Assembly (NCBI GenBank): GCA_964057225.1
Contig: OZ059896.1
Location: 18,042,001 to 18,106,000, forward strand
Length of the DNA: 64,000 bases
Reading direction: 5' to 3'
Origin: Auanema rhodensis
Taxonomy: Eukaryota > Animalia > Nematoda
The position numbers and the translations under genes are program-made. How positions within the stretch are numbered: position 1 is the stretch's first letter; each line of letters begins with the position of its first letter. Shown one piece after another: positions 1-64,000 of the stretch. Below the pieces are notes generated by a model, which saw only the letters and a list, made by a program, of their open reading frames with translations, did no database searches and was not told the origin of the DNA.

Positions 1-637
1 ACTTTCCTTCTACGGCTATCTTCCGTAGCTGGTGAGTCGGCGAAGATGCGACCGACACAGAAACGGAGTTGATACAGCGGCAGACAATAGAGAACAAGCG
101 AGAAACATACGGGTCGCAATGATAATGACCTTCTCTCACTTGTCCAGCCTTTCACTTCATTTCTTCATTAGGATTCTCGGGTTCATTTCTAGTCTCCCGC
201 AACTCCAGTGTTGCTGCTATCGTCATTATCAACGTCGTGATCACCATTGTCGTATGCTCTATAATCGCTCTATGTTTCATACATCATTTTCACAATTCAA
301 CCTGTTATCCATCAATTAAGAATGTTTTGTATCCAGTGGATATTGCCTCTAATTGACGCATTGTCTCTGGTGGTGTGCCAGATTGGTGGTTAGATGATTC
401 TCGATTAGTTCACTGATGGCTTCTCTCAATATTCTTGTTTTACATTATCTTTTATCATTATCTCCTGAATATTTATATATATATATATATATATACATAT
501 ATCGTGAAACGGCAATTTAGAAGTAATCTATGCGACGCTCCTAGTTTCTTTCTAATTAAAGAAATAAGAATGAATTATCCATTTCCATAAACTAGTCGAT
601 CCACTTTCTCTTTTTCTCGAGATTTATACTTTCTTTT

Positions 638-706
638 GGCCCCGCCTCGTACAGCCAATTTAAATACAGAATATGTGATTTCATACTCATTCTTAAATTT
701 TTCTAG
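638..706 (+). promoter_or_regulatory. sams proximal promoter/outron: GC-box, CCAAT, TATA-like element and trans-splice-type acceptor
   Basis: GGCCCCGCC (~638-646), CCAAT (655), TTTAAATA (~659), and TTTTCTAG acceptor ending at 706, 8 nt before the ATG. Confidence 0.45.
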
Positions 707-714
707 GGTCGGTC

Positions 715-2412
715 ATGGCTCGTAGCTCCTTCCTCTTCACCTCTGAATCCGTCTCAGAGGGACATCCTGACAAGATGTGCGATCAGGTTTGGTGTTAAAA
801 CAAATCCTCAATATATTTTGTTTTATTCTTCAGATTTCTGACGCTGTCTTGGATGCCCATTTGGCTCAGGATCCACATGCCAAGGTTGCTTGCGGTAAGT
901 TCTTGCGTTACAGTTAAATCTCACTTTTCTTTAATATTGTTCGAGTTATTACTGAAATTGTTTACAACCTTTTTGTTTTAACATTTGCTATTGATTTTTT
1001 TTAGAAACCGTAACCAAGACCGGTATGATCATGCTCTGCGGAGAAATTACCTCCAAAGCTGTTGTTGATTATCAAACTTTGGTCAGAAACGTCGTCAAGA
1101 AGATCGGATATGACGATTCTAGCAAGGGTTTGTTAAATATTTCAAAAATTCAACGTGAAAATTACTTTATCCTATTTATAGGATTTGATTACAAGACCTG
1201 CAATGTTCTTGTCGCCCTTGAGCAACAATCCCCAGAAATCGCTGCTGGAGTTCACGTTCAAAAGAACGAGGAAGATGTCGGAGCTGGAGATCAAGTAATT
1301 CAGCTATTTTTGTCTTTGCCAACTAAATCCAATTTTGCTTAGGGACTTATGTTCGGATATGCTTCTGATGAGACCGAAGAGGCCATGCCCCTCACCCTCA
1401 AGCTCGCTCACGATTTGAACGCCAAGCTTCACGAGCTCAGAAGAAACGGATCTCTCCCATGGGTCCGCCCAGATTCCAAATCTCAGGTAATAATTTTAAA
1501 TAGTTTGTATCTGTTTTTTTTTTCAAATTTTATTGAATTGTTCTTTAAAACCTATGTTTTGAAGGTCACTATCGAATACTTCTTCGACGGAGGAGCCTGT
1601 ATTCCACGTAGAGTTCACACCATCGTTATCTCCACCCAACACAGCCCAGATATCAGCCTTGATGACTTGAAGAAGGAGATCAAGGAGAAGGTAAAACCCA
1701 AACCTCTTTTGTTTTTAAAAATTTCGAATTTGTCAGGTTGTCGATGTTATCATCCCAGCTAACCTTTATGACTCTGAAACTGTCCTTCACATCAACCCAT
1801 GCGGTACCTTCATTGTTGGAGGACCTATGGGAGATGCTGGTCTTACTGGACGTAAGATCATCGTCGATACCTACGGAGGTTGGGGAGCACACGGTGGTGG
1901 AGCTTTCTCCGGAAAAGACCCCACTAAGGTAAAACATTCTATTAGTTTTGTTTTATAAATTTCTGTATATATAGGTCGATCGTTCTGCCGCTTATGCTGC
2001 TCGCTGGGTAGCCAAGTCTCTCGTCAAGGCTGGTCTTTGCCGTAGATGCTTAGTCCAAGTATCTTATGCTATTGGAGTTGCTGAGCCACTCTCTGTTATG
2101 GTTTTCGCTTTCGGATCATCAGCTTTGACTGCCACTGAACTTCTTGAGGTTGTTAACGATAACTTCGATCTCCGCCCAGGAATGATTATCAAGTAAGCAG
2201 AAGAAGTTTGAATGTTTATGTTTAACCTTTTACCTTTCAGGGATCTTGATCTCAAGAGACCTATCTATGAGAAGACCGCTGAGAACGGTCATTTCGGACA
2301 CAACGATTTCCCATGGGAAGTTCCACGTCCACTTAAGATCTCTCCTGCTATGGCTGAAAAAGCCAAGGGACCTGCTCTCGGTGTTGCTGCTGAGGGAGCC
2401 ATTGCTCACTAA
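715..2412 (+). CDS. sams-1: S-adenosylmethionine synthetase (methionine adenosyltransferase), multi-exon
   Basis: Spliced [27 protein letters not shown]|[20 protein letters not shown]|[18 protein letters not shown]...GAGDQG...[19 protein letters not shown]...AIAH*. Exon 1 715-786, exon 2 834-894, exon 3 from 1005; stop 2410-2412; AATAAA at 2513. Hallmark MAT motifs present. The C-terminal ...EKAKG...AIAH tail resembles C. elegans SAMS-1 as I recall it, so the paralogue assignment is from memory. Confidence 0.95.
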
Positions 2413-2598
2413 ACTGTTGATCAAATTTCTAATTTTCTTATAATATTCTTATCAAATTTGACCGGTAGAATTGTTGTAGTAGAGTTTTTCCGGCATGGTT
2501 ATGGTGGGAGTTAATAAATTTAATTTTTAATCAAAAGTTTTTATTTTTTCTGAAATTTTTACATACAAATGAGCAAATACAGGGGCGTTTTGGATAGA

Positions 2599-5500
2599 TT
2601 AGAAGGCAATGCTTGTTCTCCACAGGGCTCTGTCGCGATGATCTGATGAGGGTTCATGACTTGACATCCTATTAATTCTTCTTTCAGCCGGCCCTGATCT
2701 GATATAATCGGGGCGAGGCTCGATTACTGACTCTTGTCTCACCTGAAATAGACATTTTCATCTCCAATTATACCATACTAATCAATTATTTAATCAGATT
2801 CAGTATTTTCATATAGAATCTTCGCATCCTTTTGATCTTACTGACCTGCTGATCACGATTTCGAATTCGACGAGCTTCTTCTTCGAATAAGTTTGCTGTG
2901 TGTTTAACTGAAGATGCTGACTTATGATTTTCCTTTCCATCTTTAGAATTAGTCTGAGAATGTGTTGAAGATCGAACTTCTGTGTTCGAAGATGGCAAGC
3001 GAGGCTCAATTCCAAAATAGCACTCAGGCAGATTATCAATACGATCTTTATCTAAAATTTTTTATTAGATTTCGATGTTATTTATAAATTACATATAAAT
3101 GGTTTTATTGATTTTGATTTTTTTTCAAACGAGCAAACTAAAAATGAATTAATGAAGATGTTCAATGATAGGATTACATATTTTGATTAAGATGTTAGTG
3201 TTGGTTTTTTAATTTTTCAATATTTGCTTTGATAATGAAGTATATCGGTGTCTCAAAGACACTGATACTTGCACGTATTCATAAAAGAACATAAGAAACT
3301 TTTCATGATTGATGATTGTAGGTATCTTCTGCAAGATAATTTCAATCAGTAGATTACTTAAGAGATTTTTATAAAAAAGTTGAACTATTCGAACTTCGTT
3401 TAAAGTAAAGAGGTCGATCATGTTTCCCACGTGTACGTTCACGTGAACATTTCCCGCCAACTTATGGTTTTATGTTGTTCTTATCTTTCTTTTTTTCTTG
3501 TGATATTGTATCTTTCACTGGTTCAACACTTTCTAGTTTTTTGTCTGCCGTACGTGATGACATAATAAAAATTTTTGGAATACTTACTGGTTTTTTCTGA
3601 TCGTAGACGATCTTCTTCTTCTGTAACCCAACTGAAATCAATTTCGCTTTGATCACAACGAAACTGTGAAGTGCCCATTGATGTTCGAGATCCAAATGAA
3701 GATTGGTCTCTGCAAATGAAAACAAAAAAATAACAGAAAATGGGATGACAAGATGTTGCACCTTTGATGAATGATTGGTTGAGCATAGGTTGTTGAATTG
3801 TCCAAGTTTTTGGTTTTTGAACTTTCTTCCCGAGTTATTTCAGAATGTTCTGAGCGCTCTACTTTAACAACGATGTTATGAACATTTTCCTTAAAAGGAA
3901 ATTTTCAGGCTTCGGATTAGGTTTTGACAACATACTCTGGATTCTTTAGAATTACTCTTAGGTGTACTCATATAGAGAGGCGCTTGCATATTCTGGATAG
4001 GGCTGTGAATTTCTAAAAAGAGTGTGAAAAATAATTTTCGATAATTTTCTATGTTATCTTACGTGATTTTTCATAATTTTTGTTGTTATTGTTGTTCTTT
4101 TCGGCTTCCGAAGAACTGATTGTAGTCTTCTCATGACTGCTACCGAAGCTATTCCACTGCTCAACTGTTCTTCCTTCAGATGAAGAAGTTACAGGTGATG
4201 ATGATGTTAACGATCCATTACCACGAGGAGCTCGTACACATGTACTGTTGCTACTGAAATTAAAAATAAAAGTTAGGAAAAACAGAAAATTCAGATGCTT
4301 TTTATGACAAAAAATTTTTTTTAGAGGTTGTGTCTTTGATAACAACGAGTTATAGGAAGATTCTTACCTTACAGTACTTTTGTTCGTTGTCTCCGTTCTT
4401 CGATTAGGATGAGCTTTTCTCCATTCATCTCTAAGTCTCATTTCAGCCATATCTAATTGTGCTCTAAAATTATCAACAATTAGTTATATTTACTGATTAT
4501 AATAGTTTTATGATTTGTTGTTTTTCTATATTTTCTATTTTTCATTTCCCTCAAATGGATCTGATGAATATTATCCTAAACTGAATAGTACCTCAACTAG
4601 ATTGTATGTATTTTGAAATGAAATAGTTGAATGATAAAATGAGTAATAGAAAGAGAGAGAGAGAGAGAGAGTAATAGAAGGAGAGAGAGAGAGAGGGGGG
4701 GAGGGGAAGTAAGTCAGTAACATTGACTAGCTAGGATCAGAAAGTAGGTTGTTTGGTGGACGGCTATTCAGAATACGTTTTATCCACTCATGGTCAAAAC
4801 ATATTGCCCAACTTAATAGGCAATTGTAATTCAATTATTCTTTGAATACACTTCAATCTGATTTTAATCATCAATTCTGTACTAGATGTGATGTGAGTAA
4901 ACCAACACATGCATATAACACAGTTGTCCTACTAACTATATACTATATAATTATAATTATATATGTTAAAAATAATTTTATATTTAGTTTTAAAACTAGT
5001 TTTTTGCTTGACCATTGATCATAGTCGTGTTACAAATTATTTTTCAATTGCGTATATGATATCAAATGCAAAAGCTTTGTGATAATACTCAGTCTGCTGG
5101 GTGCGGGGAATGCTTTCACTGTTTTTACTGTTTCATGAAGATATGCGATAGTTGATTACTACCGATCATCTGATCACCTAAACTGACTAATTCAAAGAGA
5201 TGGTGAACTGATATAACATGATTATTGTAGGTGATAAACTTATCAACAGCAATAATCCTTGTAACATTATTCAAGTAGCTGATTGAATGAAACATTGAAC
5301 TATGTCCTACTGTGCTCTGAACTATTGTCCCTTAAAACATTCAACACAAATGATGATAATAGATGCAATATTCAATAGAATAGTCTTTTTGATAGTAAAA
5401 AGGTTGGAACTGAAAGAACATTCATAATTAATTCACAGATTTCAGCTCTATTATCAATAGATAAATCTGCAAAATGAAACTTTAAAAGGTTTAGACAAAA

Positions 5501-8500
5501 GATTGTAAAGATTAAGATAATAAAGCTATTATTACCATTATTGTTTCATATAACCTCTAGCTGATCTGATCATCATTGATTGAGATATCAAGTATTCATA
5601 AAATAATTTTAAAATCAAAAGGGAAAAAGAAATACCAATTGCGGGACAGTATGCACAGGGTTACTTTCAACAATTACTTTTCCCCTCTTCTCAAACAAGA
5701 GAAAATCCTTATTCGTATAGATGAGATTCCATTTTCTTTTTCTTTCTCGATATATTTGTTATTTTATAATTAAAAATGTCCTTGAACAATATTTACTTTA
5801 GTTCATTTATAAAATAATATTAAAAGTATATTTATACTTTAAATTCTTCCTTTTTAAACTTTTTTTTAACAAATTTTAGTTTTAGTCATCACCCTTAAGC
5901 ATCAAATAATTAAACAAATGAAGTTCATATTTCTCTTATCAAACTGAAAGAGAAACAATTTGTATTTTGTTGAAAAGAAGAAGAATAAGAAGAAATGACT
6001 AAATGAATAGAAAGATATCATTCACAAAGGAGAGATAATGATATCTTAAAGCTAATAGGTGATATTCCTGTCTCATAATATGATCACTAAATGCTAGTTG
6101 TTCAGTTTTAAAAGAGTGGGGGACTCGCAAGAGAGTGGGCAAAGAGGGATGCCTGACTGTGTTGTTTAACGTTGTTGAAGTTTCAATCATGAGATGTTTT
6201 GGTATTAAAGACGCCAATTAGATAGATTTGTATGTGCTATCAAAGAAGTTTCAAACAAGAAGTATAAAGATGAATGAAAAACCTTAATAGGTGATATGAA
6301 GAAACATCTGGAAAACTGAAAGTTTTTTCAGCTATTTGGTGCATTCCTGTCAACGTATTTGACCACAAATAGCTTTAGCTATTGGAGAGATAATAAGCGT
6401 ATCAAAGATAAAATTCAGATACTTATAGGATCGAAGAATTTCATTCAGAATTTTCAATGTTTTGTCCTTTGTTTTTGTTTTTTTTTATAAAAATAAAAAT
6501 AATCTGTTAATCAAATTAAGATAAATGACAGACCAAATAATTGAAAAAATAAGTTTTTCAAGTTTCTTTAGACTATAACCATATACGTTTTGTTTTGAAG
6601 AGAAGGCAATCAAATAGCTGATCGTTTACATATTTTTGAAAGTTTCAAAATGAATAGAAATGAATGTAAAAGGCAATTTAGTGAAATGAATTAATAGTTT
6701 GAAATGTTTCAGTTTTGACATGATCAAGGACAGTATTTATGCATAATTTACATTACTGTAACTATATGTTGAATTTTCCTTCAGATCAATAATCTATTGA
6801 AAAATTTATAATATATGTATGTAAGAATTGTTTAAGATTGCTTTGTTTAGACATTAAAAGGATGAGTAGCTAAAGGTTGTTTAAAGTTTTATGACCAATA
6901 TACTAAGAAAATGGTTTTAAAACTATATGTATTGTAATTTCAATAGAATTACCTCCGGATGATGAAATACGTTTAGTCATAAAAGACTTTTATCTTCTTT
7001 AAATCTTTTTTTTTTCTTCGCAAGTCAAGGATATAATAGGTGTAAAGGTATAGGAATAACAAAGACTCAGAGAATTATAACATAAGAAATCGAAATATTA
7101 TCGATACTATGTGAAAACAAAGAAAATAGTATAATGTATACTATACGTTAGTTAAATCATGTTATACTGATTACTATACATTTTTATTTCTTAACTATAC
7201 TGTAGATGAGAAATGCTTGACATTACTGTCTGTTATGTTAGCCAAACATAAAAAAATTATTTGTTTGTTTTGCAAAACATGCAGAATAATTAGATGAAAG
7301 ACAAATATATTTGTAACTCTCTAACACTAACTAGTTAACTATATGTATAGATTGTGCCATTCTTTTTATCTTATGTAATCCATATAACAATAGATATGAA
7401 TATATAGAGATGGCACATCCACAGGTTGATAGGTCATCTAGTCAATCCCTCCTTTCCTACCCCTCAACCCTGTTCTTTACACATTTGGCATTTGTCATAT
7501 TTCTGAGGTTTTTATGTGCTGCTTGTCCCTCTACTTCATCTCTTGTTTCTTGGAAAATCTCTGACTAGATGGTGATGATGGCTATGTATAAGTTTCTTTG
7601 TTCTTTGTGAGAAAACCATTATTAATGGCTACATACATAGTATTAAAATAGTAAGATTAAGATGAATAAAGAGTGTGAGAGATAAAAATGGAGAGAATTA
7701 TAGTTCAAACGAGAGATCTAAGGTATGTGAGAGAGAAAGGTCAACCTTCAAATACCATTTGAAGATCCAAATAGCCGTAAATGCCAGTATGTATGCCTTA
7801 TAGGTCGATTGATGCAACCTGGACATCGGTTTGATTTGATCTAACTATGTATGCATTTGTATTTTGAATATACGTTCTTGATGAGAATTCTTCATTCGTC
7901 ACAGAAAATATATCAGAGAAAATGGCTGAAACATTCAAAAATATATATTTAGTCTAAGGACTATGTGTGAGATAACCCCTTTCTCAATTCATACTTCATT
8001 CTCCGAAATATATAGATCTGACGGTCAAACATATTGATTTCTAAAGGAAAGATGATGCTAAGGATGATAATATTGATGACTTTGTTGATGATGATGATGA
8101 TGATGATGAAGAAGATGAAGAAGATGATAATGGTGTTGATATTTCAGAAACTTTTTAAGATTTCCGTGTTATTTCTTTCATCGTATAACAAAGACTATAG
8201 CCAATGCCTGAGGCGTGCTCGAGCATTTTCATAGGCTTTGAGATTGCTTCAGACAACTGAAGTCGTCATTTCATTTTATTGTCTTCCGTATTGTTCGCTT
8301 CTGCCGAATAAGAGCATACAAAACGTATTGAAATCCAACTGTTGGTTTGAAATTGAAATCCGATAAGAATGTACTCTTCAATTCATTCAGTCTATGGAAA
8401 TGCGCAATACATAGTCAATATGACTGTTCTTTGACTTGAACGGTCATTAGAAGAAGTAATATAAACGATTTATGCTGTTGCTTTGATCGTTGGTTCAACC

Positions 8501-11500
8501 TATCTCTTCTAGACATTCACACATGATGTTAAAGACGGTGCGCATAGAACGATGAGAGATGGACGAGCCCCTTCAGAAGGAAGACGATCTGCGATGAGAA
8601 GGAAGCTGGAGAGAGATAGTAACTGACTGAAGCGGTGAATGAGAGAAAGGGAGTAGCCGCGAGGTCTCGCACAAGAAGTTGAACCAATATGAGAAACGAT
8701 TCTATTCATTTGCTTAGGAGTAGAAGAAAACGAAGAAGATGGTAGGCTGAGGCCAGCGACCGGATACGATTTAGACCCATCGCTCCTTCACCAACACAGA
8801 TTGCTAAGATTGTTTGCTTCTGCTCATAACTTGACATTTCTTCACACCCTCAAACTCATAGATCGAAAGAGCATAACTCATTAAGCTAATGATTCATATA
8901 AGCAGTTCGAGCAAACTCCAAGCATAGTCTTGTTTTTGTCGCATCTCTCTTCTCAACAGACTAATTATCTTTCAATCAAAATTTAATCAGCTTCTCTTAA
9001 GCACTTTTATACAGCAGAAGCGCTGCTATAGGAGATGAGTCGCAAACAACGATTAAGAAACTTTAATACGCTTCTACTAGTCTATCATCTTAGCATGTTG
9101 TTTCGTGAGTCTTCTCAACTTTATAAATCTATATTTACGATCTTGTTTTCTCATTCATCGTTATTATATTCATCCTTTTCATCAATGGAATCGTTTTTTC
9201 CTTCTCAATGTAGGATTCACTTTCATTTTTTTTCATCTTTTATATTGCATGTAATAGTTGAAATTATTGCTGCATGATCACTAACGAGGAGAATGATGTA
9301 TCCGTATCTAGTATGGGATGTTGGACCAGAATTTTGAGTTAATCATCATATCAATATATTCATGATGTCGGAATTTCCTTTACAATGACTTTACTATACC
9401 ATATGAAAATAAGATTATACATATACATATATGGTTTTGAACGTAGAATATTGTCTATGACCTTGTCTGACACTGGATGGATAGCGCCAATGAGATTGAC
9501 AACGATGACGGCGACAACCAGGACATCATGACCACGATAATGTAGATGAAAACGATTATCCGCCGTATGTTGTAGACGGCACATAAGCTGTAGTCTGGCG
9601 GAGTTCTAGATGTGTCGCTGTCCCTCCTTCAATCTCTTTACCGTCTTAGCCAGTCAGCAAGATGTCAAAGAAACATGATCTACGCAACTGGTTCGTCGGC
9701 TTTGGTACTCGCTTTCGGAAGACATGTAGGAAGAGAGAGAGAGGAAGTGTTATGGTAAAATAATAGATGCTTAGAGAATAGGTGAAACATGCATGAACAG
9801 AGGAAGAACTTGGTTTTCGTCTTCTTCTTCTTTCATTTTTTTGTGTATATCTTGTCTCTTAGTTGCATCTGCCATAAGATTGTTGAAAGTGAAAGAAATT
9901 GTAGAAAGAATGTGATGATGATAGCTGACAAAACAATTATGTTTATATGAATGAATTGAATATAAAGATATACAACATGTAAAATCTGATGATGATGATT
10001 ATTGTCAATACACTAATCGAATCATAATTCAAAAGTATGTTTAATCCAATATATATCGTTTGTCTATAATAAGAATCTTAACGAATCTTTGAGGTATTTC
10101 TTGAATATGCTTCTACACATCTAAGCAGCCAGCGTTTCTTTTAAGAACATAATGCTTCGGATGGATCTCTATATAGTCATCATCCCGCAACAACCTGCCG
10201 AAAGCATTTTACAATTCTATGTTTCAATGCGGAATAGAGTTCAAAAACTAGTTCCAGCCTCATCTTGAGTATTATGCTCTCATTCTTATCTTCCTTTGTA
10301 AGCTTAGACCAAAATTTACTAGTTCAGTAACAAAGCATTTGGGTGATGAGCTGCATGTTGACGGTATATTTTGATTCAAAACAAGATATACATACTATTG
10401 TGGATTAAATCTACACTTGTATACAATCTGAAGTTATTGAAGATATTGAGAAGAAGGATATATGTATTGAAGTTTCTAAATGAATCTTTCGAGATACTAC
10501 TGATGACGGAGAAGTTGATATGACATACATGTCTGCAATATCTTCATCTAACTCAAGCCGGAGTTTGACATATGAGCAACGTCAACAATGCTTGTGTGAC
10601 TGTCAGATATTCTTCCATTTTACGTTTCTTAATCATCACATTCATCATCATCATCTGACCCTATGAACTTCGCAGCATGTTTGCTTGCTTTCTTGACTTC
10701 TAAATCCGGAAAATGCTGAGGAAATAAGAGCCATAAACGGAAAAGAAATGAAATTCAGTTGTCAATCATGATTCAGCTATATCAAAGCATTAGCTTCAAA
10801 TTTTCAAATAAATGTCAGTTTTGATCAAAAAAAAGTAGAACATAAGACCTGTTTCACTAAAATTCAGTTGATCCTCCTTTTTTTAAATTTTCAAATAGTT
10901 TTTGTTCTTATAAAAATGAATCGATATCATTGACTATAAAAGAAATAAATGTCATTTAGGAATTGTCGTGAAGGAGATGAATGAATGACCAAAAAAAGCC
11001 AAAGGTACAACTCTATTAGAACAGTCATTCGTTTTCCCTTTTAAGTTTTTAATTTGTTAGGGCAAGCATTCTATTAGACATTGAGTGACCAGAAATGAGT
11101 AAGAAGGTGAAGATTGAGATAGGTATATAGATATTAAGAGATGGAAAGACATTAAGAAAGACAGAGAGTGTGAGCATAATGAGGAGAGCATGAGAGAAGA
11201 GAGGTAAGTAGTGAGAAAGATGATGAGAGACTAGGACGAAGATATAAATCGATTGAAGAATATTGTTAATGTCAAGGCTAAATAAAGGAAATAATAACTG
11301 TAAATGAAAGTGTCTTTAACCATTTCCCTCCATAATTATATAATTTATAATTAATTTCAATTAAAATAATATTTCGCCTTCCTTTCTTCTAGTCTTTTAT
11401 GAGAAAAAAAGCCGAAAAAAAAAGTAAAATACCACATACCTCTGAAGATCATCATATGACATGGCTCTTGCATATGGATACATTGGTGCAGGTGGCTGAT

Positions 11501-12230
11501 GCTGAAGAATTGGAGGTCCAACAACAACTCGGCCTCCATATGCGTGACCACGAGCAGCTAATTTCTGAATGACATTTCGGATTATCCACTTTTTCCCCTT
11601 TCACTAGGTCACCTTCATTAGCTTCTCGTGTTTTTTTTGCATTTTTTCCAATTTTTTTAGCGTCTTCGTGTCCGGCACTGGTGGTGGAGCAGGAGCCATA
11701 GGAACCTGATTTAAGCTTATGCGCGAGCCGTACAGTCGGCTGTTACGATGAGCAGCTTCAGCCATTGTGCCGCCTGGACTTGTTAGATATCCAGAATCAT
11801 GTAGAGACACCATAGATCGATGAAAATGGGGAACGTATGGCTCAACATATGCACCAGGGGTACCGTTCAAGCCACGCTTTCCATCATATGGAACTGCAAA
11901 AAAAAGACAATTTAAACAGAGAATTTGTATAGGCACTGAAAGGGAGACAAGGTGGGGAGAGCCAAGGTGAAGGGTGAAGGTCTGAAGTTCAGCAGAGAGA
12001 TGGCGTTAAGCCGACCCAAAACTCAACAAACGGAAATAGTTTTTTACAAAAGTTTTTTGTATATGATATCTATAAAATTGAGGATTGTATCAAGGACACT
12101 AACACTAGCATATACTTTTGATGAAATTTGAGGAGAAAGAAATCAAATTGAAAACAAATAAATACGAACCTGAATATGGCGGGTGATGATTCCAATATGG
12201 ATAACTGTGTGACGACGATTTATTTCCCAT
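2599..12230 (-). CDS. Uncharacterised, probably N-myristoylated, low-complexity protein; multi-exon with a ~7 kb intron
   Basis: Exons 12230-12170 (MGNKSSSHSYPYWNHHPPYS), 11893-11613 (VPYDGKRG...KKHEKLMK), 11564-11440 (KLAARGH...RAMSYDDLQR), then a phase-compatible join to 4463-4368 (AQLDMAEMRLRDEWRKAHPNRR...). Further short-intron exons follow to ...VRQESVIEPRPDY...WRTSIAF* (stop 2599-2601). Joining the two exon groups into one gene is inference. Confidence 0.6.
8086..8128. repeat. (GAT)n/(GAA)n trinucleotide tract
   Basis: TGATGATGATGATGATGATGATGAAGAAGATGAAGAAGATGAT. Confidence 0.75.
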
Positions 12231-13286
12231 AATAAAGAATTTGTTATTCGAATAGGAAGTATAATAGTAGCTTGAATAAGTAGCTAATAGATAGAAGCAC
12301 AATTCATTTGATTTTTTCACAAATTTTTCATAGAAATATCAGAAAATTAGACCTAAAAGTGTACATGGTGAAGACAGAAAAATCATTAAAAACGACGAAA
12401 AAAATTTTGTTTAAAAGCGAAATAGAAGAACATCTCAAGTGAAATACATTTAAAGAAATAAAGAGCGTTAATACATGGTCATCCAAATGATATACTAATA
12501 CCAGAAACAATTTTTTTGATCCAAAGATTCCTCCGGTTAGCGATTGACAATCCGAGAGGTGTATACAGCGGGGCGATCAAAAAATAAAAAAAGAACGAAT
12601 GGATGAATGATGAAGAAAAAGGAAGAGAAAGAGAGAGAAAAAAGAAAAAGAAGGGAGGGACGAAGGAGGGACGAAGGAGGGAAAATATGAGAAACCATCT
12701 TATTCTCTCCCTCTCAACCCCCCCCCCCCCTCTCTCTCTCTCTCTCTTGCTTTCTTACTGTTTTTTCTCTCTCTTAGTCGTCATGATGTGTGGGACCCCA
12801 GGTTGAATCGAACAGAAGGTGGTGGAGAGGGGGAAGGGGCGATGACGACGGAGTGCTACTGGCCACGCCTCTTTTTATTCACACAAGGCCACAACCATCA
12901 TCATCGTCATCATCATCAGCACTGCAGGCCTAGCTACTATGCTTGTTAGCTTGATGTAAGCATAAGACGTTGCCATAATTAGCCGACAAAAATTTTTTAA
13001 TATTTTTGACTGACGAAGCGAAAGGGCATCACGATTCACTGTCCACGATAATTACAAGGAGATGCGAAAAGTAATGGCTATTTCGGATTTTTTCTTAGAT
13101 TTTTACAATTATGTAGATTTGACTAAGACTATAAAGATGAGATCTTTTCCTCATTTTATCGTTTTAGATGAAAACCTAAAACTGAAGAATAAATTTATTA
13201 AAAGAAATATGTTGAGCTAATGTTAGCTGTTCTTCTGCTAAGATCTGTGTATTGGTTTGACGAAGGACAGTGACCAGAGAGAACAA

Positions 13287-13299
13287 GAGAGAGACAGAC

Positions 13300-13337
<38 letters not shown>
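13287..13337. repeat. (GA)n microsatellite
   Basis: GA/GACA run. Confidence 0.85.
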
Positions 13338-13340
<3 letters not shown>

Positions 13341-14478
13341 ATCCAGAAAAGTAAGTAAGCAAAAGACCAGAGATTGATGAAAGATAGTAGGCGAAGAAGA
13401 AAATCTCAAAGTATCATCTACTAACTACTATATCTGTATATCTCAACTCTCACTCTCTTCATTTTTTCCTACTATTCTACAGCCTGGATCTCTCTTTCTT
13501 TCTTTTTCTATTCTTATCGCCATTTGTTCTATTTTCATGATCTGACGACATCTTCCTGAACGTTATTACCATTAGAAGTCCACAAAAAGATGGTGTGGTA
13601 TTGTGCCATCTAGATAGGCATCTAATGAATGAAATTCATGAAAGCTAAGGAAACGGTGTTGCTGACAAACGGAATAGCCGTTTTCTGGTTCATCCCGTTT
13701 CACAGCAAACATACCTGAGTAGATGGCTAAGAAGATAACAATTTTTAATATTTGGAAGACCGGAACAAAACATATGTTTAATCTAAGAATGGTCAAGCGG
13801 TTTTTATAGAAATAACGATGAAAATCAGAAATACGAGGAAAAAGAAGGTGAAACTTTAAAATGCACAAGCTTCATGTCTATATTCCAAATGAAAATTCAG
13901 TAGCTTCATCATTATTATCTCACCTTAAACTAGGAAAACTTGGACACAATGTTTGTAAATAAGCTTTAGAGCTAAGGATTGGTAAATACAGGGAAGAGAA
14001 ACAAGCTGATTGACATTTTTATATAAAAATGCATTACATACATTACAAAAGCCGGTTGGATACAAGAAAAGGATAGATCGTGAATGTTACAATAACCATC
14101 ATATATGAATTTTAATGAGGAATAGGCATTCGATGCGTTTAAAATACTAAAAATGCCTAAAAGACATTAAAAGAAACTTTGACAAAAAAAGAAATCAACT
14201 AACTAACGACAACACTATTACACTTCACAGAAAGAAGTTGGAATGAGAATGATTAATACTAGTTATAATGAAACAAATATTTTCTTTCATTGTCATATGG
14301 AACTTAAAGAAATTATTAAAACGACCATATAATGGTCCAAGTAATAATTATATGTTTTAACATATAGTATGCAATCCTGAAGAATACATTGGTCAAACTG
14401 TAGGAATAATATATAATTAAAAGAAAAAACATAGGATTGGTAATTTTTAGTAAAGTAATTAGCCTGTTGATTAACAAC

Positions 14479-16899
14479 TTAAGCTTCATCTTGCTTTCCT
14501 GGGAGTTGCTGCATTTCAGCATCATCTTCTTCTTCCTCAATTTGTGCAATAGTCTCAGGCAATGGCTTGCCCATAGTCTCTGGCAGCAACAGTAAAGTCA
14601 AAATACCAGCAATAATGGCTAAAGTTCCGAATGGGATAATCATGTAAACTTTGCCGTAACGCTCCACCTACAAAACAAGGAAATAGAAAATCTCAGCTTT
14701 CAATTAACTTACAATCCACATAGCGATAAAACTAGCAGCAATAGCTCCAACCCTAGCGATTGTACTGCAGCAACCCATAGCGGTATTTCTGAAAATCAGA
14801 ACAAAATTATTAGAGATTTTTTAAAAAACAGCAAAACCTGATGATTGTTGGGAAAAGTTCTGGAGAATAGGTATAAAGAGAAGCATAAGTTGCGGTTATA
14901 GCTCCCTTAGAAATCATCATTTGAAGGATTGCAATCAAAGGAGTTGCTTAAAAAATAATTTGATCTCTACTTCGGGAGATTTAAATGCTTACAGATTTCT
15001 CCCATCAAATAGTTGATAATGAGAACAACACCAGCAATGAAGAAACCACCACTCAAGATAATTCTTCTTCCAAGTCTGCAAGATTTTGGAAAATATATAG
15101 AAGTTTGTGAATTATTATAGAAACCTATCTATAAGGAGATAGACGATAATAAGAGCAGGAATTTCAATTAAAGCAGAGAAGATAAAATTCAAATACATAT
15201 CTCCCCCAAGTACATTAGCCTTCATAGCTAATCCATAATAAACCATAGATACGACAGGCCTAAACAAAATAATAATTTATAAAACTTTTTCAAGAAAATA
15301 CCATAAGTAGAAAGCAACAATGGTTCTTAGGCGAAGACGAGGTGTTTTGAAAAGATCGAGCATTCCATAAGTTTTCTTTGGAGTAACAACTTCTTCTTCG
15401 TCCTCTTGAGCATTGTCAAGTAATTCCCACCTGTGATTAAGTAATTATCTTGAACAGACCCCATTTATTGGTTCAAACCATTTTTCTGGCAAGCTGACCC
15501 CATTGGTTTTAGCAGCTTTTTGAAGGACTTTATCGGCATCTATGAAACGAGATTGGGAAACGAGCCAACGAGCACTCTCGGGTACGAGCCTTCAAAGTTC
15601 AACTTATATTCCCAAAGGAACATGAGATATCAATCACAAACCACCAATAGCTGAGGAAAAGAAGAGCTGGAGAAGCAATAACAATATGAAGCAATCGGTA
15701 ATCAGTGATGTACCAAGCTTCAAATCCAAGAATAATCTCAAAATAAAATTTTGTAATTTAAAAAATAATTGTTATTTTTACTTGGCCCAAGGCAAAGAAA
15801 GCTCCCGTAATTACAGAAGCAAGTTTACGGTAACGAGGTCCTACCAACTCCATTCCAATAACAACAGCAATGACGAAAATACCAGGGTGAGAAAATCCGG
15901 TTCCAGCTCTAAACGAATAAGCTTGTTAGGTGTGATAATATAAGAAAAATTATTACTCACCTCAAAAGAGCATAAATTGTCCAGGAAGGAGCAACAGCAA
16001 CTCCTAAACCACAACTGATTTGAATAACAATGGCCAAAAAGAACACTTTTTTGCGACCAATTCTGAAAAAGATATCTCAGAAATATTAAATAAATTAATA
16101 ATACTTGTCTCCTAAAACTCCAAATGTCATTGATCCTGCCATTTGCCCAATATAGTAAGCAGATTGAATAAAAGCTTTGATCCATCCTCTATCACATACA
16201 ATATTCCACTAAATATATTATCATTTTCTTTCAAATTTCCTGTTTTGTTGTTCATGTTTGACTATTCCCATACCTTCTCAACGGCGCTATATTTCACATT
16301 GCCATGAAAATATACATGATCATCACATTGCCCATCTGCTGTCTCGCATTGGTTATTCTCATAATAACACTACAAATAATAAGATAAATCAAGCATTTTG
16401 TAGTAAAAATAGGTATGATATGCATTTAGTAAAGTAAAATAATTTCCAATCAAAACAAAAACAAAAAAAAATCGAACCAAGATACTACTAAATCGTACCT
16501 CAACTCCTGGGTTCAATTTGTCGTCATAAGGAACTGGTTCCTCATTTTTCACGCATTTTGTAATATTGAATTTGTTGGTAAGATAGTTTGAATCAGGCAT
16601 TTCATCTTGAAGTGCACATCTATATAAAAAATCAGAAATATGTGTTATCCTTGGAGAAAAGTTTACCGGAAAGGAACGGGGATAGCAGCAAAAGTCCAAC
16701 TTAAGGCATGCATCGAAACGATGATAGTTGGGAGACATACCAGCAAAAATTGAATTTTCTGGTATCTATAATAAAAAAATTATTTAAGATTAAGATATAT
16801 GTTTTAAATGAATGAATATGTAACTTACTTCCCCATTTCTCCAAGATTGGAGAAGAGAAATTCGTCGAACTTCATCCTCTTAGGTCCACCTGAACTCAT
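14479..16899 (-). CDS. SLC22-family (MFS) organic cation/anion transporter
   Basis: Spliced ORF MSSGGPKRMKFDEFLFSNLGEMGKYQKIQFLLVCLPTIIVSMHALSWTF..., with GRKKV, PESARWL, DLFKTPRLRLRT, YTYSPELFPTIIRNTAMG and LLLPETMGKPLPETI motifs typical of SLC22/OCT proteins; stop 14479. Confidence 0.92.
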
Positions 16900-18159
16900 T
16901 CGGTCAGTAAGGCGAGGTTTCAGTAGGTAAACAGTGAAAAAAAGAAAGAAAGAATAAAGAACAATCAGATTATATATGAAGACAAGTGTATAGTTTACAC
17001 CATCAACAGAGAAAAGACAAGAAAGAAAGAGAGAAAGAAAGAGAGAGGAAAAGCATTAAATGGTTGATAATTGAAATGTTGCCAAAGAATACTTTGACAA
17101 ATTAGACGCAAAACATAATCAATTAGAAACTGAGAACTAATGGAGAAAATGAATTTAAAACAAGTGAATATTAGAAAATGTATGAGATCCACATGAGAGA
17201 ACGGAGAATAGACAGATATTATCATCATCAAAATCATCAATTTCAGACATAATAGTTTATATTCTCCTAGAATCAGCCCACCATACAGCGCGAATCAAGA
17301 GAACTTTTTGTTCATTTGTTCGGGACCCCCCAATTGCGTATCGTCAAGTTAAAAACGTGAATGTTGTGGAAAGAAGAGTAAAATCTTCGGAAAAACATCA
17401 AAATTCAACAAATTTTGTTAACAGAGCTAACAAAAAAAAATGTTTCATCATGTTGAGCATCGAAATTGAATAGAAGCAACACTGGGAAATTCAGCGACGA
17501 ATAAAAAGAATGAAATTCGAGACGGTGCAATTCATACAATTCTGTGCGAAGGGCACGAGGTCACTGAAATCCCACGCTCTAAGTATACTGGAGTCGTTCC
17601 ACCTCAATGAAAACCGCGGATCATTATAAGATGATGTTTCAAAGTTGCAAAGTGAAAACGTAGAAGGAATATGTGTAAGGTCACAACTCTAGAAAAAAAA
17701 ATTGGCATTCGGCGCTATACGTAATCAACAGAGGCATTTTAGGTTGAAATTTTTGAAATTCTGATGTGCCTGAGCACGAAATGTAGCCAAAGCTACTGCA
17801 GTGAATTGATTTTCAGTTACTATGCGCTGAAGAAGCATCCCCGAAGGAAGATATTTTGTGAATTTGCAGAAAAAGGTCTAGAAAAAATGAAAAAAGAAAA
17901 TGTGAGAACGGGAAGAGATGCAGTCGCATCCGCATAAGTTCCAAGATATGAATGAATTGTTCATGAAGCAAGGTGAGGGGGTGGTGCAAGGGACGAGAAT
18001 ATGTGGTTGAGACGAAATTCACGAAAAAAACTAAAAGAGGAAGAGAATGGAATGCATGAATGACCACTTACATGCAACTGATAACGCTGGAAGCGTGAAA
18101 ATGGTGCGTAACTTCTAGCTTTAATGATATGCGGATGGTTATCCTGCAGAAAGAAAGAA

Positions 18160-18250
<91 letters not shown>

Positions 18251-18270
18251 AGAGAGAGAAAGAGATAGAG
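18160..18270. repeat. (GA)n microsatellite, ~100 bp
   Basis: Near-perfect GA dinucleotide run. Confidence 0.9.
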
Positions 18271-18941
18271 TACAATGATGTATGTTCAGCTGAAAGTTAA
18301 ATGTTTAAAAGTTATATGCAAGCAATAGGCTTAAATTTAGAAAAAAAACATTGATCTAACATTTGAGGATAATGCTATTTCTGTAGGATTTTCGAACTTC
18401 TGTTCAAGAAAATTAAGAGGTTAAAGAGAACAAAACCCAACGCAAGACAATTAGAATGAGGAGAGTATAGAAATAGAGAAGCTAGCACAATGAGAAGTAG
18501 ATTGAAAAAGGCGGAGAGATAGAAATTGTCAAGAAAAACGATCAATGTTGGGAAAAAACGATATAGCTAGCTCACGCTTGAGCTAGGCACCTAGAAATAT
18601 GCTATGACTACTCTTACTCTTACGAGTTTTTGAATTTTAATTCATTCACCAAGTTCTTCATGAAAATTGAAAAGATAAAAAAGATAACAAAAAACTGATT
18701 GATGTTACTGCGAAACAGCACTAACACAAGGCTGTGATAAGGATATTGAACAAAAGAAAATGTAGGTATTGTATCGCAATCATTAACAAGGGATTACACA
18801 TTAGTTAGTACACATTTCAGACACTTAAGATGTTTATTGGTAATTATTAATGAGACCATGTTATTAAAATATATAAACTCGTATACAATTAGAAAATATA
18901 GGTTTTACATTAGAATATATATATGTATATAAACAAAATTA

Positions 18942-20856
<1,915 letters not shown>

Positions 20857-21120
20857 CTGATAAAATTTGATTATTCATATTTAATCAAAACGTGAATTGA
20901 TACTTATTGCGATCATGAACGCTACTTGTCTGAGAAATGTACACGAACTTCAAAAGTTTATATGGTATTTTAACTAGTTACTGTAAAAAAATAACAATTC
21001 TCTAAAAAAGAAAAAAATACGATAAGAAAAATGCAACAATTTGAAAATTCGAGGGTCACTAAACACGTAGTAAAGCGAGATAAAAATAAGATCATGCATA
21101 CATTATTAACAATTAATAGT

Positions 21121-22059
21121 TTAGGTGGAACTAGTTTCGTTTGCAGAAGCAAGCTCCTTAATTACTTCTTCCAATGTGTCTTTGAACTTGTCCAGAGCAG
21201 ACTTGGGAACTGTGATTGAAGTTCGATATCCGGTAGTCAATTTTACCTTAACAATATACTTAAAAAAAATTATTATAAGCTTCTAACCTCTGTAACGCGA
21301 ACGTATGTTCCCTTATCGTTTTGTCCTACATCAAAGTAGAATATTTTGTTATTATCACAGGGAACTTGCTTAGCACGGGGAAGATCCTACATATAAAAAT
21401 AATAATATAGAAAATGAAAACTATAATTACAGAGTTTGTGCTCTCATTCAAGAATCCAGCAGAGTATTTCTCAATCAATTCACTGATTACATCACGAATC
21501 TCAGCCATAGCAGAAGCGGGAATAGCAACCTAGAAATAAAGATTAGGAATCTGACTAATATGCTCAATATACTTGAGAACGAGCTGTACGTGGATTATTG
21601 ATTGTTTGAGCTATACGCAAGTAACGTCCACGTTGATTCATTTTGAGATCAAGATAGTAACGACGAGTATCGAAAAGAAGAGTCTCAGATTTAAGAGTAC
21701 TAGACTAAAATAAAAATAATAGAATGAAGAAAACAATGTGAGAAATACTTACATCAGCAGTGTTCTCTTCCCCTTCTGGAATACTGTTTGAGAATTTGAT
21801 CATTTCTCCGAGTTGATCTCTAAGCTGAACAGCAGCAGCCATAGAAAGAACAACTCGAGATTTATAGTTAGTTCCCATCTACAACTTATTAAAGTAATAA
21901 ACAAATATCATCATGAATCATTACCTCAGCAATCTTTATAAATCTTCCTCTGTTGTTTTCTTTCACGTCAACATAATATCTTTTGTATCCAATGTTCAAT
22001 TGTCTGGTTTCCAGCTCATCTTCATTTCTCTTAGCGTTACGATCCCCATTATCAGACAT
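21121..22059 (-). CDS. plp-1: Pur-alpha-like single-stranded nucleic acid binding protein (three PUR repeats)
   Basis: [45 protein letters not shown]...[19 protein letters not shown]...[19 protein letters not shown]; six exons; stop 21121-21123. Confidence 0.92.
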
Positions 22060-22642
22060 TTTGCCAACACAAAGATGTTACCACGTTCGATCCTAGAAGC
22101 GCTCTTCCCACAAACAAGCCCAAGCCTGGAAAGTGCAGTATAGATAGTTAGGCAGTATAAATAGTTAAGTAGTAAAACAATGAAACTAATCATTGAACAA
22201 ATCAATCATATCAGTTTCTAAAGCCACAAAAAATATTTTAAAAAATAGTCCTCATAAACGAATCATTTCATAAATAAAAATAGACAAAATCATTTTAAAT
22301 ATATTTAGAGACGCGCACGCCTCTGCTACGCAGCACGCGTTCAAATTCGTGTTGGTTCCAACATTCTGAATGGAGCACTCTAGTATTTTAATATACAAAG
22401 TGAGCAAAGTATGATTATGAGCCGTGGTAATATAACATTAAAAAAATATTTGTTAAAACTCTTATTAATATTAAGTAAACTAAACTGTTCTTTTTTTCTA
22501 TTTGTTTGATAAATGAGATGAAATGAATAATATTTTGTTGGTACCTATTCCATGTTGTAACCCTTTCATGTGAAACAAGATAAGTTTTGTTGAAATGAAC
22601 CCTCCATCTCTCACTTGAGTTACATTTACCAGCTTAGTTGTG

Positions 22643-23281
22643 CATCTGGGGCTAGTCTACCATCATCACCATCATCATCATCATCATCAGAGGAGCATCA
22701 CATCTGTATATTCCTCAGTTAATATGCCAGCGGGTATCGGAGTATTCTCGATTTGGACGTTCGAGATAGGCAGCTGGTGCTTGGGCTTGTTACTGGGCTT
22801 CAATCGTCTCTTGCTTTTCCAGCTTCGTCAACGTTGCCCGCGCTCAGGCACATCTGCATCCAGATGGTAAGAAGCACATATTGCACAACCAAATGCTCCT
22901 TGTATTCATAGATAGTCTGTCTAATTTGCAGTACAACCCCACCTTCCTCGCAGTCGTTTTTTCTGTGACTCTCTCTCAGCATTTATTGTGCCACAAAATA
23001 ATCTCTATTCGGTTCGAAAGCATGTCTATATAACCTTAAAAGAGGTGAAGTGAGAGCACATCTGCAAGATTAGTGTGGCTAGTCAAAAAAGAAGAAGAAT
23101 AACTGTTCGGTACCTCCGTAATAAAAACATCTGCTAAGTCATAGACACCTTCATATATGTATATGAACAGATGGTTTTTTCACTTCAAAAATTAGATGAA
23201 TAACACAAAAACAAAAAAAAACAAAAAGATTGATGAGAACAGCTTTACGAGTTGATCGGTAAACAGTTTTTTGATCATCTG
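22643..23281. promoter_or_regulatory. E-box cluster (candidate bHLH enhancer) 1
   Basis: CATCTG/CAGATG at 22643, 22701, 22851, 22861, 23059, 23128, 23168, 23276; CAGCTG at 22771. Confidence 0.6.
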
Positions 23282-25852
23282 CATGCCGTTAAGAGATTAG
23301 TTTGGAATTTCTCGGAAAACTAGGAAATAGGAATGAAACGTAAAAGTCGAAACAAAAGTAGCTTCATCTATAAAATAAATCTTAGTTTTAACACTCCTTT
23401 CGTATTAAACTACATATATTTGGATATTGTCATCAGTAAATATAATTAAGCAAAAGATGAGCACTCAGGTTCAAATTTTACGAATCAAAAACTTATCAAA
23501 AAATTTAATTACAACTTAGTATGTAAATTCATAAGTGAGAGATAGAACTAAGAACTTAAAAAATACTTTTGAATCTTCTTTTGTTATACCCTCATAGATA
23601 TCACTAGTATTACTATTCTTGATTTCTGTTAAATAACTTTAGTTTTTTGAATGAATAATTGAAAAGTGGGTTGAACTCATCGAACCTATTTAGGAAATTA
23701 ATACTGGTTTGCCGTGGCTAACTCTTCAGTGCATTTATAAAGAGTATGGCTGTTTTAAAGCATATATCAGAATAAAAAAACAAAATCTTAAATTATTCCC
23801 CTTGTCCTGTTCTATTTTTCAAATTTTTGTGGGCAATGTGTTTCTACGGGAATGAATTATCTCGAGTTGTTGAATGAAAATAAAATTTCAATAAGATATT
23901 GAATAGGATAGCATGACGAGTGTAGGTTCCCATGGTCGGCTATTCCTTTTAGGGCACAAGATGGTGAGAAGGCCACACAGCTGACAGCTGACAGCCCTCA
24001 GCCCTGGTGTCCTCTTCTTTCCTTTTTGCTCTGTTCTCTGCGGTTCGCCTCGTTTTACTCTCTTTGACATCATGTTCTGAGGTTCCGGCGTCGGCTGGAA
24101 CTGATGCAATCCCGTTGTCATTTTCTCGTCTTTGTGAATGAAGAAGAATGTTGATCGGGTATAAGATAGTAAATTGCAACATACACGAAAAACTAACGAT
24201 GCTAGACAAGAGTCTTTAAAACAAAACATTTCTATGTATCCTGTTTTAGCAAAATACAAAGTCTCGCGCTCCGGTAAGCGCAGCATGAAGCCATTAAAGT
24301 TAGGAAAGTTATCTTATATATGACTGAGCATGAAGGGGAAACATGAAGTTCCAACAACTACCTCGTTTTTCTCTTCTATTAAACAACAAAGCAATAATAC
24401 AGTGCAGGAAAATAGCAAATATTCATCTTGCTCTCATTATCGTTTAAGCTTTACAAAATGAAAACGTGTGATATATGAGATCATGAACCTCACCAGCATC
24501 ATCATCATGTTATTCCCTCACTTTCATGTTGTTCTCAGCTGGTGCAGCTGTTCGGAAAAGAGCGGCAAAATTGGCCTTTTATGATGATTCGTAGGACTTT
24601 ATTTGAACATTGCTAGATAGAAAATGCTCAATAAAATGACAGTTTATTGACAGTTTAGCTGGCAGGTGTGGCAATACAATGCAAATTTCATGAAGATTTC
24701 CTTAGAATTTCAGCATAATTATGCTACTTTTTACGCTTAACCAAGTTTGTTTTCATTCAAATAAGTTGATATTGTAATTTTCAAATACTGAACTAAACTG
24801 AAATATTGATATGATATGTATATAATGGAGATAAACAAAAATATTTTTAAAAAAAGTTCAATAAGATAGTATAATGCTTATGTCATTTGTTTAAATGGCT
24901 TTTATTTAAGTAAATATATAAACATTTATCTTTCAAATGATATAATCAAACTATTGTCGGTCAATAATAATTAATCGAATGAAATAATATCTTAAACACA
25001 TGTTTTTCTTCAAAAATATTTGTATTAATATTTTAATTATGTTTAATTTCTTTGTAATTATCAAAATAATACAAGCTTCTTCTAAGGGATTTAGAAAAAA
25101 AAATAATTTAAAACCAAATATTTAGTTTTTATATAATTTTTAAAACATTCATGATAAGCTTTATATGATATAACCCTTCTTGGTACTTTCGTTATGCTTT
25201 TTCAGATATATGGCAAGTTTCTGTTAATTAACTGCTATTCTATCAATCAAATGCCCATAGTGGAATAAATATCTTTAATATGTTGATGGATCTGCTGCAC
25301 CTAGATTGTCGTGATGAACCCTTCTGCTTTTCCCCAGATGAGATATATTATCGACTTATGTATTTCATATAGTTGTTCTTGACCATTGGAAAGAGAAAGG
25401 AACACTTCTGGACTTCTGATGGTGGCCATATGCGACAATGACAGACAACAGTCGGCCTATAGGTTTCTGTTCTTCAGTCTGCTCTTTCGCCTGTGGCTTC
25501 TTTGAGACCAAGCCGCTAACTGTCTGTTGCTGACAAATTATCTCAGTTTAAATATACCTGAAACTACAGTTGTTTTGTATTTCCCCCTTCAAATTGTTTT
25601 ATTAACCTACAGTTTTTTACTACTTAAAAACTGTAAAATATTGTTGTTTATTCGTTTTTGTGGTCCTTCGGATATGAGGCAAAATTCGGTGGCTTATTAG
25701 AGTACGTTCGACGTTCTGTGCTTCTGAATGGGAACCGTTTCAATATTTTAATATTCTGACTTTCGACTTCCCCCTATCTTGAATTTAGTGGGAGCTCATT
25801 GTCCAGGTTGGAATCAGAAATGAAAAGGAGGAAAAGAACAACAGAAGCTGGA

Positions 25853-28800
25853 CATCTGCCTAGTACGTCTGCCATCCGGCTGTTCCTTGTCCACTAGCCG
25901 CTAATCATCTGTCTCCCTTACAACCTTATGCTTTAAGCTAAAGAAAAGAGCACAAAATAATGCCAAATGTTGTGGTAAGTGGAGTAATAAAGCCAAAAGA
26001 GTGTATATATGTTGCACGTGTGCCGTTGTCAACGAAATAAAAACAAAAATCAGAATGTGATGTTTTAAGGACATGCACTACTTCAACATATTTCCAGCAT
26101 TTCAATACATCTGTCAGAACATAGTCTCTCACAAGCTTATTAGTATATTGAGAATAAGAATAAGTTTAACCACACATTTCATTATAGCGTGATGCTATGC
26201 TCGTCTGAATCTTTTCCTACAAGCTGGATTAATAAGTGATGCATCCAATGAAAAATGATCAACACTTTATGGCAATGATGATGAAGAAGATAACATAGTT
26301 AGATGAAGTAGCAGAAGGAAGACCTCCGAATACATACAAAAGGATGTATGAAGTAACATCAGATGGGCAGATGATGAGGCTGATGATGTATGCACATCTG
26401 ATGATTATGGCTCGAAGGTTCATTAGCGGTCTAGTCAAGTAAGTGGCTAGCTTAATTCTGCTGCGCAGAGAATGAATTGGATCAAGACGGCGTTCCTTCC
26501 GTTACCAAATCAGCCACAGATTCAGAAGACAAAGAGCAATTGAAGTCCAGCGTTTAAAATTGTAATTTGTGCTGAGATGGAATAGCATTTTAAATAGAAA
26601 TTTAATGAGCAGCCTAGAGATACGATACATGCTTTGAATCTTTCTGGTTGAGTTCGGTTCCCGCACTCGTCAGCCTACCTGTTCTCATCCATCAACTCTT
26701 CTTGCTATGCTGACTTTCAACCAGTTTCATATTCTCTCCCTGGTACCCTGTATATTTTAAACGAAGACAAGGAAGGAAAGAGCCCCTGGAAAGGGAGCCA
26801 TATGTGGCTGGCAGCTGTACACTAATTGCCAGACATGCTTGGCCCTCTTCCAGCCAGCACATGCACACTAAGCAGCAGCCGGTCGGATGACAAGCCCTTA
26901 GGGCATAAGATCCTTTAGTATTTAGCAATCTCATATAGCATGTGAGAGCAGACGTCTTGTGAGCTTAAACAGCCTATACTACGATTTCGGAAGCAGCTTC
27001 TGTTTTGAAACTGAACCATAAGCATGCACAAGAAACATACACCCATCTTCAGAGCGGTAGTGTATCAGGACCTGCTGAAGTGTCACCACAGCTGATGCGC
27101 CAATTTTAACGATAACTAGCTCATTCCCATGAATAAATTCAAGCGATGAGCAGCAAGAAAATGTAAATGTAACTAAAAATTGAGAAAATAGGCTGACTCT
27201 TCGGACATCTGGACATCATGGATAGATACGCTTGACGACCACACCAACTCCTCGGCCTTTTTAACGCCTGCTGTCTCCCGGTGCCTAAACATGATGTGAT
27301 CATAGTGCACAGGTGAGCTAAGAGACTTGCCGATATCAAACTATGGGTTCTGCCATTCAACCTGTCAAACTACATCAACCATATACGTAAACAAGCCGTC
27401 AGCAATATGATGATGATCAGATAAGTAGAATGATCGGAATTTTCTTTTTTCGGAGAAAAGAGACACATCTGCTAGGTCTCGAGTTATTAGCCAGCTGTGC
27501 GGTCTATATGTGATTGCTGCTATTCCTTCTGCTGCAACTACTGCTGCTGCGGCTGCTCATTTAGCCAAGTTAAGTGATGAAAACACACAAACACGCACAT
27601 TCAGACCACCAGCAGTGTCACCAGCCTGCTTATAAATTCATCTGCGCTTTTCATCCGTCTCAGTAGCAGCCAGTAAGCAAATAATATCATGGCAGAAGGG
27701 AGCCCGCCAGGCTGTTAGAACCCTAAGTACACCTTAAGCATGTGGAAAACATGCTCCTGTTAATGTTTAATATCATTCTGACGGGCAACATTGCAGACGA
27801 CGTCGTTTCAAGTTGTTTTCGTGCGTGTGACATCGGATTTCGAGGTCAGCAGATGCGCATTCTTCAGGTATTATCTCCTTTTTCTTTCACTAAGTGAAAG
27901 AGAAAATTGTTTTTCCATTTCAATGAACATTATGACTTATCACAAGCAATAGCATAGTAAATGAAAACGAAAACTCTGAACTGACATTGTCATCCTTCAT
28001 ACAACTATCATTGCCAAAATATCTGAAGCATTACGAGCATGCCATACAGTCGATTAGTATGATTTCCTGAGATTATGATACCTAACAAAGAAATATTCGA
28101 ATTTCCATACGTCTAAACAGAAAAAAGAATATAACAAAGAACGTAAAGATATAAACGACATGATACCCTCGTTGAAATGAAACTTCAAACATACTTCCAT
28201 GTATGTAAATGTGTCCTTCAATTTTAATTTCTTGGCGTCATCCAGATGAGGCGTCGTCATATATTCATTTTGTTTCTTCCATCCTCCCTCACCTGTCGCA
28301 ATCATCATGTGATTTCAGGTAATGATCATTTTCATTTTCATTTCAACTTTCTTTCAAACCTCCCATATCGCCTTTAAAATATTTATGACTCATTGAGAGA
28401 AATGACAACAATCTGGTCTTTTTTGGCAACTTTCCAATGGCAGATCTGAAGATGTTTCATAAACCAACAGAAAATTTCAACTATTATCTTATTGTTCTTT
28501 TACAAAAACCATGGGAACTTGACATCTGTAAGGAAGAGCAGGATGTGCCGATGCTTTTTCTTCGAATTCTACCAAATCACAGACTTCCGAGCTGTTCACT
28601 TCTTTTAGCTTTTTGACCCGACAAAGTAAAGTCAGCTGTTAAATAAGTTTCTGAGTACCACAAGATTACGTTCAGCTGTTCCGTTTCGTAGCGAAACTCT
28701 GTGACAGCTTCGCTCTTCATCGTTCCTTCTATCACAGTCAACCTTCAGGCATATAAATCTCGAATAAATCTTCATCGGGTCCCTTGCATCTCATTTTCTT

Positions 28801-29772
28801 CATCACTTGCTTTCTCTCTGTCTTCATCTTCTAATTCGTGAACATCTCTACCGAATTCTCTCTTTATTCATTTCTCTCACTCCCATTGCTGTTCCCTTAT
28901 TCTGACTCAGAAATCTGATTCATATAGCAATATATGATCCCTCTTCAACTCATCAGTAGAGAAGTAGAATGGGAAGAAGCATCTGGAACAGCTGAACCTT
29001 AAATCATTTTTTTAATATTTTCAAGAAACTACTATACCTTATTCCAAATAGACATTTGTTTCCATATGTTTCAAACAAGTTCCAGGCTTTCAGCCAAAGA
29101 ACAAACATATTTTAATGATTTTGATCAATGCTTTGTACGGAAAAGCAGGCTTGTCAATAAGATTCAACCGATTATTAACCTATTGGCTGTATAAACATAG
29201 GATTTCAACTCACCTGTTACATCGGCAATTACGTAAAAGGAAAAAGTATTCATGGATGAATAAACAAATGAACAGATGGCCCAAGTTCCGATGAAGCTCA
29301 TTCACAATGAACTGGCGCCCCCCCCCCCCTTCGGCAATGTCTTTGAATTGTGAATAGGAAGTTTCCAATTCGTTGCCATGGACTTTTACCAAGATTTACA
29401 GAATTCTTTTGATGTTTCTCAGAGTTTTCAACTGGTAATGTTGTTGAATACTGTAGCTTGAAGCTTTCCAAGTTGCAATGTGCAAACCTTAGTTTTACAT
29501 CTGTAATTATAATCATCAAGCACTATAACATCATCTTCTTCTTCATTAACGTCATCATCTGTTTTTCTTAGCAGACTGAAACAAATTGCTATTAAGATGG
29601 AAATAAGCATGACAGGTGAAGCAACAACATCTTAAGACCTTTTCGGCTTCAGCTTCAGCTGGTCCTAACATTGATTGAAGTGATGTGGATGGAGAATCAT
29701 GTGTCTTGAAGCTGATCTTAGCATTACACGTGTGAATGCTGTTAATGGTAGCTTCTAATGCTATATCATTGA

Positions 29773-29825
<53 letters not shown>

Positions 29826-30103
29826 GTGCTGTGGTACAAGGGAGGAATGGAAGGGTTTACCTTTCGTATAATGCTGATATCTATTTATTTTTATATATAT
29901 TCTAATGCAGCTGTTCAAAAGCAGGTAGAGCATAGAAGAGTTATCAAAATGGGAGAGGGCTTGAGAAGGACATCATCATGATCGTCATCTTAGCAGAGTA
30001 ATCATGTTACGAACCTTTTAGGTATCGTAGTATCGATAATCCGGCCATCAGTTAAGCTTCAGTGTATCATGTCTGCCTATAGGGTGGTATCATTTTCCAT
30101 CTG
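25853..30103. promoter_or_regulatory. Extended E-box array upstream of HLH-A
   Basis: At least 16 CATCTG/CAGATG, 8 CAGCTG and 4 CACCTG/CAGGTG counted by eye. Confidence 0.6.
29779..29822. repeat. (GA)n microsatellite
   Basis: Perfect GA run of ~22 units. Confidence 0.9.
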
Positions 30104-30683
30104 GAAGTCTGTCTCCACAGCAGTTATGACGATCAGCTTACCGTTTGTCGGTTAAAGCTCAAGCTGTTTCTCTGTAATTATCGGTAACATTAGCCAAGCT
30201 CAAAGGCTATTATCCAGTTGAATTTGCTTGAAAAGGTAATAATTTTGGGTATTATTTAAAGTCATTTTATATGATATTCTATTTGAATGTCTATCAACAT
30301 GCTTACAACATCAAAAATTATAAAAAATATTGAGAAGAGACGGCCATATTCTTTTTCAAATTGAACAGTTCCCAGTTCACAGTTTACAACTTATTCTTAT
30401 GAGGCGTGAGACATTCTCATTTCCTCCGGATATTCAGGATATCAAAGAGTTGATTGTTCATATATTGTTTATAGAAATAGATTTGTACTTTCCTCTTATG
30501 TTCACAAACTTCATTCTCACCAAATTTCTTGACAGGTTTTCCTTTTTTCTATAACTCTCTCATTTATTATATCTTTATCTAATATCTCTCTACTTCCTTA
30601 TATATTACTTACAAACTTTCCTCCTTTCTCTCTCTCTCTTTGAGCTTGCCCCACCTGTCACTCTCCTCCTCGTTTTCTCTAGG

Positions 30684-30910
30684 ATCCCGCCCTTTCTTTA
30701 ATTCTCATTCTCTACCTCTCTCCTATTCTCCTGTCTTATATCGCCTTCTTCGGACCATCGGCAATACTCTTCGCACCCAACAAAGTGGGCGTGGCTAAGC
30801 AAGAAGGGCGGAGGCCGGTCGTGTAGATCCGTCGTCGTCAGTCCGTTGTCGTACATCCTTGTTCGTTGGCTGATTTGCTCTTCTCCAGCTCTCAACTATA
30901 CTGTCAAAGA
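30684..30910 (+). promoter_or_regulatory. GC-box-rich promoter of HLH-A
   Basis: CCCGCCC, GGGCGTGGCT and GGGCGGAGG Sp/KLF-type boxes in an otherwise AT-rich context, preceded by a CT-repeat tract. Confidence 0.55.
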
Positions 30911-31013
30911 TATCTGTTATCTAATCGGATTACTCATTACTCAGAAGAAGTTTCAATAACTATTTTCTGTTTCTATTGCTATCCTTCAAAACAGTATTCA
31001 ACTTCAATTAACA

Positions 31014-31477
31014 ATGAAATCATCTCCTATTCGTTCTGCTCGTCCAGCTACTTCTCTTTCACCTAAAGGACGTGTTCGTAAGAGTTCTGAAGAACGAAAA
31101 GAAAAGTTGAAGGTATGTATTACTTCATATTCTTAATTTCAATTTCAATTTCATTTTTTTGATTCAAAATTCATTTATTTTGTTTCTTTGGCATTTTTAA
31201 TATCTAAATTTAAATTTATATTTTAATATATTTAACTAAAGAAAAATTGAATTTTCAATTACTCAGTTATTCTATCCAATTTCTAATTTTTTTTGTTTTT
31301 AAGGTCGAAGCTACATTACGTCGACTTCTTGGATCTGATGATGATTCATCTCAACTCGATGTCGTTCTCTCTGCTATTCAATACATTCGTGATCTTCAAC
31401 ACCAATTGGATTGTCATCAAGAAAATATTCTTCCATCAGGTTTTGAGCAGCTTTTTGAGAAAGCTGTTCGAACATGA
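31014..31477 (+). CDS. Small Id/extramacrochaetae-like HLH protein lacking a canonical basic region (HLH-A, 90 aa)
   Basis: Exon 1 31014-31112, intron GTATGT...TTTTAAG, exon 2 31304-31477: MKSSPIRSARPATSLSPKGRVRKSSEERKEKLK|VEATLRRLLGSDDDSSQLDVVLSAIQYIRDLQHQLDCHQENILPSGFEQLFEKAVRT*. Helix-2 signature S-x-L-D-V-V-x-x-A-I-x-Y-I-x-x-L-Q. Confidence 0.8.
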
Positions 31478-32068
31478 TTTCTCTACCATTTCTATTTCCT
31501 TTTGGAAGTTTCATGAGTTGCTCTATGAGCAAATCATCTGATCTAGCTACTTCAATCTTCACGGGTTTTATTAACAAACTGGTCTCTGTCTGTATTCTAA
31601 GAAATGGATGTTCTTGTTTGAAAATTAGTTTGTTAAAAGATTTTAATCTATGCTCTTAATCTACAAAATTTAAAATGAAGTTGTAGAATAAAAATGAAAA
31701 AAAAATTGAATGTTCTATATTATAAAATGAAAAATAAAATATTTCATCGTTAAATTTTATTATTTTTATAAAATATATACTATAAACTATATTCTTTATC
31801 AAACTTTTATTATACAATCTTATATATATATATATTCTGAATGATTTACACATATATAAATGGATATTAAGTCGGATATGCTACCTGGCGAACTGATAAT
31901 TCATAATTCTGGATGAACTAATTCAGCTTAAGCAGCAAGCTTAGTTAGGCTTGGTTCAACACTTCCGTCTTGCTTTTATTCATCTCTTAGGCTATTCATT
32001 CTATAACCCAAAATCTCAATATATCTGTAAAAGCATACGGGCCGCTACGATGATGACGACGACTGGTC

Positions 32069-33634
32069 CACCTGCGGTTGATTGCCATCTGCTTCGTCGT
32101 TTCCTTGTGTTCTGCTCCATATGTGAAGAAGAGCAGCAGTTAGCAGACGTGAATTACTTCGTATTCATATCGTCATCAACATGCTGTCTTCGTTTTTTTT
32201 GGTTTCCGTTCAACCTACCTAACCTCTTCGTTCCTGCCTTCTGGAAGGACCTTAAAGCAAGCCGATATGGTAAAATTGGTTGCTACTGTTAGCCATAAGT
32301 GCTCGAAGGCCATGTTCATCGAATATCTGGTGATCTCAACCTGATGGTGCTGGAAGAGGAGAGCAGCATCTGTAGCCTCCGAAGAAAATTATGAACAAGC
32401 CGCGTGACATTATATATATATGTCATGTTCGTTTTTGAACATCTTTCCAGTACCGCATACCTACTGCGAACAGCAGGCTGATTTGAATGAAGACGCGGAT
32501 GTTTCAAACATGCAACTATCAGCTGTCTTCTAGGAAGAGACAATCAGATGTTACGTCATCATTTTGATTCAGATCTTCCATCTGAGGGTTTGGGAGAAGG
32601 ATAAAGGGGCAAGGCAGTGGATGTAGATGATGGTTGAGAAGGATTTGTGACTATGCATTTCCATAGATTTCAATCATCTGTTGCTTTAAGCTCATCCAAA
32701 GGCAGATATACATGGTTTGGCAGTTTCAGAAGCATCACTAGCAGTAGCAGCTGCAATATTTTCCATCCGTCAGTTCATATTGAACTGAAGATATGCTAAA
32801 CTCGGAGAAAATTCAATACAATTTCAAATATAAATTATATTTTTACAAATAAAAAATGAAAATTAGAAAATGATGGCAAGAATATAAAAAAGTTTCGTAT
32901 TTTCGTATACAAAGACATCCACCTGTTCACTCAATTGGACTACATCTGCTGTCACACCTGTTAGTCAGAAGCCGGACAAGCTGTGAAACACAGCCTGGAC
33001 TATTCAATTGCATCTGAAGTTAGTGAATCCGACGAGAGTGGGTTTTTGCTAAAAGTTAAGCAGATAGTTCCGGATGCTTAGCCTGTTGGTTATATAGTGT
33101 ACTGAAACGAACAAGAGGGGAAGGAGAAACAGCAAAGCAGCATACAGATGCCGACATGAACGAAATGGTAAGTTGCTTAGAACATGACGATGAGCATATC
33201 CCATAATGCTCAGTATAAGTGTTTCAGTTTTGGAATAGCAATACAATACAAAATAACCTGAGGGGTTTATTAGATCTTATAGTCTTATGACAACACTAGC
33301 GGAAAGCCAACAAAGTTTGAGAGTGAGCTTTTCCTTTCTCTGTACTAAATGATATTGGCTACTTCTTCTTTGAGTTTTTATATTTCATCTGGTCGATTTA
33401 ACTAAAAATTTTTGTTCTTTCTGCCTTTTCGGCTTCTTCTTTCGGATTTGAAACCGTTTGAGGCAGATTGTCATCTGGCCTGGAATAGCAGTTGTAGTAT
33501 GCAAAGCGGAACAGACATCCTTTCTGTGTTCATCTCCAAGATACAACTACAACGAAGGAAAGCAGCAGCCGGATGGCTGCTTTGCTTAGTTCAAGTGGAC
33601 CCGATGGCTCAGTTGGGTCTGTTTCCCCCAGATG
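32069..33634. promoter_or_regulatory. E-box cluster downstream of HLH-A
   Basis: 11 CATCTG/CAGATG, 3 CACCTG, 1 CAGCTG, 1 CATATG in ~1.6 kb. Confidence 0.6.
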
Positions 33635-33919
33635 GTTGAGCATGTGTTTCATGGCCTTCTGGTTAGACTTTCATATCCTTCTTTCACTCTATCAAAGCTT
33701 TTTTTCGAATTCATAACAGATTAGAACAATACGTGAACTTAGTTCCAACTTTTTGCCAAATATTTCGTTAATCTTGAACAAAGTCTACGATAAAACAAGT
33801 TGTATCGTCTTCTGCTTATGGAAGTACTCTGTATCTTGAGTAAATCTTATAGATTGAATATGTTTGTTTTTGTTTGGAAAAAAAGAAAAAGTTTATGAAA
33901 AGTTGGAAACGTTGAACAG

Positions 33920-34895
33920 TTTTCACGAACATTATGATGAAAAACGGTAAAAATCAAAGGAAATCGATTAATAGGTGATGAAATTATGATTTTCTTGAAT
34001 GAGATTAAGGTCAAGAAAACGAAAACAAGTAGTACAAGTGAATGATCTTGTTAATCCGTTTGCAAAAAAAAAGAAAAAATGCCGACGATGATGACATCCA
34101 ACTATCTCGTCAAGTGGCAAAATCACCTTTCCTCACATAATCCCATACATAAACTTTTCTTTAAAACTTATAAAACCTTAATTATATGATGAATAGTTAG
34201 TTATATACTATAACATTATATGTAAAGTTATTCATAAATATAATTCTTTTGTTAATTCCAGTACTAAAGATTCAAAGAAAATGACAATAGATGGGTTCTT
34301 TGTGTTTTATGTTTGTATGTTTCAAGTATAAAGTAAAACTAGGAAGATGCTAGTACTTATGTCATGACATGTGTTCAGAATTCAGAAGAAAGCCAACTGC
34401 TAGACGATTGGCAGTTTTGAGGTCGAGCTGCAAGATGTTGAGCCAGCATGAGCATTCAATCCTTTCTATGTACAGATGTATATTGAAAATTGCGCAATAG
34501 CCATCTAGATTCTAAAGAATCAGATGTTTCTACTTAGAATAAATTTTTAAAAAATAGAAATATCATATTCTCTTTAAATAATTTGAAAAAAAAAAGAAAA
34601 AATAGGATATATAACTAACTATTCATCATATAATTAAGGTTTTATAAGTTTTAAAGAAAAGTTTATGTATGGGATTATGTGAGGAAAGGTGATTTTGCCA
34701 CTTGACGAGATAGTTGGATGTCATCATCGTCGGCATTTTTTCTTTTTTTTTGCAAACGGATTAACAAGATCATTCACTTGTACTACTTGTTTTCGTTTTC
34801 TTGACCTTAATCTCATTCAAGAAAATCATAATTTCATCACCTATTAATCGATTTCCTTTGATTTTTACCGTTTTTCATCATAATGTTCGTGAAAA
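33920..34895. repeat. Perfect 288-bp inverted repeat with a 400-bp spacer
   Basis: 33920-34207 is the reverse complement of 34608-34895, including homopolymer lengths (no mismatch seen). Confidence 0.95.
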
Positions 34896-36833
34896 AACCA
34901 ATTGCCGAACATTGATGCATAATCCCGTCCCCTCATTTTTCAGTTTTTTCTTTTTTTTTTCTCAAAACAAAGGATGGTAATAAATTTCTTTTCCTTTTTT
35001 TGGCAGGATTTTCAAACCTTTTCAGCCTTTCGAACCTTTCTTTAATCCATTTTTTACCAAAAACGACAATTTTCACTCATTAGATTGGCTTACAAGATAA
35101 GTCATGCCTATATACAAGAAAAACATATAACATAGACAAAAAAGAAGTAAAAAACGTTGCAAGGTCAGCTGACGGTAAAAGTCGTTGGATGAGCAAAATT
35201 ATTCGAACAAAATGCCAATCAAATGACCGTATTTGAACAAAGCAAGGTTAACAAAATGAATATTTTATTTGTTAAACATGAATCTTTTGTATAATTTCCA
35301 AACAAAAATCAAAAAAAGTTGTTTTATTTCTTATAAAATTAAAAAAAAAAGCATTCAGTAAATGAAAAAGAACATTTTCAACGTTTTATTGACAACTTTC
35401 TTATCCTGCCCCCCCCCTCCCTCTCTCTTAAACTAAAGAATTTCTTATATAAAAATGAATAACCATGTCTAATGATATAATACTATGTAATTATATAATT
35501 TGTTTATTTATATTTTGGATTAACAATTGAAAATTTTTGAATAATTATATAAGAAATATTGAATTTCTTCTATATATTTGAACTATCATATATTTACTTT
35601 TACCTCTTAATCTTTTATTGTCTTAACTATACGTATAATAACTTTGTGGATTAATTCTTCTACAAAAAAATTTGTTTAAACAGTACCATCATCATACAAG
35701 AATCGTAAAAACTTTTTTATTTGAAGAAAGATTAGATAACTATTCTCTTTATTTTTAAGAAATCTTCTAATATGATCTTCTTTTATATAAAATATTTCTA
35801 ATAATTTATCTTTTATTTGATTAATATTTATCATTTATCCTATATTTTTATATTTTTTATTCTGTAAACAATAATTTTTTTAAAAATAAATTTTAAAAAA
35901 TTGATTAAACAAATCATAAGTACTATATTTGGATTATAATTGCATAATAATATTGGACACATGGGGTGAATTACATACGAAAAGGACATATAGTAAAGCT
36001 GTGGTATTGAGATTCATCATAAGAGATTCTTATTTACTATGATAATCCATAAGAAATAGAGAGGGACAGTGAGATAGATAGAGAGATTGACCTTTCAAAC
36101 ATAAATCGTTTGGTAGGTAGACTTAATCAGAGAACAATATTTTTATTTTTTTATATATTAATCTATATATGGTATAGTTATATAATATATATGTTTTTAT
36201 TATCTAATATGACAAGCATTTAAGAATTATCATATAGGAATTCAACTATATACCGTATCATATCATACCGTAATCTATTGTACCTTATCTTTATTCATTT
36301 AAATATAAAAAAAAGGTTAAATATATTTAAAATTAATAATATAATTAGCATAATAATAAAATATTTAAAATATATAGTTTATGATTATTATTCAAATAAG
36401 AATGAAGGACAAATTATCGTTTAGTTTGAATGAATACAGTTTAACTACTTTATGACTTTTATACAATACATATAGTTAGTAGAGCATAAATTAAGTATAA
36501 TTCTTCTATAGAAATTGTATTTTCTTTTCTTTTTTTTATATAAATCATTAAGATATTCATAATAAAGGCAAATCAATTTGTTTTAGTTCATATTCATACA
36601 AGAACAGTATGAGAGCAGATTGGATGATAGCCAACTATTTTGCTTCTAAATAGATTGTAAATCATGAATAGTTATGGATCCCTTGACAATTCTTATTAAT
36701 ATTTAAGAAATTTTAGATAACTATAGTAGATATATGTAATTTTCATTCACATATTGATGATATTTGAGATCTAATCCATATACATAGTTATGGAAAAGTT
36801 GATGTCATCTGCTTCAACACATTTTCATAGACA

Positions 36834-36866
36834 TGTGTGTGTGTGTGTGTGTGTGTTCGTGTGTGT
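36834..36866. repeat. (TG)n microsatellite
   Basis: TG dinucleotide run. Confidence 0.8.
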
Positions 36867-39800
36867 AACAAGCAATACAGTTATTATACTTATATCCAGC
36901 CTTAAAAGCTTAGATTATATAATAGTATTCATATATGACGTCATCATTCTCACATTACTTGAAAGATTAAAAGTTACAGGTGAGAAGGCTTCGATTATGA
37001 TCGTAACACATGTAAGATGAGCTAAGAATATTCTCTATTCACGACCTCTCCTTCTACAGAATTTCATTTTGGATATGATGACGTCATTTATCTTTTAATC
37101 CGGAAAATTGTTCGATAAGTGTATGAATGAAGGAATTTTCGGATTTTCTACGCATAGTTAATGAGCTAGCTATTGGTAAATTATGTGAAAAGTCGAATAT
37201 ATTATGCAGAATAGAGATAAAAGGTCTTAAGACCTATAAATGTAGATGAGATAGATAAGACGAGAAGAGGTGATAGTCTGAGGAAACTGTATATCTGGGA
37301 AATAGATTGAGGATGAGAGGTAACAATATCCATATAGTAAAACTTAGATAAGCTATATGCATGAGAAAGTGCTTTGATGTAGTTTTAACATAATATTCTC
37401 AGACAAATGAATAAGTATCTATAGGTATAAGAGATTTATATCTTCCTTCCCAGATCATAAGTCAAGCATATCTTATGGAAAACGGTCAAAAGGTCATCAC
37501 CACATTTGAAGAAATATATAAAAAAGTTTGTTTTTTAAATTTAAAATAATAAAAAATAATTATTTTTATAAATTATAATAAATAATTAAACTTTATAATT
37601 CCCTCTAATAGATTTTTTAAAAGACTGTCGTGACGATAGCTAAATAACCATATTGTCTTTAACCTTTTGCTTCCAACTTGTTCAGCTTGTACCGGATATG
37701 CTTTTGATTTACTTAACCTGATACCAAAACCATAAGCATATAGCTTAAGTATACTTCTTAACAATACATTTGTTCTTTCTATTGGATCGAAGTATCAGAT
37801 GACAGAATGAATGCCGAAGATGGTATATGGTTATCTAAAGAATGCCGTTGCCGTAGTATTCAACTTGAAGTATCTCAAACAGATGTTTTTCTTCTATGTA
37901 TGTTCTTCTTCATATTGGTCGATTGGATAAACAGCTTATAAAGAGAATATTACTAAATATAGTAATATAACAATATTATTTAGTTAAATATAAATATAGT
38001 AGTTTATTCATTTCAAATCAAAGGCGGAATGATGTAACAATATCAGCAGTAGCGTGACTTCCAGCAGATTTTCAAGAATACTTGTAGTAAACTTGAGTAA
38101 ACAACCTTACAAGCGCATACAAGTTGTTGAGCTATATTATATTTCTCATGTTACTTCTTCTGTCGGCTTGATTCTCTTTATGTCAACGTTGAACAAGAGA
38201 CTTTTCGCACCTACTACTACTACTTCTACAACTACTACTACACCTACTCCTGCTACTCATTCTCTTCTCTCTCTCTCTCTCTCTATTTCTCTTTCTCTCT
38301 TTCATCTTATAGTTGATTAACCTATGTATTTTTGGAAAGAAAGAAAAAACTTTGATTCTCACACATCCATCTCAAATATCTTATTGTATGATGAACGACA
38401 ACGTCACATTATAATTAGTCTCGTACAGAAAGTTTGAACAGAACAATAGAATTCTATCGATTCCAGGGATTTGACTATTCTCATATTACGTATTATAACA
38501 TATAATCTAAGCGAATAACTTATGAAAGCAATTAGAAAAAAGAAAGAAAAACTTTTATTTATTATCAAATTACTTCATAATTGCTCAGAAAACTTCGTTA
38601 TATACGATATTTCTACTCAATTTACATTATTCAACATACAACTTGAGAAACTTTGAAAAAAAAGGTTTTTTTTTGGGATCAGAAAAGTAATAGAGAAACG
38701 GTCCCTTGTTTACCTGTTTAACTATTTTAAAACTTTCTATAACTATAATATCTAAATAAGTTTGGATGAACTCTAAGATGTTGCATCTCTTAAGTACCTA
38801 TTAAGGTATTAAGAGAGTCTAATATCTCGACGTCTATTGATGAATAACAATTGGCTTCGGAACGAAAAAAAAGTAAATTAAAGGCCTGAAAACATGAATT
38901 ACAGTCGAGAATTAGTCCATTCATACTATATCCCTCACTTATATTCTCTCTGTGATTCCAGCCGTCATAACTATAGGTTCTCAACCTGTTGTAAAGATGA
39001 AAATGACAGAGCGAAAGAGCTTTGAGATTAGATGGGCGCCGGAAATTCCGGGATTATGAATGTCATTTGTGTCGATTCTCTAGTTGTTGCCGCTATTGAC
39101 ACAAGTTTTCTGTACCTATATATCCAGAATAACCCCATAATTAGTATAGTTAGATGAATATTTTTTTGAAATTAGAAGATTTAACATGTAATTGTAATAT
39201 TACTTAGTATATGTTGTGAATAAAAAGATAAATATCTATTTATATATAACATTATATTCATTTAACCTATCTTTTCCCTTATTTTCTCTTTATCTTCATC
39301 TTCTTTTCTCTTTATTTCTTTTTCTCTTAGTCATCCATCTGTCAGATGTTCCCACCACTTTCTTACCGCATGCTCGTCTCGGTTCATCAACTGAAAATCG
39401 TTTATGACCATCCTGGGAAAGAGTTTAAATCATGAAACTTCTTCTTTAATATTGCATCAGAAAATCTCATAAAAAACGTAAAAACGTAGTTTTCAACGTC
39501 TACGGAGCATTAGCAGAATTTATTGTATTGCTGACTCATGATACATGCATTTCATGTTTATACTTTAAGCTTTCTCATAAATGCTATGCTACAGCAGCTG
39601 AAATCAAGAAAAACCTAATGTAAAATATGTGAAAATGTCTATAAATCAAGTGTGAAATTCAGTAAGCTCATCAATTTAGCATTATGCTTCCAAATTATCC
39701 GTGAAGCATCTCCAAAGATGCAGTCTAGTCAGTCTTCTTTCTCACCACCTAGAGTGAAAATGAGGGTTGTTTGTCTGAATCTCGTCTCAATTCTGTCAGC

Positions 39801-42800
39801 TTTCAATCCAAAATATTGACTATTGTATCAATAAATATTGGCATATATTGATGGTTAACGATGATGAAGATGATATGTGTGAAACAAGCTGCTTGACCAT
39901 CTGAGAGCATTACAAGAGAGAAATAGAGAGAGAGAGAGAAAGAGGGAGAAAGAGAGAGAGAGAAAAACAATTAATTCTTTGAATTAATTAGCTTTTCTCA
40001 AGAGGTACAGTTAGTAGAGCATAGTCACACATTACAAATACATCTACATACATACAGCCATACAGTGTGCTTTACTCTATCTATATGCTTGTCGATGTCC
40101 CACTGTGAACTGTGGCACTCACAGCTGAGTGTCAAATACAGTGATTCTTCCTATTTCTCGTAATTTATTATACTATTTTCATTATTTTATATAATTTCTT
40201 TATTTTAATTTACTTTAGCAAGTATGGAATCAATCTTATGTTCAACTTATGTGAATAAGACACCATTTCTTAGACTGACAAATCTAGAAAATTTGAACTT
40301 ACAACCTATAATTATAGTTTCATTCGATACAAATAAAATTACTTTTTTGAGCAAATCGTATTGTTGGATGGTTGATGATGATGATCATCATCATGTTGCC
40401 AAATTAACTGTTCTGTTGTGACAAATGACTCCACAATTAGCTAAAAAGTCGAGGACGAACCAAAGTAATAAATGGATTGATGAGTCAGATGTCTTGACTA
40501 CTACCTTCAAGTCGTAAAAATGCCTCAACTTACCTTATAACATTAAAACCTCTTGAGTCAAGGATTATATAAGAATATATATGTATTAACTATAATTGAA
40601 ATAGAATTAAGATGAAAACACATGTCATTACACGATATCTCACAATGATTCTACACCATATGTGTGTGTGTATATCTGTATGGTTAACTGTTCAAAGTAC
40701 AACCTATTAAGCCGTATTCACAAAGAAGTGACCAAGTTTCAACATGAACTTTCTCAGGCAACCTGTTGAACATGAATACACTAAATGTGACAAAGAAAAT
40801 GACAGAAAAACCTATTTTTCTGGATGAGATATAATCAGATAGAGAATGTCCCAGAGGGGGTGGTTGAAGTAACACCTGTTTTCTACAATAGCCAATAGTT
40901 CATTCAATGTATCTGTTGTGTCTATTTGAAACTTGCCATTTATATTTAGAAGATAGAAACATATTTATTGCATTTTTTTTTTCATTCAGAACATTAAAAA
41001 TCGTCAATAAATTAAAAGAAAAACGATAGATATTTAAGTTAGAAGAGATTAAATTCTATTAGATTTTCATTACTACATATGGTCATTATCATATATTTAT
41101 CTTGATCTTAAACTATTTTTACTATTTTCTTATATATTTCAATTTCATCATCAAGTAGATTTACAGATCAAATTTTCTGTGTGAAAAACATTTGGATACG
41201 ATACACCTCCATTAATCTATAAACCCTCCATCTACAGCTTATAGCCACAAAGCAGAATACGAAAATACTTTTTGAAGAACGGTATTACTTTGATTTTTCA
41301 CAGTTCCATGCTTCGTTTGATCCTTTTTCCGGAATAAAGCATCAGAGGAAGCTCGTCCGATTCCCATAATGCTCCGAAGGACATCCCTATTAGCTTTATG
41401 AGGCAGACAAATCGCCCATCTTACTGTTTTCTCTTTAATATCTTCTTTTGGTCTCTGGTTATGTGATGGATTAGACCGGAAGTTGTTAACCTAGAACAAG
41501 TAATATAAGGTCAAATTGACATGTTATTGAAGATAAATCTTAAATTCTAGTTAAATATACTAACTTATTCAATGGTAAGCACGTAACACGATGCTTCTCT
41601 TGTAATCGCTACTGTCAACGGCGGGAATTGCCAACAACACAAAAGAGCACATGTGGACAAGCTAATGAATAAACCACATGTTGAATTGGTTTGGCTGTTC
41701 AGACGAATAAAGCAGATTCGATAACTAGCTGATCTTTTACAAATCTCTTTTCCAATTTTCTCTCAAAATCAAATAACTACATATATCTATATAGTTATAA
41801 GATTATAAGATACATAAAGAAACTATCTCATTGTATACTTTGGATTTCAATATTCATCTGAATATAGTATTCGAGATACTGTGCTGATGATTGGACGTCT
41901 ATGAAAATGTGTTTATTCAGTTATTGATCACATCATTTGTTAGGTTTTACCACCATATAATCATATATTATGATTCGAAGCCATTGTATAATAGCAAACA
42001 GCTTCCGACAGTGTTATAACTGTCTGTAACCGTCTGTTGATGACCACAGGCATTACCGCCAAGGCTTCTATTCCAGCTGTCGTTTTGCTGGTACTGCTGT
42101 TGCTGATGTTGGCATAACGTAATGGAATCAGTCGGCTGTCTCTTAAGTCTAACGGATCATGAACAGAAGCGTGCTGTTCTACGACAATGAGCGGCATGAT
42201 CTATCACTCATTAGGCTGGCAAGCTGGCTGTCAGACAGTTAAGACGCTTTGCTGATCACGAAGACACTATGTGTATCGGCATGCAGCACAGCACATTACA
42301 AATGCTTCAAATGGACACGTACATCTGCATTAGATGTGTGAGTGTGTATGTATGCCCGCTGTTAGCTACAGCTGTTGCGTCATATTTTTGTATTTTCAGG
42401 GTTTTGTGCATATGTTTATCCCAAATAAAGACAAAAGCCTTTATTGCCAAATGTATGTTAAAAGAAGAATAAATATGTGATCAATGTAATTCATTTGATG
42501 AGCCAAGACATGTATTTCTTTAACAATCCGACGATCATAATGCTTTACCTCTTTATTCTTTCTTTATTGCTCCCCCTCATACCTATTTCTGTTTTTCTTT
42601 TTGAACCCTACAAATAGATCCGACAAAGGACCACACGTAGTACACATATTAACGTATCCCATAGCTTAAACAATACGATCCATGATCTATCTCTCAGCCT
42701 ATATATGAGCCTGTTATAAGCATTGAATAGGCAATGAGCGGAAAATGTTATATATTGAAAGGTTATACTGCTTAAAAGCCTGAAGTGTCGTTCATGACAA

Positions 42801-45800
42801 GCAGCCTGTTCAGTTGAATGATTACCCTCATCTGCTAGGCTGTTTAAGATCTAAAAGACAATAAGGTTGTTTCAAGTTGCTTGTTCGTAACGATGACTAT
42901 GATGCGGATGACGATTAGCGGCATGTGATTGTCAACCGATCATTTTGAAAAGCGATTGTTGAGTTATATTGTTTGAAGAGACTTCAAAGAGTGTTTTTGT
43001 GAATGTAGTATGGTAGGTGAAAACATAATTGATCATCCATTTGCTTTTGAATATAATATGATGTACAGTGGATATAAATATAATTTTAATTAGGATAACT
43101 ATATGTGTAGTATAGAATATAATGGATAAAAGAACATACAATATCCTAGAAAGAGAGAGAGAGAGAGGGAGGGAGAGAGAGAGAGAGGAAGATCTTTGTA
43201 TACCAACATGTATCACCGGAATAAGGATAGAACGAGGTGAATGAAAAAGGAAAAAACAACATGTGAAGGGGAAGTGAGATATGGATGAGTGGGAAAGGTT
43301 GAGCAAAGAAAGAAAACCCAATTGAGATACTGTGTATGAGATGTTCCGAGAGTTCTAAAGATCTATCTTCTATATAATCAACCAAATTGCTTGTCCAATT
43401 CAAAGGAAATGAGCGAAAGAACAGCAATGATATAGATTCTATTCAACGTATTCTATTCAGTATATTCAATAAGCTATTGAAATCAAAATATGAAAAAAAA
43501 AATAAAAGAGACGGTTCATATGAATGAAGTTCAAAGGATTTTCAATCTGCTCATAGACTCAGTCCGCCTCATCAAACTCAATTTCATTTCCAATTCGGTC
43601 TTTAAACGAAAAAAGAAACCGTCCAATTAAGGTAATTCATTTCTTTGAAATCACATTCATGTTACAATTTCAATTATTAATATAAAGAAAAGAAAAAGAA
43701 GAAATATAGTTCAATAATACCGTAGTTTATAACTAAAAATTGTATTAATTGAAGGAATGAAAGTTACTATCTATCATTTTTGAAAATAAAGTCTAGAAAC
43801 TGTACAAATCTAGGTGAATACTGGCATTTCTTTTGAAATATGTCTTGAGAATTTTTTAAAATCATGATGAGAGTATATAGAAAGATAGAGAAATAGAGAA
43901 TCTGATTGACTGTCCTAATTCAATTACCTTGTGTAGTATACTATTACTACCGTATACTATGATAGATAGATAAAAACGTTTGTAATTTATGTTTTTGTAC
44001 GCTGATGAGAAAGTTTAAAACCTGTTTTACGATTGAAATAAACTTCTTCTCTTTACAGTAAGGGTCCAAGAATTATTGTTGTGATTGAAGATAGATTGAG
44101 GTAGTAGTCTCTGTAGGTCTGTCGACTTTTGTGTCCTTGAATATCCAATGAAATGAAGATGAGCTGTAAAAAAAGGAGAAAAGGCAAGCAAAAACGGTAA
44201 CGAGAGACTGAATGATTAAACGAGAGATTCAAAGAGAGGGAGAGAGATCAATGAAAAAGGATCAAGACAAATTGAATCTTTTGTTCTTGACAACCAATTC
44301 ATGTTCGAGTTGTAGTAATGCAGAGAGCATGAAGGCCATTCTATCTATACCATCGGCTTAATTTCATTTCTCTTTTACCAGTTCAATATAATATCCTGCT
44401 TAGTATCGATGTAGGTCAGTTTTATGATTTGAACTCATTTTATGCTAATTTTCACGTAACTAGGTGAATAGTAGAATCAATATACTCAAATATACTATTG
44501 GTGCCAAGAATGTGCAGAACGGTTGAAAATGCTCTCTCCTTATCTTCATATTCTGTTACCCCTTCTCTAACATTTCCTCTCTCTCTCTATCTCTCCCTCT
44601 CTTATTTTCTCTCTCTATTTCTCTTATCCTTTACTTTCTCATGACATGTTAACCTTCTCCTAAGAAAGGAGAAAGACTTGTTGACCTGTCTCTGATTATT
44701 GTATCGCTGTTGCCAAACAATCTGTGGATCCTGAATGGTTGACCCTATGCTATTGACGTACTGTTGGCTCAAAAGATAAAAAAATCTGAAAATTGTTTGC
44801 TTGAAATCCGTGAGTCAGATTCTACCGCATCAGATAGGATCTGATTCTTCTGTCTTATAGATCGTATGTGTGTGGACAGCTGGCCTCTTCAACCTATCTC
44901 GATTACACAGATTAGAGTCCAGTTTTTCATTTAATTTTTTTCTGTTTAGATTTCATTGCATTCTGATAGTACACGTCAGATTGTTCACTAAACTCAAGTA
45001 AGAATACAATGAAATACAGTCAAAGATCCAGAAGTTAAAGGAAGATATTGAAAACAATGACGATAAGGGCACAATCGGCTGTTTTAGCCTCTAGAATTTT
45101 GAAAATTTCAAAACATCGAGGTACACGCCATCAGCATACTCCATATGGATTTTGAAAATATCGCAGCCAGCCGGCCGTCAGAAGTGTCAGCTGGAATTCC
45201 TGGCATTGCTCACAGAAACTATAATGTCTTCAGGACATCTGTGAATCTCTCTTTATCTTCCCTCTGTTCAACTCTCTTGGCTCGTTCTCCTTTCGTTCTC
45301 TCTCTTCCTCTTTCAATTTGGCTCTTTATCTCTACTCTCTCAAAAGTATGTGCAAGAGAACTCGAAAGAAGTTGTGTCTGTGTGAGTTTCAATGTGAATT
45401 CTTCTGGACTATCCAGATGAGAATTAAAGACGACGACGAACATTCAATAAGAGCCACATGTTTTCACGTATGTTCATCATTGCAAAAAGTGCGAAAGAGT
45501 CCAGCTACCGGAAATTGAATAATCTTCCTGAATATGAAAAGCTGTACAACTCACTGTACTGTTTTACTTTCATCGTTCGTTCTTCTACTTTTCCTAATAG
45601 AAGGAAGAACTTCTGGTTTCACATCAAACGCTTTAAGACAATTTGATTTCTCTCTTGTCAATATTGCTTACGGCGAAGTAGCATAAGAAGAAATTCCGAT
45701 CAACATCTTCATATTGCCGACGACGTCAATCATACATGATCCAATTACCTTCAGCTCCAGGTTATAAGTCGATAATCCGAAATAGTCCCATGGGCATCGG

Positions 45801-47239
45801 CAACAACAAAACCATATTTAACGGTTTTTAACCATTTTTTTCTCTCTGCCATTTCCTAAGCTGCGACAGGTTTTTGATGGCATATGCAATCGGTTGTTAT
45901 CTTTTCCTTTTTCATCATGCCCACCACTTCATATTGTCACATACACTCTCTCTCTCTCCCTCTCTCCCTCTCTCTTGCTCTTTGTGTCTCTAGGCTTATT
46001 AGAGATATCAAGGTAAAAATCTTTTTGTCGGTTAACGTGTCTGTCACTCTTTTCACGTAAATGCCAATCTAGAAATCTGTAGCGTTGAACTGTTAAATCT
46101 GACAACATTCTTTTAGTATAATTAGCCATCTATCGGCATCTTTTTCAATAAAAATTATAAAAAAAAAGGAAAAATGTTGTTCAATCAGTAATAGAAAACA
46201 TTAGATAGATATGAATACAATCTGAATAAACCATTAACGGAAAATCTTCTAACAACAACAAACATGCAACTCTTGCGTCATGGCGGCAAACTTTAAGAGA
46301 TAAAAAAGAAAAAAATAGTTTTAATTGGAAGATATTACGCCTATATATGGGTGAGGATAATAAAAATATTTGGAATACAGATATCACCTAAGTTTACTCA
46401 TATGCTCATAAGTTGTTTCATTGAAAAACATATAAGATGACTTTGTGGATTTGCTCTTCTTCTTCTATTTCACCTTATAGCACATGCTCTATAGAATAGC
46501 TTATGTGCAGATGTTTTTTTTTTGAAAAACCAAGCACATAAGCCACGGAAAGAGACAGAATCAATCCGTTGTCAGCGGCAAGCTGCTGAACGGGTGGTCA
46601 GTTGCGTCAGAAAGCTGTGTACTGCCTTGTGTTCTTCTTTATATTGTACTTTTTTCCTTCATATAATTAACTAATATTATGAGGAAATCTGGTTAAGTAT
46701 ACTATATGTATATAGTTATTAAGTAGAAATATGCACTAAACAGGTCAAGTCACTGCATGAATGAATGCGTGAGATGGCTTTAAGCCAGGTATGGAAGTGT
46801 TGCAAGTGGTATACGAAGGATCCAATATTGCTTTGAGCAGATGGATAGAAGAAATGTTTTTTTATCTTTTGAAAATAAAAAAAGAAAATATAATTTGTAT
46901 AAATTTTTAATTTTATATACTGTATATAGTATATATAAATAATATAATTACATCATTAATTATAAAATAAACAAATAAACAAACAAATTGTCTATGCACA
47001 ACCCGATACTAGGCATCACAGAATGAGATTGATAACGATAAAGCTTATTATAAGCTTTTAAAGAGACGAGAACAACGGAAAAAAGCGAGACATACATACA
47101 GAAAAAATATTTCTTGATTTGGTTATGAGTAAAACGATTAGATTACGACGTAGAAGGCACTTGATAAGCATTTTTGACATTTGTTTTGAACAGCAACTGA
47201 AGCAACTTGCTCAAGCTGTTGTCGACTCTTATCTCCAAT

Positions 47240-48179
47240 TTAGCGTTTCTTCTCAATAGACTTTCTCTTCTTAACGCGCTGATTGCGGCGGTTATGACTG
47301 AGTACGGTAGCGGCTGGTAGGCCGGCAAGCATTTCTGAAAAAAATGAAAAATTAGGAAAACAGTTCAAGTTTAAATAGGTTTATTATATAGTTTTGGGCA
47401 TATATTTGTAGTTAAATTTGGGTTTAGTAAGAAGATTATAAGGAAAAAGGTCATCTGATATTGAATATCGTTACGAAGGTAGATGAAACTGAATAGAATT
47501 GAGGCAAAGAAGGGTTAAAAGTGGTTGAGAAGAATAGGAGTGTGAGTAGAAAACGAGAGAAGAATGACCTCGAACTAGCTGATCAGCAAGAAAGTTTCAT
47601 CTAAGAGGTCTAATCGAGATAACGACTTAATTGCAACCTTGTCCCCTCTCAGAGTATGAGCTACGGGAAATGGTAGTAATCCGTCTGATTTTAAAAATAA
47701 AAGCAAACTGTATAGTGGATGACAAAAAAATTGAAGAAAAACCAAAACAAGTGAAGACGACTGAAGTCGTTGTTTGGAATTGAAACATCCCCCCATTACG
47801 ATAAAAAACTGTGAACAAAAAAGAAAAAAAGAAGAGGAATAGAGTGAATATCATGGGAAAATGAAAATATTAAAGGATATTTTGTAAAAAGAGAAGATAT
47901 TGTTTGAAAGAAAAACTTAAAATTACCTCTGGGAAGAGATCCTTTTTGGACACGAGCAATGATGGTGGCTTCAAGTTGTTGGATGTAATCGACAGCATTT
48001 AGAAGCATATCGGTAGCATTCTTGTTAGCTGGTGATGGTGGAAGTAAAGCTGATAGACGACGTAGTTCAATCTGTTCGGCACGTGTAAGGGCTGGAACTC
48101 GTTGAGCTTCACGTGCTTGGGCTTTGAATGAAGTAGTTTGGATGGATGGCTTAGAAGTCTTAGGACTTGGCTTAGGCAT
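47240..48179 (-). CDS. Second small emc/Id-like HLH protein lacking a canonical basic region (HLH-B, ~115 aa)
   Basis: Exon 1 48179-47927, intron GTAATT...TTTCAG, exon 2 47334-47240: MPKPSPKTSKP...LTRAEQIELRRLSALLPPSPANKNATDMLLNAVDYIQQLEATIIARVQKGSLPR|EMLAGLPAATVLSHNRRNQRVKKRKSIEKKR*. Confidence 0.8.
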
Positions 48180-48249
48180 CGTGATGAGAGTTTCGACGAG
48201 TTAGAATACAACGACGATAGATATCCGGCTTCAGACAATAAATTTGTCT

Positions 48250-48530
48250 GAGTTGACAGTGGTTGAGAGCGAACGAGGTGTTGGCAGTCGAGGTGAGACT
48301 CGAATTGACGAAGGTCGAAAGAATGTGGGAGGGGCAGATCAGATCTGAAGGAGGCGGGGCTTAACGCGGGGTGGGGAGGAAGAGCAAGGGTGGGCTGGTC
48401 GTCGGCAAGTGCAATTGCTTTGATACCGTTACAGACAGATATTAATGTAAATAACTGTATAAATGAAGGAGAGGCAGGTAGAGAGAGAGAGAGAGATTGA
48501 AAGAGAGAAAGAGAGAGAGAGAGATTGGGA
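48250..48530 (-). promoter_or_regulatory. GC-box-rich promoter of HLH-B
   Basis: GGCGGGGC, GGGGTGGGG, GGGTGGGCT and GGGAGGGG (+ strand reading) at 48326-48396, followed further upstream by a GA/CT repeat at 48480-48524. Confidence 0.55.
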
Positions 48531-51500
48531 GGGTTAGAAAGAAGGTGAATTACTCATTTCATCAAAAAAGGAAATAATACCAAGAGATGTTATTCCCAAC
48601 CCTTATTACCGTGGGAAAATAATCTTATAAGATAAACCTTTCCTCAGATCGTATTGATTGTAGATAAAGATAAAGAAAATATACTCCTTGTCTCGTCTAC
48701 TAAATAGCTTCAAATGATTCCAAAATATTTTATTTACGAAATCGAACGAATATTCAAATTTTTCCGGGAATTTAAGGTAAAATGAATGTTAGAACAGTTG
48801 TTCAATCTCTATACCAAGAGTATACTTCATCTAATTTGAAGCAATAAATTCCAAATGAACGTTCAACATTCAGTATACAAGATTTTGCTAGCAACTGTTC
48901 TTGACGTGAAGAAACTAGCAAATCACTTTCTGATCACCATATAAGAAAATGACCTGAGGCAATACGATGAGAGAAAAACATAAATTATCTGAAAGAAAGA
49001 TTGAAGATGATTGTCAGTATTGTACAATTCATTTATCTTCATTCATGAAGCTTCTGTCTCAATTGCCTCTGTCAACGTGTCTGACAGCTTTATATACACA
49101 GATTTCAATTTAATTAAAATTTTGTATTTTATTCATTGTCTTCAACTTAAATATCAATTTGTCTTATAAAATTCAAGCATTATAGAGATTTTAATCAGTT
49201 AATTTCTCATAGTAAAAATAAAAAAGTTAATTATACAATCACGAGAAAAATACATAATATAACCAAAACTAAGAGATTTTATTTATATTTTAATCTTATA
49301 ACTATATCTACTGTAATCATGAGAATATTTTAAATGTATTACTATATACCATATCATTCATAGATAAAAAGTTCACAAAGAATCAAAGAAATATGAAGAG
49401 AAAGAGAGAGAAAGAGAACAGAGAACAGAGTTAGAAAGAGATCTAACAAAGGTTACAGATCATTTGTCTATGTATAGATGTAATAAATCATCTTATTAAC
49501 TATATCTATAGTTAGTTATTTAGTTAATTATGTATTTTTTATAATTTATATTCTTGAACTAGTACATATAGAAAGCATTATTGTCATTAAAACTTCTTTT
49601 CTTACCTGGATTAGAATGGCTCGCAGACACATACACAGACAAGAATATCCAGGTAAACAATAAACAAAAAGAAAAAAAAGGTTCTAAATCTCCAACTAAA
49701 TAAACAATTGGTTATATAATCCATATGTCAATCAGCTTTTATTTCATTTTAGGCCACACCTGTTTTTTTCTTTTCCAAACTTAGTAAAAACGGATATGGA
49801 TTGACTCAACTTTTAAAAGAAAATAGATGGAAGTTGGGAGAGAGACGACCTATTCACAAGATTCTGATTGACCTTATCCGGAACAAACTTTATTAGGCCT
49901 ATTGGCATAAAGCCAATAGGAATGTTCATGTTCTTGCCTTACTTGTTCACACTTTTTATTCTTCAATATTCACAACCTCTAATGAATTAGGCGAGAATAT
50001 AAATTGAGGGAACGATGTATGAGTTGTATCTCAGTTGAGATTACATATTGTTCATTCTAGAAGGCTTTATCTGCTGTTCTTACTTGTATTCGTTTTTCTT
50101 TCCATTCACCTGTAAAATTTACATATAAAGCATGGAACATCTGCTACAACCTTATATAGTAGGCAATGTTTGAAGGAGAAGCTTTTGATTTGAACTCATT
50201 TAAAGGTATTCCGACAACAGTTCAAGTGGACAGCTTAGATGGGGTAGGTATCAAGCAATTCTCTAACAAATTCCTTAATGGGGGTTAAAGCCATTTGATA
50301 TCTACGGCAGATTCTTTGCCATCTCTTATTCTGTCTTCAAGATGGTTGATGATGATGATGTACTTATCGTCTGTTTATTCAGAGCGGCACTTATAGCTAA
50401 TGTCACAAAGCCCTATAACAGCATATCCATACAAGTGATGCACAAGACATTACGATGACAATCTGAAAACGCCAGCTGAGCAAGTTCTTCCTTTCCGTTT
50501 GTTCTCTCACACTTTTTCCGCTTTTATTGGTTTTTCTCTCTCTTTATGAAAGCGTTGGTTACCGCAAATCATTAAAAAATTGTCTTGTAGGTCAGATATA
50601 CATAGAACGATGTACTTCAGATGATGTCTTCATTCAAGTTATGTGTGAAAGTAAAGTTTTCCGCCATAAGTTGTAGATTCCCATTTTAGAAGAACGAAAG
50701 ACTGGCTCAGACATCCAAGAAAAAGCTGAGAATTCACAGAGTAATGTAGCATTACAAACCAGATTGTTGTTGTGCTGTTTGTTGATATTGCTATGAACAT
50801 ATTTCGAAAGTTCTGGTTAACATCGTGTGTTCGTTAAGATGGAACGAGAGTTAGAAGTATGTGTATGTATGCTGAAGTACGTATGTGGCTGAAAAAGCAC
50901 ATCTGGATCGGCAACTGTCGTCAATAAACGACACCGATGTCCATATGTCCAGCATAGGAACCCACGTTCGTCTGACAGTTTTCGTGTGTTTGTGTGAGTA
51001 TAAATGTAAGAAAAACGACGAAGATGTCAGATAATAGAGACAATTTCTTGAAGAACTGTATGCTTAATGTATCTCAACTGTCTAAAGTTTATTGTGTGGA
51101 TTTGGAACTATGTGTGCTCATACTCATAGTTCGAACGAATATTTTTGAGAGATTGAGGATGAATTCAAATCAATCAACCAGAAGATAATAGTTATACAAG
51201 TCATTTAATACGGTAATTCATTTAATTAGGTTAACTCATGAGTCAGAAGACAAGGATTAAATAGAAAACTTTTTAGTCAAGGTCATATATCACTATGGTA
51301 TTCTTTCTTTCATATCTTCAATTTCCTTTTTTTTTTATTCAATGAATATTAATTTTACATTTAATTTATCCTAATTACAATATTATTTATTATTTTTATT
51401 TATTATTAAAATATCGAAAAAGGATCAGAAATAGGAATTAATATATTCATTTCAAATAAAAAAAAATACAACTTTTTCCATTTAATCTTCTACTCTACTT

Positions 51501-54500
51501 AATATTTTTTATATAATTATCTTATATTCCTAGATGATTGTATAGAATACCACGAGAATACATGAAATTCTTTGTCAAGAAAAGCTGAAATATGAAATAA
51601 GTAAACGACAAATCTCAGCAGGAGGTTGATGAGGATGATGTGTCATGATCAGATGAGGCAATTTATGAAAAATTTGCATAAAATTCAATCGAGATGACAG
51701 ACAGATAGGTTAGATGGACGAACCAGAAGCCAGAAGACATTTATCGTCCTGTTGCCATCTAGTTATGCTTGGTGAAATCACAATACTAAACTGAAGGAGG
51801 CAAGAATAAGCAAAAAGTCAAGGATTTTCATCTAAATTAAAGATGAATAATCAGCGAAAAACCATAATAAGATGTCATGAAACCTATAATTGCATAGAAT
51901 TTTAGAGGAAAAAAAGAAAAAAATTCGAAGATTGTTGTAGAAAAAGAAAAAGATTAAGGGATAAGCGTTAGATCTTTTACATCTTTTATATTTCAACTTG
52001 AATATTATATAGTAGATTCATTGGTCAGTAATTACAAATTGTATTCGATTCATACTAATTATATGTCGGTATTTACTACTGTATCTTGTTTCTCTAACCT
52101 AGAATATCTAAAAACTATTGAAATGTAGTTCGAACAGCTGGCACATTCATCTTCATTCATTCAGCTAACCTTTCATCAAGTAGATTTGCGCGAAATATAG
52201 GATACAAATGAAAGTACTTTCTATATTAAATTAAATATTTTGTTACAAAGTAATATGAATTTATAAAGTTTTTTTTAATTTAAAAGAAAAGGTTTAGCAA
52301 GTTTCAAGTTTTAACTGAACTACAAGTACTGTAGAAGAGGACGATTTATTCAGTTATAGGTATGATTGGTTTATAAAATCATTTAAATTTCCATTTAAGC
52401 TTTAAAGAAACTTCTTTATTTTTCTTTTATTTGAAAAAAAAGAATTATTTACTCATATATAGATAGATAATAACTGTATAAACATTAATTAATCTAAACG
52501 GAAGCTATTATATTTGTTATCGGATTAGAGCCAAACTGTAGCAAAAAAAACGGAACATCAAATAAGATGCCGCTAATTGCTCAAGGTGTTTCAGATGCCT
52601 TTCTTGCGTTCTATCTCTTTTCGGTTCGAATCCAATCCAATCTGTTTAATCTCTATCTTACATCATATAGATATTGGCTCAAGGGCTTAACCTGTCCGGA
52701 TACTGACTAACCTTTCAAGTTCGTTACTCTACCGAAAACCCAGTGGCAAATGCTATTAGATTACATGTTCATGTGCATCTGATAGTCGATGAGAAAGTTT
52801 TAAAATAACCGGGGGAATTACTGATTAAAGTTTATCAAAAAGAAGTTACGTTCGAGGATGTAATAATCAGATATAGAATTAAGAATGGAATTTAGAAAAT
52901 ATCAAAGTCTGGCTACAACATATCAACTTAAAATAATTGTGATTAAATTAATATTAATGAGTTAATATAAGTAATTATAACTTCAAAATAAGTATAAATC
53001 TTTCTGTTTGACATGAACTAAACACATATACAGCCTTCAAGCATTTTCTATATTTTTCGGATGCTTGGAAGCGTATTTTCTGGCATGTGGTCAAGTAATT
53101 AGTCAAGTGATACTTCACCTAATCGACGTCATACCATATTCGGTAAATGTATTGAATATATGTCTAAAAGTCTCTTATATTCATTATGCATGGATATCTG
53201 TTCTCGGTGGTTCTGCTCTTTTGAGAAAAGTGTGTCTGGTCAGCCGTTCGTTTGATGTTTACCGTCTTCAAGTGTTTCAGGAACCTTTTGTTTCATCATC
53301 ACCAACCACATCCTCATCATAATCACCAGTCGTCGTCAACATAACGGTCATCATATTCACTTGCCTCTTCTTCTTTTCTTTCAGCTCATACATATGGAAA
53401 AGCCGATAGACAGATGAGCAGATGGTCAAATTTGGCACAAAAAAAAAGCGAAAAAGGATAAGAGCAGCTATGTGTCTGAAAGGAAGGAAAACACCAAAAA
53501 AATGCCGCAAAACCGACAGCCAGGTACAACAAGGGGATACGAATGTGATCCTCATCCGCATAACAGACGAACAATTGCTATAGCATAACAGCACATGCTC
53601 TCATTACCTTCTGACGGCATTTATAAGGATGAAATGATCAAAATTCAATACCTATATACATAGTATATCCTTGACTAATTAGAGTATATTCAATGACATT
53701 AATTATATTTTTTTCTTTAATTCGTTTTACCCAAAATATATTATTTTCTTAAAACAGGAAATAGGGAAAAATTACGGAATAGACATATATGAGCGGGACT
53801 AGATAACTATAACTAACAATCACATAATTATATGTACATGTTAATGTAATCTTGAAGTTTTATACAATATTCCATATATCAGCTAATTTTTCTTAAATTT
53901 CATTGTCAATTGATATGAGACAATCGGTGGCTTGAAAAATGTTTTATGTGGATGACGTCATCGTTTTGTTTTTGAAATGGTTATGGATGCCGACATGAGC
54001 GTTATAGAAGATATTGAGCAATAAGTTGTAAACAATCTAGCAAAATGACATATAAAACCATAGAACCCTATAAGGTTAAAAGAGAAAAAAGAAAGAGCAG
54101 CTGCCAATTTTATCTCATAATTTCGTTGTCTGTATGTTGTTTATGTCGCAATGTTTCAAAGAAAAAAAACATAAACATATACTGTTATATGATATTTCTA
54201 ATATTGAAATATGTATTATTATATCTTAAACTTGAATAGAGAATAATATTATATAATAAACGAGTTTTATAAGCTATCCATATAGCAGCAGCATAATTCA
54301 CATGTTCTTTTGGTTGCAACATGTGCTAGTGATGCTGGATCATAGATGTATGACACCTAAAAGAATTGCCGAAAAATGATTTGATTGGCCTGGTATTATT
54401 CTTTTTTTTATTAATTTTTCCTTTATCTCTTGTCCTATTTCATCTTTTTGTTCCTAAATTGGTCTGAACTCATCAGTCAGCCTGCATACAGCGATGTTGC

Positions 54501-55805
54501 GTCATCACCTCTCTATAGGCTGTATGGTATTGCAGACAAATCAGAAAACGTGTGTTGAACGTATTAACCAATTGAACGGTTACATCCAAGGATTTTCAGG
54601 CACCCTGCTGGCTAACAAAACCGGCTGAGGAACAGTTGGAATACAGTTAGATGAAGAACTACCGCAACCTGAAACATGGCATTCCATAAACGAAATTGAC
54701 ATCTCAACGAAACAAATCGGCTTCAAATTCAACCTCGATGTTCGTTCTTCAATGCATGCCACACAAAGTGATGTTCAATTATACTTTGCGGCTGAATATT
54801 TTGTGTGAAAGGGACCGGTATTGTATCGTTTAAGCCAAAGAACAAAACCAATCTACACAACTAAGGAAGATTCTATTTTTTGTTTTTCACATTGCATAAT
54901 AGACTACTTTGATTAAATAGATGTTTATATTGAAAGTAAGGAAAACCTTAGGAAAACTTTTATTGACTCTCGCTTATAAACTCCCCCCCCCCTTCTCAAT
55001 ATCATTACTCGTCTCTCAAAGAACCTGAAAGAATTGTTCACAAGTGTCTTAGAGTGTGAAACCAAAAAGTTGAAAGTTAATCAGGACAGCAGAAGACTCA
55101 TGTGACTCTTTCTTCACCTTATTTATCATTCCAATATTAAGGTGAAATGACCGTGAACGATTAAAATTAAACGATAAGACATTGAGTTGTACCATTTCCT
55201 GTTGAGCTAATAACAGAGCAGAAGGTGACTTCACGATTAGTTGATTCACTAGTTGCTATATTAGGTAATTATTCTAGGGATTACGTCATCCTACACATGT
55301 AGCGATGATAGCACGGTTGACCGGCCCCATGCATTTCCATATAGTTAATTGCATAGTCATTACAATGAATATAATCATTACCGGAAATATAGCAAATGTT
55401 AAAAAATTTATAAAAAATCTAACAAAGATAAAGATATAGTAGTTATAATAAATATAATTATGTTGGTTGTAGCTTAAGCATTAACCTGACAAGGGAATTT
55501 CTATAGATTATGCAATTTAAAAATCCATACTCGTCGTGTTAAACCAAATGTAAAAAATGCGAGTCTAAACTAAAGTTTTAAATGAAGAAAGTTAATAAAA
55601 GATGATTAAAGAACATTTCAAGTAAAAAAACCAACTAAAACAATAATTAAGTATAAAATTCCGAGAAGTAAAATCGATAATTCGCAGTTTCTTTGCACTA
55701 TGCTTGATTTAAAAATCTCTAGACCCGATAAATAGAAATGAAAACGAATAAATTACAATTAAGCTCATTATGTATATATACATATCACAAAAATCACATA
55801 CGTAT

Positions 55806-57983
55806 TTAGATAGTCTGTAGACCCATTTTTCTCATCTCAATTTCCAAATCTTTCAAATTTCTTTCCAACATGTCAACCTCTTCGAGTCTTCCAGCAGCTG
55901 CAGCTTGAGTTAAATAACTGAAACGTTACCGTTTAAATAACAGATAATCTCTTTTTAAGAATAATTGACAAACCCTTTAATGATATCTCTTTGTTCATAT
56001 AATGGATGTTGCATATCTTCTTCGTCCAAAAATGGGTTATATGATCTAAAAAAATATTATTGATCAACCTGTGAGACAAATCTTACCTTGTTTGATTCGG
56101 AGTCCAGCCTTCATCTACCGTTTTTGAACGAGAAGTAGCCGGAGTTATTGGACTGCTGTGAGAATTGACTAGTGCTGGTTTCTGAGGTAACTACAACAGT
56201 GCTTATAGGGAAAGTTTTCAATAGTTCTACTTACTACTTTCGGAGGTCGGTCAATTTGGGAAGCTCTTGATTCTTCAATTTGTTTTGCGATAATCTTTTT
56301 GTGTTGCTCAACCAGCTCCAAATATTCCTCAGGAGTTGGTAAAGAAATCATTCCGGACACAACTTCCTTAAAAGGGATGATAAAGTAAAGTTTAAAGCAT
56401 AGTATAATTACTTGAAGAGTAGTAACCGCAACATATCTAATATTTTTTCGCAATTGTTGTTCCTTCAAAGCATTTTCACTTCCGTTTTGAAGAATACTCT
56501 GGCTAAAATTATTTTCGTGCATGTATAGCAAATAATAACTTTAATAAAATACCTCAAAGCATCTATTTCTTTTTGTTTTTGATATATTTTCTGCCTCATC
56601 TCTTCAGCATCTTTTAATGTATATATAGTTTCTCCATTACTTTAAATAGAAGAATTTAGAATACCGAAAACAAAAAAACTTACTTTATACTTAAAGCCAT
56701 ACGCACGTAACCAGGTGATAATGCTGTTATTTCTCTTAAATAAATATCCAGAGTCGAATATTGCTCAGCTAAAGCTGGAGCCACATGCTGCTCCATCATT
56801 TCCTCCCTTCGACGGAGATCAGTTAGACAGGAAGTACAAACTCGAAGACATTCAGTTGCATCCTGAAACAACATAATTTATTTTCAAAACTTTTGCTTAA
56901 AAGAGACTTACTTGTTGTAGCAAAGACCCAAGGCTTCCTTCAGAACCATCATTACTTATTTTATTTACTGCTCCTTCAAAGAACATTTTCATTTTTTCTG
57001 TAGTTTTTTGTGTAATTTCTAAAAATTTGCGACCGTGCGACGGGGAGCCTTGCTGATTTGGTTGCTCAGGCTCCGGGTAGGTTACAAGAGCGGGGTTGGT
57101 TAATTTCCCTGAGAGTAGGCTAAATAATTCTAATTCAGCATGATACCTACTGGCTGATACAAACGAGAGAAATCTGCTACATTGATGGCACATCACTTTC
57201 CCACAAAGGCGACAATGATGTCGTCGTCTTGTAAGTCCAAATTTAGCAGCACAAGATGGACAAACTGCTGAATCTCTATCAGCTGACCATGGAACAATTT
57301 CTCTTTCAAAGTCTGCAACAATCAAATTCGAAAACAACAATTCGTGATAATATGGGTAAACCTTTTCGTTTAGCAGGATCACTTGGACGCTCGTTGATGA
57401 GGCGATCCAACCTAATAATCAACATATTCGTTCGCACAGCACTTTCATTCACAGAAGCATCCCGGGACTGGATGAAATACTCTTTGTGAGATCTTACAAC
57501 GCCTTAAACAAAAAAATGTTTTTAAAACATAAAACTATCTTCCGACCTATCTCTGCTCTTACAGGCGGAGGGCGAATAACAGGAGCAGCTCTTGGTCGAG
57601 TTTTTTCTTGCACGGCATTTGCATAATTTGAAAGATTGGACATACTGTTCGATACACCAACATTAACTTGTGAAAGATCCAACGAAACTTTAGCATCAAT
57701 TTTACGAATACCTCGTTTTGCTTTATCAAAAAGACCTGCGAATAAAAAAAATTTTTAAATAAATGAATGACTTAGTAAACCTTTCATGTTCTGTAAAACG
57801 ACATCAGTGAGATCATTTCCGCCTTCAGGATGAACAGCTTCAACATGAGACTGTAGGGTTGGAAAATCGCCCAAATCACACATACAGAAGGGACATATAA
57901 ATCCCTATAAAGGAATGGTGATTCATAATGTAATACACCTAATAGCAAGAAGAAACTCTTACCTGCCGTACGAGATCGGTCAT
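55806..57983 (-). CDS. rabs-5: Rabenosyn-5 (C2H2 finger, FYVE domain, NPF motif, C-terminal Rab5-binding domain)
   Basis: MTDLVRQ|GFICPFCMCDLGDFPTLQSHVEAVH; FYVE domain VPWSADRDSAVCPSCAAKFGLTRRRHHCRLCGKVMCHQCS...LRVCTSC; YNPFLDEED...QAAAAGRLEEVDMLERNLKDL; stop 55806. Confidence 0.93.
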
Positions 57984-58370
57984 AATACCCGAATTTTAAA
58001 GCAGTATCCTTCAAATAATCAAGAGTAAGTTTAACTATTGAACTGGGCGCTTAGGATGAGATAAACTATGTTTGGCCAAAAACCATATAAAATCAATATA
58101 TATAAAAAATTGCTTGTTAAAAAAATATTTATAAAAAATTAATAAAAACACGTGCTGAGCACAAACCCGAAGAATATGAAGTACTAATGTGAAATAAAAA
58201 ATATGAAGTACTAATGTGTATAAAGTATATAAAGCTACTCTCTGTTATTAGGAATGTTTCACCATCAAAACAGGGGGAGGGGGTTAAACTGTCAACAATA
58301 AGAACATAACATATAAAAGAAAACAAAAATAAACTGTAATGGGTAAAACAATAAATTCATAAAATGTACA

Positions 58371-61300
58371 TCAATCTCTATATCCAGTGCTATTGAAGAC
58401 TTCGTCCAAAATCTTATCGTAATCAAATAGTTCAAAAACTCTAATGAGATGAAAGTTCTCAGCAGTTTTCTCAACTATCGTCTAAAATTTAATTTTTAAA
58501 ACTTGTTAAGTATATTAATATTACTAAAACAGCGGGGAGTAACAACATCGTATTACCCATTCGTTCACTACCGTTGGGAATGTTGTGGGCACGATAATAA
58601 GAAAACCAATCTGTATAAACACGATCACGAGCATCTTTAACAATTCTACGGGTTCCTTCATCTAATCCAGGAGCGGCTGAATACTTTGCATTATTAAAAA
58701 AAGGAATTATAATTTAATACCAGGGTCAAAAAGTAAAATAGCTACTAAAGCACAGAATTCAACATCTGTTGTCCCATTATGATACATAGGGCCCGAAAGT
58801 TCGTGTAAAGAATCTCGAAGAGGTACGACGAATAACCTTTAAACAAATGAAAAAAAAATTTTTTAAACTCATATTACTTTATGAACGTTTCTTTATCCAT
58901 TGGTTCGCCATTCATCGTTATCTCAACTGATTCAGGCTCGTTAAGGTCGGTGAAGGTTCCATCAGAATGAATAATCCTTAATGTGGAAAATTAGCAGTTT
59001 ATCAAAAATCAGAAATACCTATTAGTTTGGATTCCACCACCTTTCATGGTATTATAATGTTTTTCTAATATAGAAAAGGAAACAGAAAGGTGTTTGAGCA
59101 AAGCAACCTAAACAATATAAATTTAATATTTAGTTAAAGTTAAGCAGTTACCTTATCATCTAATGAAAGTTTAGGAAATGGATGGATTGAGTTTAAGAAT
59201 TCAACATACATACTAATTTCAATTCTAAGTTTATTTTTGTCCACTCTATGTCTTTCGAAAAATTTTGTTGGTCGAGAAATCTAAATTAGTTAAATTTCTA
59301 TTTTGTTTTAATTATTAAAGCTTACTGATGGTGTTCCTGCTAAAATATCACGAATAGTACTAGGGCAATATATTAATCTTCTTCGTTCTAATAACTTTCT
59401 ATATTCAATCACCATACATTCGATCATATTCTGGTGAGGATCATATGTTGGGCAATTAACATCTGATGGCGAATGCGATTGAGTAGAGCCTGAATAAAAA
59501 ATAAATCATAAATTCAGACAAAAAAGATATTTACTAATTGAATCTTCTAGTGTTAATTCAGTTCTTGATCCAGAAGATCCAGGTCGAACACTATAATCAA
59601 ACTGAAACAACTCAGTAGAAATTCAGCTGTTTGAATATTAAAAACGAACTGCGTCACCTTCCATCTCTACCTTAGGGACTATTAATCCATCAGAACGTAT
59701 ATGCTTCACATAAATGAATATAACAAAAAAAGGAAAAAATACACACATACCGGATTGAATTCGGGAGATATTTCGGGTTTTTCAGCAATAATCGTATTCC
59801 GAAAAGCTATTAAGTGATCGGCCAGAGTACTAAAATGGAATTAACAGATTTGCCAGCTTAGATAAATACTAACCGATTCTGATTGAAATTTGGATCTTCT
59901 ACTGCTAATATCTTCGGAGTTGGGCTGGGAGAGGTTCGTTTACGTCTTCTTTCAGCTAGCGAAATAGGAGAATCCGACGATCTTTTAACACTAGGAACAC
60001 TGTTTTGTTTTGCTCCAATCGAATCCCGATGCGGTTGAACGGCTTAAAGCAACAAGCATTAATACTATAAATTGGTAAAAATGGCTGCCGAAATTTTATG
60101 CAATGTCAAAATAGGAAAATAGAGCACAAGCGCTAAAAAGCAGTTTAAAAATATAATTTAACCTAAAACAAGGACCATTTTAAATATTAATAAAGGTTAT
60201 TTTGTTTTTCAATTAATAATAAATTTCTTATTTTAAAATTATACCCATTGGATCCATTCCTTGAGCTAAACATTTTTGTAATCGACATGCACGGCAGTAA
60301 CATCGATGATCTAAAAAATTTATATATTATGCACTTATATTTAAAAAATACATATTTATACAAAACAAATTCAGCTTGCAAAAATAAATATCGTACGTTT
60401 ATCAATGGGACAATTCATGTGTTCAGGACCCTCCTTCTTACACGTATACTTTCTTTTTTCAGAGATAGTTCTACGAAAAAATGCAGAACAAGCCGCACAT
60501 GCTATGGCACCAAAGTGAAATCCAGCCTTTTCGGCTTCGCACACCTGCAAGTAGAAAAATCATGTAAATCTAAAATATAAAAACACGCACGCAGCAAGGT
60601 CCAGTGACAACATCACTTTTGTTATTCTTTTTGTAAGAGGACGATTTTGGTTCGGCTGGGTGGTCTAAATTATCCTCATAAGCACTAGGATATACAACTA
60701 TTTGCTCCATATCATTATCATCCGAATATGGCGTCTGAAGAAAAAGGAATTATCATTGTGACTATTATGAAGCATTGATAATCAATTGACGCTAATATGA
60801 TACATACATTGGCCTTTGTTAGCGATCTTGTGGTCTCACTCAATTGGACACTTTCATTTAATTCTTTCTATAAATTTGATTTTTGTAGAAAAATTAAACA
60901 ATATTTCTGCGTACTGAATGATGAAGTCTTAAAAATGCAAGTAAATCCGATGAATTTTCACCCATACTATCCTTTGGTGTTGTATTATTCTGCTAAATTA
61001 ACAGATAGATTAATATAAAGTATATAGTTTATCAATACAAACCCCAGAAAAAATAGTTCCAGCATCACTTTTCATAACCAGTTCAATCTTTGGAGATCGA
61101 GCAGGTACATTAAACGGGAAGTTACTATCTCTGGAATTGAACTAAAATAATTTTGAGGTGAAAATCAGTTATATAATTAGATTTTTCAAGTAAGAAGTAA
61201 AAGCTAAAATTAAAGCTAATTTCAATAATTTTCACGTTACAATCGTACTACAGCACATCGTGATAGCCACCATAGACATCATACGGGAGAAAACAGAATG

Positions 61301-62075
61301 CAAGCGGCGGAGGGCACAGACAGTCAGCGTAACAAGAAGAATGTAGTTTGCTCAAGCGCATTATATAAACTAAGCATGACAGCGAAACTTAAATCGCAAA
61401 CTTCTAGCTTTCAGCTGCTTTCTATATTTTATGAAATCTGTGTCTCCTCCCATTCTCACTATTAATAACCCTGGAGAGAAAAAGAATACTAACCGTTTGG
61501 GAGCACAATCGCCTACAACATGATAATGATTATGGTGAGGTATCTGAAACCAAAGATTTTAAAATTAAAAATTGAATTACAATTTTCATGCGCAAATATA
61601 TATATTTGACTTTTTCGTGGAAATGTAGGCATACATATTCGAAAAACTTTCCGGCAATTTATGAAAAATGGGAATACCTGATTAAGTTGAACTGCACTAT
61701 TATTGTTATTATTATTATTATCGTTGCTATTATTCTCATGGCTCTGACCAATAAGACCCGTACCCATGAAAGCCCAATTTATTTCGCTAGAATTTTGGTG
61801 ATATATTAAATATGCTACAAATAGCACGTTACTTGGTAGGTTTTGGTGGATGAATATTTCGAACCAATCTAGCGACGTCTGGCACAATTAGTTTAGAAAA
61901 GTCATTTCTAATCACACTGCTTTGAGAATTCATCACTGTTGGTCCTAGTACACTAAATTTAGAATAACAATTATTGCTGAAAGAAAATAAAGATAGACCT
62001 TTGTGTATAAAACGACGCCCTATCACGATCACTCATTTGTCCAGGTTCTAACTTTGTTAAGTTGGTGAATACCAT
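58371..62075 (-). CDS. Nuclear hormone receptor (nematode supplementary NHR type) with a long N-terminal region
   Basis: DBD: [37 protein letters not shown]...CYCRACRLQKCLAQGMDPMAVQPHRD (~60600-60020). LBD: EFCALVAILLFDP...PGL...DWFSYY...ERMGNTMLLLPAV...FELFDYDKILDEVF; stop 58371. 5' exons can be spliced in frame up to ATG 62075; the 5' end is less certain than the DBD/LBD. Confidence 0.85.
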
Positions 62076-63566
62076 ACTGTCCTGAAAATAGCTAACTCTA
62101 AAACTTGAACACCCTTTTCAAACCTGTACTGAGCTATCTGCTTGAGGATATATTAGATTGGGCATCTAAAACAAAATAAATCTAGTATATCTTTAAAACT
62201 CATGTAAACTCTGTAAAAAGAAAAAACTAACATAAGAACAATATACAAATCAGCTTCGCAAGTAATGTAGCCACTAGAAATTGATACAAATTCGCAAATG
62301 AACAAAGTAAAGTCAGAACTACTTATAACTATATTTCTCAAATAGATGAACATATGTATCTCAATTTCTTTTTTGAACTTTTCAATTCCTCCAAGAAAAC
62401 TCTCTTCACGTTCTTACACAGTCAATACTAAGAATATCCTCAAAACATAGTCTCATACAACTAAACTTTGCACGATATTGTTTAATTTAACTGTTGTCTG
62501 GAGCATGTGCTCATTCCTTCCTATCCGTTGAATTTATGCTGTGGTGAAATCGCTTTCTTAGAGATAAAAAATTACCCTGGCAAAATTCTGGTGAGTGTGC
62601 TCCTAATTACAATAACTTGGTTCCACATTTTAAAATTAAAACCACATCTTTAAATTAAACTACTCGAGCTCAAACTATCAATTATGGAAGTTTGGAAAGA
62701 ACAAGAAACAGATAAGTTCGAATAACTTCTTTTCTCGTAGTTTACACTGCGTATTGAATTGTACAAAAATTACTACAGTATGAATTATGATCTGTCGGAT
62801 AGGTCAGAAAAATAGCCAAGGGCCACATACAGAAGTAATAAGAAACAATTTGTATAGAAACAAGTTTAAGAATTTAAAAAAATTGATACATGCGATACAA
62901 AGGTGAACATATTGAAATATTAGCTGTGATTAGATGTTATGTTGAATACCAAAAATAGGCGGAATACGAATAAAATATCAATTAATGGAAGTAATATATT
63001 GATACTATCAGATCATAGAAGAGCACAACAGTCAAATTGTTCATAGATAGGAATGATAATTCAATTAAAAGTTAAGAGCGTTATCATTTCACGTAAAATT
63101 GACGTGATGATTAACATATTGTTTTCTTTGTTATAATGGGTTTGTCTATTGAATTGATTCTTGGTTAATGACCAATTTGATGAAAAAAAAATTCGTTCAC
63201 GATATTTTCGTAGACAATACATAGAAAATATAAAAAATAATCACAAATTGTGAAAATATTTCAAAATTCTTTAACCTTATTTTGATATGGCATTATCGTT
63301 ATGGCGTCATCGTATTTTAATAGCTGATTATATCAATAACATATACAGACATACATGCGTGCATATAAGTCAGACACATGATATGTGCATACTTGGTATT
63401 GTTATTTTACGAGAACTATTGATATTAACACCTGAGTAATATCGGTACAATCATTCATTTTTCACTTTTTTTTTAAAATCAGTATAGCTTTAACAAAGAC
63501 ATTATATTCTTTATTACAATAACATTTTAACTATATTACGAACAGTTAATTTCATTGTTCCATATT

Positions 63567-64000
63567 CTACTCGTAGTCGTCCTCTTCAGCTGCCTTGTTC
63601 TTCTTATTATTTTTCTTATTGTTCTTGTTGTTCTTTTTCTTATTTTTGTTGTTGTTGTTGTTGTTTTTTTTGTTTCCATTATTATCAATTATAGGATCAC
63701 TTAAGATTTCGTCGGCAGTCTCAACAGCTGTAGCCATACCAGAAGTTTCTTTCACAGGGAATGGAAGAATCTGTACTTGAGGCCTCACCTTAAAAAACAA
63801 TTTCATTAATTAATACTTTAGTATCTACCTGGCTAATAGTTTGTCCATTGAATGTATTCTGATTGTGGAAGGCCGACTAAAACAAAACAATGTTCTTCGA
63901 TTTCATAAACAAACTCATACTCTATATCTGTTGAAAGCATCAGTTGTATTTCTATGAATATCAGCTAAAATTAAAGCGAAAATCTGGAATTAGGTTTTGC
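63567..64000 (-). CDS. 3' exons of an unidentified gene (truncated by window edge) with an Asn/Lys-rich tail
   Basis: Three short exons with GT-AG introns ending VRPQVQILPFPVKETSG...NNKKNKAAEEDDYE* (stop 63567-63569). Confidence 0.6.

What the first reader, a model, noticed from the sequence alone, without database searches (positions are those of the whole stretch)
22060..55805. Candidate nematode Id/emc-like locus: two basic-less HLH genes alone in a 34-kb E-box-saturated gene desert (putative E-protein negative-feedback module)
Seen: the flanking genes are tightly packed (intergenic gaps of a few hundred nt, ~50-nt introns), yet between plp-1 and rabs-5 I find only two ~100-aa HLH genes, facing each other. 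The surrounding non-coding DNA carries many dozens of CAGATG/CATCTG, CAGCTG and CACCTG E-boxes in GC-richer islands. Known: class V HLH proteins (vertebrate Id1-4, Drosophila Emc) lack the basic region, sequester E-proteins (E2A/Daughterless; HLH-2 in C. elegans) and are transcriptionally induced by them. To my knowledge no Id/emc orthologue is recognised in C. elegans. Inference: this is a divergent nematode Id/emc-type system whose large cis-regulatory landscape reads out bHLH (HLH-2 plus proneural/myogenic partner) activity and feeds back to inhibit it.
Basis: partly seen in the sequence, partly recalled or inferred. Interest (0 to 1): 0.9.

Follow-up and report, generated by a model that had tools for sequence, protein, structure and literature searches.

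The report
Basic-less HLH gene in conserved nematode desert
A 34-kb gene-poor stretch of an Auanema-type nematode genome holds the counterpart of the unstudied C. elegans gene Y65A5A.1, a small helix-loop-helix protein with no DNA-binding basic region. Conserved E-box-rich non-coding elements surround it, so it is a testable candidate for the Id-like bHLH inhibitor that nematodes are thought to lack.

Summary
Between plp-1 (start 22059, - strand) and rabs-5 (from 55806) I find two small two-exon genes and no other conserved coding sequence.

- **E-boxes.** CAGATG/CATCTG occurs 63 times (17 expected) and CAGCTG 25 times (4 expected). After simple repeats these are the most over-represented hexamers. 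The flanks show no CAGATG or overall CANNTG excess.
- **Conservation.** 27 collinear non-coding blocks are shared with Auanema sp. JU1783. E-boxes are three times denser inside them and are kept intact 71% of the time, against 39% for hexamers in general.
- **HLH-B (48179-47240, -).** It is a clear orthologue of a nematode-wide family of about 120-aa proteins. One source names a member "Y65A5A.1", after the C. elegans gene. The family keeps the HLH dimer-interface residues, has an acidic LSxEE motif where the basic region should be, and adds a long helix 2, an NGSLP motif and a basic C-terminal tail. It sits in gene-poor DNA in several other nematodes.
- **HLH-A (31014-31477, +).** It is only weakly supported as a diverged paralogue and is not confirmed as a real gene.
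- **Id/Emc.** No test showed specific Id/Emc orthology. Id-like inhibition and E-box feedback remain inference.
- **RNA.** No RNA data could be obtained.

The scan's earlier notes on this locus all come from this same window, not from other DNA.

The parts
31014..31112 (+). HLH-A exon 1 (33 codons, MKSSPIR...; mixed basic/acidic stretch KGRVRKSSEERKEKLK)
   Evidence: ATG, open frame and GTATGT donor read. No such product is on record in the gene collection.
31304..31477 (+). HLH-A exon 2 (57 codons plus stop; end of helix 1, loop, helix 2 with AIQYIRDLQ, then NILPSG)
   Evidence: Best non-HLH-B hit of the HLH-B family HMM among 2122 six-frame segments of the window (E 0.13). hhalign against the family: local probability 70%, P 4e-5. 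AF2 single-sequence model: helices 25-42, 48-72 and 78-89. No Pfam or PDB HLH hit.
47927..48179 (-). HLH-B exon 1 (84 codons: N-terminal tail, acidic LTRAEQ in place of a basic region, helix 1, loop, long helix 2, GSLPR)
   Evidence: 71% identical to Auanema sp. JU1783 protein P0001. Family hits at E 1e-16 to 1e-10. AF2 with a 38-sequence alignment: helices 33-45 and 55-79, mean pLDDT 79.
47240..47334 (-). HLH-B exon 2 (31 codons plus stop; ends in the basic tail KKRKSIEKKR)
   Evidence: Spliced frame. tblastn to JU1783 at 68% identity. The tail is conserved in clade IV and V members.
47555..47644 (.). Conserved block inside the HLH-B intron
   Evidence: 83% identity to JU1783.
48180..48509 (-). 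HLH-B promoter and 5' leader, conserved with JU1783; (CT)n tract just upstream
   Evidence: Alignment block 47909-48509; sequence read.
22060..31013 (.). Densest E-box field, upstream of HLH-A (26 CAGATG/CATCTG, 13 CAGCTG, 70 CANNTG in 8.95 kb)
   Evidence: z = 9.2 and 8.0; 0 of 300 shuffles reach the observed counts.
32062..33665 (.). Three conserved non-coding blocks just downstream of HLH-A, each with 3-4 E-boxes identical in JU1783
   Evidence: for example CACCTG, CATCTG and CATATG at 32069-32123.
38942..45475 (.). Series of conserved non-coding blocks between the two genes (up to 97% identity while coding DNA is about 70%)
   Evidence: The best-conserved blocks show no miRNA-like fold.
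49650..55398 (.). Conserved non-coding blocks between HLH-B and rabs-5
30888..30907 (+). Shared 5' element GCTCTCAAC(N1-3)ACTGTCAA, copy upstream of HLH-A (126 nt before the ATG)
48253..48270 (-). Same element upstream of HLH-B (91 nt before the ATG); not conserved in JU1783

Best explanation
The region is the Auanema version of a gene-poor regulatory landscape around the orthologue of C. elegans Y65A5A.1.

HLH-B encodes a protein of about 115 aa. Its helix 1 (ELRRLSALLP) and helix 2 (LLNAVDYIQQL) carry the canonical HLH dimer-interface residues. An acidic L(S/T)xEE motif occupies the positions that contact DNA in bHLH factors. Helix 2 runs on for two more turns and ends in NGSLP. The protein ends in a basic, NLS-like tail.

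HLH-A, 16 kb away and convergent, is probably a strongly diverged paralogue.

The non-coding DNA is a set of enhancers packed with constrained CAGATG and CAGCTG E-boxes. These are the sites preferred by heterodimers of the E protein with proneural, Twist or myogenic partners (that preference is my own background knowledge of bHLH site preferences, not tested here).

Inferred mechanism: bHLH activators switch these genes on. The basic-less product then pairs with a bHLH partner (HLH-2 or a class II factor) to form a dimer that cannot bind E-boxes. That would give Id-like negative feedback without Id/Emc ancestry being demonstrable.

Shown: gene structure, family membership of HLH-B, absence of a basic region, the desert, the conserved blocks, and E-box excess and constraint.

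Inferred: dimer partners, inhibition, feedback, and that HLH-A is expressed.
For: - Family: 41 representatives with E <= 1e-3, all 59-202 aa. The 24 that carry a source name are all from nematodes of clades III, IV and V; 13 carry no name and 4 were not looked up. One is named 'Protein Y65A5A.1'.
- Invariant columns are L42, P47, Y65, I66, L69 and G80. The alignment shows LSxEE where the basic region should be.
- The family profile hits only HLH proteins at the top of the PDB list: Pho4 0.012, MYC2 0.023, ID-1 0.028, USF 0.1, MyoD 0.17.
- The AF2 model is helix-loop-helix, and its top Foldseek rows are MITF, TFE3, USF2, MYC2, TCF4 and ID-1.
- The orthologue is the only called gene within +-10 kb in Pristionchus and Heligmosomoides, and in Mesorhabditis as far as the contig reaches (10 kb upstream, about 8 kb downstream). 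It is nearly alone in C. remanei.
- 27 collinear non-coding blocks are shared with JU1783 at 69-97% identity, while coding DNA is about 70%.
- E-boxes: excess; 14.4/kb inside blocks against 4.9/kb outside; 71% fully conserved against 39% for all hexamers, P 5e-6.
- HLH-A.
Against: - No expression data. The four sequencing runs that hold the locus are tiny and not on record as RNA, and read laying laid nothing.
- Every family member falls below Pfam's HLH threshold; only 4 of 38 reach E < 1.
- Foldseek E-values are about 1.
- HLH-A has no independent HLH support, and its conservation in JU1783 could not be examined.
- The CAGATG/CAGCTG excess is not seen around the orthologues in C. remanei, C. 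auriculariae, Mesorhabditis, Pristionchus or Heligmosomoides. Only CACCTG is raised, in two of them.
- No interaction or DNA-binding evidence exists.
Confidence: 0.5

Rival explanations
1. The two genes are true but extremely diverged orthologues of Id/Emc (bHLH group D).
For: - No basic region.
- ID-1 is among the top PDB profile hits at E 0.03.
- HLH-A helix 2 ends in YIRDLQ, as human Id1 does in the supplement of PMC1828162.
- From memory, untested: the HLH-A N-terminus resembles the Id2/Id3 SPVR start.
- C. elegans is counted as having no Emc member, so the slot is empty.
Against: - No protein named Id or Emc appears among the 41 hits from 1.84 billion representatives, and every named hit is a nematode protein.
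- ID-1 scores no better than Pho4, MYC2 or USF, and ID-2 scores lower.
- HLH-A alone hits no Id chain at E <= 10.
- The family signature (ATVxARVxNGSLP plus a basic tail) is absent from the Id HLH strings seen.
- The long helix 2 gives HLH-zipper proteins as the best fold matches.
Confidence: 0.12
2. HLH-B is a target of proneural, mesodermal or other bHLH factors but is not their inhibitor. It might act as an obligate positive partner or an adaptor for another complex. It might also bind nucleic acid through its basic C-terminal tail. The E-boxes would then only reflect where it is expressed.
For: - The conserved long helix 2, NGSLP motif and KKRKSIEKKR tail are features that Id proteins do not need.
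- The E-box types are not conserved across nematodes.
- C. elegans gene lists show Y65A5A.1 in E-lineage, Q-neuroblast and memory data sets, with no bHLH phenotype attached.
Against: In animals and plants, HLH proteins that keep the interface and lose the basic region usually act as dominant negatives (Id, Emc, PRE/ILI; background knowledge). Two family members give weak hits to the plant ILI model.
Confidence: 0.28
3. HLH-A is not a functional gene. It would be a chance ORF pair or a decayed duplicate, and the desert would hold a single HLH gene.
For: - No record of the product.
- No homologue by word search.
- No Pfam, PDB or fold match.
- Family HMM score of 10.6 bits, barely above the best of 2000 shuffles.
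Against: - It is the top non-HLH-B segment of 2122 in the window for the family HMM.
- hhalign P 4e-5.
- Clean ATG, splice sites and frame.
- The predicted helices have the same lengths and the same N-x-LP stop as HLH-B.
- It shares a 5' element with HLH-B.
- The densest E-box field flanks it.
Confidence: 0.25
4. The E-box excess is a by-product of base composition or of a repeat family.
For: The desert is rich in (GA)n/(CT)n and poly-C tracts.
Against: - Order-1 and order-3 Markov expectations and dinucleotide shuffles are all exceeded.
- The site contexts are diverse.
- The excess recurs in JU1783: CAGCTG ranks 4 and CAGATG ranks 10.
- The sites are selectively conserved.
Confidence: 0.03

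Closest known systems
C. elegans Y65A5A.1 and its nematode orthologues (UniProt automatic name 'BHLH domain-containing protein'; for example C. remanei CRE_20912/GCK72_012269)
   Same: HLH-B shares the whole architecture: N-terminal tail, LSxEE, ELRRLSxxLP, loop ending in DP, xxAxxYIxQLxATVxARVxNGSLP, and the basic C-terminal tail. Read-through ends after LPxG in mis-called members suggest an intron at that same point. The chromosome IV-type neighbourhood (plp-1, rabs-5, with hlh-30 on the same piece) and the gene-poor setting also match.
   Different: Nothing essential. Auanema has an extra candidate paralogue (HLH-A) and a much stronger CAGATG/CAGCTG load. I could not fetch the C. elegans protein itself. 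The link rests on a source's name for the Aphelenchus member and on synteny.
Id1-4 / Drosophila Extramacrochaetae (class V, group D HLH)
   Same: Small proteins with an HLH, no basic region and a generic helix-2 pattern (xIxYIxxLQ). The locus is loaded with E-boxes, which fits induction by E-protein dimers.
   Different: No specific sequence affinity. The family has a longer helix 2, the NGSLP motif and a basic tail. Binding to E proteins is untested.
Plant PRE/ILI/KIDARI atypical HLH proteins (Pfam PF23174)
   Same: About 90-aa HLH-only proteins that inhibit bHLH partners. They are weak feature and HMM neighbours.
   Different: A different kingdom, with only marginal scores. This is an analogy of design, not kinship.
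bHLH-zipper factors (MITF/TFE3, USF, Pho4, Cbf1)
   Same: Best structural and PDB-sequence neighbours, because helix 2 continues as a long helix.
   Different: Those proteins have a full basic region with Glu9/Arg10/Arg12-13 and a long zipper. HLH-B has neither.

Membership tests
Nematode Y65A5A.1 small-HLH family | Full-length similarity, including LSxEE, ELRRLSxxLP, YIxQLxATVxARVxNGSLP and the basic C-tail | tested here: met
   HLH-B: hits at E 3.6e-16 to 1e-10 to Caenorhabditis, strongylid and Heterorhabditis members; alignment.
Nematode Y65A5A.1 small-HLH family | The same similarity, tested for HLH-A | tested here: inconclusive
   hmmsearch 10.6 bits, above all 2000 shuffles. hhalign local probability 70%. 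Rank 2 of 2122 window segments at E 0.13.
HLH superfamily (Pfam PF00010) | Score at or above Pfam's gathering threshold | tested here: not met
   HLH-B scores 12.6 bits against a cut-off of 20.7. Only 4 of 38 family members reach E < 1. HLH-A has no hit.
HLH superfamily (Pfam PF00010) | Helix-loop-helix fold with conserved interface residues (Leu23, Pro28, helix-2 A..YI..L) | tested here: met
   For HLH-B: invariant L42, P47, Y65, I66 and L69. AF2 helices 33-45 and 55-79. The top PDB profile hits are all HLH proteins. The Foldseek top rows are bHLH proteins but not significant. Not established for HLH-A: no HLH match by Pfam, PDB sequence or fold.
Id/Emc (class V) | No DNA-contacting basic region (no Glu9, Arg10 or Arg12/13) | tested here: met
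   HLH-B family: those positions hold variable or hydrophobic residues followed by an acidic EE (Cbf1 alignment). HLH-A is ambiguous. One register puts E27/R28 at positions 9/10, but Glu at positions 8 and 12 (my reading).
Id/Emc (class V) | Specific sequence kinship with the Emc/Id HLH | tested here: not met
   No protein named Id or Emc among the 41 hits. ID-1 at E 0.03 is no better than Pho4 or MYC2. HLH-A hits no Id chain.
Id/Emc (class V) | Heterodimerises with E proteins and blocks their DNA binding | not testable with these tools
   Needs yeast two-hybrid or co-IP, EMSA, or a multimer prediction with HLH-2.
Id/Emc (class V) | Transcription driven by E-protein dimers through E-boxes | tested here: inconclusive
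   E-boxes are enriched and constrained in the two Auanema loci but not around the orthologues elsewhere. Occupancy is untested.

The most novel reading that the evidence does not exclude
Nematodes did not lose class V HLH function. The Y65A5A.1 family would be their Id equivalent: a basic-less HLH that titrates HLH-2 and/or class II partners. It would sit in a conserved enhancer desert and, at least in Auanema, be wired to E-box input as a negative-feedback loop, with a lineage-specific second copy (HLH-A).
Probability: 0.3. Interest if true: 0.8.

Novelty: new variant of a known kind. Interest (0 to 1): 0.6.

Why it matters
A bHLH census counts no Emc/Id member in C. elegans (PMC1828162 supplement). 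Work on HLH-2 has had to explain how E-protein activity is limited without one.

A conserved, basic-less HLH family with a C. elegans member would make that question directly testable in the model worm, by mutants, two-hybrid assays with the 40-odd bHLH proteins, and ChIP. In the searchable literature that member appears only in gene lists. I did not find it in the bHLH census or in the held supplement text of a C. elegans transcription-factor interaction study.

The locus is also a clear nematode example of a vertebrate-style regulatory desert. Its non-coding blocks are better conserved than the coding sequence, and its E-boxes are demonstrably constrained.

Tried and rejected
**RNA evidence**
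- The look-up of sequencing runs gave only four tiny runs of one study. None is on record as RNA.
- Local offline scripts did read the whole window file, including those 41 bases, for counts and for alignments to loci already fetched. From then on the 41 bases were masked.

**HLH-A relatives**
- The word search found none.
- The product is not on record.
- There are no Pfam, PDB or fold matches.
- tblastn in six orthologous loci found only the HLH-B orthologues themselves as weak hits.
- The JU1783 locus I could fetch ends a few hundred bases short of where HLH-A should lie, and no search was left to reach further.

**Other checks**
- GATA-like 12-mer shared by both promoters: not conserved in JU1783, so dropped.
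- Conserved blocks as miRNA or structured RNA: no convincing folds, and no Rfam or tRNA hits.
- Deep non-coding conservation with Caenorhabditis: none.
- A typed panel of bHLH family sequences for a formal phylogeny was left out, to avoid pasting many sequences.


Full report
**1. What is in the sequence**

Two small genes lie between plp-1 and rabs-5.
- plp-1 has its first exon at 22059-21920 on the - strand.
- rabs-5 is a FYVE/Rbsn protein that aligns from 55813.
- HLH-A is on the + strand: exon 1 31014-31112, a 191-nt intron with a GTATGT donor and an AAG acceptor, exon 2 31304-31477, 90 aa.
- HLH-B is on the - strand: exon 1 48179-47927, a 592-nt intron, exon 2 47334-47240, 115 aa.
- The two genes are convergent.

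Nothing else in the 34 kb looks like a gene.
- The ten longest remaining ORFs have no Pfam hit.
- Six-frame pieces compared with the related locus show coding-type conservation only for HLH-B.
- Rfam and tRNA scans are empty.

**2. The E-box claim holds**

| Motif in 22060-55805 | Observed | Order-1 expectation | Order-3 expectation |
|---|---|---|---|
| CAGATG/CATCTG | 63 | 17 | 27 |
| CAGCTG | 25 | 4 | 11 |

- These two rank 4 and 5 of all 2080 hexamer pairs, behind (GA)n and poly-C.
- Dinucleotide-preserving shuffles never reach the observed counts upstream of HLH-A (26 and 13 sites in 8.95 kb; z = 9.2 and 8.0). They also never reach them between the genes.
- The left flank shows no excess. 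The right flank shows none for CAGATG or overall CANNTG, but CAGCTG is raised there (6 against 0.8).
- The site contexts differ from one another, so they are not copies of one repeat.

**3. A related locus shows that the non-coding DNA is functional**

HLH-B has one close relative, P0001 of Auanema sp. JU1783, at 71% identity. Its locus L001 has rabs-5 and a nuclear-receptor gene in the same order.

- 27 collinear non-coding blocks match between window 32-55 kb and L001 at 69-97% identity. The coding DNA matches at only about 67-72%.
- CANNTG density is 14.4/kb inside these blocks and 4.9/kb outside.
- 35 of 49 non-coding E-boxes inside blocks are identical in both species, against 39% of hexamer positions in general (binomial P 5e-6).
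- Several blocks carry three or four conserved E-boxes within 50-100 bp.
- The most conserved blocks do not fold like miRNA precursors.
- CAGCTG and CAGATG are also over-represented in the JU1783 non-coding DNA, at ranks 4 and 10.

I read the desert as an enhancer landscape with constrained bHLH sites.

**4. What HLH-B is**

A profile of HLH-B plus P0001 was scored against 1.84 billion representative proteins. It found 41 proteins at E <= 1e-3, all 59-202 aa long. The 24 that carry a source name are all from nematodes; 13 carry no name and 4 were not looked up.

| Clade | Genera found |
|---|---|
| V | Caenorhabditis, Ancylostoma, Heligmosomoides, Heterorhabditis, Angiostrongylus, Pristionchus, Mesorhabditis |
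| IV | Bursaphelenchus, Aphelenchus, Aphelenchoides, Steinernema, Strongyloides, Ditylenchus, Heterodera, Acrobeloides |
| III | Gnathostoma (two copies), Anisakis, Syphacia |

- The Aphelenchus record is named 'Protein Y65A5A.1', which points to that C. elegans chromosome IV gene as the orthologue.
- The C. remanei member lies on CM021147.1. From memory of that assembly's accession order (not checked with a tool) this is chromosome IV.
- plp-1 and rabs-5 flank HLH-B in the window. From background knowledge these are chromosome IV genes in C. elegans.
- UniProt's automatic name for many members is 'BHLH domain-containing protein'.

The alignment shows these features:
- Invariant L42, P47, Y65, I66, L69 and G80. 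These include bHLH positions Leu23 and Pro28 and the helix-2 YI..L core.
- A conserved L(S/T)xEE motif in place of Arg10, Arg12 and Arg13.
- A conserved extension, ATVxARVxNG(S/T)LP.
- A basic tail in many members (KKRKSIEKKR here).
- Several mis-called members that read through after LPxG, which suggests an intron at that point across the family.

**5. Is HLH-B an HLH, and is it an Id?**

- Pfam's HLH model stays below threshold: 12.6 bits against 20.7, and only 4 of 38 members reach E < 1.
- The family profile against PDB sequences puts only HLH proteins at the top: Pho4 0.012, MYC2 0.023, ID-1 0.028-0.041, USF 0.1, MyoD 0.17, ID-2 0.19. The two-sequence profile hit yeast Cbf1 at 0.009, with the HLH aligned and the basic region unmatched.
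- AlphaFold2 with the 38-sequence alignment gives helix 33-45, a loop, and helix 55-79 (mean pLDDT 79).
- The Foldseek top rows are MITF, TFE3, USF2, MYC2, TCF4, CLOCK-BMAL1 and ID-1, but none is significant.
- Protein-language-model neighbours are nematode small proteins and, further off, plant ILI/PRE HLH-only proteins.

The HLH fold without a basic region is therefore well supported. No protein named Id or Emc appeared in the large search, and ID-1 is not favoured over unrelated bHLH groups. Id/Emc orthology is not supported. Likeness in function is a separate question and stays open.

**6. HLH-A is much weaker**

Against it:
- No homologue by word search.
- No gene record.
- No Pfam HLH hit.
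- No HLH chain in the PDB, and no fold match.

For it:
- The HLH-B family HMM ranks its exon 2 first among the 2120 non-HLH-B six-frame segments of the window. That is ahead of the true second exon of HLH-B (E 0.13).
- The full protein scores 10.6 bits, above all 2000 shuffles.
- hhalign gives 70% local probability (P 4e-5) over residues 22-80. It aligns SSEER with LSxEE, and NILPSG with NGSLPxG.
- The single-sequence model has helices 25-42 and 48-72. Helix 2 has the same 25-residue length as in HLH-B.
- ESM features place it next to HLH clusters and to the same nematode cluster as HLH-B.
- Both genes share a 5' element, GCTCTCAAC(N1-3)ACTGTCAA, about 100 nt before the ATG. It is not conserved in the JU1783 HLH-B promoter.

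Its putative 'basic' stretch is mixed (KGRVRKSSEERKEKLK). In one register Glu27/Arg28 fall at bHLH positions 9/10, but Glu then occupies positions 8 and 12. A canonical DNA-binding region is unlikely, though not excluded.

**7. The desert is conserved; the E-box flavour is not**

| Species (locus) | Other called genes near the orthologue | E-box finding |
|---|---|---|
| Mesorhabditis spiculigera (L004) | none in 10 kb upstream and about 8 kb downstream (contig end) | CACCTG 22 against 5.8 expected |
| Pristionchus entomophagus (L005) | none within +-10 kb | no excess |
| Heligmosomoides polygyrus (L006) | none within +-10 kb | no excess |
| C. remanei (L002) | two tiny genes within +-10 kb | CACCTG 16 against 4.5 expected |
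| C. auriculariae (L003) | neighbours 4-5 kb away | no excess |

None of these loci shows the CAGATG/CAGCTG excess. The strong CAGATG/CAGCTG load is therefore an Auanema feature. It is densest around HLH-A.

**8. Literature**

- The bHLH census of Simionato et al. lists 0 Emc members among 39 C. elegans bHLH genes, and its files do not mention Y65A5A (PMC1828162 supplement).
- Y65A5A.1 occurs in three searchable papers, only in gene lists: a conserved intergenic G/C tract, Q-neuroblast transcriptomes in mab-5 mutants, and early E-lineage and memory gene sets.
- I did not find it in the held supplement text of a C. elegans protein-DNA interaction study.

**9. Mechanism**

Shown: a conserved HLH-only protein, a conserved regulatory desert, and constrained E-boxes.

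Inferred from how Id, Emc and plant PRE proteins work: the protein dimerises with a bHLH partner and yields a complex that cannot bind DNA. In Auanema, E-box-binding dimers drive its transcription, which closes a negative loop. I put about 0.5 on the overall reading, about 0.35-0.45 on the inhibitory step, and about 0.12 on true Id/Emc ancestry.

**10. Limits**

- No RNA evidence could be obtained.
I worked beside them and sent no letters of them to any search tool afterwards. Offline scripts that read the whole window file before I masked those bases are listed under Tried and rejected.
- The C. elegans protein itself and the JU1783 sequence at the HLH-A position were out of reach.

Noticed in passing
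window 33920-34207 and 34608-34895: A perfect 288-nt inverted repeat with a 400-nt spacer. The spacer carries a conserved E-box block (34352-34507) that aligns to JU1783 in the opposite orientation to all neighbouring blocks. The arms themselves have no match in JU1783. This is either a recent inversion or foldback element, or an assembly artefact.
   Followed up: partly
window 30888-30907 (+) and 48270-48253 (-): Both small genes carry GCTCTCAAC(N1-3)ACTGTCAA about 100 nt before the ATG. The element is absent from the JU1783 HLH-B promoter. It may be a trace of a duplication or a shared start-site element.
   Followed up: partly
window 29777-29825, 38258-38310, 39914-39966, 43147-43190, 44570-44622, 45939-45991, 48479-48530: Many (GA)n/(CT)n tracts are scattered through the desert, one just upstream of each HLH promoter. 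Poly-C/G runs are also in excess (17 CCCCCC against 1 expected). A published list notes a G/C tract next to Y65A5A.1 that is shared with C. briggsae.
   Followed up: no
window about 19100-20600 (- strand): Exons of a MYST-type histone acetyltransferase (motif ...[16 protein letters not shown]...) lie next to plp-1.
   Followed up: no
proteins P0022, P0023, P0025, P0041 (unnamed Logan/ENA contigs): A subgroup of the family has an arginine-rich stretch (RRALLRRIQRQELRKLQ) before helix 1 but no Glu at bHLH position 9. The source organisms are unknown. They could mark the family's range outside Rhabditida.
   Followed up: no
L002 (C. remanei) and L004 (Mesorhabditis spiculigera): CACCTG, the E-protein/ZEB/Snail-type box, is 3.5-4 times over-represented around the orthologue in these two species only.
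   Followed up: partly
window 55806-64000: CAGCTG is over-represented in the right flank too (6 against 0.8 expected), inside or near the rabs-5 and nuclear-receptor genes.
   Followed up: no

Follow-up and report, generated by a model that had tools for sequence, protein, structure and literature searches.

At 31014-31477 of the 64-kb stretch of Auanema rhodensis DNA analysed here (the window) lies a two-exon gene on the plus strand, which we have called HLH-A. Its first coding exon (31014..31112, +), whose end is set by the transcript joint, is translated from the ATG at 31014 into 33 aa (aa 1-33) that begin with MKSSPIRS, contain a second SPK at aa 16-18 and comprise an N-terminal tail, a basic-like segment and the beginning of helix 1. 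The second coding exon (31304..31477, +) supplies a further 57 aa (aa 34-90) and the stop codon and, judged by translation, Pfam and HMMER, carries the remainder of helix 1, the loop, helix 2 and a C-terminal motif. The two are separated by an intron of 191 nt (31113..31303, +; GT..AG, phase 0), which falls between K33 and V34, inside helix 1. This structure had been proposed from the letters of the DNA, and the start codon, the two exon translations (including the helix 2 quoted at the time) and the 31112/31304 splice junction of that original prediction are all correct.

The splice joint is borne out by transcript contigs (657-792 nt) from 4 public runs, all belonging to one study. These contigs match the window at 100% identity, with 0 mismatches, over 30740-31112 and 31304-31732, and skip exactly the 191 nt that begin with GT and end with AG. 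The runs are labelled just as probable RNA; since the intron has been precisely removed from the contigs, RNA is what they contain. The share of sampled words present in these runs (0.73-0.78) likewise fits the loss of a 191-nt intron from the 901-nt query. At the 5' side the contigs start at 30740-30852 and continue unbroken to 31109/31112, giving the 5' untranslated region a minimum extent of 30740..31013 (+). Direct reading of the sequence found no upstream ATG in this transcribed part (30740-31013), so that the first ATG of the transcript is that at 31014 and the 90-aa HLH-A protein is the expected product. At the 3' side the contigs end at 31655-31732, and the 3' untranslated region (31478..31732, +) has an AATAAA near 31688, about 30 nt ahead of the contig ends. 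HLH-A is, in summary, a genuine, spliced and expressed gene for a small 90-aa HLH protein without a canonical basic region.

On the minus strand, 16 kb from HLH-A, there is another small HLH gene, HLH-B (47239-48179, -). It is predicted to encode 115 aa in two exons (exon 1, 48179-47927; exon 2, 47334-47239) flanking a GT..AG intron (47926-47335), and the predicted protein has a C-terminal K/R cluster. HLH-B matches the Pfam HLH profile with E 0.12, and its best PDB match is the bHLH of yeast Cbf1; its closest relative is a protein of Auanema sp. JU1783 (71% identical), and its relationship to HLH-A is a distant one at best (hhalign P 0.003). An exon of FYVE/Rabenosyn type is located upstream of HLH-B (56897-57382, -), and because such a neighbour is also present beside the Auanema sp. 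JU1783 orthologue of HLH-B (L001 2626-4761), synteny is conserved at this point; no HLH-A orthologue was found within 10 kb of the Auanema sp. JU1783 HLH-B gene. Elsewhere in the window, an open reading frame at 1349-1762 (+) may be part of an S-adenosylmethionine synthetase gene. Rfam gave no match across the whole 64-kb window.

By its full-length similarity, its length and the position of its intron at K|V in helix 1, HLH-A is an orthologue of the C. elegans gene Y7A9D.1. When exon 2 of HLH-A was run by HMMER against 1.84 billion representative proteins, 16 matches were obtained, the top ones being small proteins of Dictyocaulus (the best match, E 3e-13), Caenorhabditis auriculariae, C. bovis, C. 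remanei, Pristionchus and Diploscapter. A profile built from those matches retrieved 31 proteins, with E values across the family from 3e-13 to 1e-39. Those that carry a species name are all rhabditine (strongylids, Caenorhabditis, Diploscapter and Pristionchus; 4 have no species name), and the 31 include a C. elegans protein of 115 aa and one from Haemonchus that bears the name Y7A9D.1. The members of the family have 90-117 aa and come, so far, from rhabditine (clade V) nematodes only; HLH-A is 69% identical to the Dictyocaulus protein, its closest orthologue, and about 50% identical to the Caenorhabditis proteins. Y7A9D.1 itself is on chromosome IV of C. elegans, where the 10 kb to either side of it contain no other called gene, and its only intron interrupts the equivalent Lys|Val pair, also in phase 0. 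The two genes are thus alike in length class, in having two exons, in the K|V intron and in their isolation in an E-box-rich, gene-poor stretch. HLH-A differs from its orthologues in having QEN where 25 of 25 have KEN, in an extra N-terminal S-P-I-R and, as regards the Caenorhabditis proteins, in lacking their Ser/Pro-rich C-terminal tail.

The database name of the family is purely automatic ("BHLH domain-containing protein", UniProt), and no mention of Y7A9D.1 was found in the literature searched, HLH-A being a new member of a catalogued but unstudied nematode HLH family. The language-model neighbours of HLH-A were HLH clusters together with a 107-aa nematode cluster bearing the same automatic name. 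A word-index protein search with exon 2 gave no match, probably on account of its three-word requirement and length filter and not for want of relatives. The original prediction had remarked that the gene is easily missed, and this applies to the public databases too, whose models of the family are frequently wrong: several strongylid models start inside the intron and lack exon 1. Five models (P0004, P0005, P0006, P0039 and P0040) begin in this way, and two others are over-extended, that of C. auriculariae at the N-terminus and that of C. bovis at the C-terminus (P0003, P0007). The HLH-A family thereby also corrects several shortened or over-extended gene models in parasite genomes.

The HLH fold was assessed by Pfam and PDB searches with the separate HLH-A exons and with the family profile, and by AF2 modelling of the closest orthologue (P0001, 69% identical) with a 26-sequence alignment. 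On exon 2 the Pfam HLH profile (PF00010) scored 12.6 bits (E 0.12), short of its gathering cut-off of 20.7 bits; the full-length orthologues gave no HLH match at all in Pfam, and phmmer with exon 2 against PDB returned myosin and P35 noise only, with no Id chain. Searched against all PDB sequences, the family profile had HLH proteins (MYC2, ASCL1, ID1, TAL1, MYF5, SREBP1, MYOD and ID3) as 13 of its best 14 matches, marginal as these are (E at least 0.016), and a rerun with a deeper profile bore this out. hhalign of the nematode family with a Pfam-positive HLH unit gave 93.6% probability (P 2e-7). In the AF2 model of the closest orthologue a helix (22-41), a loop of 7 residues, a second helix (49-68, corresponding to aa 50-69 of HLH-A) and a weaker third helix (79-91) are predicted, with pLDDT >90 across residues 31-70. 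Foldseek with this model against PDB found nothing at E <=0.001 (E >0.7), its top matches being bHLH domains, and structural realignment gave Z 4.4-5.2 to CLOCK/BMAL1, E12/E47, MITF, TCF4, MAX and the Id1:E47 complex, with an rmsd of 2.7 Å across 54 residues for MITF. Since Z values of about 5 are common among helical hairpins, these figures back the sequence evidence and would not stand alone. HLH-A thus has two amphipathic helices homologous to accepted domains, in the pattern L-R-x-x-V-P/G ... S-K/Q-x-E-x-L-x-x-A-I-x-Y-I-x-x-L, its best-conserved part being helix 2 (aa 50-69; 31352..31411, +), as placed by the AF2 model of the closest orthologue and by hhalign. We consider the HLH homology of HLH-A well supported by these comparisons, although it remains below the Pfam cut-off and the support, while good, is indirect.

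Outside the nematodes, the nearest relatives of exon 2 are environmental eukaryote proteins (P0002, P0013, P0015 and P0016) composed of tandem HLH units of about 40 aa without a basic region, which score 40-41 bits on Pfam HLH. One of these (P0002) has 1063 aa and was matched by the query in 10 separate stretches, and the best PDB match of the tandem-HLH protein nearest to the family is Max, not Id. A MEF2_binding match of exon 1 in Pfam (E 0.03, 14.9 vs 27 bits) was judged to be due to chance, as were scattered sub-threshold Pfam matches of the orthologues (SWIB, Inhibitor_I24 and others).

HLH-A was also compared with the group D HLH proteins, Id1-4 and Drosophila Extramacrochaetae (Emc). 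HLH-A is like them in being small, in lacking a canonical basic region, in a helix 2 that ends Y-I-R-D-L-Q as in Id1 and, putatively, in a possible role as an inhibitory partner. It differs from them in its conserved basic-like E-R segment, in its shorter loop and atypical helix 1, and in where the intron lies; the complete absence of a basic region that marks Id/Emc is not found in HLH-A, which has a basic-rich, if degenerate, segment with E-R. In an hhalign comparison of the family profile with 8 HLH domains taken from the supplement to the metazoan bHLH census (PMC1828162), Id1 scored best (27.6, P 2e-5), followed by SREBP (24.8), an achaete-scute-family (ASCa) domain (22.4), Drosophila Emc (21.7), Hey (14.2) and AP4, FIGLA and Myc (about 13). 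Id1 comes first because of a shared Y-I-R-D/E-L-Q motif, but the lead is narrow and is not shared by Emc; the predicted resemblance of helix 2 to that of Id1 is therefore real but unspecific, with SREBP, the ASCa domain and Emc close behind.

These data bear on the idea that Id/Emc (bHLH group D) has a true nematode orthologue in HLH-A, one that evolves fast and escaped the published censuses through its divergence. Small size, an HLH without a canonical basic region and the first place of Id1 among the 8 domains would all agree with it, as would the E-box-rich surroundings described below, which fit an Id-type feedback loop. There is, moreover, an empty slot for such a gene: the metazoan census (Simionato 2007, PMC1828162 supplement) credits C. 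elegans with no Emc-family gene, and its list of 39 C. elegans genes lacks Y7A9D.1, with no Y7A9 entry in the supplementary files (PMC1828162). We nevertheless regard such orthology as distinctly unlikely, for several reasons: (i) Drosophila Emc does no better than SREBP or the ASCa domain. (ii) In the PDB ranking of the family profile, ID1 is mixed with MYC2, ASCL1 and TAL1 at equal scores. (iii) Exon 2 alone matches no Id chain in PDB, and the search of 1.84 billion proteins with it returned no canonical Id/Emc at E <1e-3. (iv) The basic-region-like R-I-x-K-S-S-x-E-R aligns with TAL1 and ASCL1 and has nothing comparable in Id/Emc, where the region preceding helix 1 shows no conservation of this kind. 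(v) The intron sits inside helix 1. From sequence affinity, as gauged on the 8 domains and the PDB ranking, no specific Id/Emc ancestry of the family emerges.

The segment in question, R-V-R-K-S-S-E-E-R-K-E-K-L-K (aa 20-33; 31071..31112, +), recognised in the family alignment and by HMMER, is conserved across the family as I-R-K-S-S-x-E-R-x-E-K-x-K, as strongly as the HLH itself and with I, K and E nearly invariant. The original prediction had counted back from helix 1 and concluded that the DNA-contacting Glu and Arg are not in register, their places being taken by Ser and Glu. Without gaps this reading stands: when the C-terminal end of helix 1 is anchored with L38-R-R-L-L42-G43 on positions 23-28, as in the alignments with Pfam (which has L38 at profile position 23), ID1 and the Pfam-positive HLH unit, Ser24 falls on position 9, Glu27 on position 12 and Arg28 on position 13. 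In the same register, core positions 16 and 20 are taken by Lys and Glu, which is not a canonical helix 1, so that the dimer geometry of HLH-A is uncertain. The conclusion does not carry over, however, to the gapped register obtained by HMMER with MYC2, ASCL1 and TAL1 and by hhalign with the ASCa domain. There, a 3-residue gap in helix 1 sets the conserved Glu27-Arg28 on E9-R10 and Val34 on position 16, with E and K at positions 12 and 13, and with respect to the dimer core the E-R pair is moved along the helix; the TAL1 alignment also pairs the R-I-x-x-x-S-x-E-R of the family. A register shifted in the same way is also suggested by hhalign with HLH-B, where the residues lacking are those at the end of helix 1.

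Position 12 of bHLH proteins is a near-universal phosphate-contacting Arg. In HLH-A it is Glu in both registers and R12 is missing either way, which makes canonical E-box reading unlikely. The possibility raised at the outset that RVRKSSEERK might serve as a basic region is upheld as far as the alignment of E-R with E9-R10 of DNA-binding bHLHs goes; for function, canonical E-box binding by HLH-A appears unlikely, and some DNA contact is conceivable. The resemblance to TAL1/SCL and Achaete-Scute has similar bounds: HMMER aligns R-I-x-x-x-S-x-E-R and helices 1 and 2, with marginal scores, but positions 12/13 of HLH-A are E, K instead of R, x, helix 1 is three residues short and, compared with these proteins, HLH-A has no other domains.

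HLH-A could still be an atypical bHLH factor that binds DNA, as a homo- or heterodimer on a non-canonical site, with R-x-R-K...E-R-K-E-K as a modified basic region. A segment as conserved as the HLH, with 6-7 basic residues, predicted by AF2 to be helical and continuous with helix 1, would be expected of such a factor, and so would the alignment of E-R with E9-R10 of five DNA-binding bHLHs and the fit of V, L and L of helix 1 to core positions 16, 20 and 23 in the shifted register (hhalign with HLH-B). We consider it unlikely, because position 12 is Glu and not the phosphate-contacting Arg in both registers, because the alignments require either the 3-residue gap or a helix 1 that is one turn short, and because every score is marginal. 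In addition, the conservation of the segment could equally reflect a nuclear-localisation signal or a kinase site, R-K-S-S-E-E fitting both basophilic and CK2 patterns. We infer from these alignments that the ancestor of the Y7A9D.1 family was a bHLH with a genuine basic region, which has since become degenerate.

The N-terminus had been a further argument for an Id-like protein. Ser5 of Id2/Id3 is a CDK2 site, and S4-P-I-R of HLH-A (31023..31034, +) fits the full CDK-type consensus [ST]-P-x-[KR] at the same distance from the N-terminus; on this view HLH-A would resemble Id2/Id3 in being switched when CDK2 phosphorylates Ser4 of MKSSPIR. The parallel did not survive the comparison with the family. 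The Ser4 site is specific to the HLH-A lineage, with an SP at that place in none of the 25 orthologues, whose N-termini read M-K-A-M-H-R-E-T-R-P, M-K-N-I-S-A-R-P and similar, and conservation of SPxR in nematode homologues was the very test that had been set; an Id2/Id3-type N-terminal S-P-x-R is thus a feature of HLH-A only and not of the family. The conserved site is the second one, S16-P-K-G-R (31059..31073, +), whose SP is kept in 19 of 25 orthologues, but there the basic residue at +3 is found in Pristionchus only. We read the likeness of S4-P-I-R to Id2/Id3 as a chance resemblance and consider a CDK2 switch highly improbable, all the more so because the cell-cycle-type motif that does run through the family, KEN, is precisely the feature that HLH-A lacks.

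This motif is present in all 25 orthologues, usually as D/G-K-E-N-x-L-P followed by F-x-x-L-F, and near the C-terminus in Pristionchus. HLH-A has in its place, by the family alignment, Q-E-N-x-L-P-x-x-F-x-x-L-F (31418..31456, +), the QEN being encoded at 31418-31426 with a CAA codon that is the same in the RNA contigs. This suggests that a conserved, degron-like KEN motif has been lost in A. rhodensis HLH-A. If KEN were an APC/C degron, cell-cycle-linked turnover would be a trait of the family that is lost or weakened in HLH-A. The sole family-wide hint of a link with the cell cycle would then be one that HLH-A is missing, the opposite of the earlier emphasis on a CDK site.

The surroundings of the gene are rich in E-boxes. 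The 4.25 kb upstream of HLH-A (25853-30103) contain 44 CANNTG against 23.6 +/- 4.5 expected, with CAGCTG occurring 8 times (1.2 expected) and CAGATG/CATCTG 17 times (3.5 expected), the expectations being those of a first-order Markov null and of local bins only, from which the genome-wide background may differ. Within the window, the excess is concentrated at 20-36 kb. In C. elegans the 10 kb upstream of Y7A9D.1 have CAGCTG 9 times, with 0.9 expected, and CACCTG/CAGGTG 10 times, with 1.9 expected (first-order Markov), and one CAGCTG and one CACCTG/CAGGTG fall within about 130 nt of the ATG. Such an excess, present in both of these distant species, suggests regulation of HLH-A/Y7A9D.1 by class A bHLHs, as occurs in the E-protein/Id feedback loop.

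Taken together, these observations lead us to a preferred reading, in which our confidence is about evenly balanced: HLH-A would be a bHLH-derived protein with a degenerate basic region that works mainly by dimerisation, and a modulator that is Id-like by function and not by ancestry. The family would descend from a DNA-binding bHLH rather than from Id/Emc; HLH-A would pair with the E protein HLH-2 or with other class A bHLHs, its putative partners; the resulting dimers would bind E-boxes poorly or differently, and thereby exert an Id-like modulation; and the gene would itself be a bHLH target through the E-box-rich upstream deserts seen in both species. An Id-like inhibitory role of HLH-A is plausible, and the dominant-negative action under cell-cycle control that the original prediction had inferred is putative. 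There is a parallel in plants, where the atypical HLH proteins of the PRE/ILI type (Pfam bHLH_ILI) act by titrating bHLH partners. These are, like HLH-A, HLH-only proteins of about 90 aa and are among its feature-based neighbours; they belong to an unrelated lineage, and their language-model feature score of 0.75-0.80 makes them an analogy only and is not evidence of membership.

C. elegans has, to our knowledge, a single E protein, HLH-2. No Id/Emc gene is listed for this species that might restrain it; the known control of HLH-2 is by protein degradation (PMC4511211), and the literature searched contains no explicit statement on the absence of Id in worms beyond the census table. HLH-A, conserved, expressed and HLH-only, with Y7A9D.1 as its C. 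elegans orthologue, would be a candidate for the Id-like role that seems to be missing in worms. More tentatively, and with the balance of probability against it, we propose that nematodes own a working equivalent of Id, in which the Y7A9D.1/HLH-A family (perhaps together with HLH-B) titrates HLH-2, is induced by HLH-2 via the E-box-rich deserts and is tuned through KEN and APC/C in most species. If this were true, the negative-feedback loop between E proteins and Id would have either evolved independently or diverged beyond recognition. And if HLH-A were merely a divergent orphan bHLH, its family would still be missing from the published 39-gene census.

Finally, GCTCTCAAC-(2-4 nt)-CTGTCAA is common to the promoters of HLH-A (30888-30907, +) and HLH-B (48253-48270, -), in the same orientation; the HLH-A copy stands 107-126 nt, and the HLH-B copy 74-91 nt, upstream of the respective ATG. 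This pattern, which was chosen after seeing the data, has just 2 matches in the window and 0 in 100 shuffles. The shared motif was looked for in the C. elegans and Auanema loci and was not found there. KLF/Sp-like GC boxes (GGGCGTGGC, CCCCGCCTCC) recur in all four promoters.

Follow-up and report, generated by a model that had tools for sequence, protein, structure and literature searches.

A nematode family of small helix-loop-helix proteins without a basic region that may act like the Id/Emc inhibitors reportedly missing from worms

The HLH-B locus of Auanema rhodensis encodes a small protein with a predicted helix-loop-helix (HLH) domain and no basic region, which by analogy may act like the Id/Emc inhibitors that are reportedly missing from worms. 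The locus lies on the minus strand of a 64,000-nucleotide stretch of contig OZ059896.1 (positions 18,042,001 to 18,106,000), hereafter called the window. Comparative data indicate that it is a real, intact two-exon gene and the ortholog of Y65A5A.1 of Caenorhabditis elegans. Y65A5A.1 is already catalogued but unstudied; what is new is the architecture, an HLH without a basic region in which helix 1 is capped, helix 2 is long and the C-terminus is a basic tail. The features of the locus are summarized in Table 1.

Table 1 Features of the HLH-B locus in window coordinates.
Feature	Positions	Strand	Remarks
Upstream conserved block	48180..48509		5' UTR and promoter-proximal; part of the blastn alignment of 47909-48509 with the Auanema sp. 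JU1783 locus, 9703-10269
Exon 1	47927..48179	-	253 nt, ends in phase 1; start codon, disordered K/S/T/P-rich N-terminus and whole HLH
Residues 1-30	48090..48179	-	Basic, low-complexity, predicted disordered (pLDDT 52-63); at the place of the bHLH basic region, with no conservation of register
Helix N-cap box L-T-R-A-E	48075..48089	-	Starts helix 1; family consensus (L/F)(S/T/N)xEE
Helix 1, residues 33-45	48045..48083	-	AlphaFold2 with family alignment, pLDDT about 87-91; L42 invariant
Loop, residues 46-54	48018..48044	-	First residues include the invariant Pro47
Helix 2, residues 55-79 (25 residues)	47943..48017	-	pLDDT 84-97; invariant Y65, I66 and L69; extension ATxxARVxxG
Intron	47335..47926	-	592 nt, phase 1; position kept across the Y65A5A.1 family
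Intronic conserved block	47555..47644		83% identity over 90 bp to the Auanema sp. JU1783 intron, against 73% for exon 1
Exon 2	47240..47334	-	95 nt including the stop codon (47240-47242); short conserved motif E-M-L-x-x-L-P, then the tail
C-terminal basic tail RRNQRVKKRKSIEKKR	47243..47290	-	K-K/R-x-K/R pattern (KKRK) and conserved Ser

We determined the gene structure from the translation of both exons and from comparison with related loci. The minus-strand frame that opens with ATG at 48179 and runs to 47928 was translated into 84 residues containing AEQIELRRLSALLPPSPANKNATDMLLNAVDYIQQLE, RVPALT and ATIIARVQKGSLPR, and the exon 2 segment (47240-47332) into MLAGLPAATVLSHNRRNQRVKKRKSIEKKR and a stop, with KKRKSIEKKR at the end. 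All of the HLH-B peptide strings quoted in the first-pass annotation of this DNA were found on the minus strand of the window. The donor (AG/gtaatt, 47927/47926) and the acceptor (ttttcag/AA, 47335/47334) join in phase 1 and form a split Glu codon, and the two exons give a product of about 115 residues. The exons were analysed one by one, and a natural ortholog, P0001 of Auanema sp. JU1783, was used as the full-length proxy.

P0001 (112 aa) was the one protein retrieved by a word search with exon 1. It is identical to HLH-B at 71% of positions in exon 1 and 67% in exon 2, which corresponds to its C-terminus, and it keeps the start and the N-terminus. Its gene has a single intron at the identical codon and phase (CTCAAG/gtaag ... 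ttatag/AAATGC), and intron 2 of C. elegans Y65A5A.1a lies at the same position. In the Y65A5A.1 family the residue at the exon junction is E, D, G or V, all with G-first codons, and several mispredicted members continue into the intron as Gly. The window is collinear with the Auanema sp. JU1783 locus over about 25 kb, including the upstream rabenosyn-like and nuclear-receptor genes.

Substitution rates between the two Auanema loci were estimated by the Nei-Gojobori method. The dN/dS ratio was 0.12 for the HLH, 0.21 for the N-terminus, 0.14 for exon 1 as a whole and 0.24 for exon 2, at a dS of about 1.0-1.5 (pS of exon 2, 0.64). Because of these low ratios, we conclude that selection constrains both exons as coding sequence. 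The use of exon 2, which the first-pass annotation had left to be checked, is borne out by its own dN/dS, by the conservation of the intron in Auanema sp. JU1783 and C. elegans and by the retention of the basic tail. HLH-B is present as a single copy in the A. rhodensis genome. Four sequencing runs, the type of which was guessed, contained 42-54% of the sampled words.

The family was collected by an exhaustive HMMER search of 1.84 billion representative proteins with a cut-off of E ≤ 0.001, which returned 39 representatives of 60-202 residues. HLH-B matched P0001 with an E-value of 4.9e-62, and the Caenorhabditis and strongylid members with 1.8e-16 to 5e-13. A helix-2 motif of the family's own is common to all 39 representatives, and HLH-B has every position of the family core motif, (L/F)(S/T/N)xEExxEL(R/K)(R/K)LxxxLP ... 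YIxxLxATVxARVxxGxLP, followed by the phase-1 intron and a basic C-terminus. Sources were examined for 21 of the 39 representatives (20 via clusters, plus P0001); 18 of these were named organisms, all of them nematodes, and three were read assemblies. The members found belong to clade V (Caenorhabditis, Heligmosomoides, Ancylostoma, Pristionchus, Mesorhabditis and Auanema), clade IV (Bursaphelenchus, Ditylenchus, Heterodera, Steinernema, Aphelenchus, Aphelenchoides, Parastrongyloides and Rhabditophanes) and clade III (Anisakis and Gnathostoma). Thus, among the named sources found so far, this appears to be a small, nematode-only family.

Two family members from Gnathostoma spinigerum, P0026 and P0038, are diverged from each other; therefore, a duplication of the gene has occurred in one or more lineages of clade III. 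A sub-group consisting of P0021, P0024, P0029 and P0039, found in read assemblies alone, has an Arg-rich stretch (ARRALLRRIQRQ) where other members have the S/T-rich segment and the capping box ahead of helix 1. This sub-group might be a more bHLH-like relative of the Y65A5A.1 family.

HLH-B and Y65A5A.1 are, on the sequence comparison, almost certainly the same gene in the same family. They have in common the HLH core, the helix-2 extension ATVxARVxNG(S/T)LP, the position of the phase-1 intron and a tail ending in EKKR. Y65A5A.1 (NP_502952.1, UniProt Q9XTW5, chromosome IV) differs from HLH-B in having one more intron, in its N-terminal region, and a second isoform, b (74 aa, against 123 aa for isoform a), that starts inside the HLH. 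The label 'BHLH domain-containing' attached to Y65A5A.1 comes from automatic annotation alone. A full-text literature search yielded no function for the gene, and its mentions in the three papers retrieved were rows of expression lists or made in passing. The first-pass annotation had asked whether homologues were already characterised as DNA-binding bHLH factors; the C. elegans ortholog is uncharacterised. Isoform b (P0048) starts at a Met just ahead of the invariant Pro and is without helix 1. HLH-B and its Auanema sp. JU1783 counterpart have Leu at that Met, so isoform b is not conservable as such.

We evaluated the HLH fold by profile comparison and structure prediction. Against the Pfam HLH model PF00010, whose gathering cut-off is 20.7 bits, exon 1 of HLH-B scored 12.6 bits (E = 0.12) with a match covering model positions 21-53 only, and P0001 scored 11.5 bits. 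Three of 43 family members matched PF00010 at E ≤ 1, the best at E = 0.12 and none at 20.7 bits or more. A genome-wide scan with the same model gave 43 canonical matches, and the HLH-B locus was absent from it at E ≤ 1.

AlphaFold2 with the 43-sequence alignment predicted helices at residues 33-45 and 55-79 (pLDDT 84-97) and disorder at residues 1-32. L42, P47, Y65, I66 and L69 are invariant in the 43 sequences, and the core positions by which an HLH is recognised are present. The best Foldseek rows were almost all (b)HLH chains, none of them significant for a domain this small. All of the best 31 rows from VIA-align were (b)HLH chains, mostly with an rmsd of 1.5-2.7 Å over 47-54 residues; their Z-scores were 4.1-5.7, and small helical models often reach a Z of about 5 by chance. 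When the family profile was compared with PDB sequences, MYC2, Pho4, ID-1 and USF came first, in register through LP ... YIxxL. The same search gave weak matches to the delta antigen and BTF3, because the family is basic and of low complexity. We also ran the family core HMM on 2166 ORF pieces from 30 canonical bHLH loci of the A. rhodensis genome, and all of the top 21 scores fell over the PF00010-matched stretch at the centre of canonical loci. The HLH fold that the first-pass annotation had proposed is thus supported by the predicted helices, by the (b)HLH structural neighbours and by the recognition of canonical HLH exons by the family HMM, and we regard this structural part as very probable. 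Helix 2, which had been described as extended, spans 25 residues in the AlphaFold2 model, and the P0001 model supports its length.

The best Foldseek and VIA-align neighbours of HLH-B were bHLH-zipper factors (MITF/TFE3, USF and SREBP), because helix 2 of HLH-B continues past the HLH. Those factors combine a basic region with a long leucine zipper, whereas the extension of HLH-B is about 10 residues long and ends in Gly-x-Leu-Pro.

The segment ahead of helix 1 was compared among 37 family members, with sites counted back from the invariant Pro as site 28 of the usual bHLH numbering. Variation is high at sites 1-13, which are rich in S, T and P. Two of the 37 members have the DNA-contacting Glu at site 9; all 37 have L, F or M at site 12, where bHLH factors have Arg, and 33 have T, S or N at site 13. 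HLH-B itself has V9, P10, L12 and T13, and its model is not helical ahead of residue 33. It therefore differs from a DNA-binding bHLH protein, having neither a basic region continuous with helix 1 nor Glu 9 nor Arg 12/13 (or 8/10), and agrees with the description of Id/Emc proteins as HLH without a basic region. The canonical bHLH exons of the A. rhodensis genome all have ERxR.

Family members carry Glu at sites 15, 16 and 19, that at site 16 in 33 of 37. The pattern (L/F)(S/T/N)xEE is a helix N-capping box with a hydrophobic staple, and because of this box the family conserves a helix start at the point where a bHLH protein runs into its basic helix. The first-pass annotation had described a helix-breaking Pro, in RVPALT, instead of a basic region. 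The lack of a basic region stands, and is stronger in that it holds family-wide; the Pro itself does not carry it, since Pro29 lies within three residues missing from P0001 and a Pro is found at that site in 10 of the 37 members.

The plant PRE/ILI proteins (PF23174, bHLH_ILI) are, like HLH-B, small HLH proteins that do not bind DNA, and they titrate bHLH partners; unlike HLH-B, they belong to another kingdom. Two family members gave weak matches to PF23174, the best of which (E = 0.0018) lies below any threshold, and a language-model search listed a plant PRE/ILI-type cluster with a score of 0.81. The PF23174 matches probably reflect a common absence of the basic region and not descent.

The most conserved family-specific feature among the 43 sequences is the extension of helix 2, ATVxARVxNG(S/T)LP, with G80 invariant and R76, V77 and L82 at least nearly invariant. 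The P0001 model has a short helix across the exon junction (ExLxxL) and a disordered tail (pLDDT 55-69). The tail sequence KK(R/K)(R/K)S(I/V/M)EKKR is kept through clade V (Caenorhabditis, Auanema and Heligmosomoides), and most other members of the family have basic tails. The pattern K-K/R-x-K/R occurs in the tails of P0001, P0002, P0003, P0004, P0043-P0047 and others as well. The pI of the whole protein is 10-12 in all members, and in most of them 8-10 of the last 20 residues are Lys or Arg. The NLS-like basic tail that the first-pass annotation had assigned to exon 2 is confirmed as a sequence feature, being conserved, predicted to be disordered and of the K-K/R-x-K/R pattern. As a pattern match only, KKRK within a disordered segment corresponds to a classical monopartite NLS. 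We infer that the tail has the form of a classical import signal and that the Ser within it lies in a sequence context typical of basophilic kinases.

By analogy with Id/Emc, we consider the chances about even that HLH-B is a dimerisation-only HLH modulator of the Id/Emc kind with its own import signal, and an inhibitory role even or slightly less probable than that. HLH-B would dimerise through its HLH, either with itself or with a bHLH partner, for which HLH-2/E protein is the obvious candidate. A heterodimer with one basic helix alone would bind the E-box poorly, so that HLH-B would modulate its partner by dimerisation only. The tail would direct nuclear import, perhaps under the control of phosphorylation at the conserved Ser, and the long helix 2 would restrict the set of possible partners. 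An NLS is not strictly required for a 13-kDa protein. In bHLH and Id proteins, site 16 of helix 1 belongs to the hydrophobic core; because it is Glu in most of the family, HLH-B may form a dimer interface different from the one in Id.

Alternatively, HLH-B might bind nucleic acids without sequence specificity, as its high pI and its two basic tails could indicate. A HLH-B dimer would then contact DNA or RNA through its N- and C-terminal tails and serve as a chromatin or nucleic-acid factor, or as a positive co-factor. Such a role agrees with the pI of 10-12 in all members, with the density of Lys and Arg at the C-terminus and with an N-terminus that is K/R-rich too in many members, and the weak profile matches to the delta antigen and BTF3 mirror the same basic, low-complexity character. 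Nevertheless, the basic residues of the N-terminus have no positional conservation, and Caenorhabditis members are without K or R in the 13 residues ahead of helix 1. The end of helix 2 is directed away from the DNA in known structures of HLH dimers, and the KKRK of the tail fits a classical import signal just as well. We therefore regard non-specific binding through the tails as unlikely.

A role outside the bHLH network was also considered, in which HLH-B would be a scaffold, homodimeric or specific to some partner, with the HLH and the long helix 2 serving for dimerisation alone in an unrelated function in the nucleus. Apart from the generic HLH positions, the helix-2 extension and GxLP (R76, V77, G80 and L82) are the most conserved part of the protein, and canonical bHLH and Id proteins are without them; the Glu at site 16 likewise departs from the usual interface. 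On the other hand, the family HMM still specifically recognises canonical HLH domains, and the structural neighbours are all HLH domains of transcription factors. A scaffold of this kind seems improbable to us, and modulation of bHLH partners by dimerisation remains the reading that we prefer.

We next compared HLH-B with Id/Emc, the textbook inhibitors of bHLH factors in flies and vertebrates. The first-pass annotation had aligned HLH-B with the HLH of Drosophila Emc, and the Emc string that it gave agrees with the published Emc HLH motif from SKLKDLVP on (Simionato 2007, additional file 7). The pattern L-x-x-L-x-x-L-x-P-x-x-P-x-N is literally common to HLH-B and Emc. The other details named as shared with Emc are present in HLH-B, but VDYI and PxxPxN are not family-wide, and YIxxL and LP, which are invariant, are generic to HLH domains.

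A specific kinship with Emc or Id was not upheld by the profile and structural comparisons. The family profile scored 15.4 bits with ID-1, against 16.8 with MYC2 and 16.3 with Pho4. The VIA-align Z-scores were 5.0 for Id2 and 4.9 for Id1, compared with 5.7 for CLOCK and 5.5 for USF2, with MYC2 and MITF within 5.2-5.7. Counted by eye, HLH-B is identical to Emc at 10 of 31 positions (32%) and to an achaete-scute-type HLH of its own genome at 12 of 31 (39%). HLH-B is thus no closer to Id/Emc, in sequence or profile, than to other HLH groups, and its resemblance to Emc is best read as that of a generic HLH, with no Id/Emc kinship detectable at the sequence level.

HLH-B could also be a genuine nematode ortholog of Id/Emc (bHLH group D) that has diverged strongly, as opposed to an HLH that lacks the basic region independently. 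The protein is small, has its HLH in the centre and is without a basic region; the Emc-type LxxLxxLxPxxPxN is found in Caenorhabditis members too (LPVSPKN); no Emc-family gene is otherwise counted in C. elegans; and one Nematostella Emc in a published table is also Arg-rich after helix 2. Against this reading stand the scores given above, in which ID-1 ranks under MYC2 and Pho4 and the Z-scores of Id1 and Id2 are tied with those of other HLH classes, and the identity count that favours the achaete-scute-type HLH; the Id helix-2 signature VSKVEILQHVIDYI is also replaced, by DPxxLxxAAxYIxQLxATV. The helix-2 motif of the family is in all 39 representatives, whose named sources are all nematode. 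Orthology with Id/Emc is therefore quite improbable in our judgement.

Shared descent aside, HLH-B resembles Id1-4 and Emc as a small HLH protein without a basic region, and with Emc it has in common, literally, the loop start LxPxxPxN. It would be expected, by analogy, to act as they do, via heterodimers unable to bind DNA. In contrast to Id1-4/Emc, its helix 1 is capped, its core site 16 is Glu and its helix 2 is about 10 residues longer. It is also a strongly basic protein with a conserved C-terminal basic tail, whereas Id proteins are not known to have a classical NLS and depend on partners for nuclear accumulation.

A chance ORF or decaying pseudogene with an accidental HLH-like motif, to which the sub-threshold Pfam match (E = 0.12) would point, is for practical purposes refuted by the orthologs in three nematode clades, the synteny of the locus, the kept intron position and phase, the dN/dS of 0.12-0.24 and the intact frame with its conserved start and stop.

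The Y65A5A.1 family is of interest because C. elegans has no Emc-family gene in a published census, which counts at least one in every other surveyed bilaterian (PMC1828162, additional file 1). The absence is taken from the count table of that survey (Simionato 2007); no paper was found that says so in words. With no Id/Emc in the C. elegans census, work on HLH-2 regulation in worms turned to other mechanisms, for example dimerisation-driven degradation (PMC4511211). An HLH protein without a basic region that is conserved in three nematode clades, and whose gene lies in gene-poor DNA with many conserved non-coding blocks, is a concrete candidate for a brake on worm bHLH factors. It is conceivable, though rather doubtful, that the Y65A5A.1 family replaces Emc/Id in nematodes and, with a capped helix 1 and its own import signal, titrates HLH-2 or another bHLH factor. 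If so, the family would provide the negative arm that has been missing from the worm bHLH network, being either of independent origin or diverged beyond recognition. If HLH-B is merely a scaffold or a non-specific nucleic-acid binder, the family would still be an undescribed HLH architecture.

We examined the conserved non-coding sequence around the gene. The intronic block showed no excess RNA structure (z = 0.5) and no Rfam match, and Rfam gave no credible match within 47000-56000; a small RNA hosted by the intron was rejected on these grounds. From its conservation, the block is possibly an intronic regulatory element. A GA/AG dinucleotide-rich tract of about 50 bp (48480-48530) is located at the edge of the promoter-proximal conserved block, about 300 bp upstream of the HLH-B start codon.

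Farther out, at least 15 blocks of 40-280 bp in 38942-45475 and 49650-53299 are 69-97% identical to the Auanema sp. JU1783 locus, for example 44132-44171 (97.5%), 44263-44314 (96%), 39327-39420 (93%) and 50895-50969 (92%). Most likely, these blocks are either regulatory elements or small genes that lack annotation. HLH-B lies in a gene-poor stretch, and 20 kb of the C. elegans locus likewise contain almost no genes. A gene-poor setting with conserved blocks is typical of developmentally regulated genes, which is only suggestive here.

The neighbouring HLH-A was rejected as a close paralog of HLH-B. In hmmsearch with the family HMM, HLH-A exon 2 scored 12.3 bits, no better than canonical bHLH exons, and tblastn with the HLH-A exons gave nothing in the Auanema sp. 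JU1783 and C. elegans loci. HLH-A exon 1 (31014-31136) matched PF09047 (MEF2_binding) weakly (E = 0.0011, 19.4 bits, cut-off 27), which is probably a low-complexity basic match.

Several canonical bHLH exons of the A. rhodensis genome are present as pairs of identical, inverted copies separated by a few kb to 22 kb: C5:11601833-11601946(+) and 11605012-11605125(-), C7:7370133/7392571 and C3:18863507/18866500. One of the pairs is an achaete-scute-type exon, the best canonical match to the Y65A5A.1 family. The pairs are either recent inverted duplications or assembly duplicates.

Two further conserved blocks, 54531-54728 (84%) and 55183-55398 (78%), are located just downstream, in gene orientation, of the stop codon of the rabenosyn-like (FYVE/Rbsn) gene and probably form part of a conserved 3' UTR.
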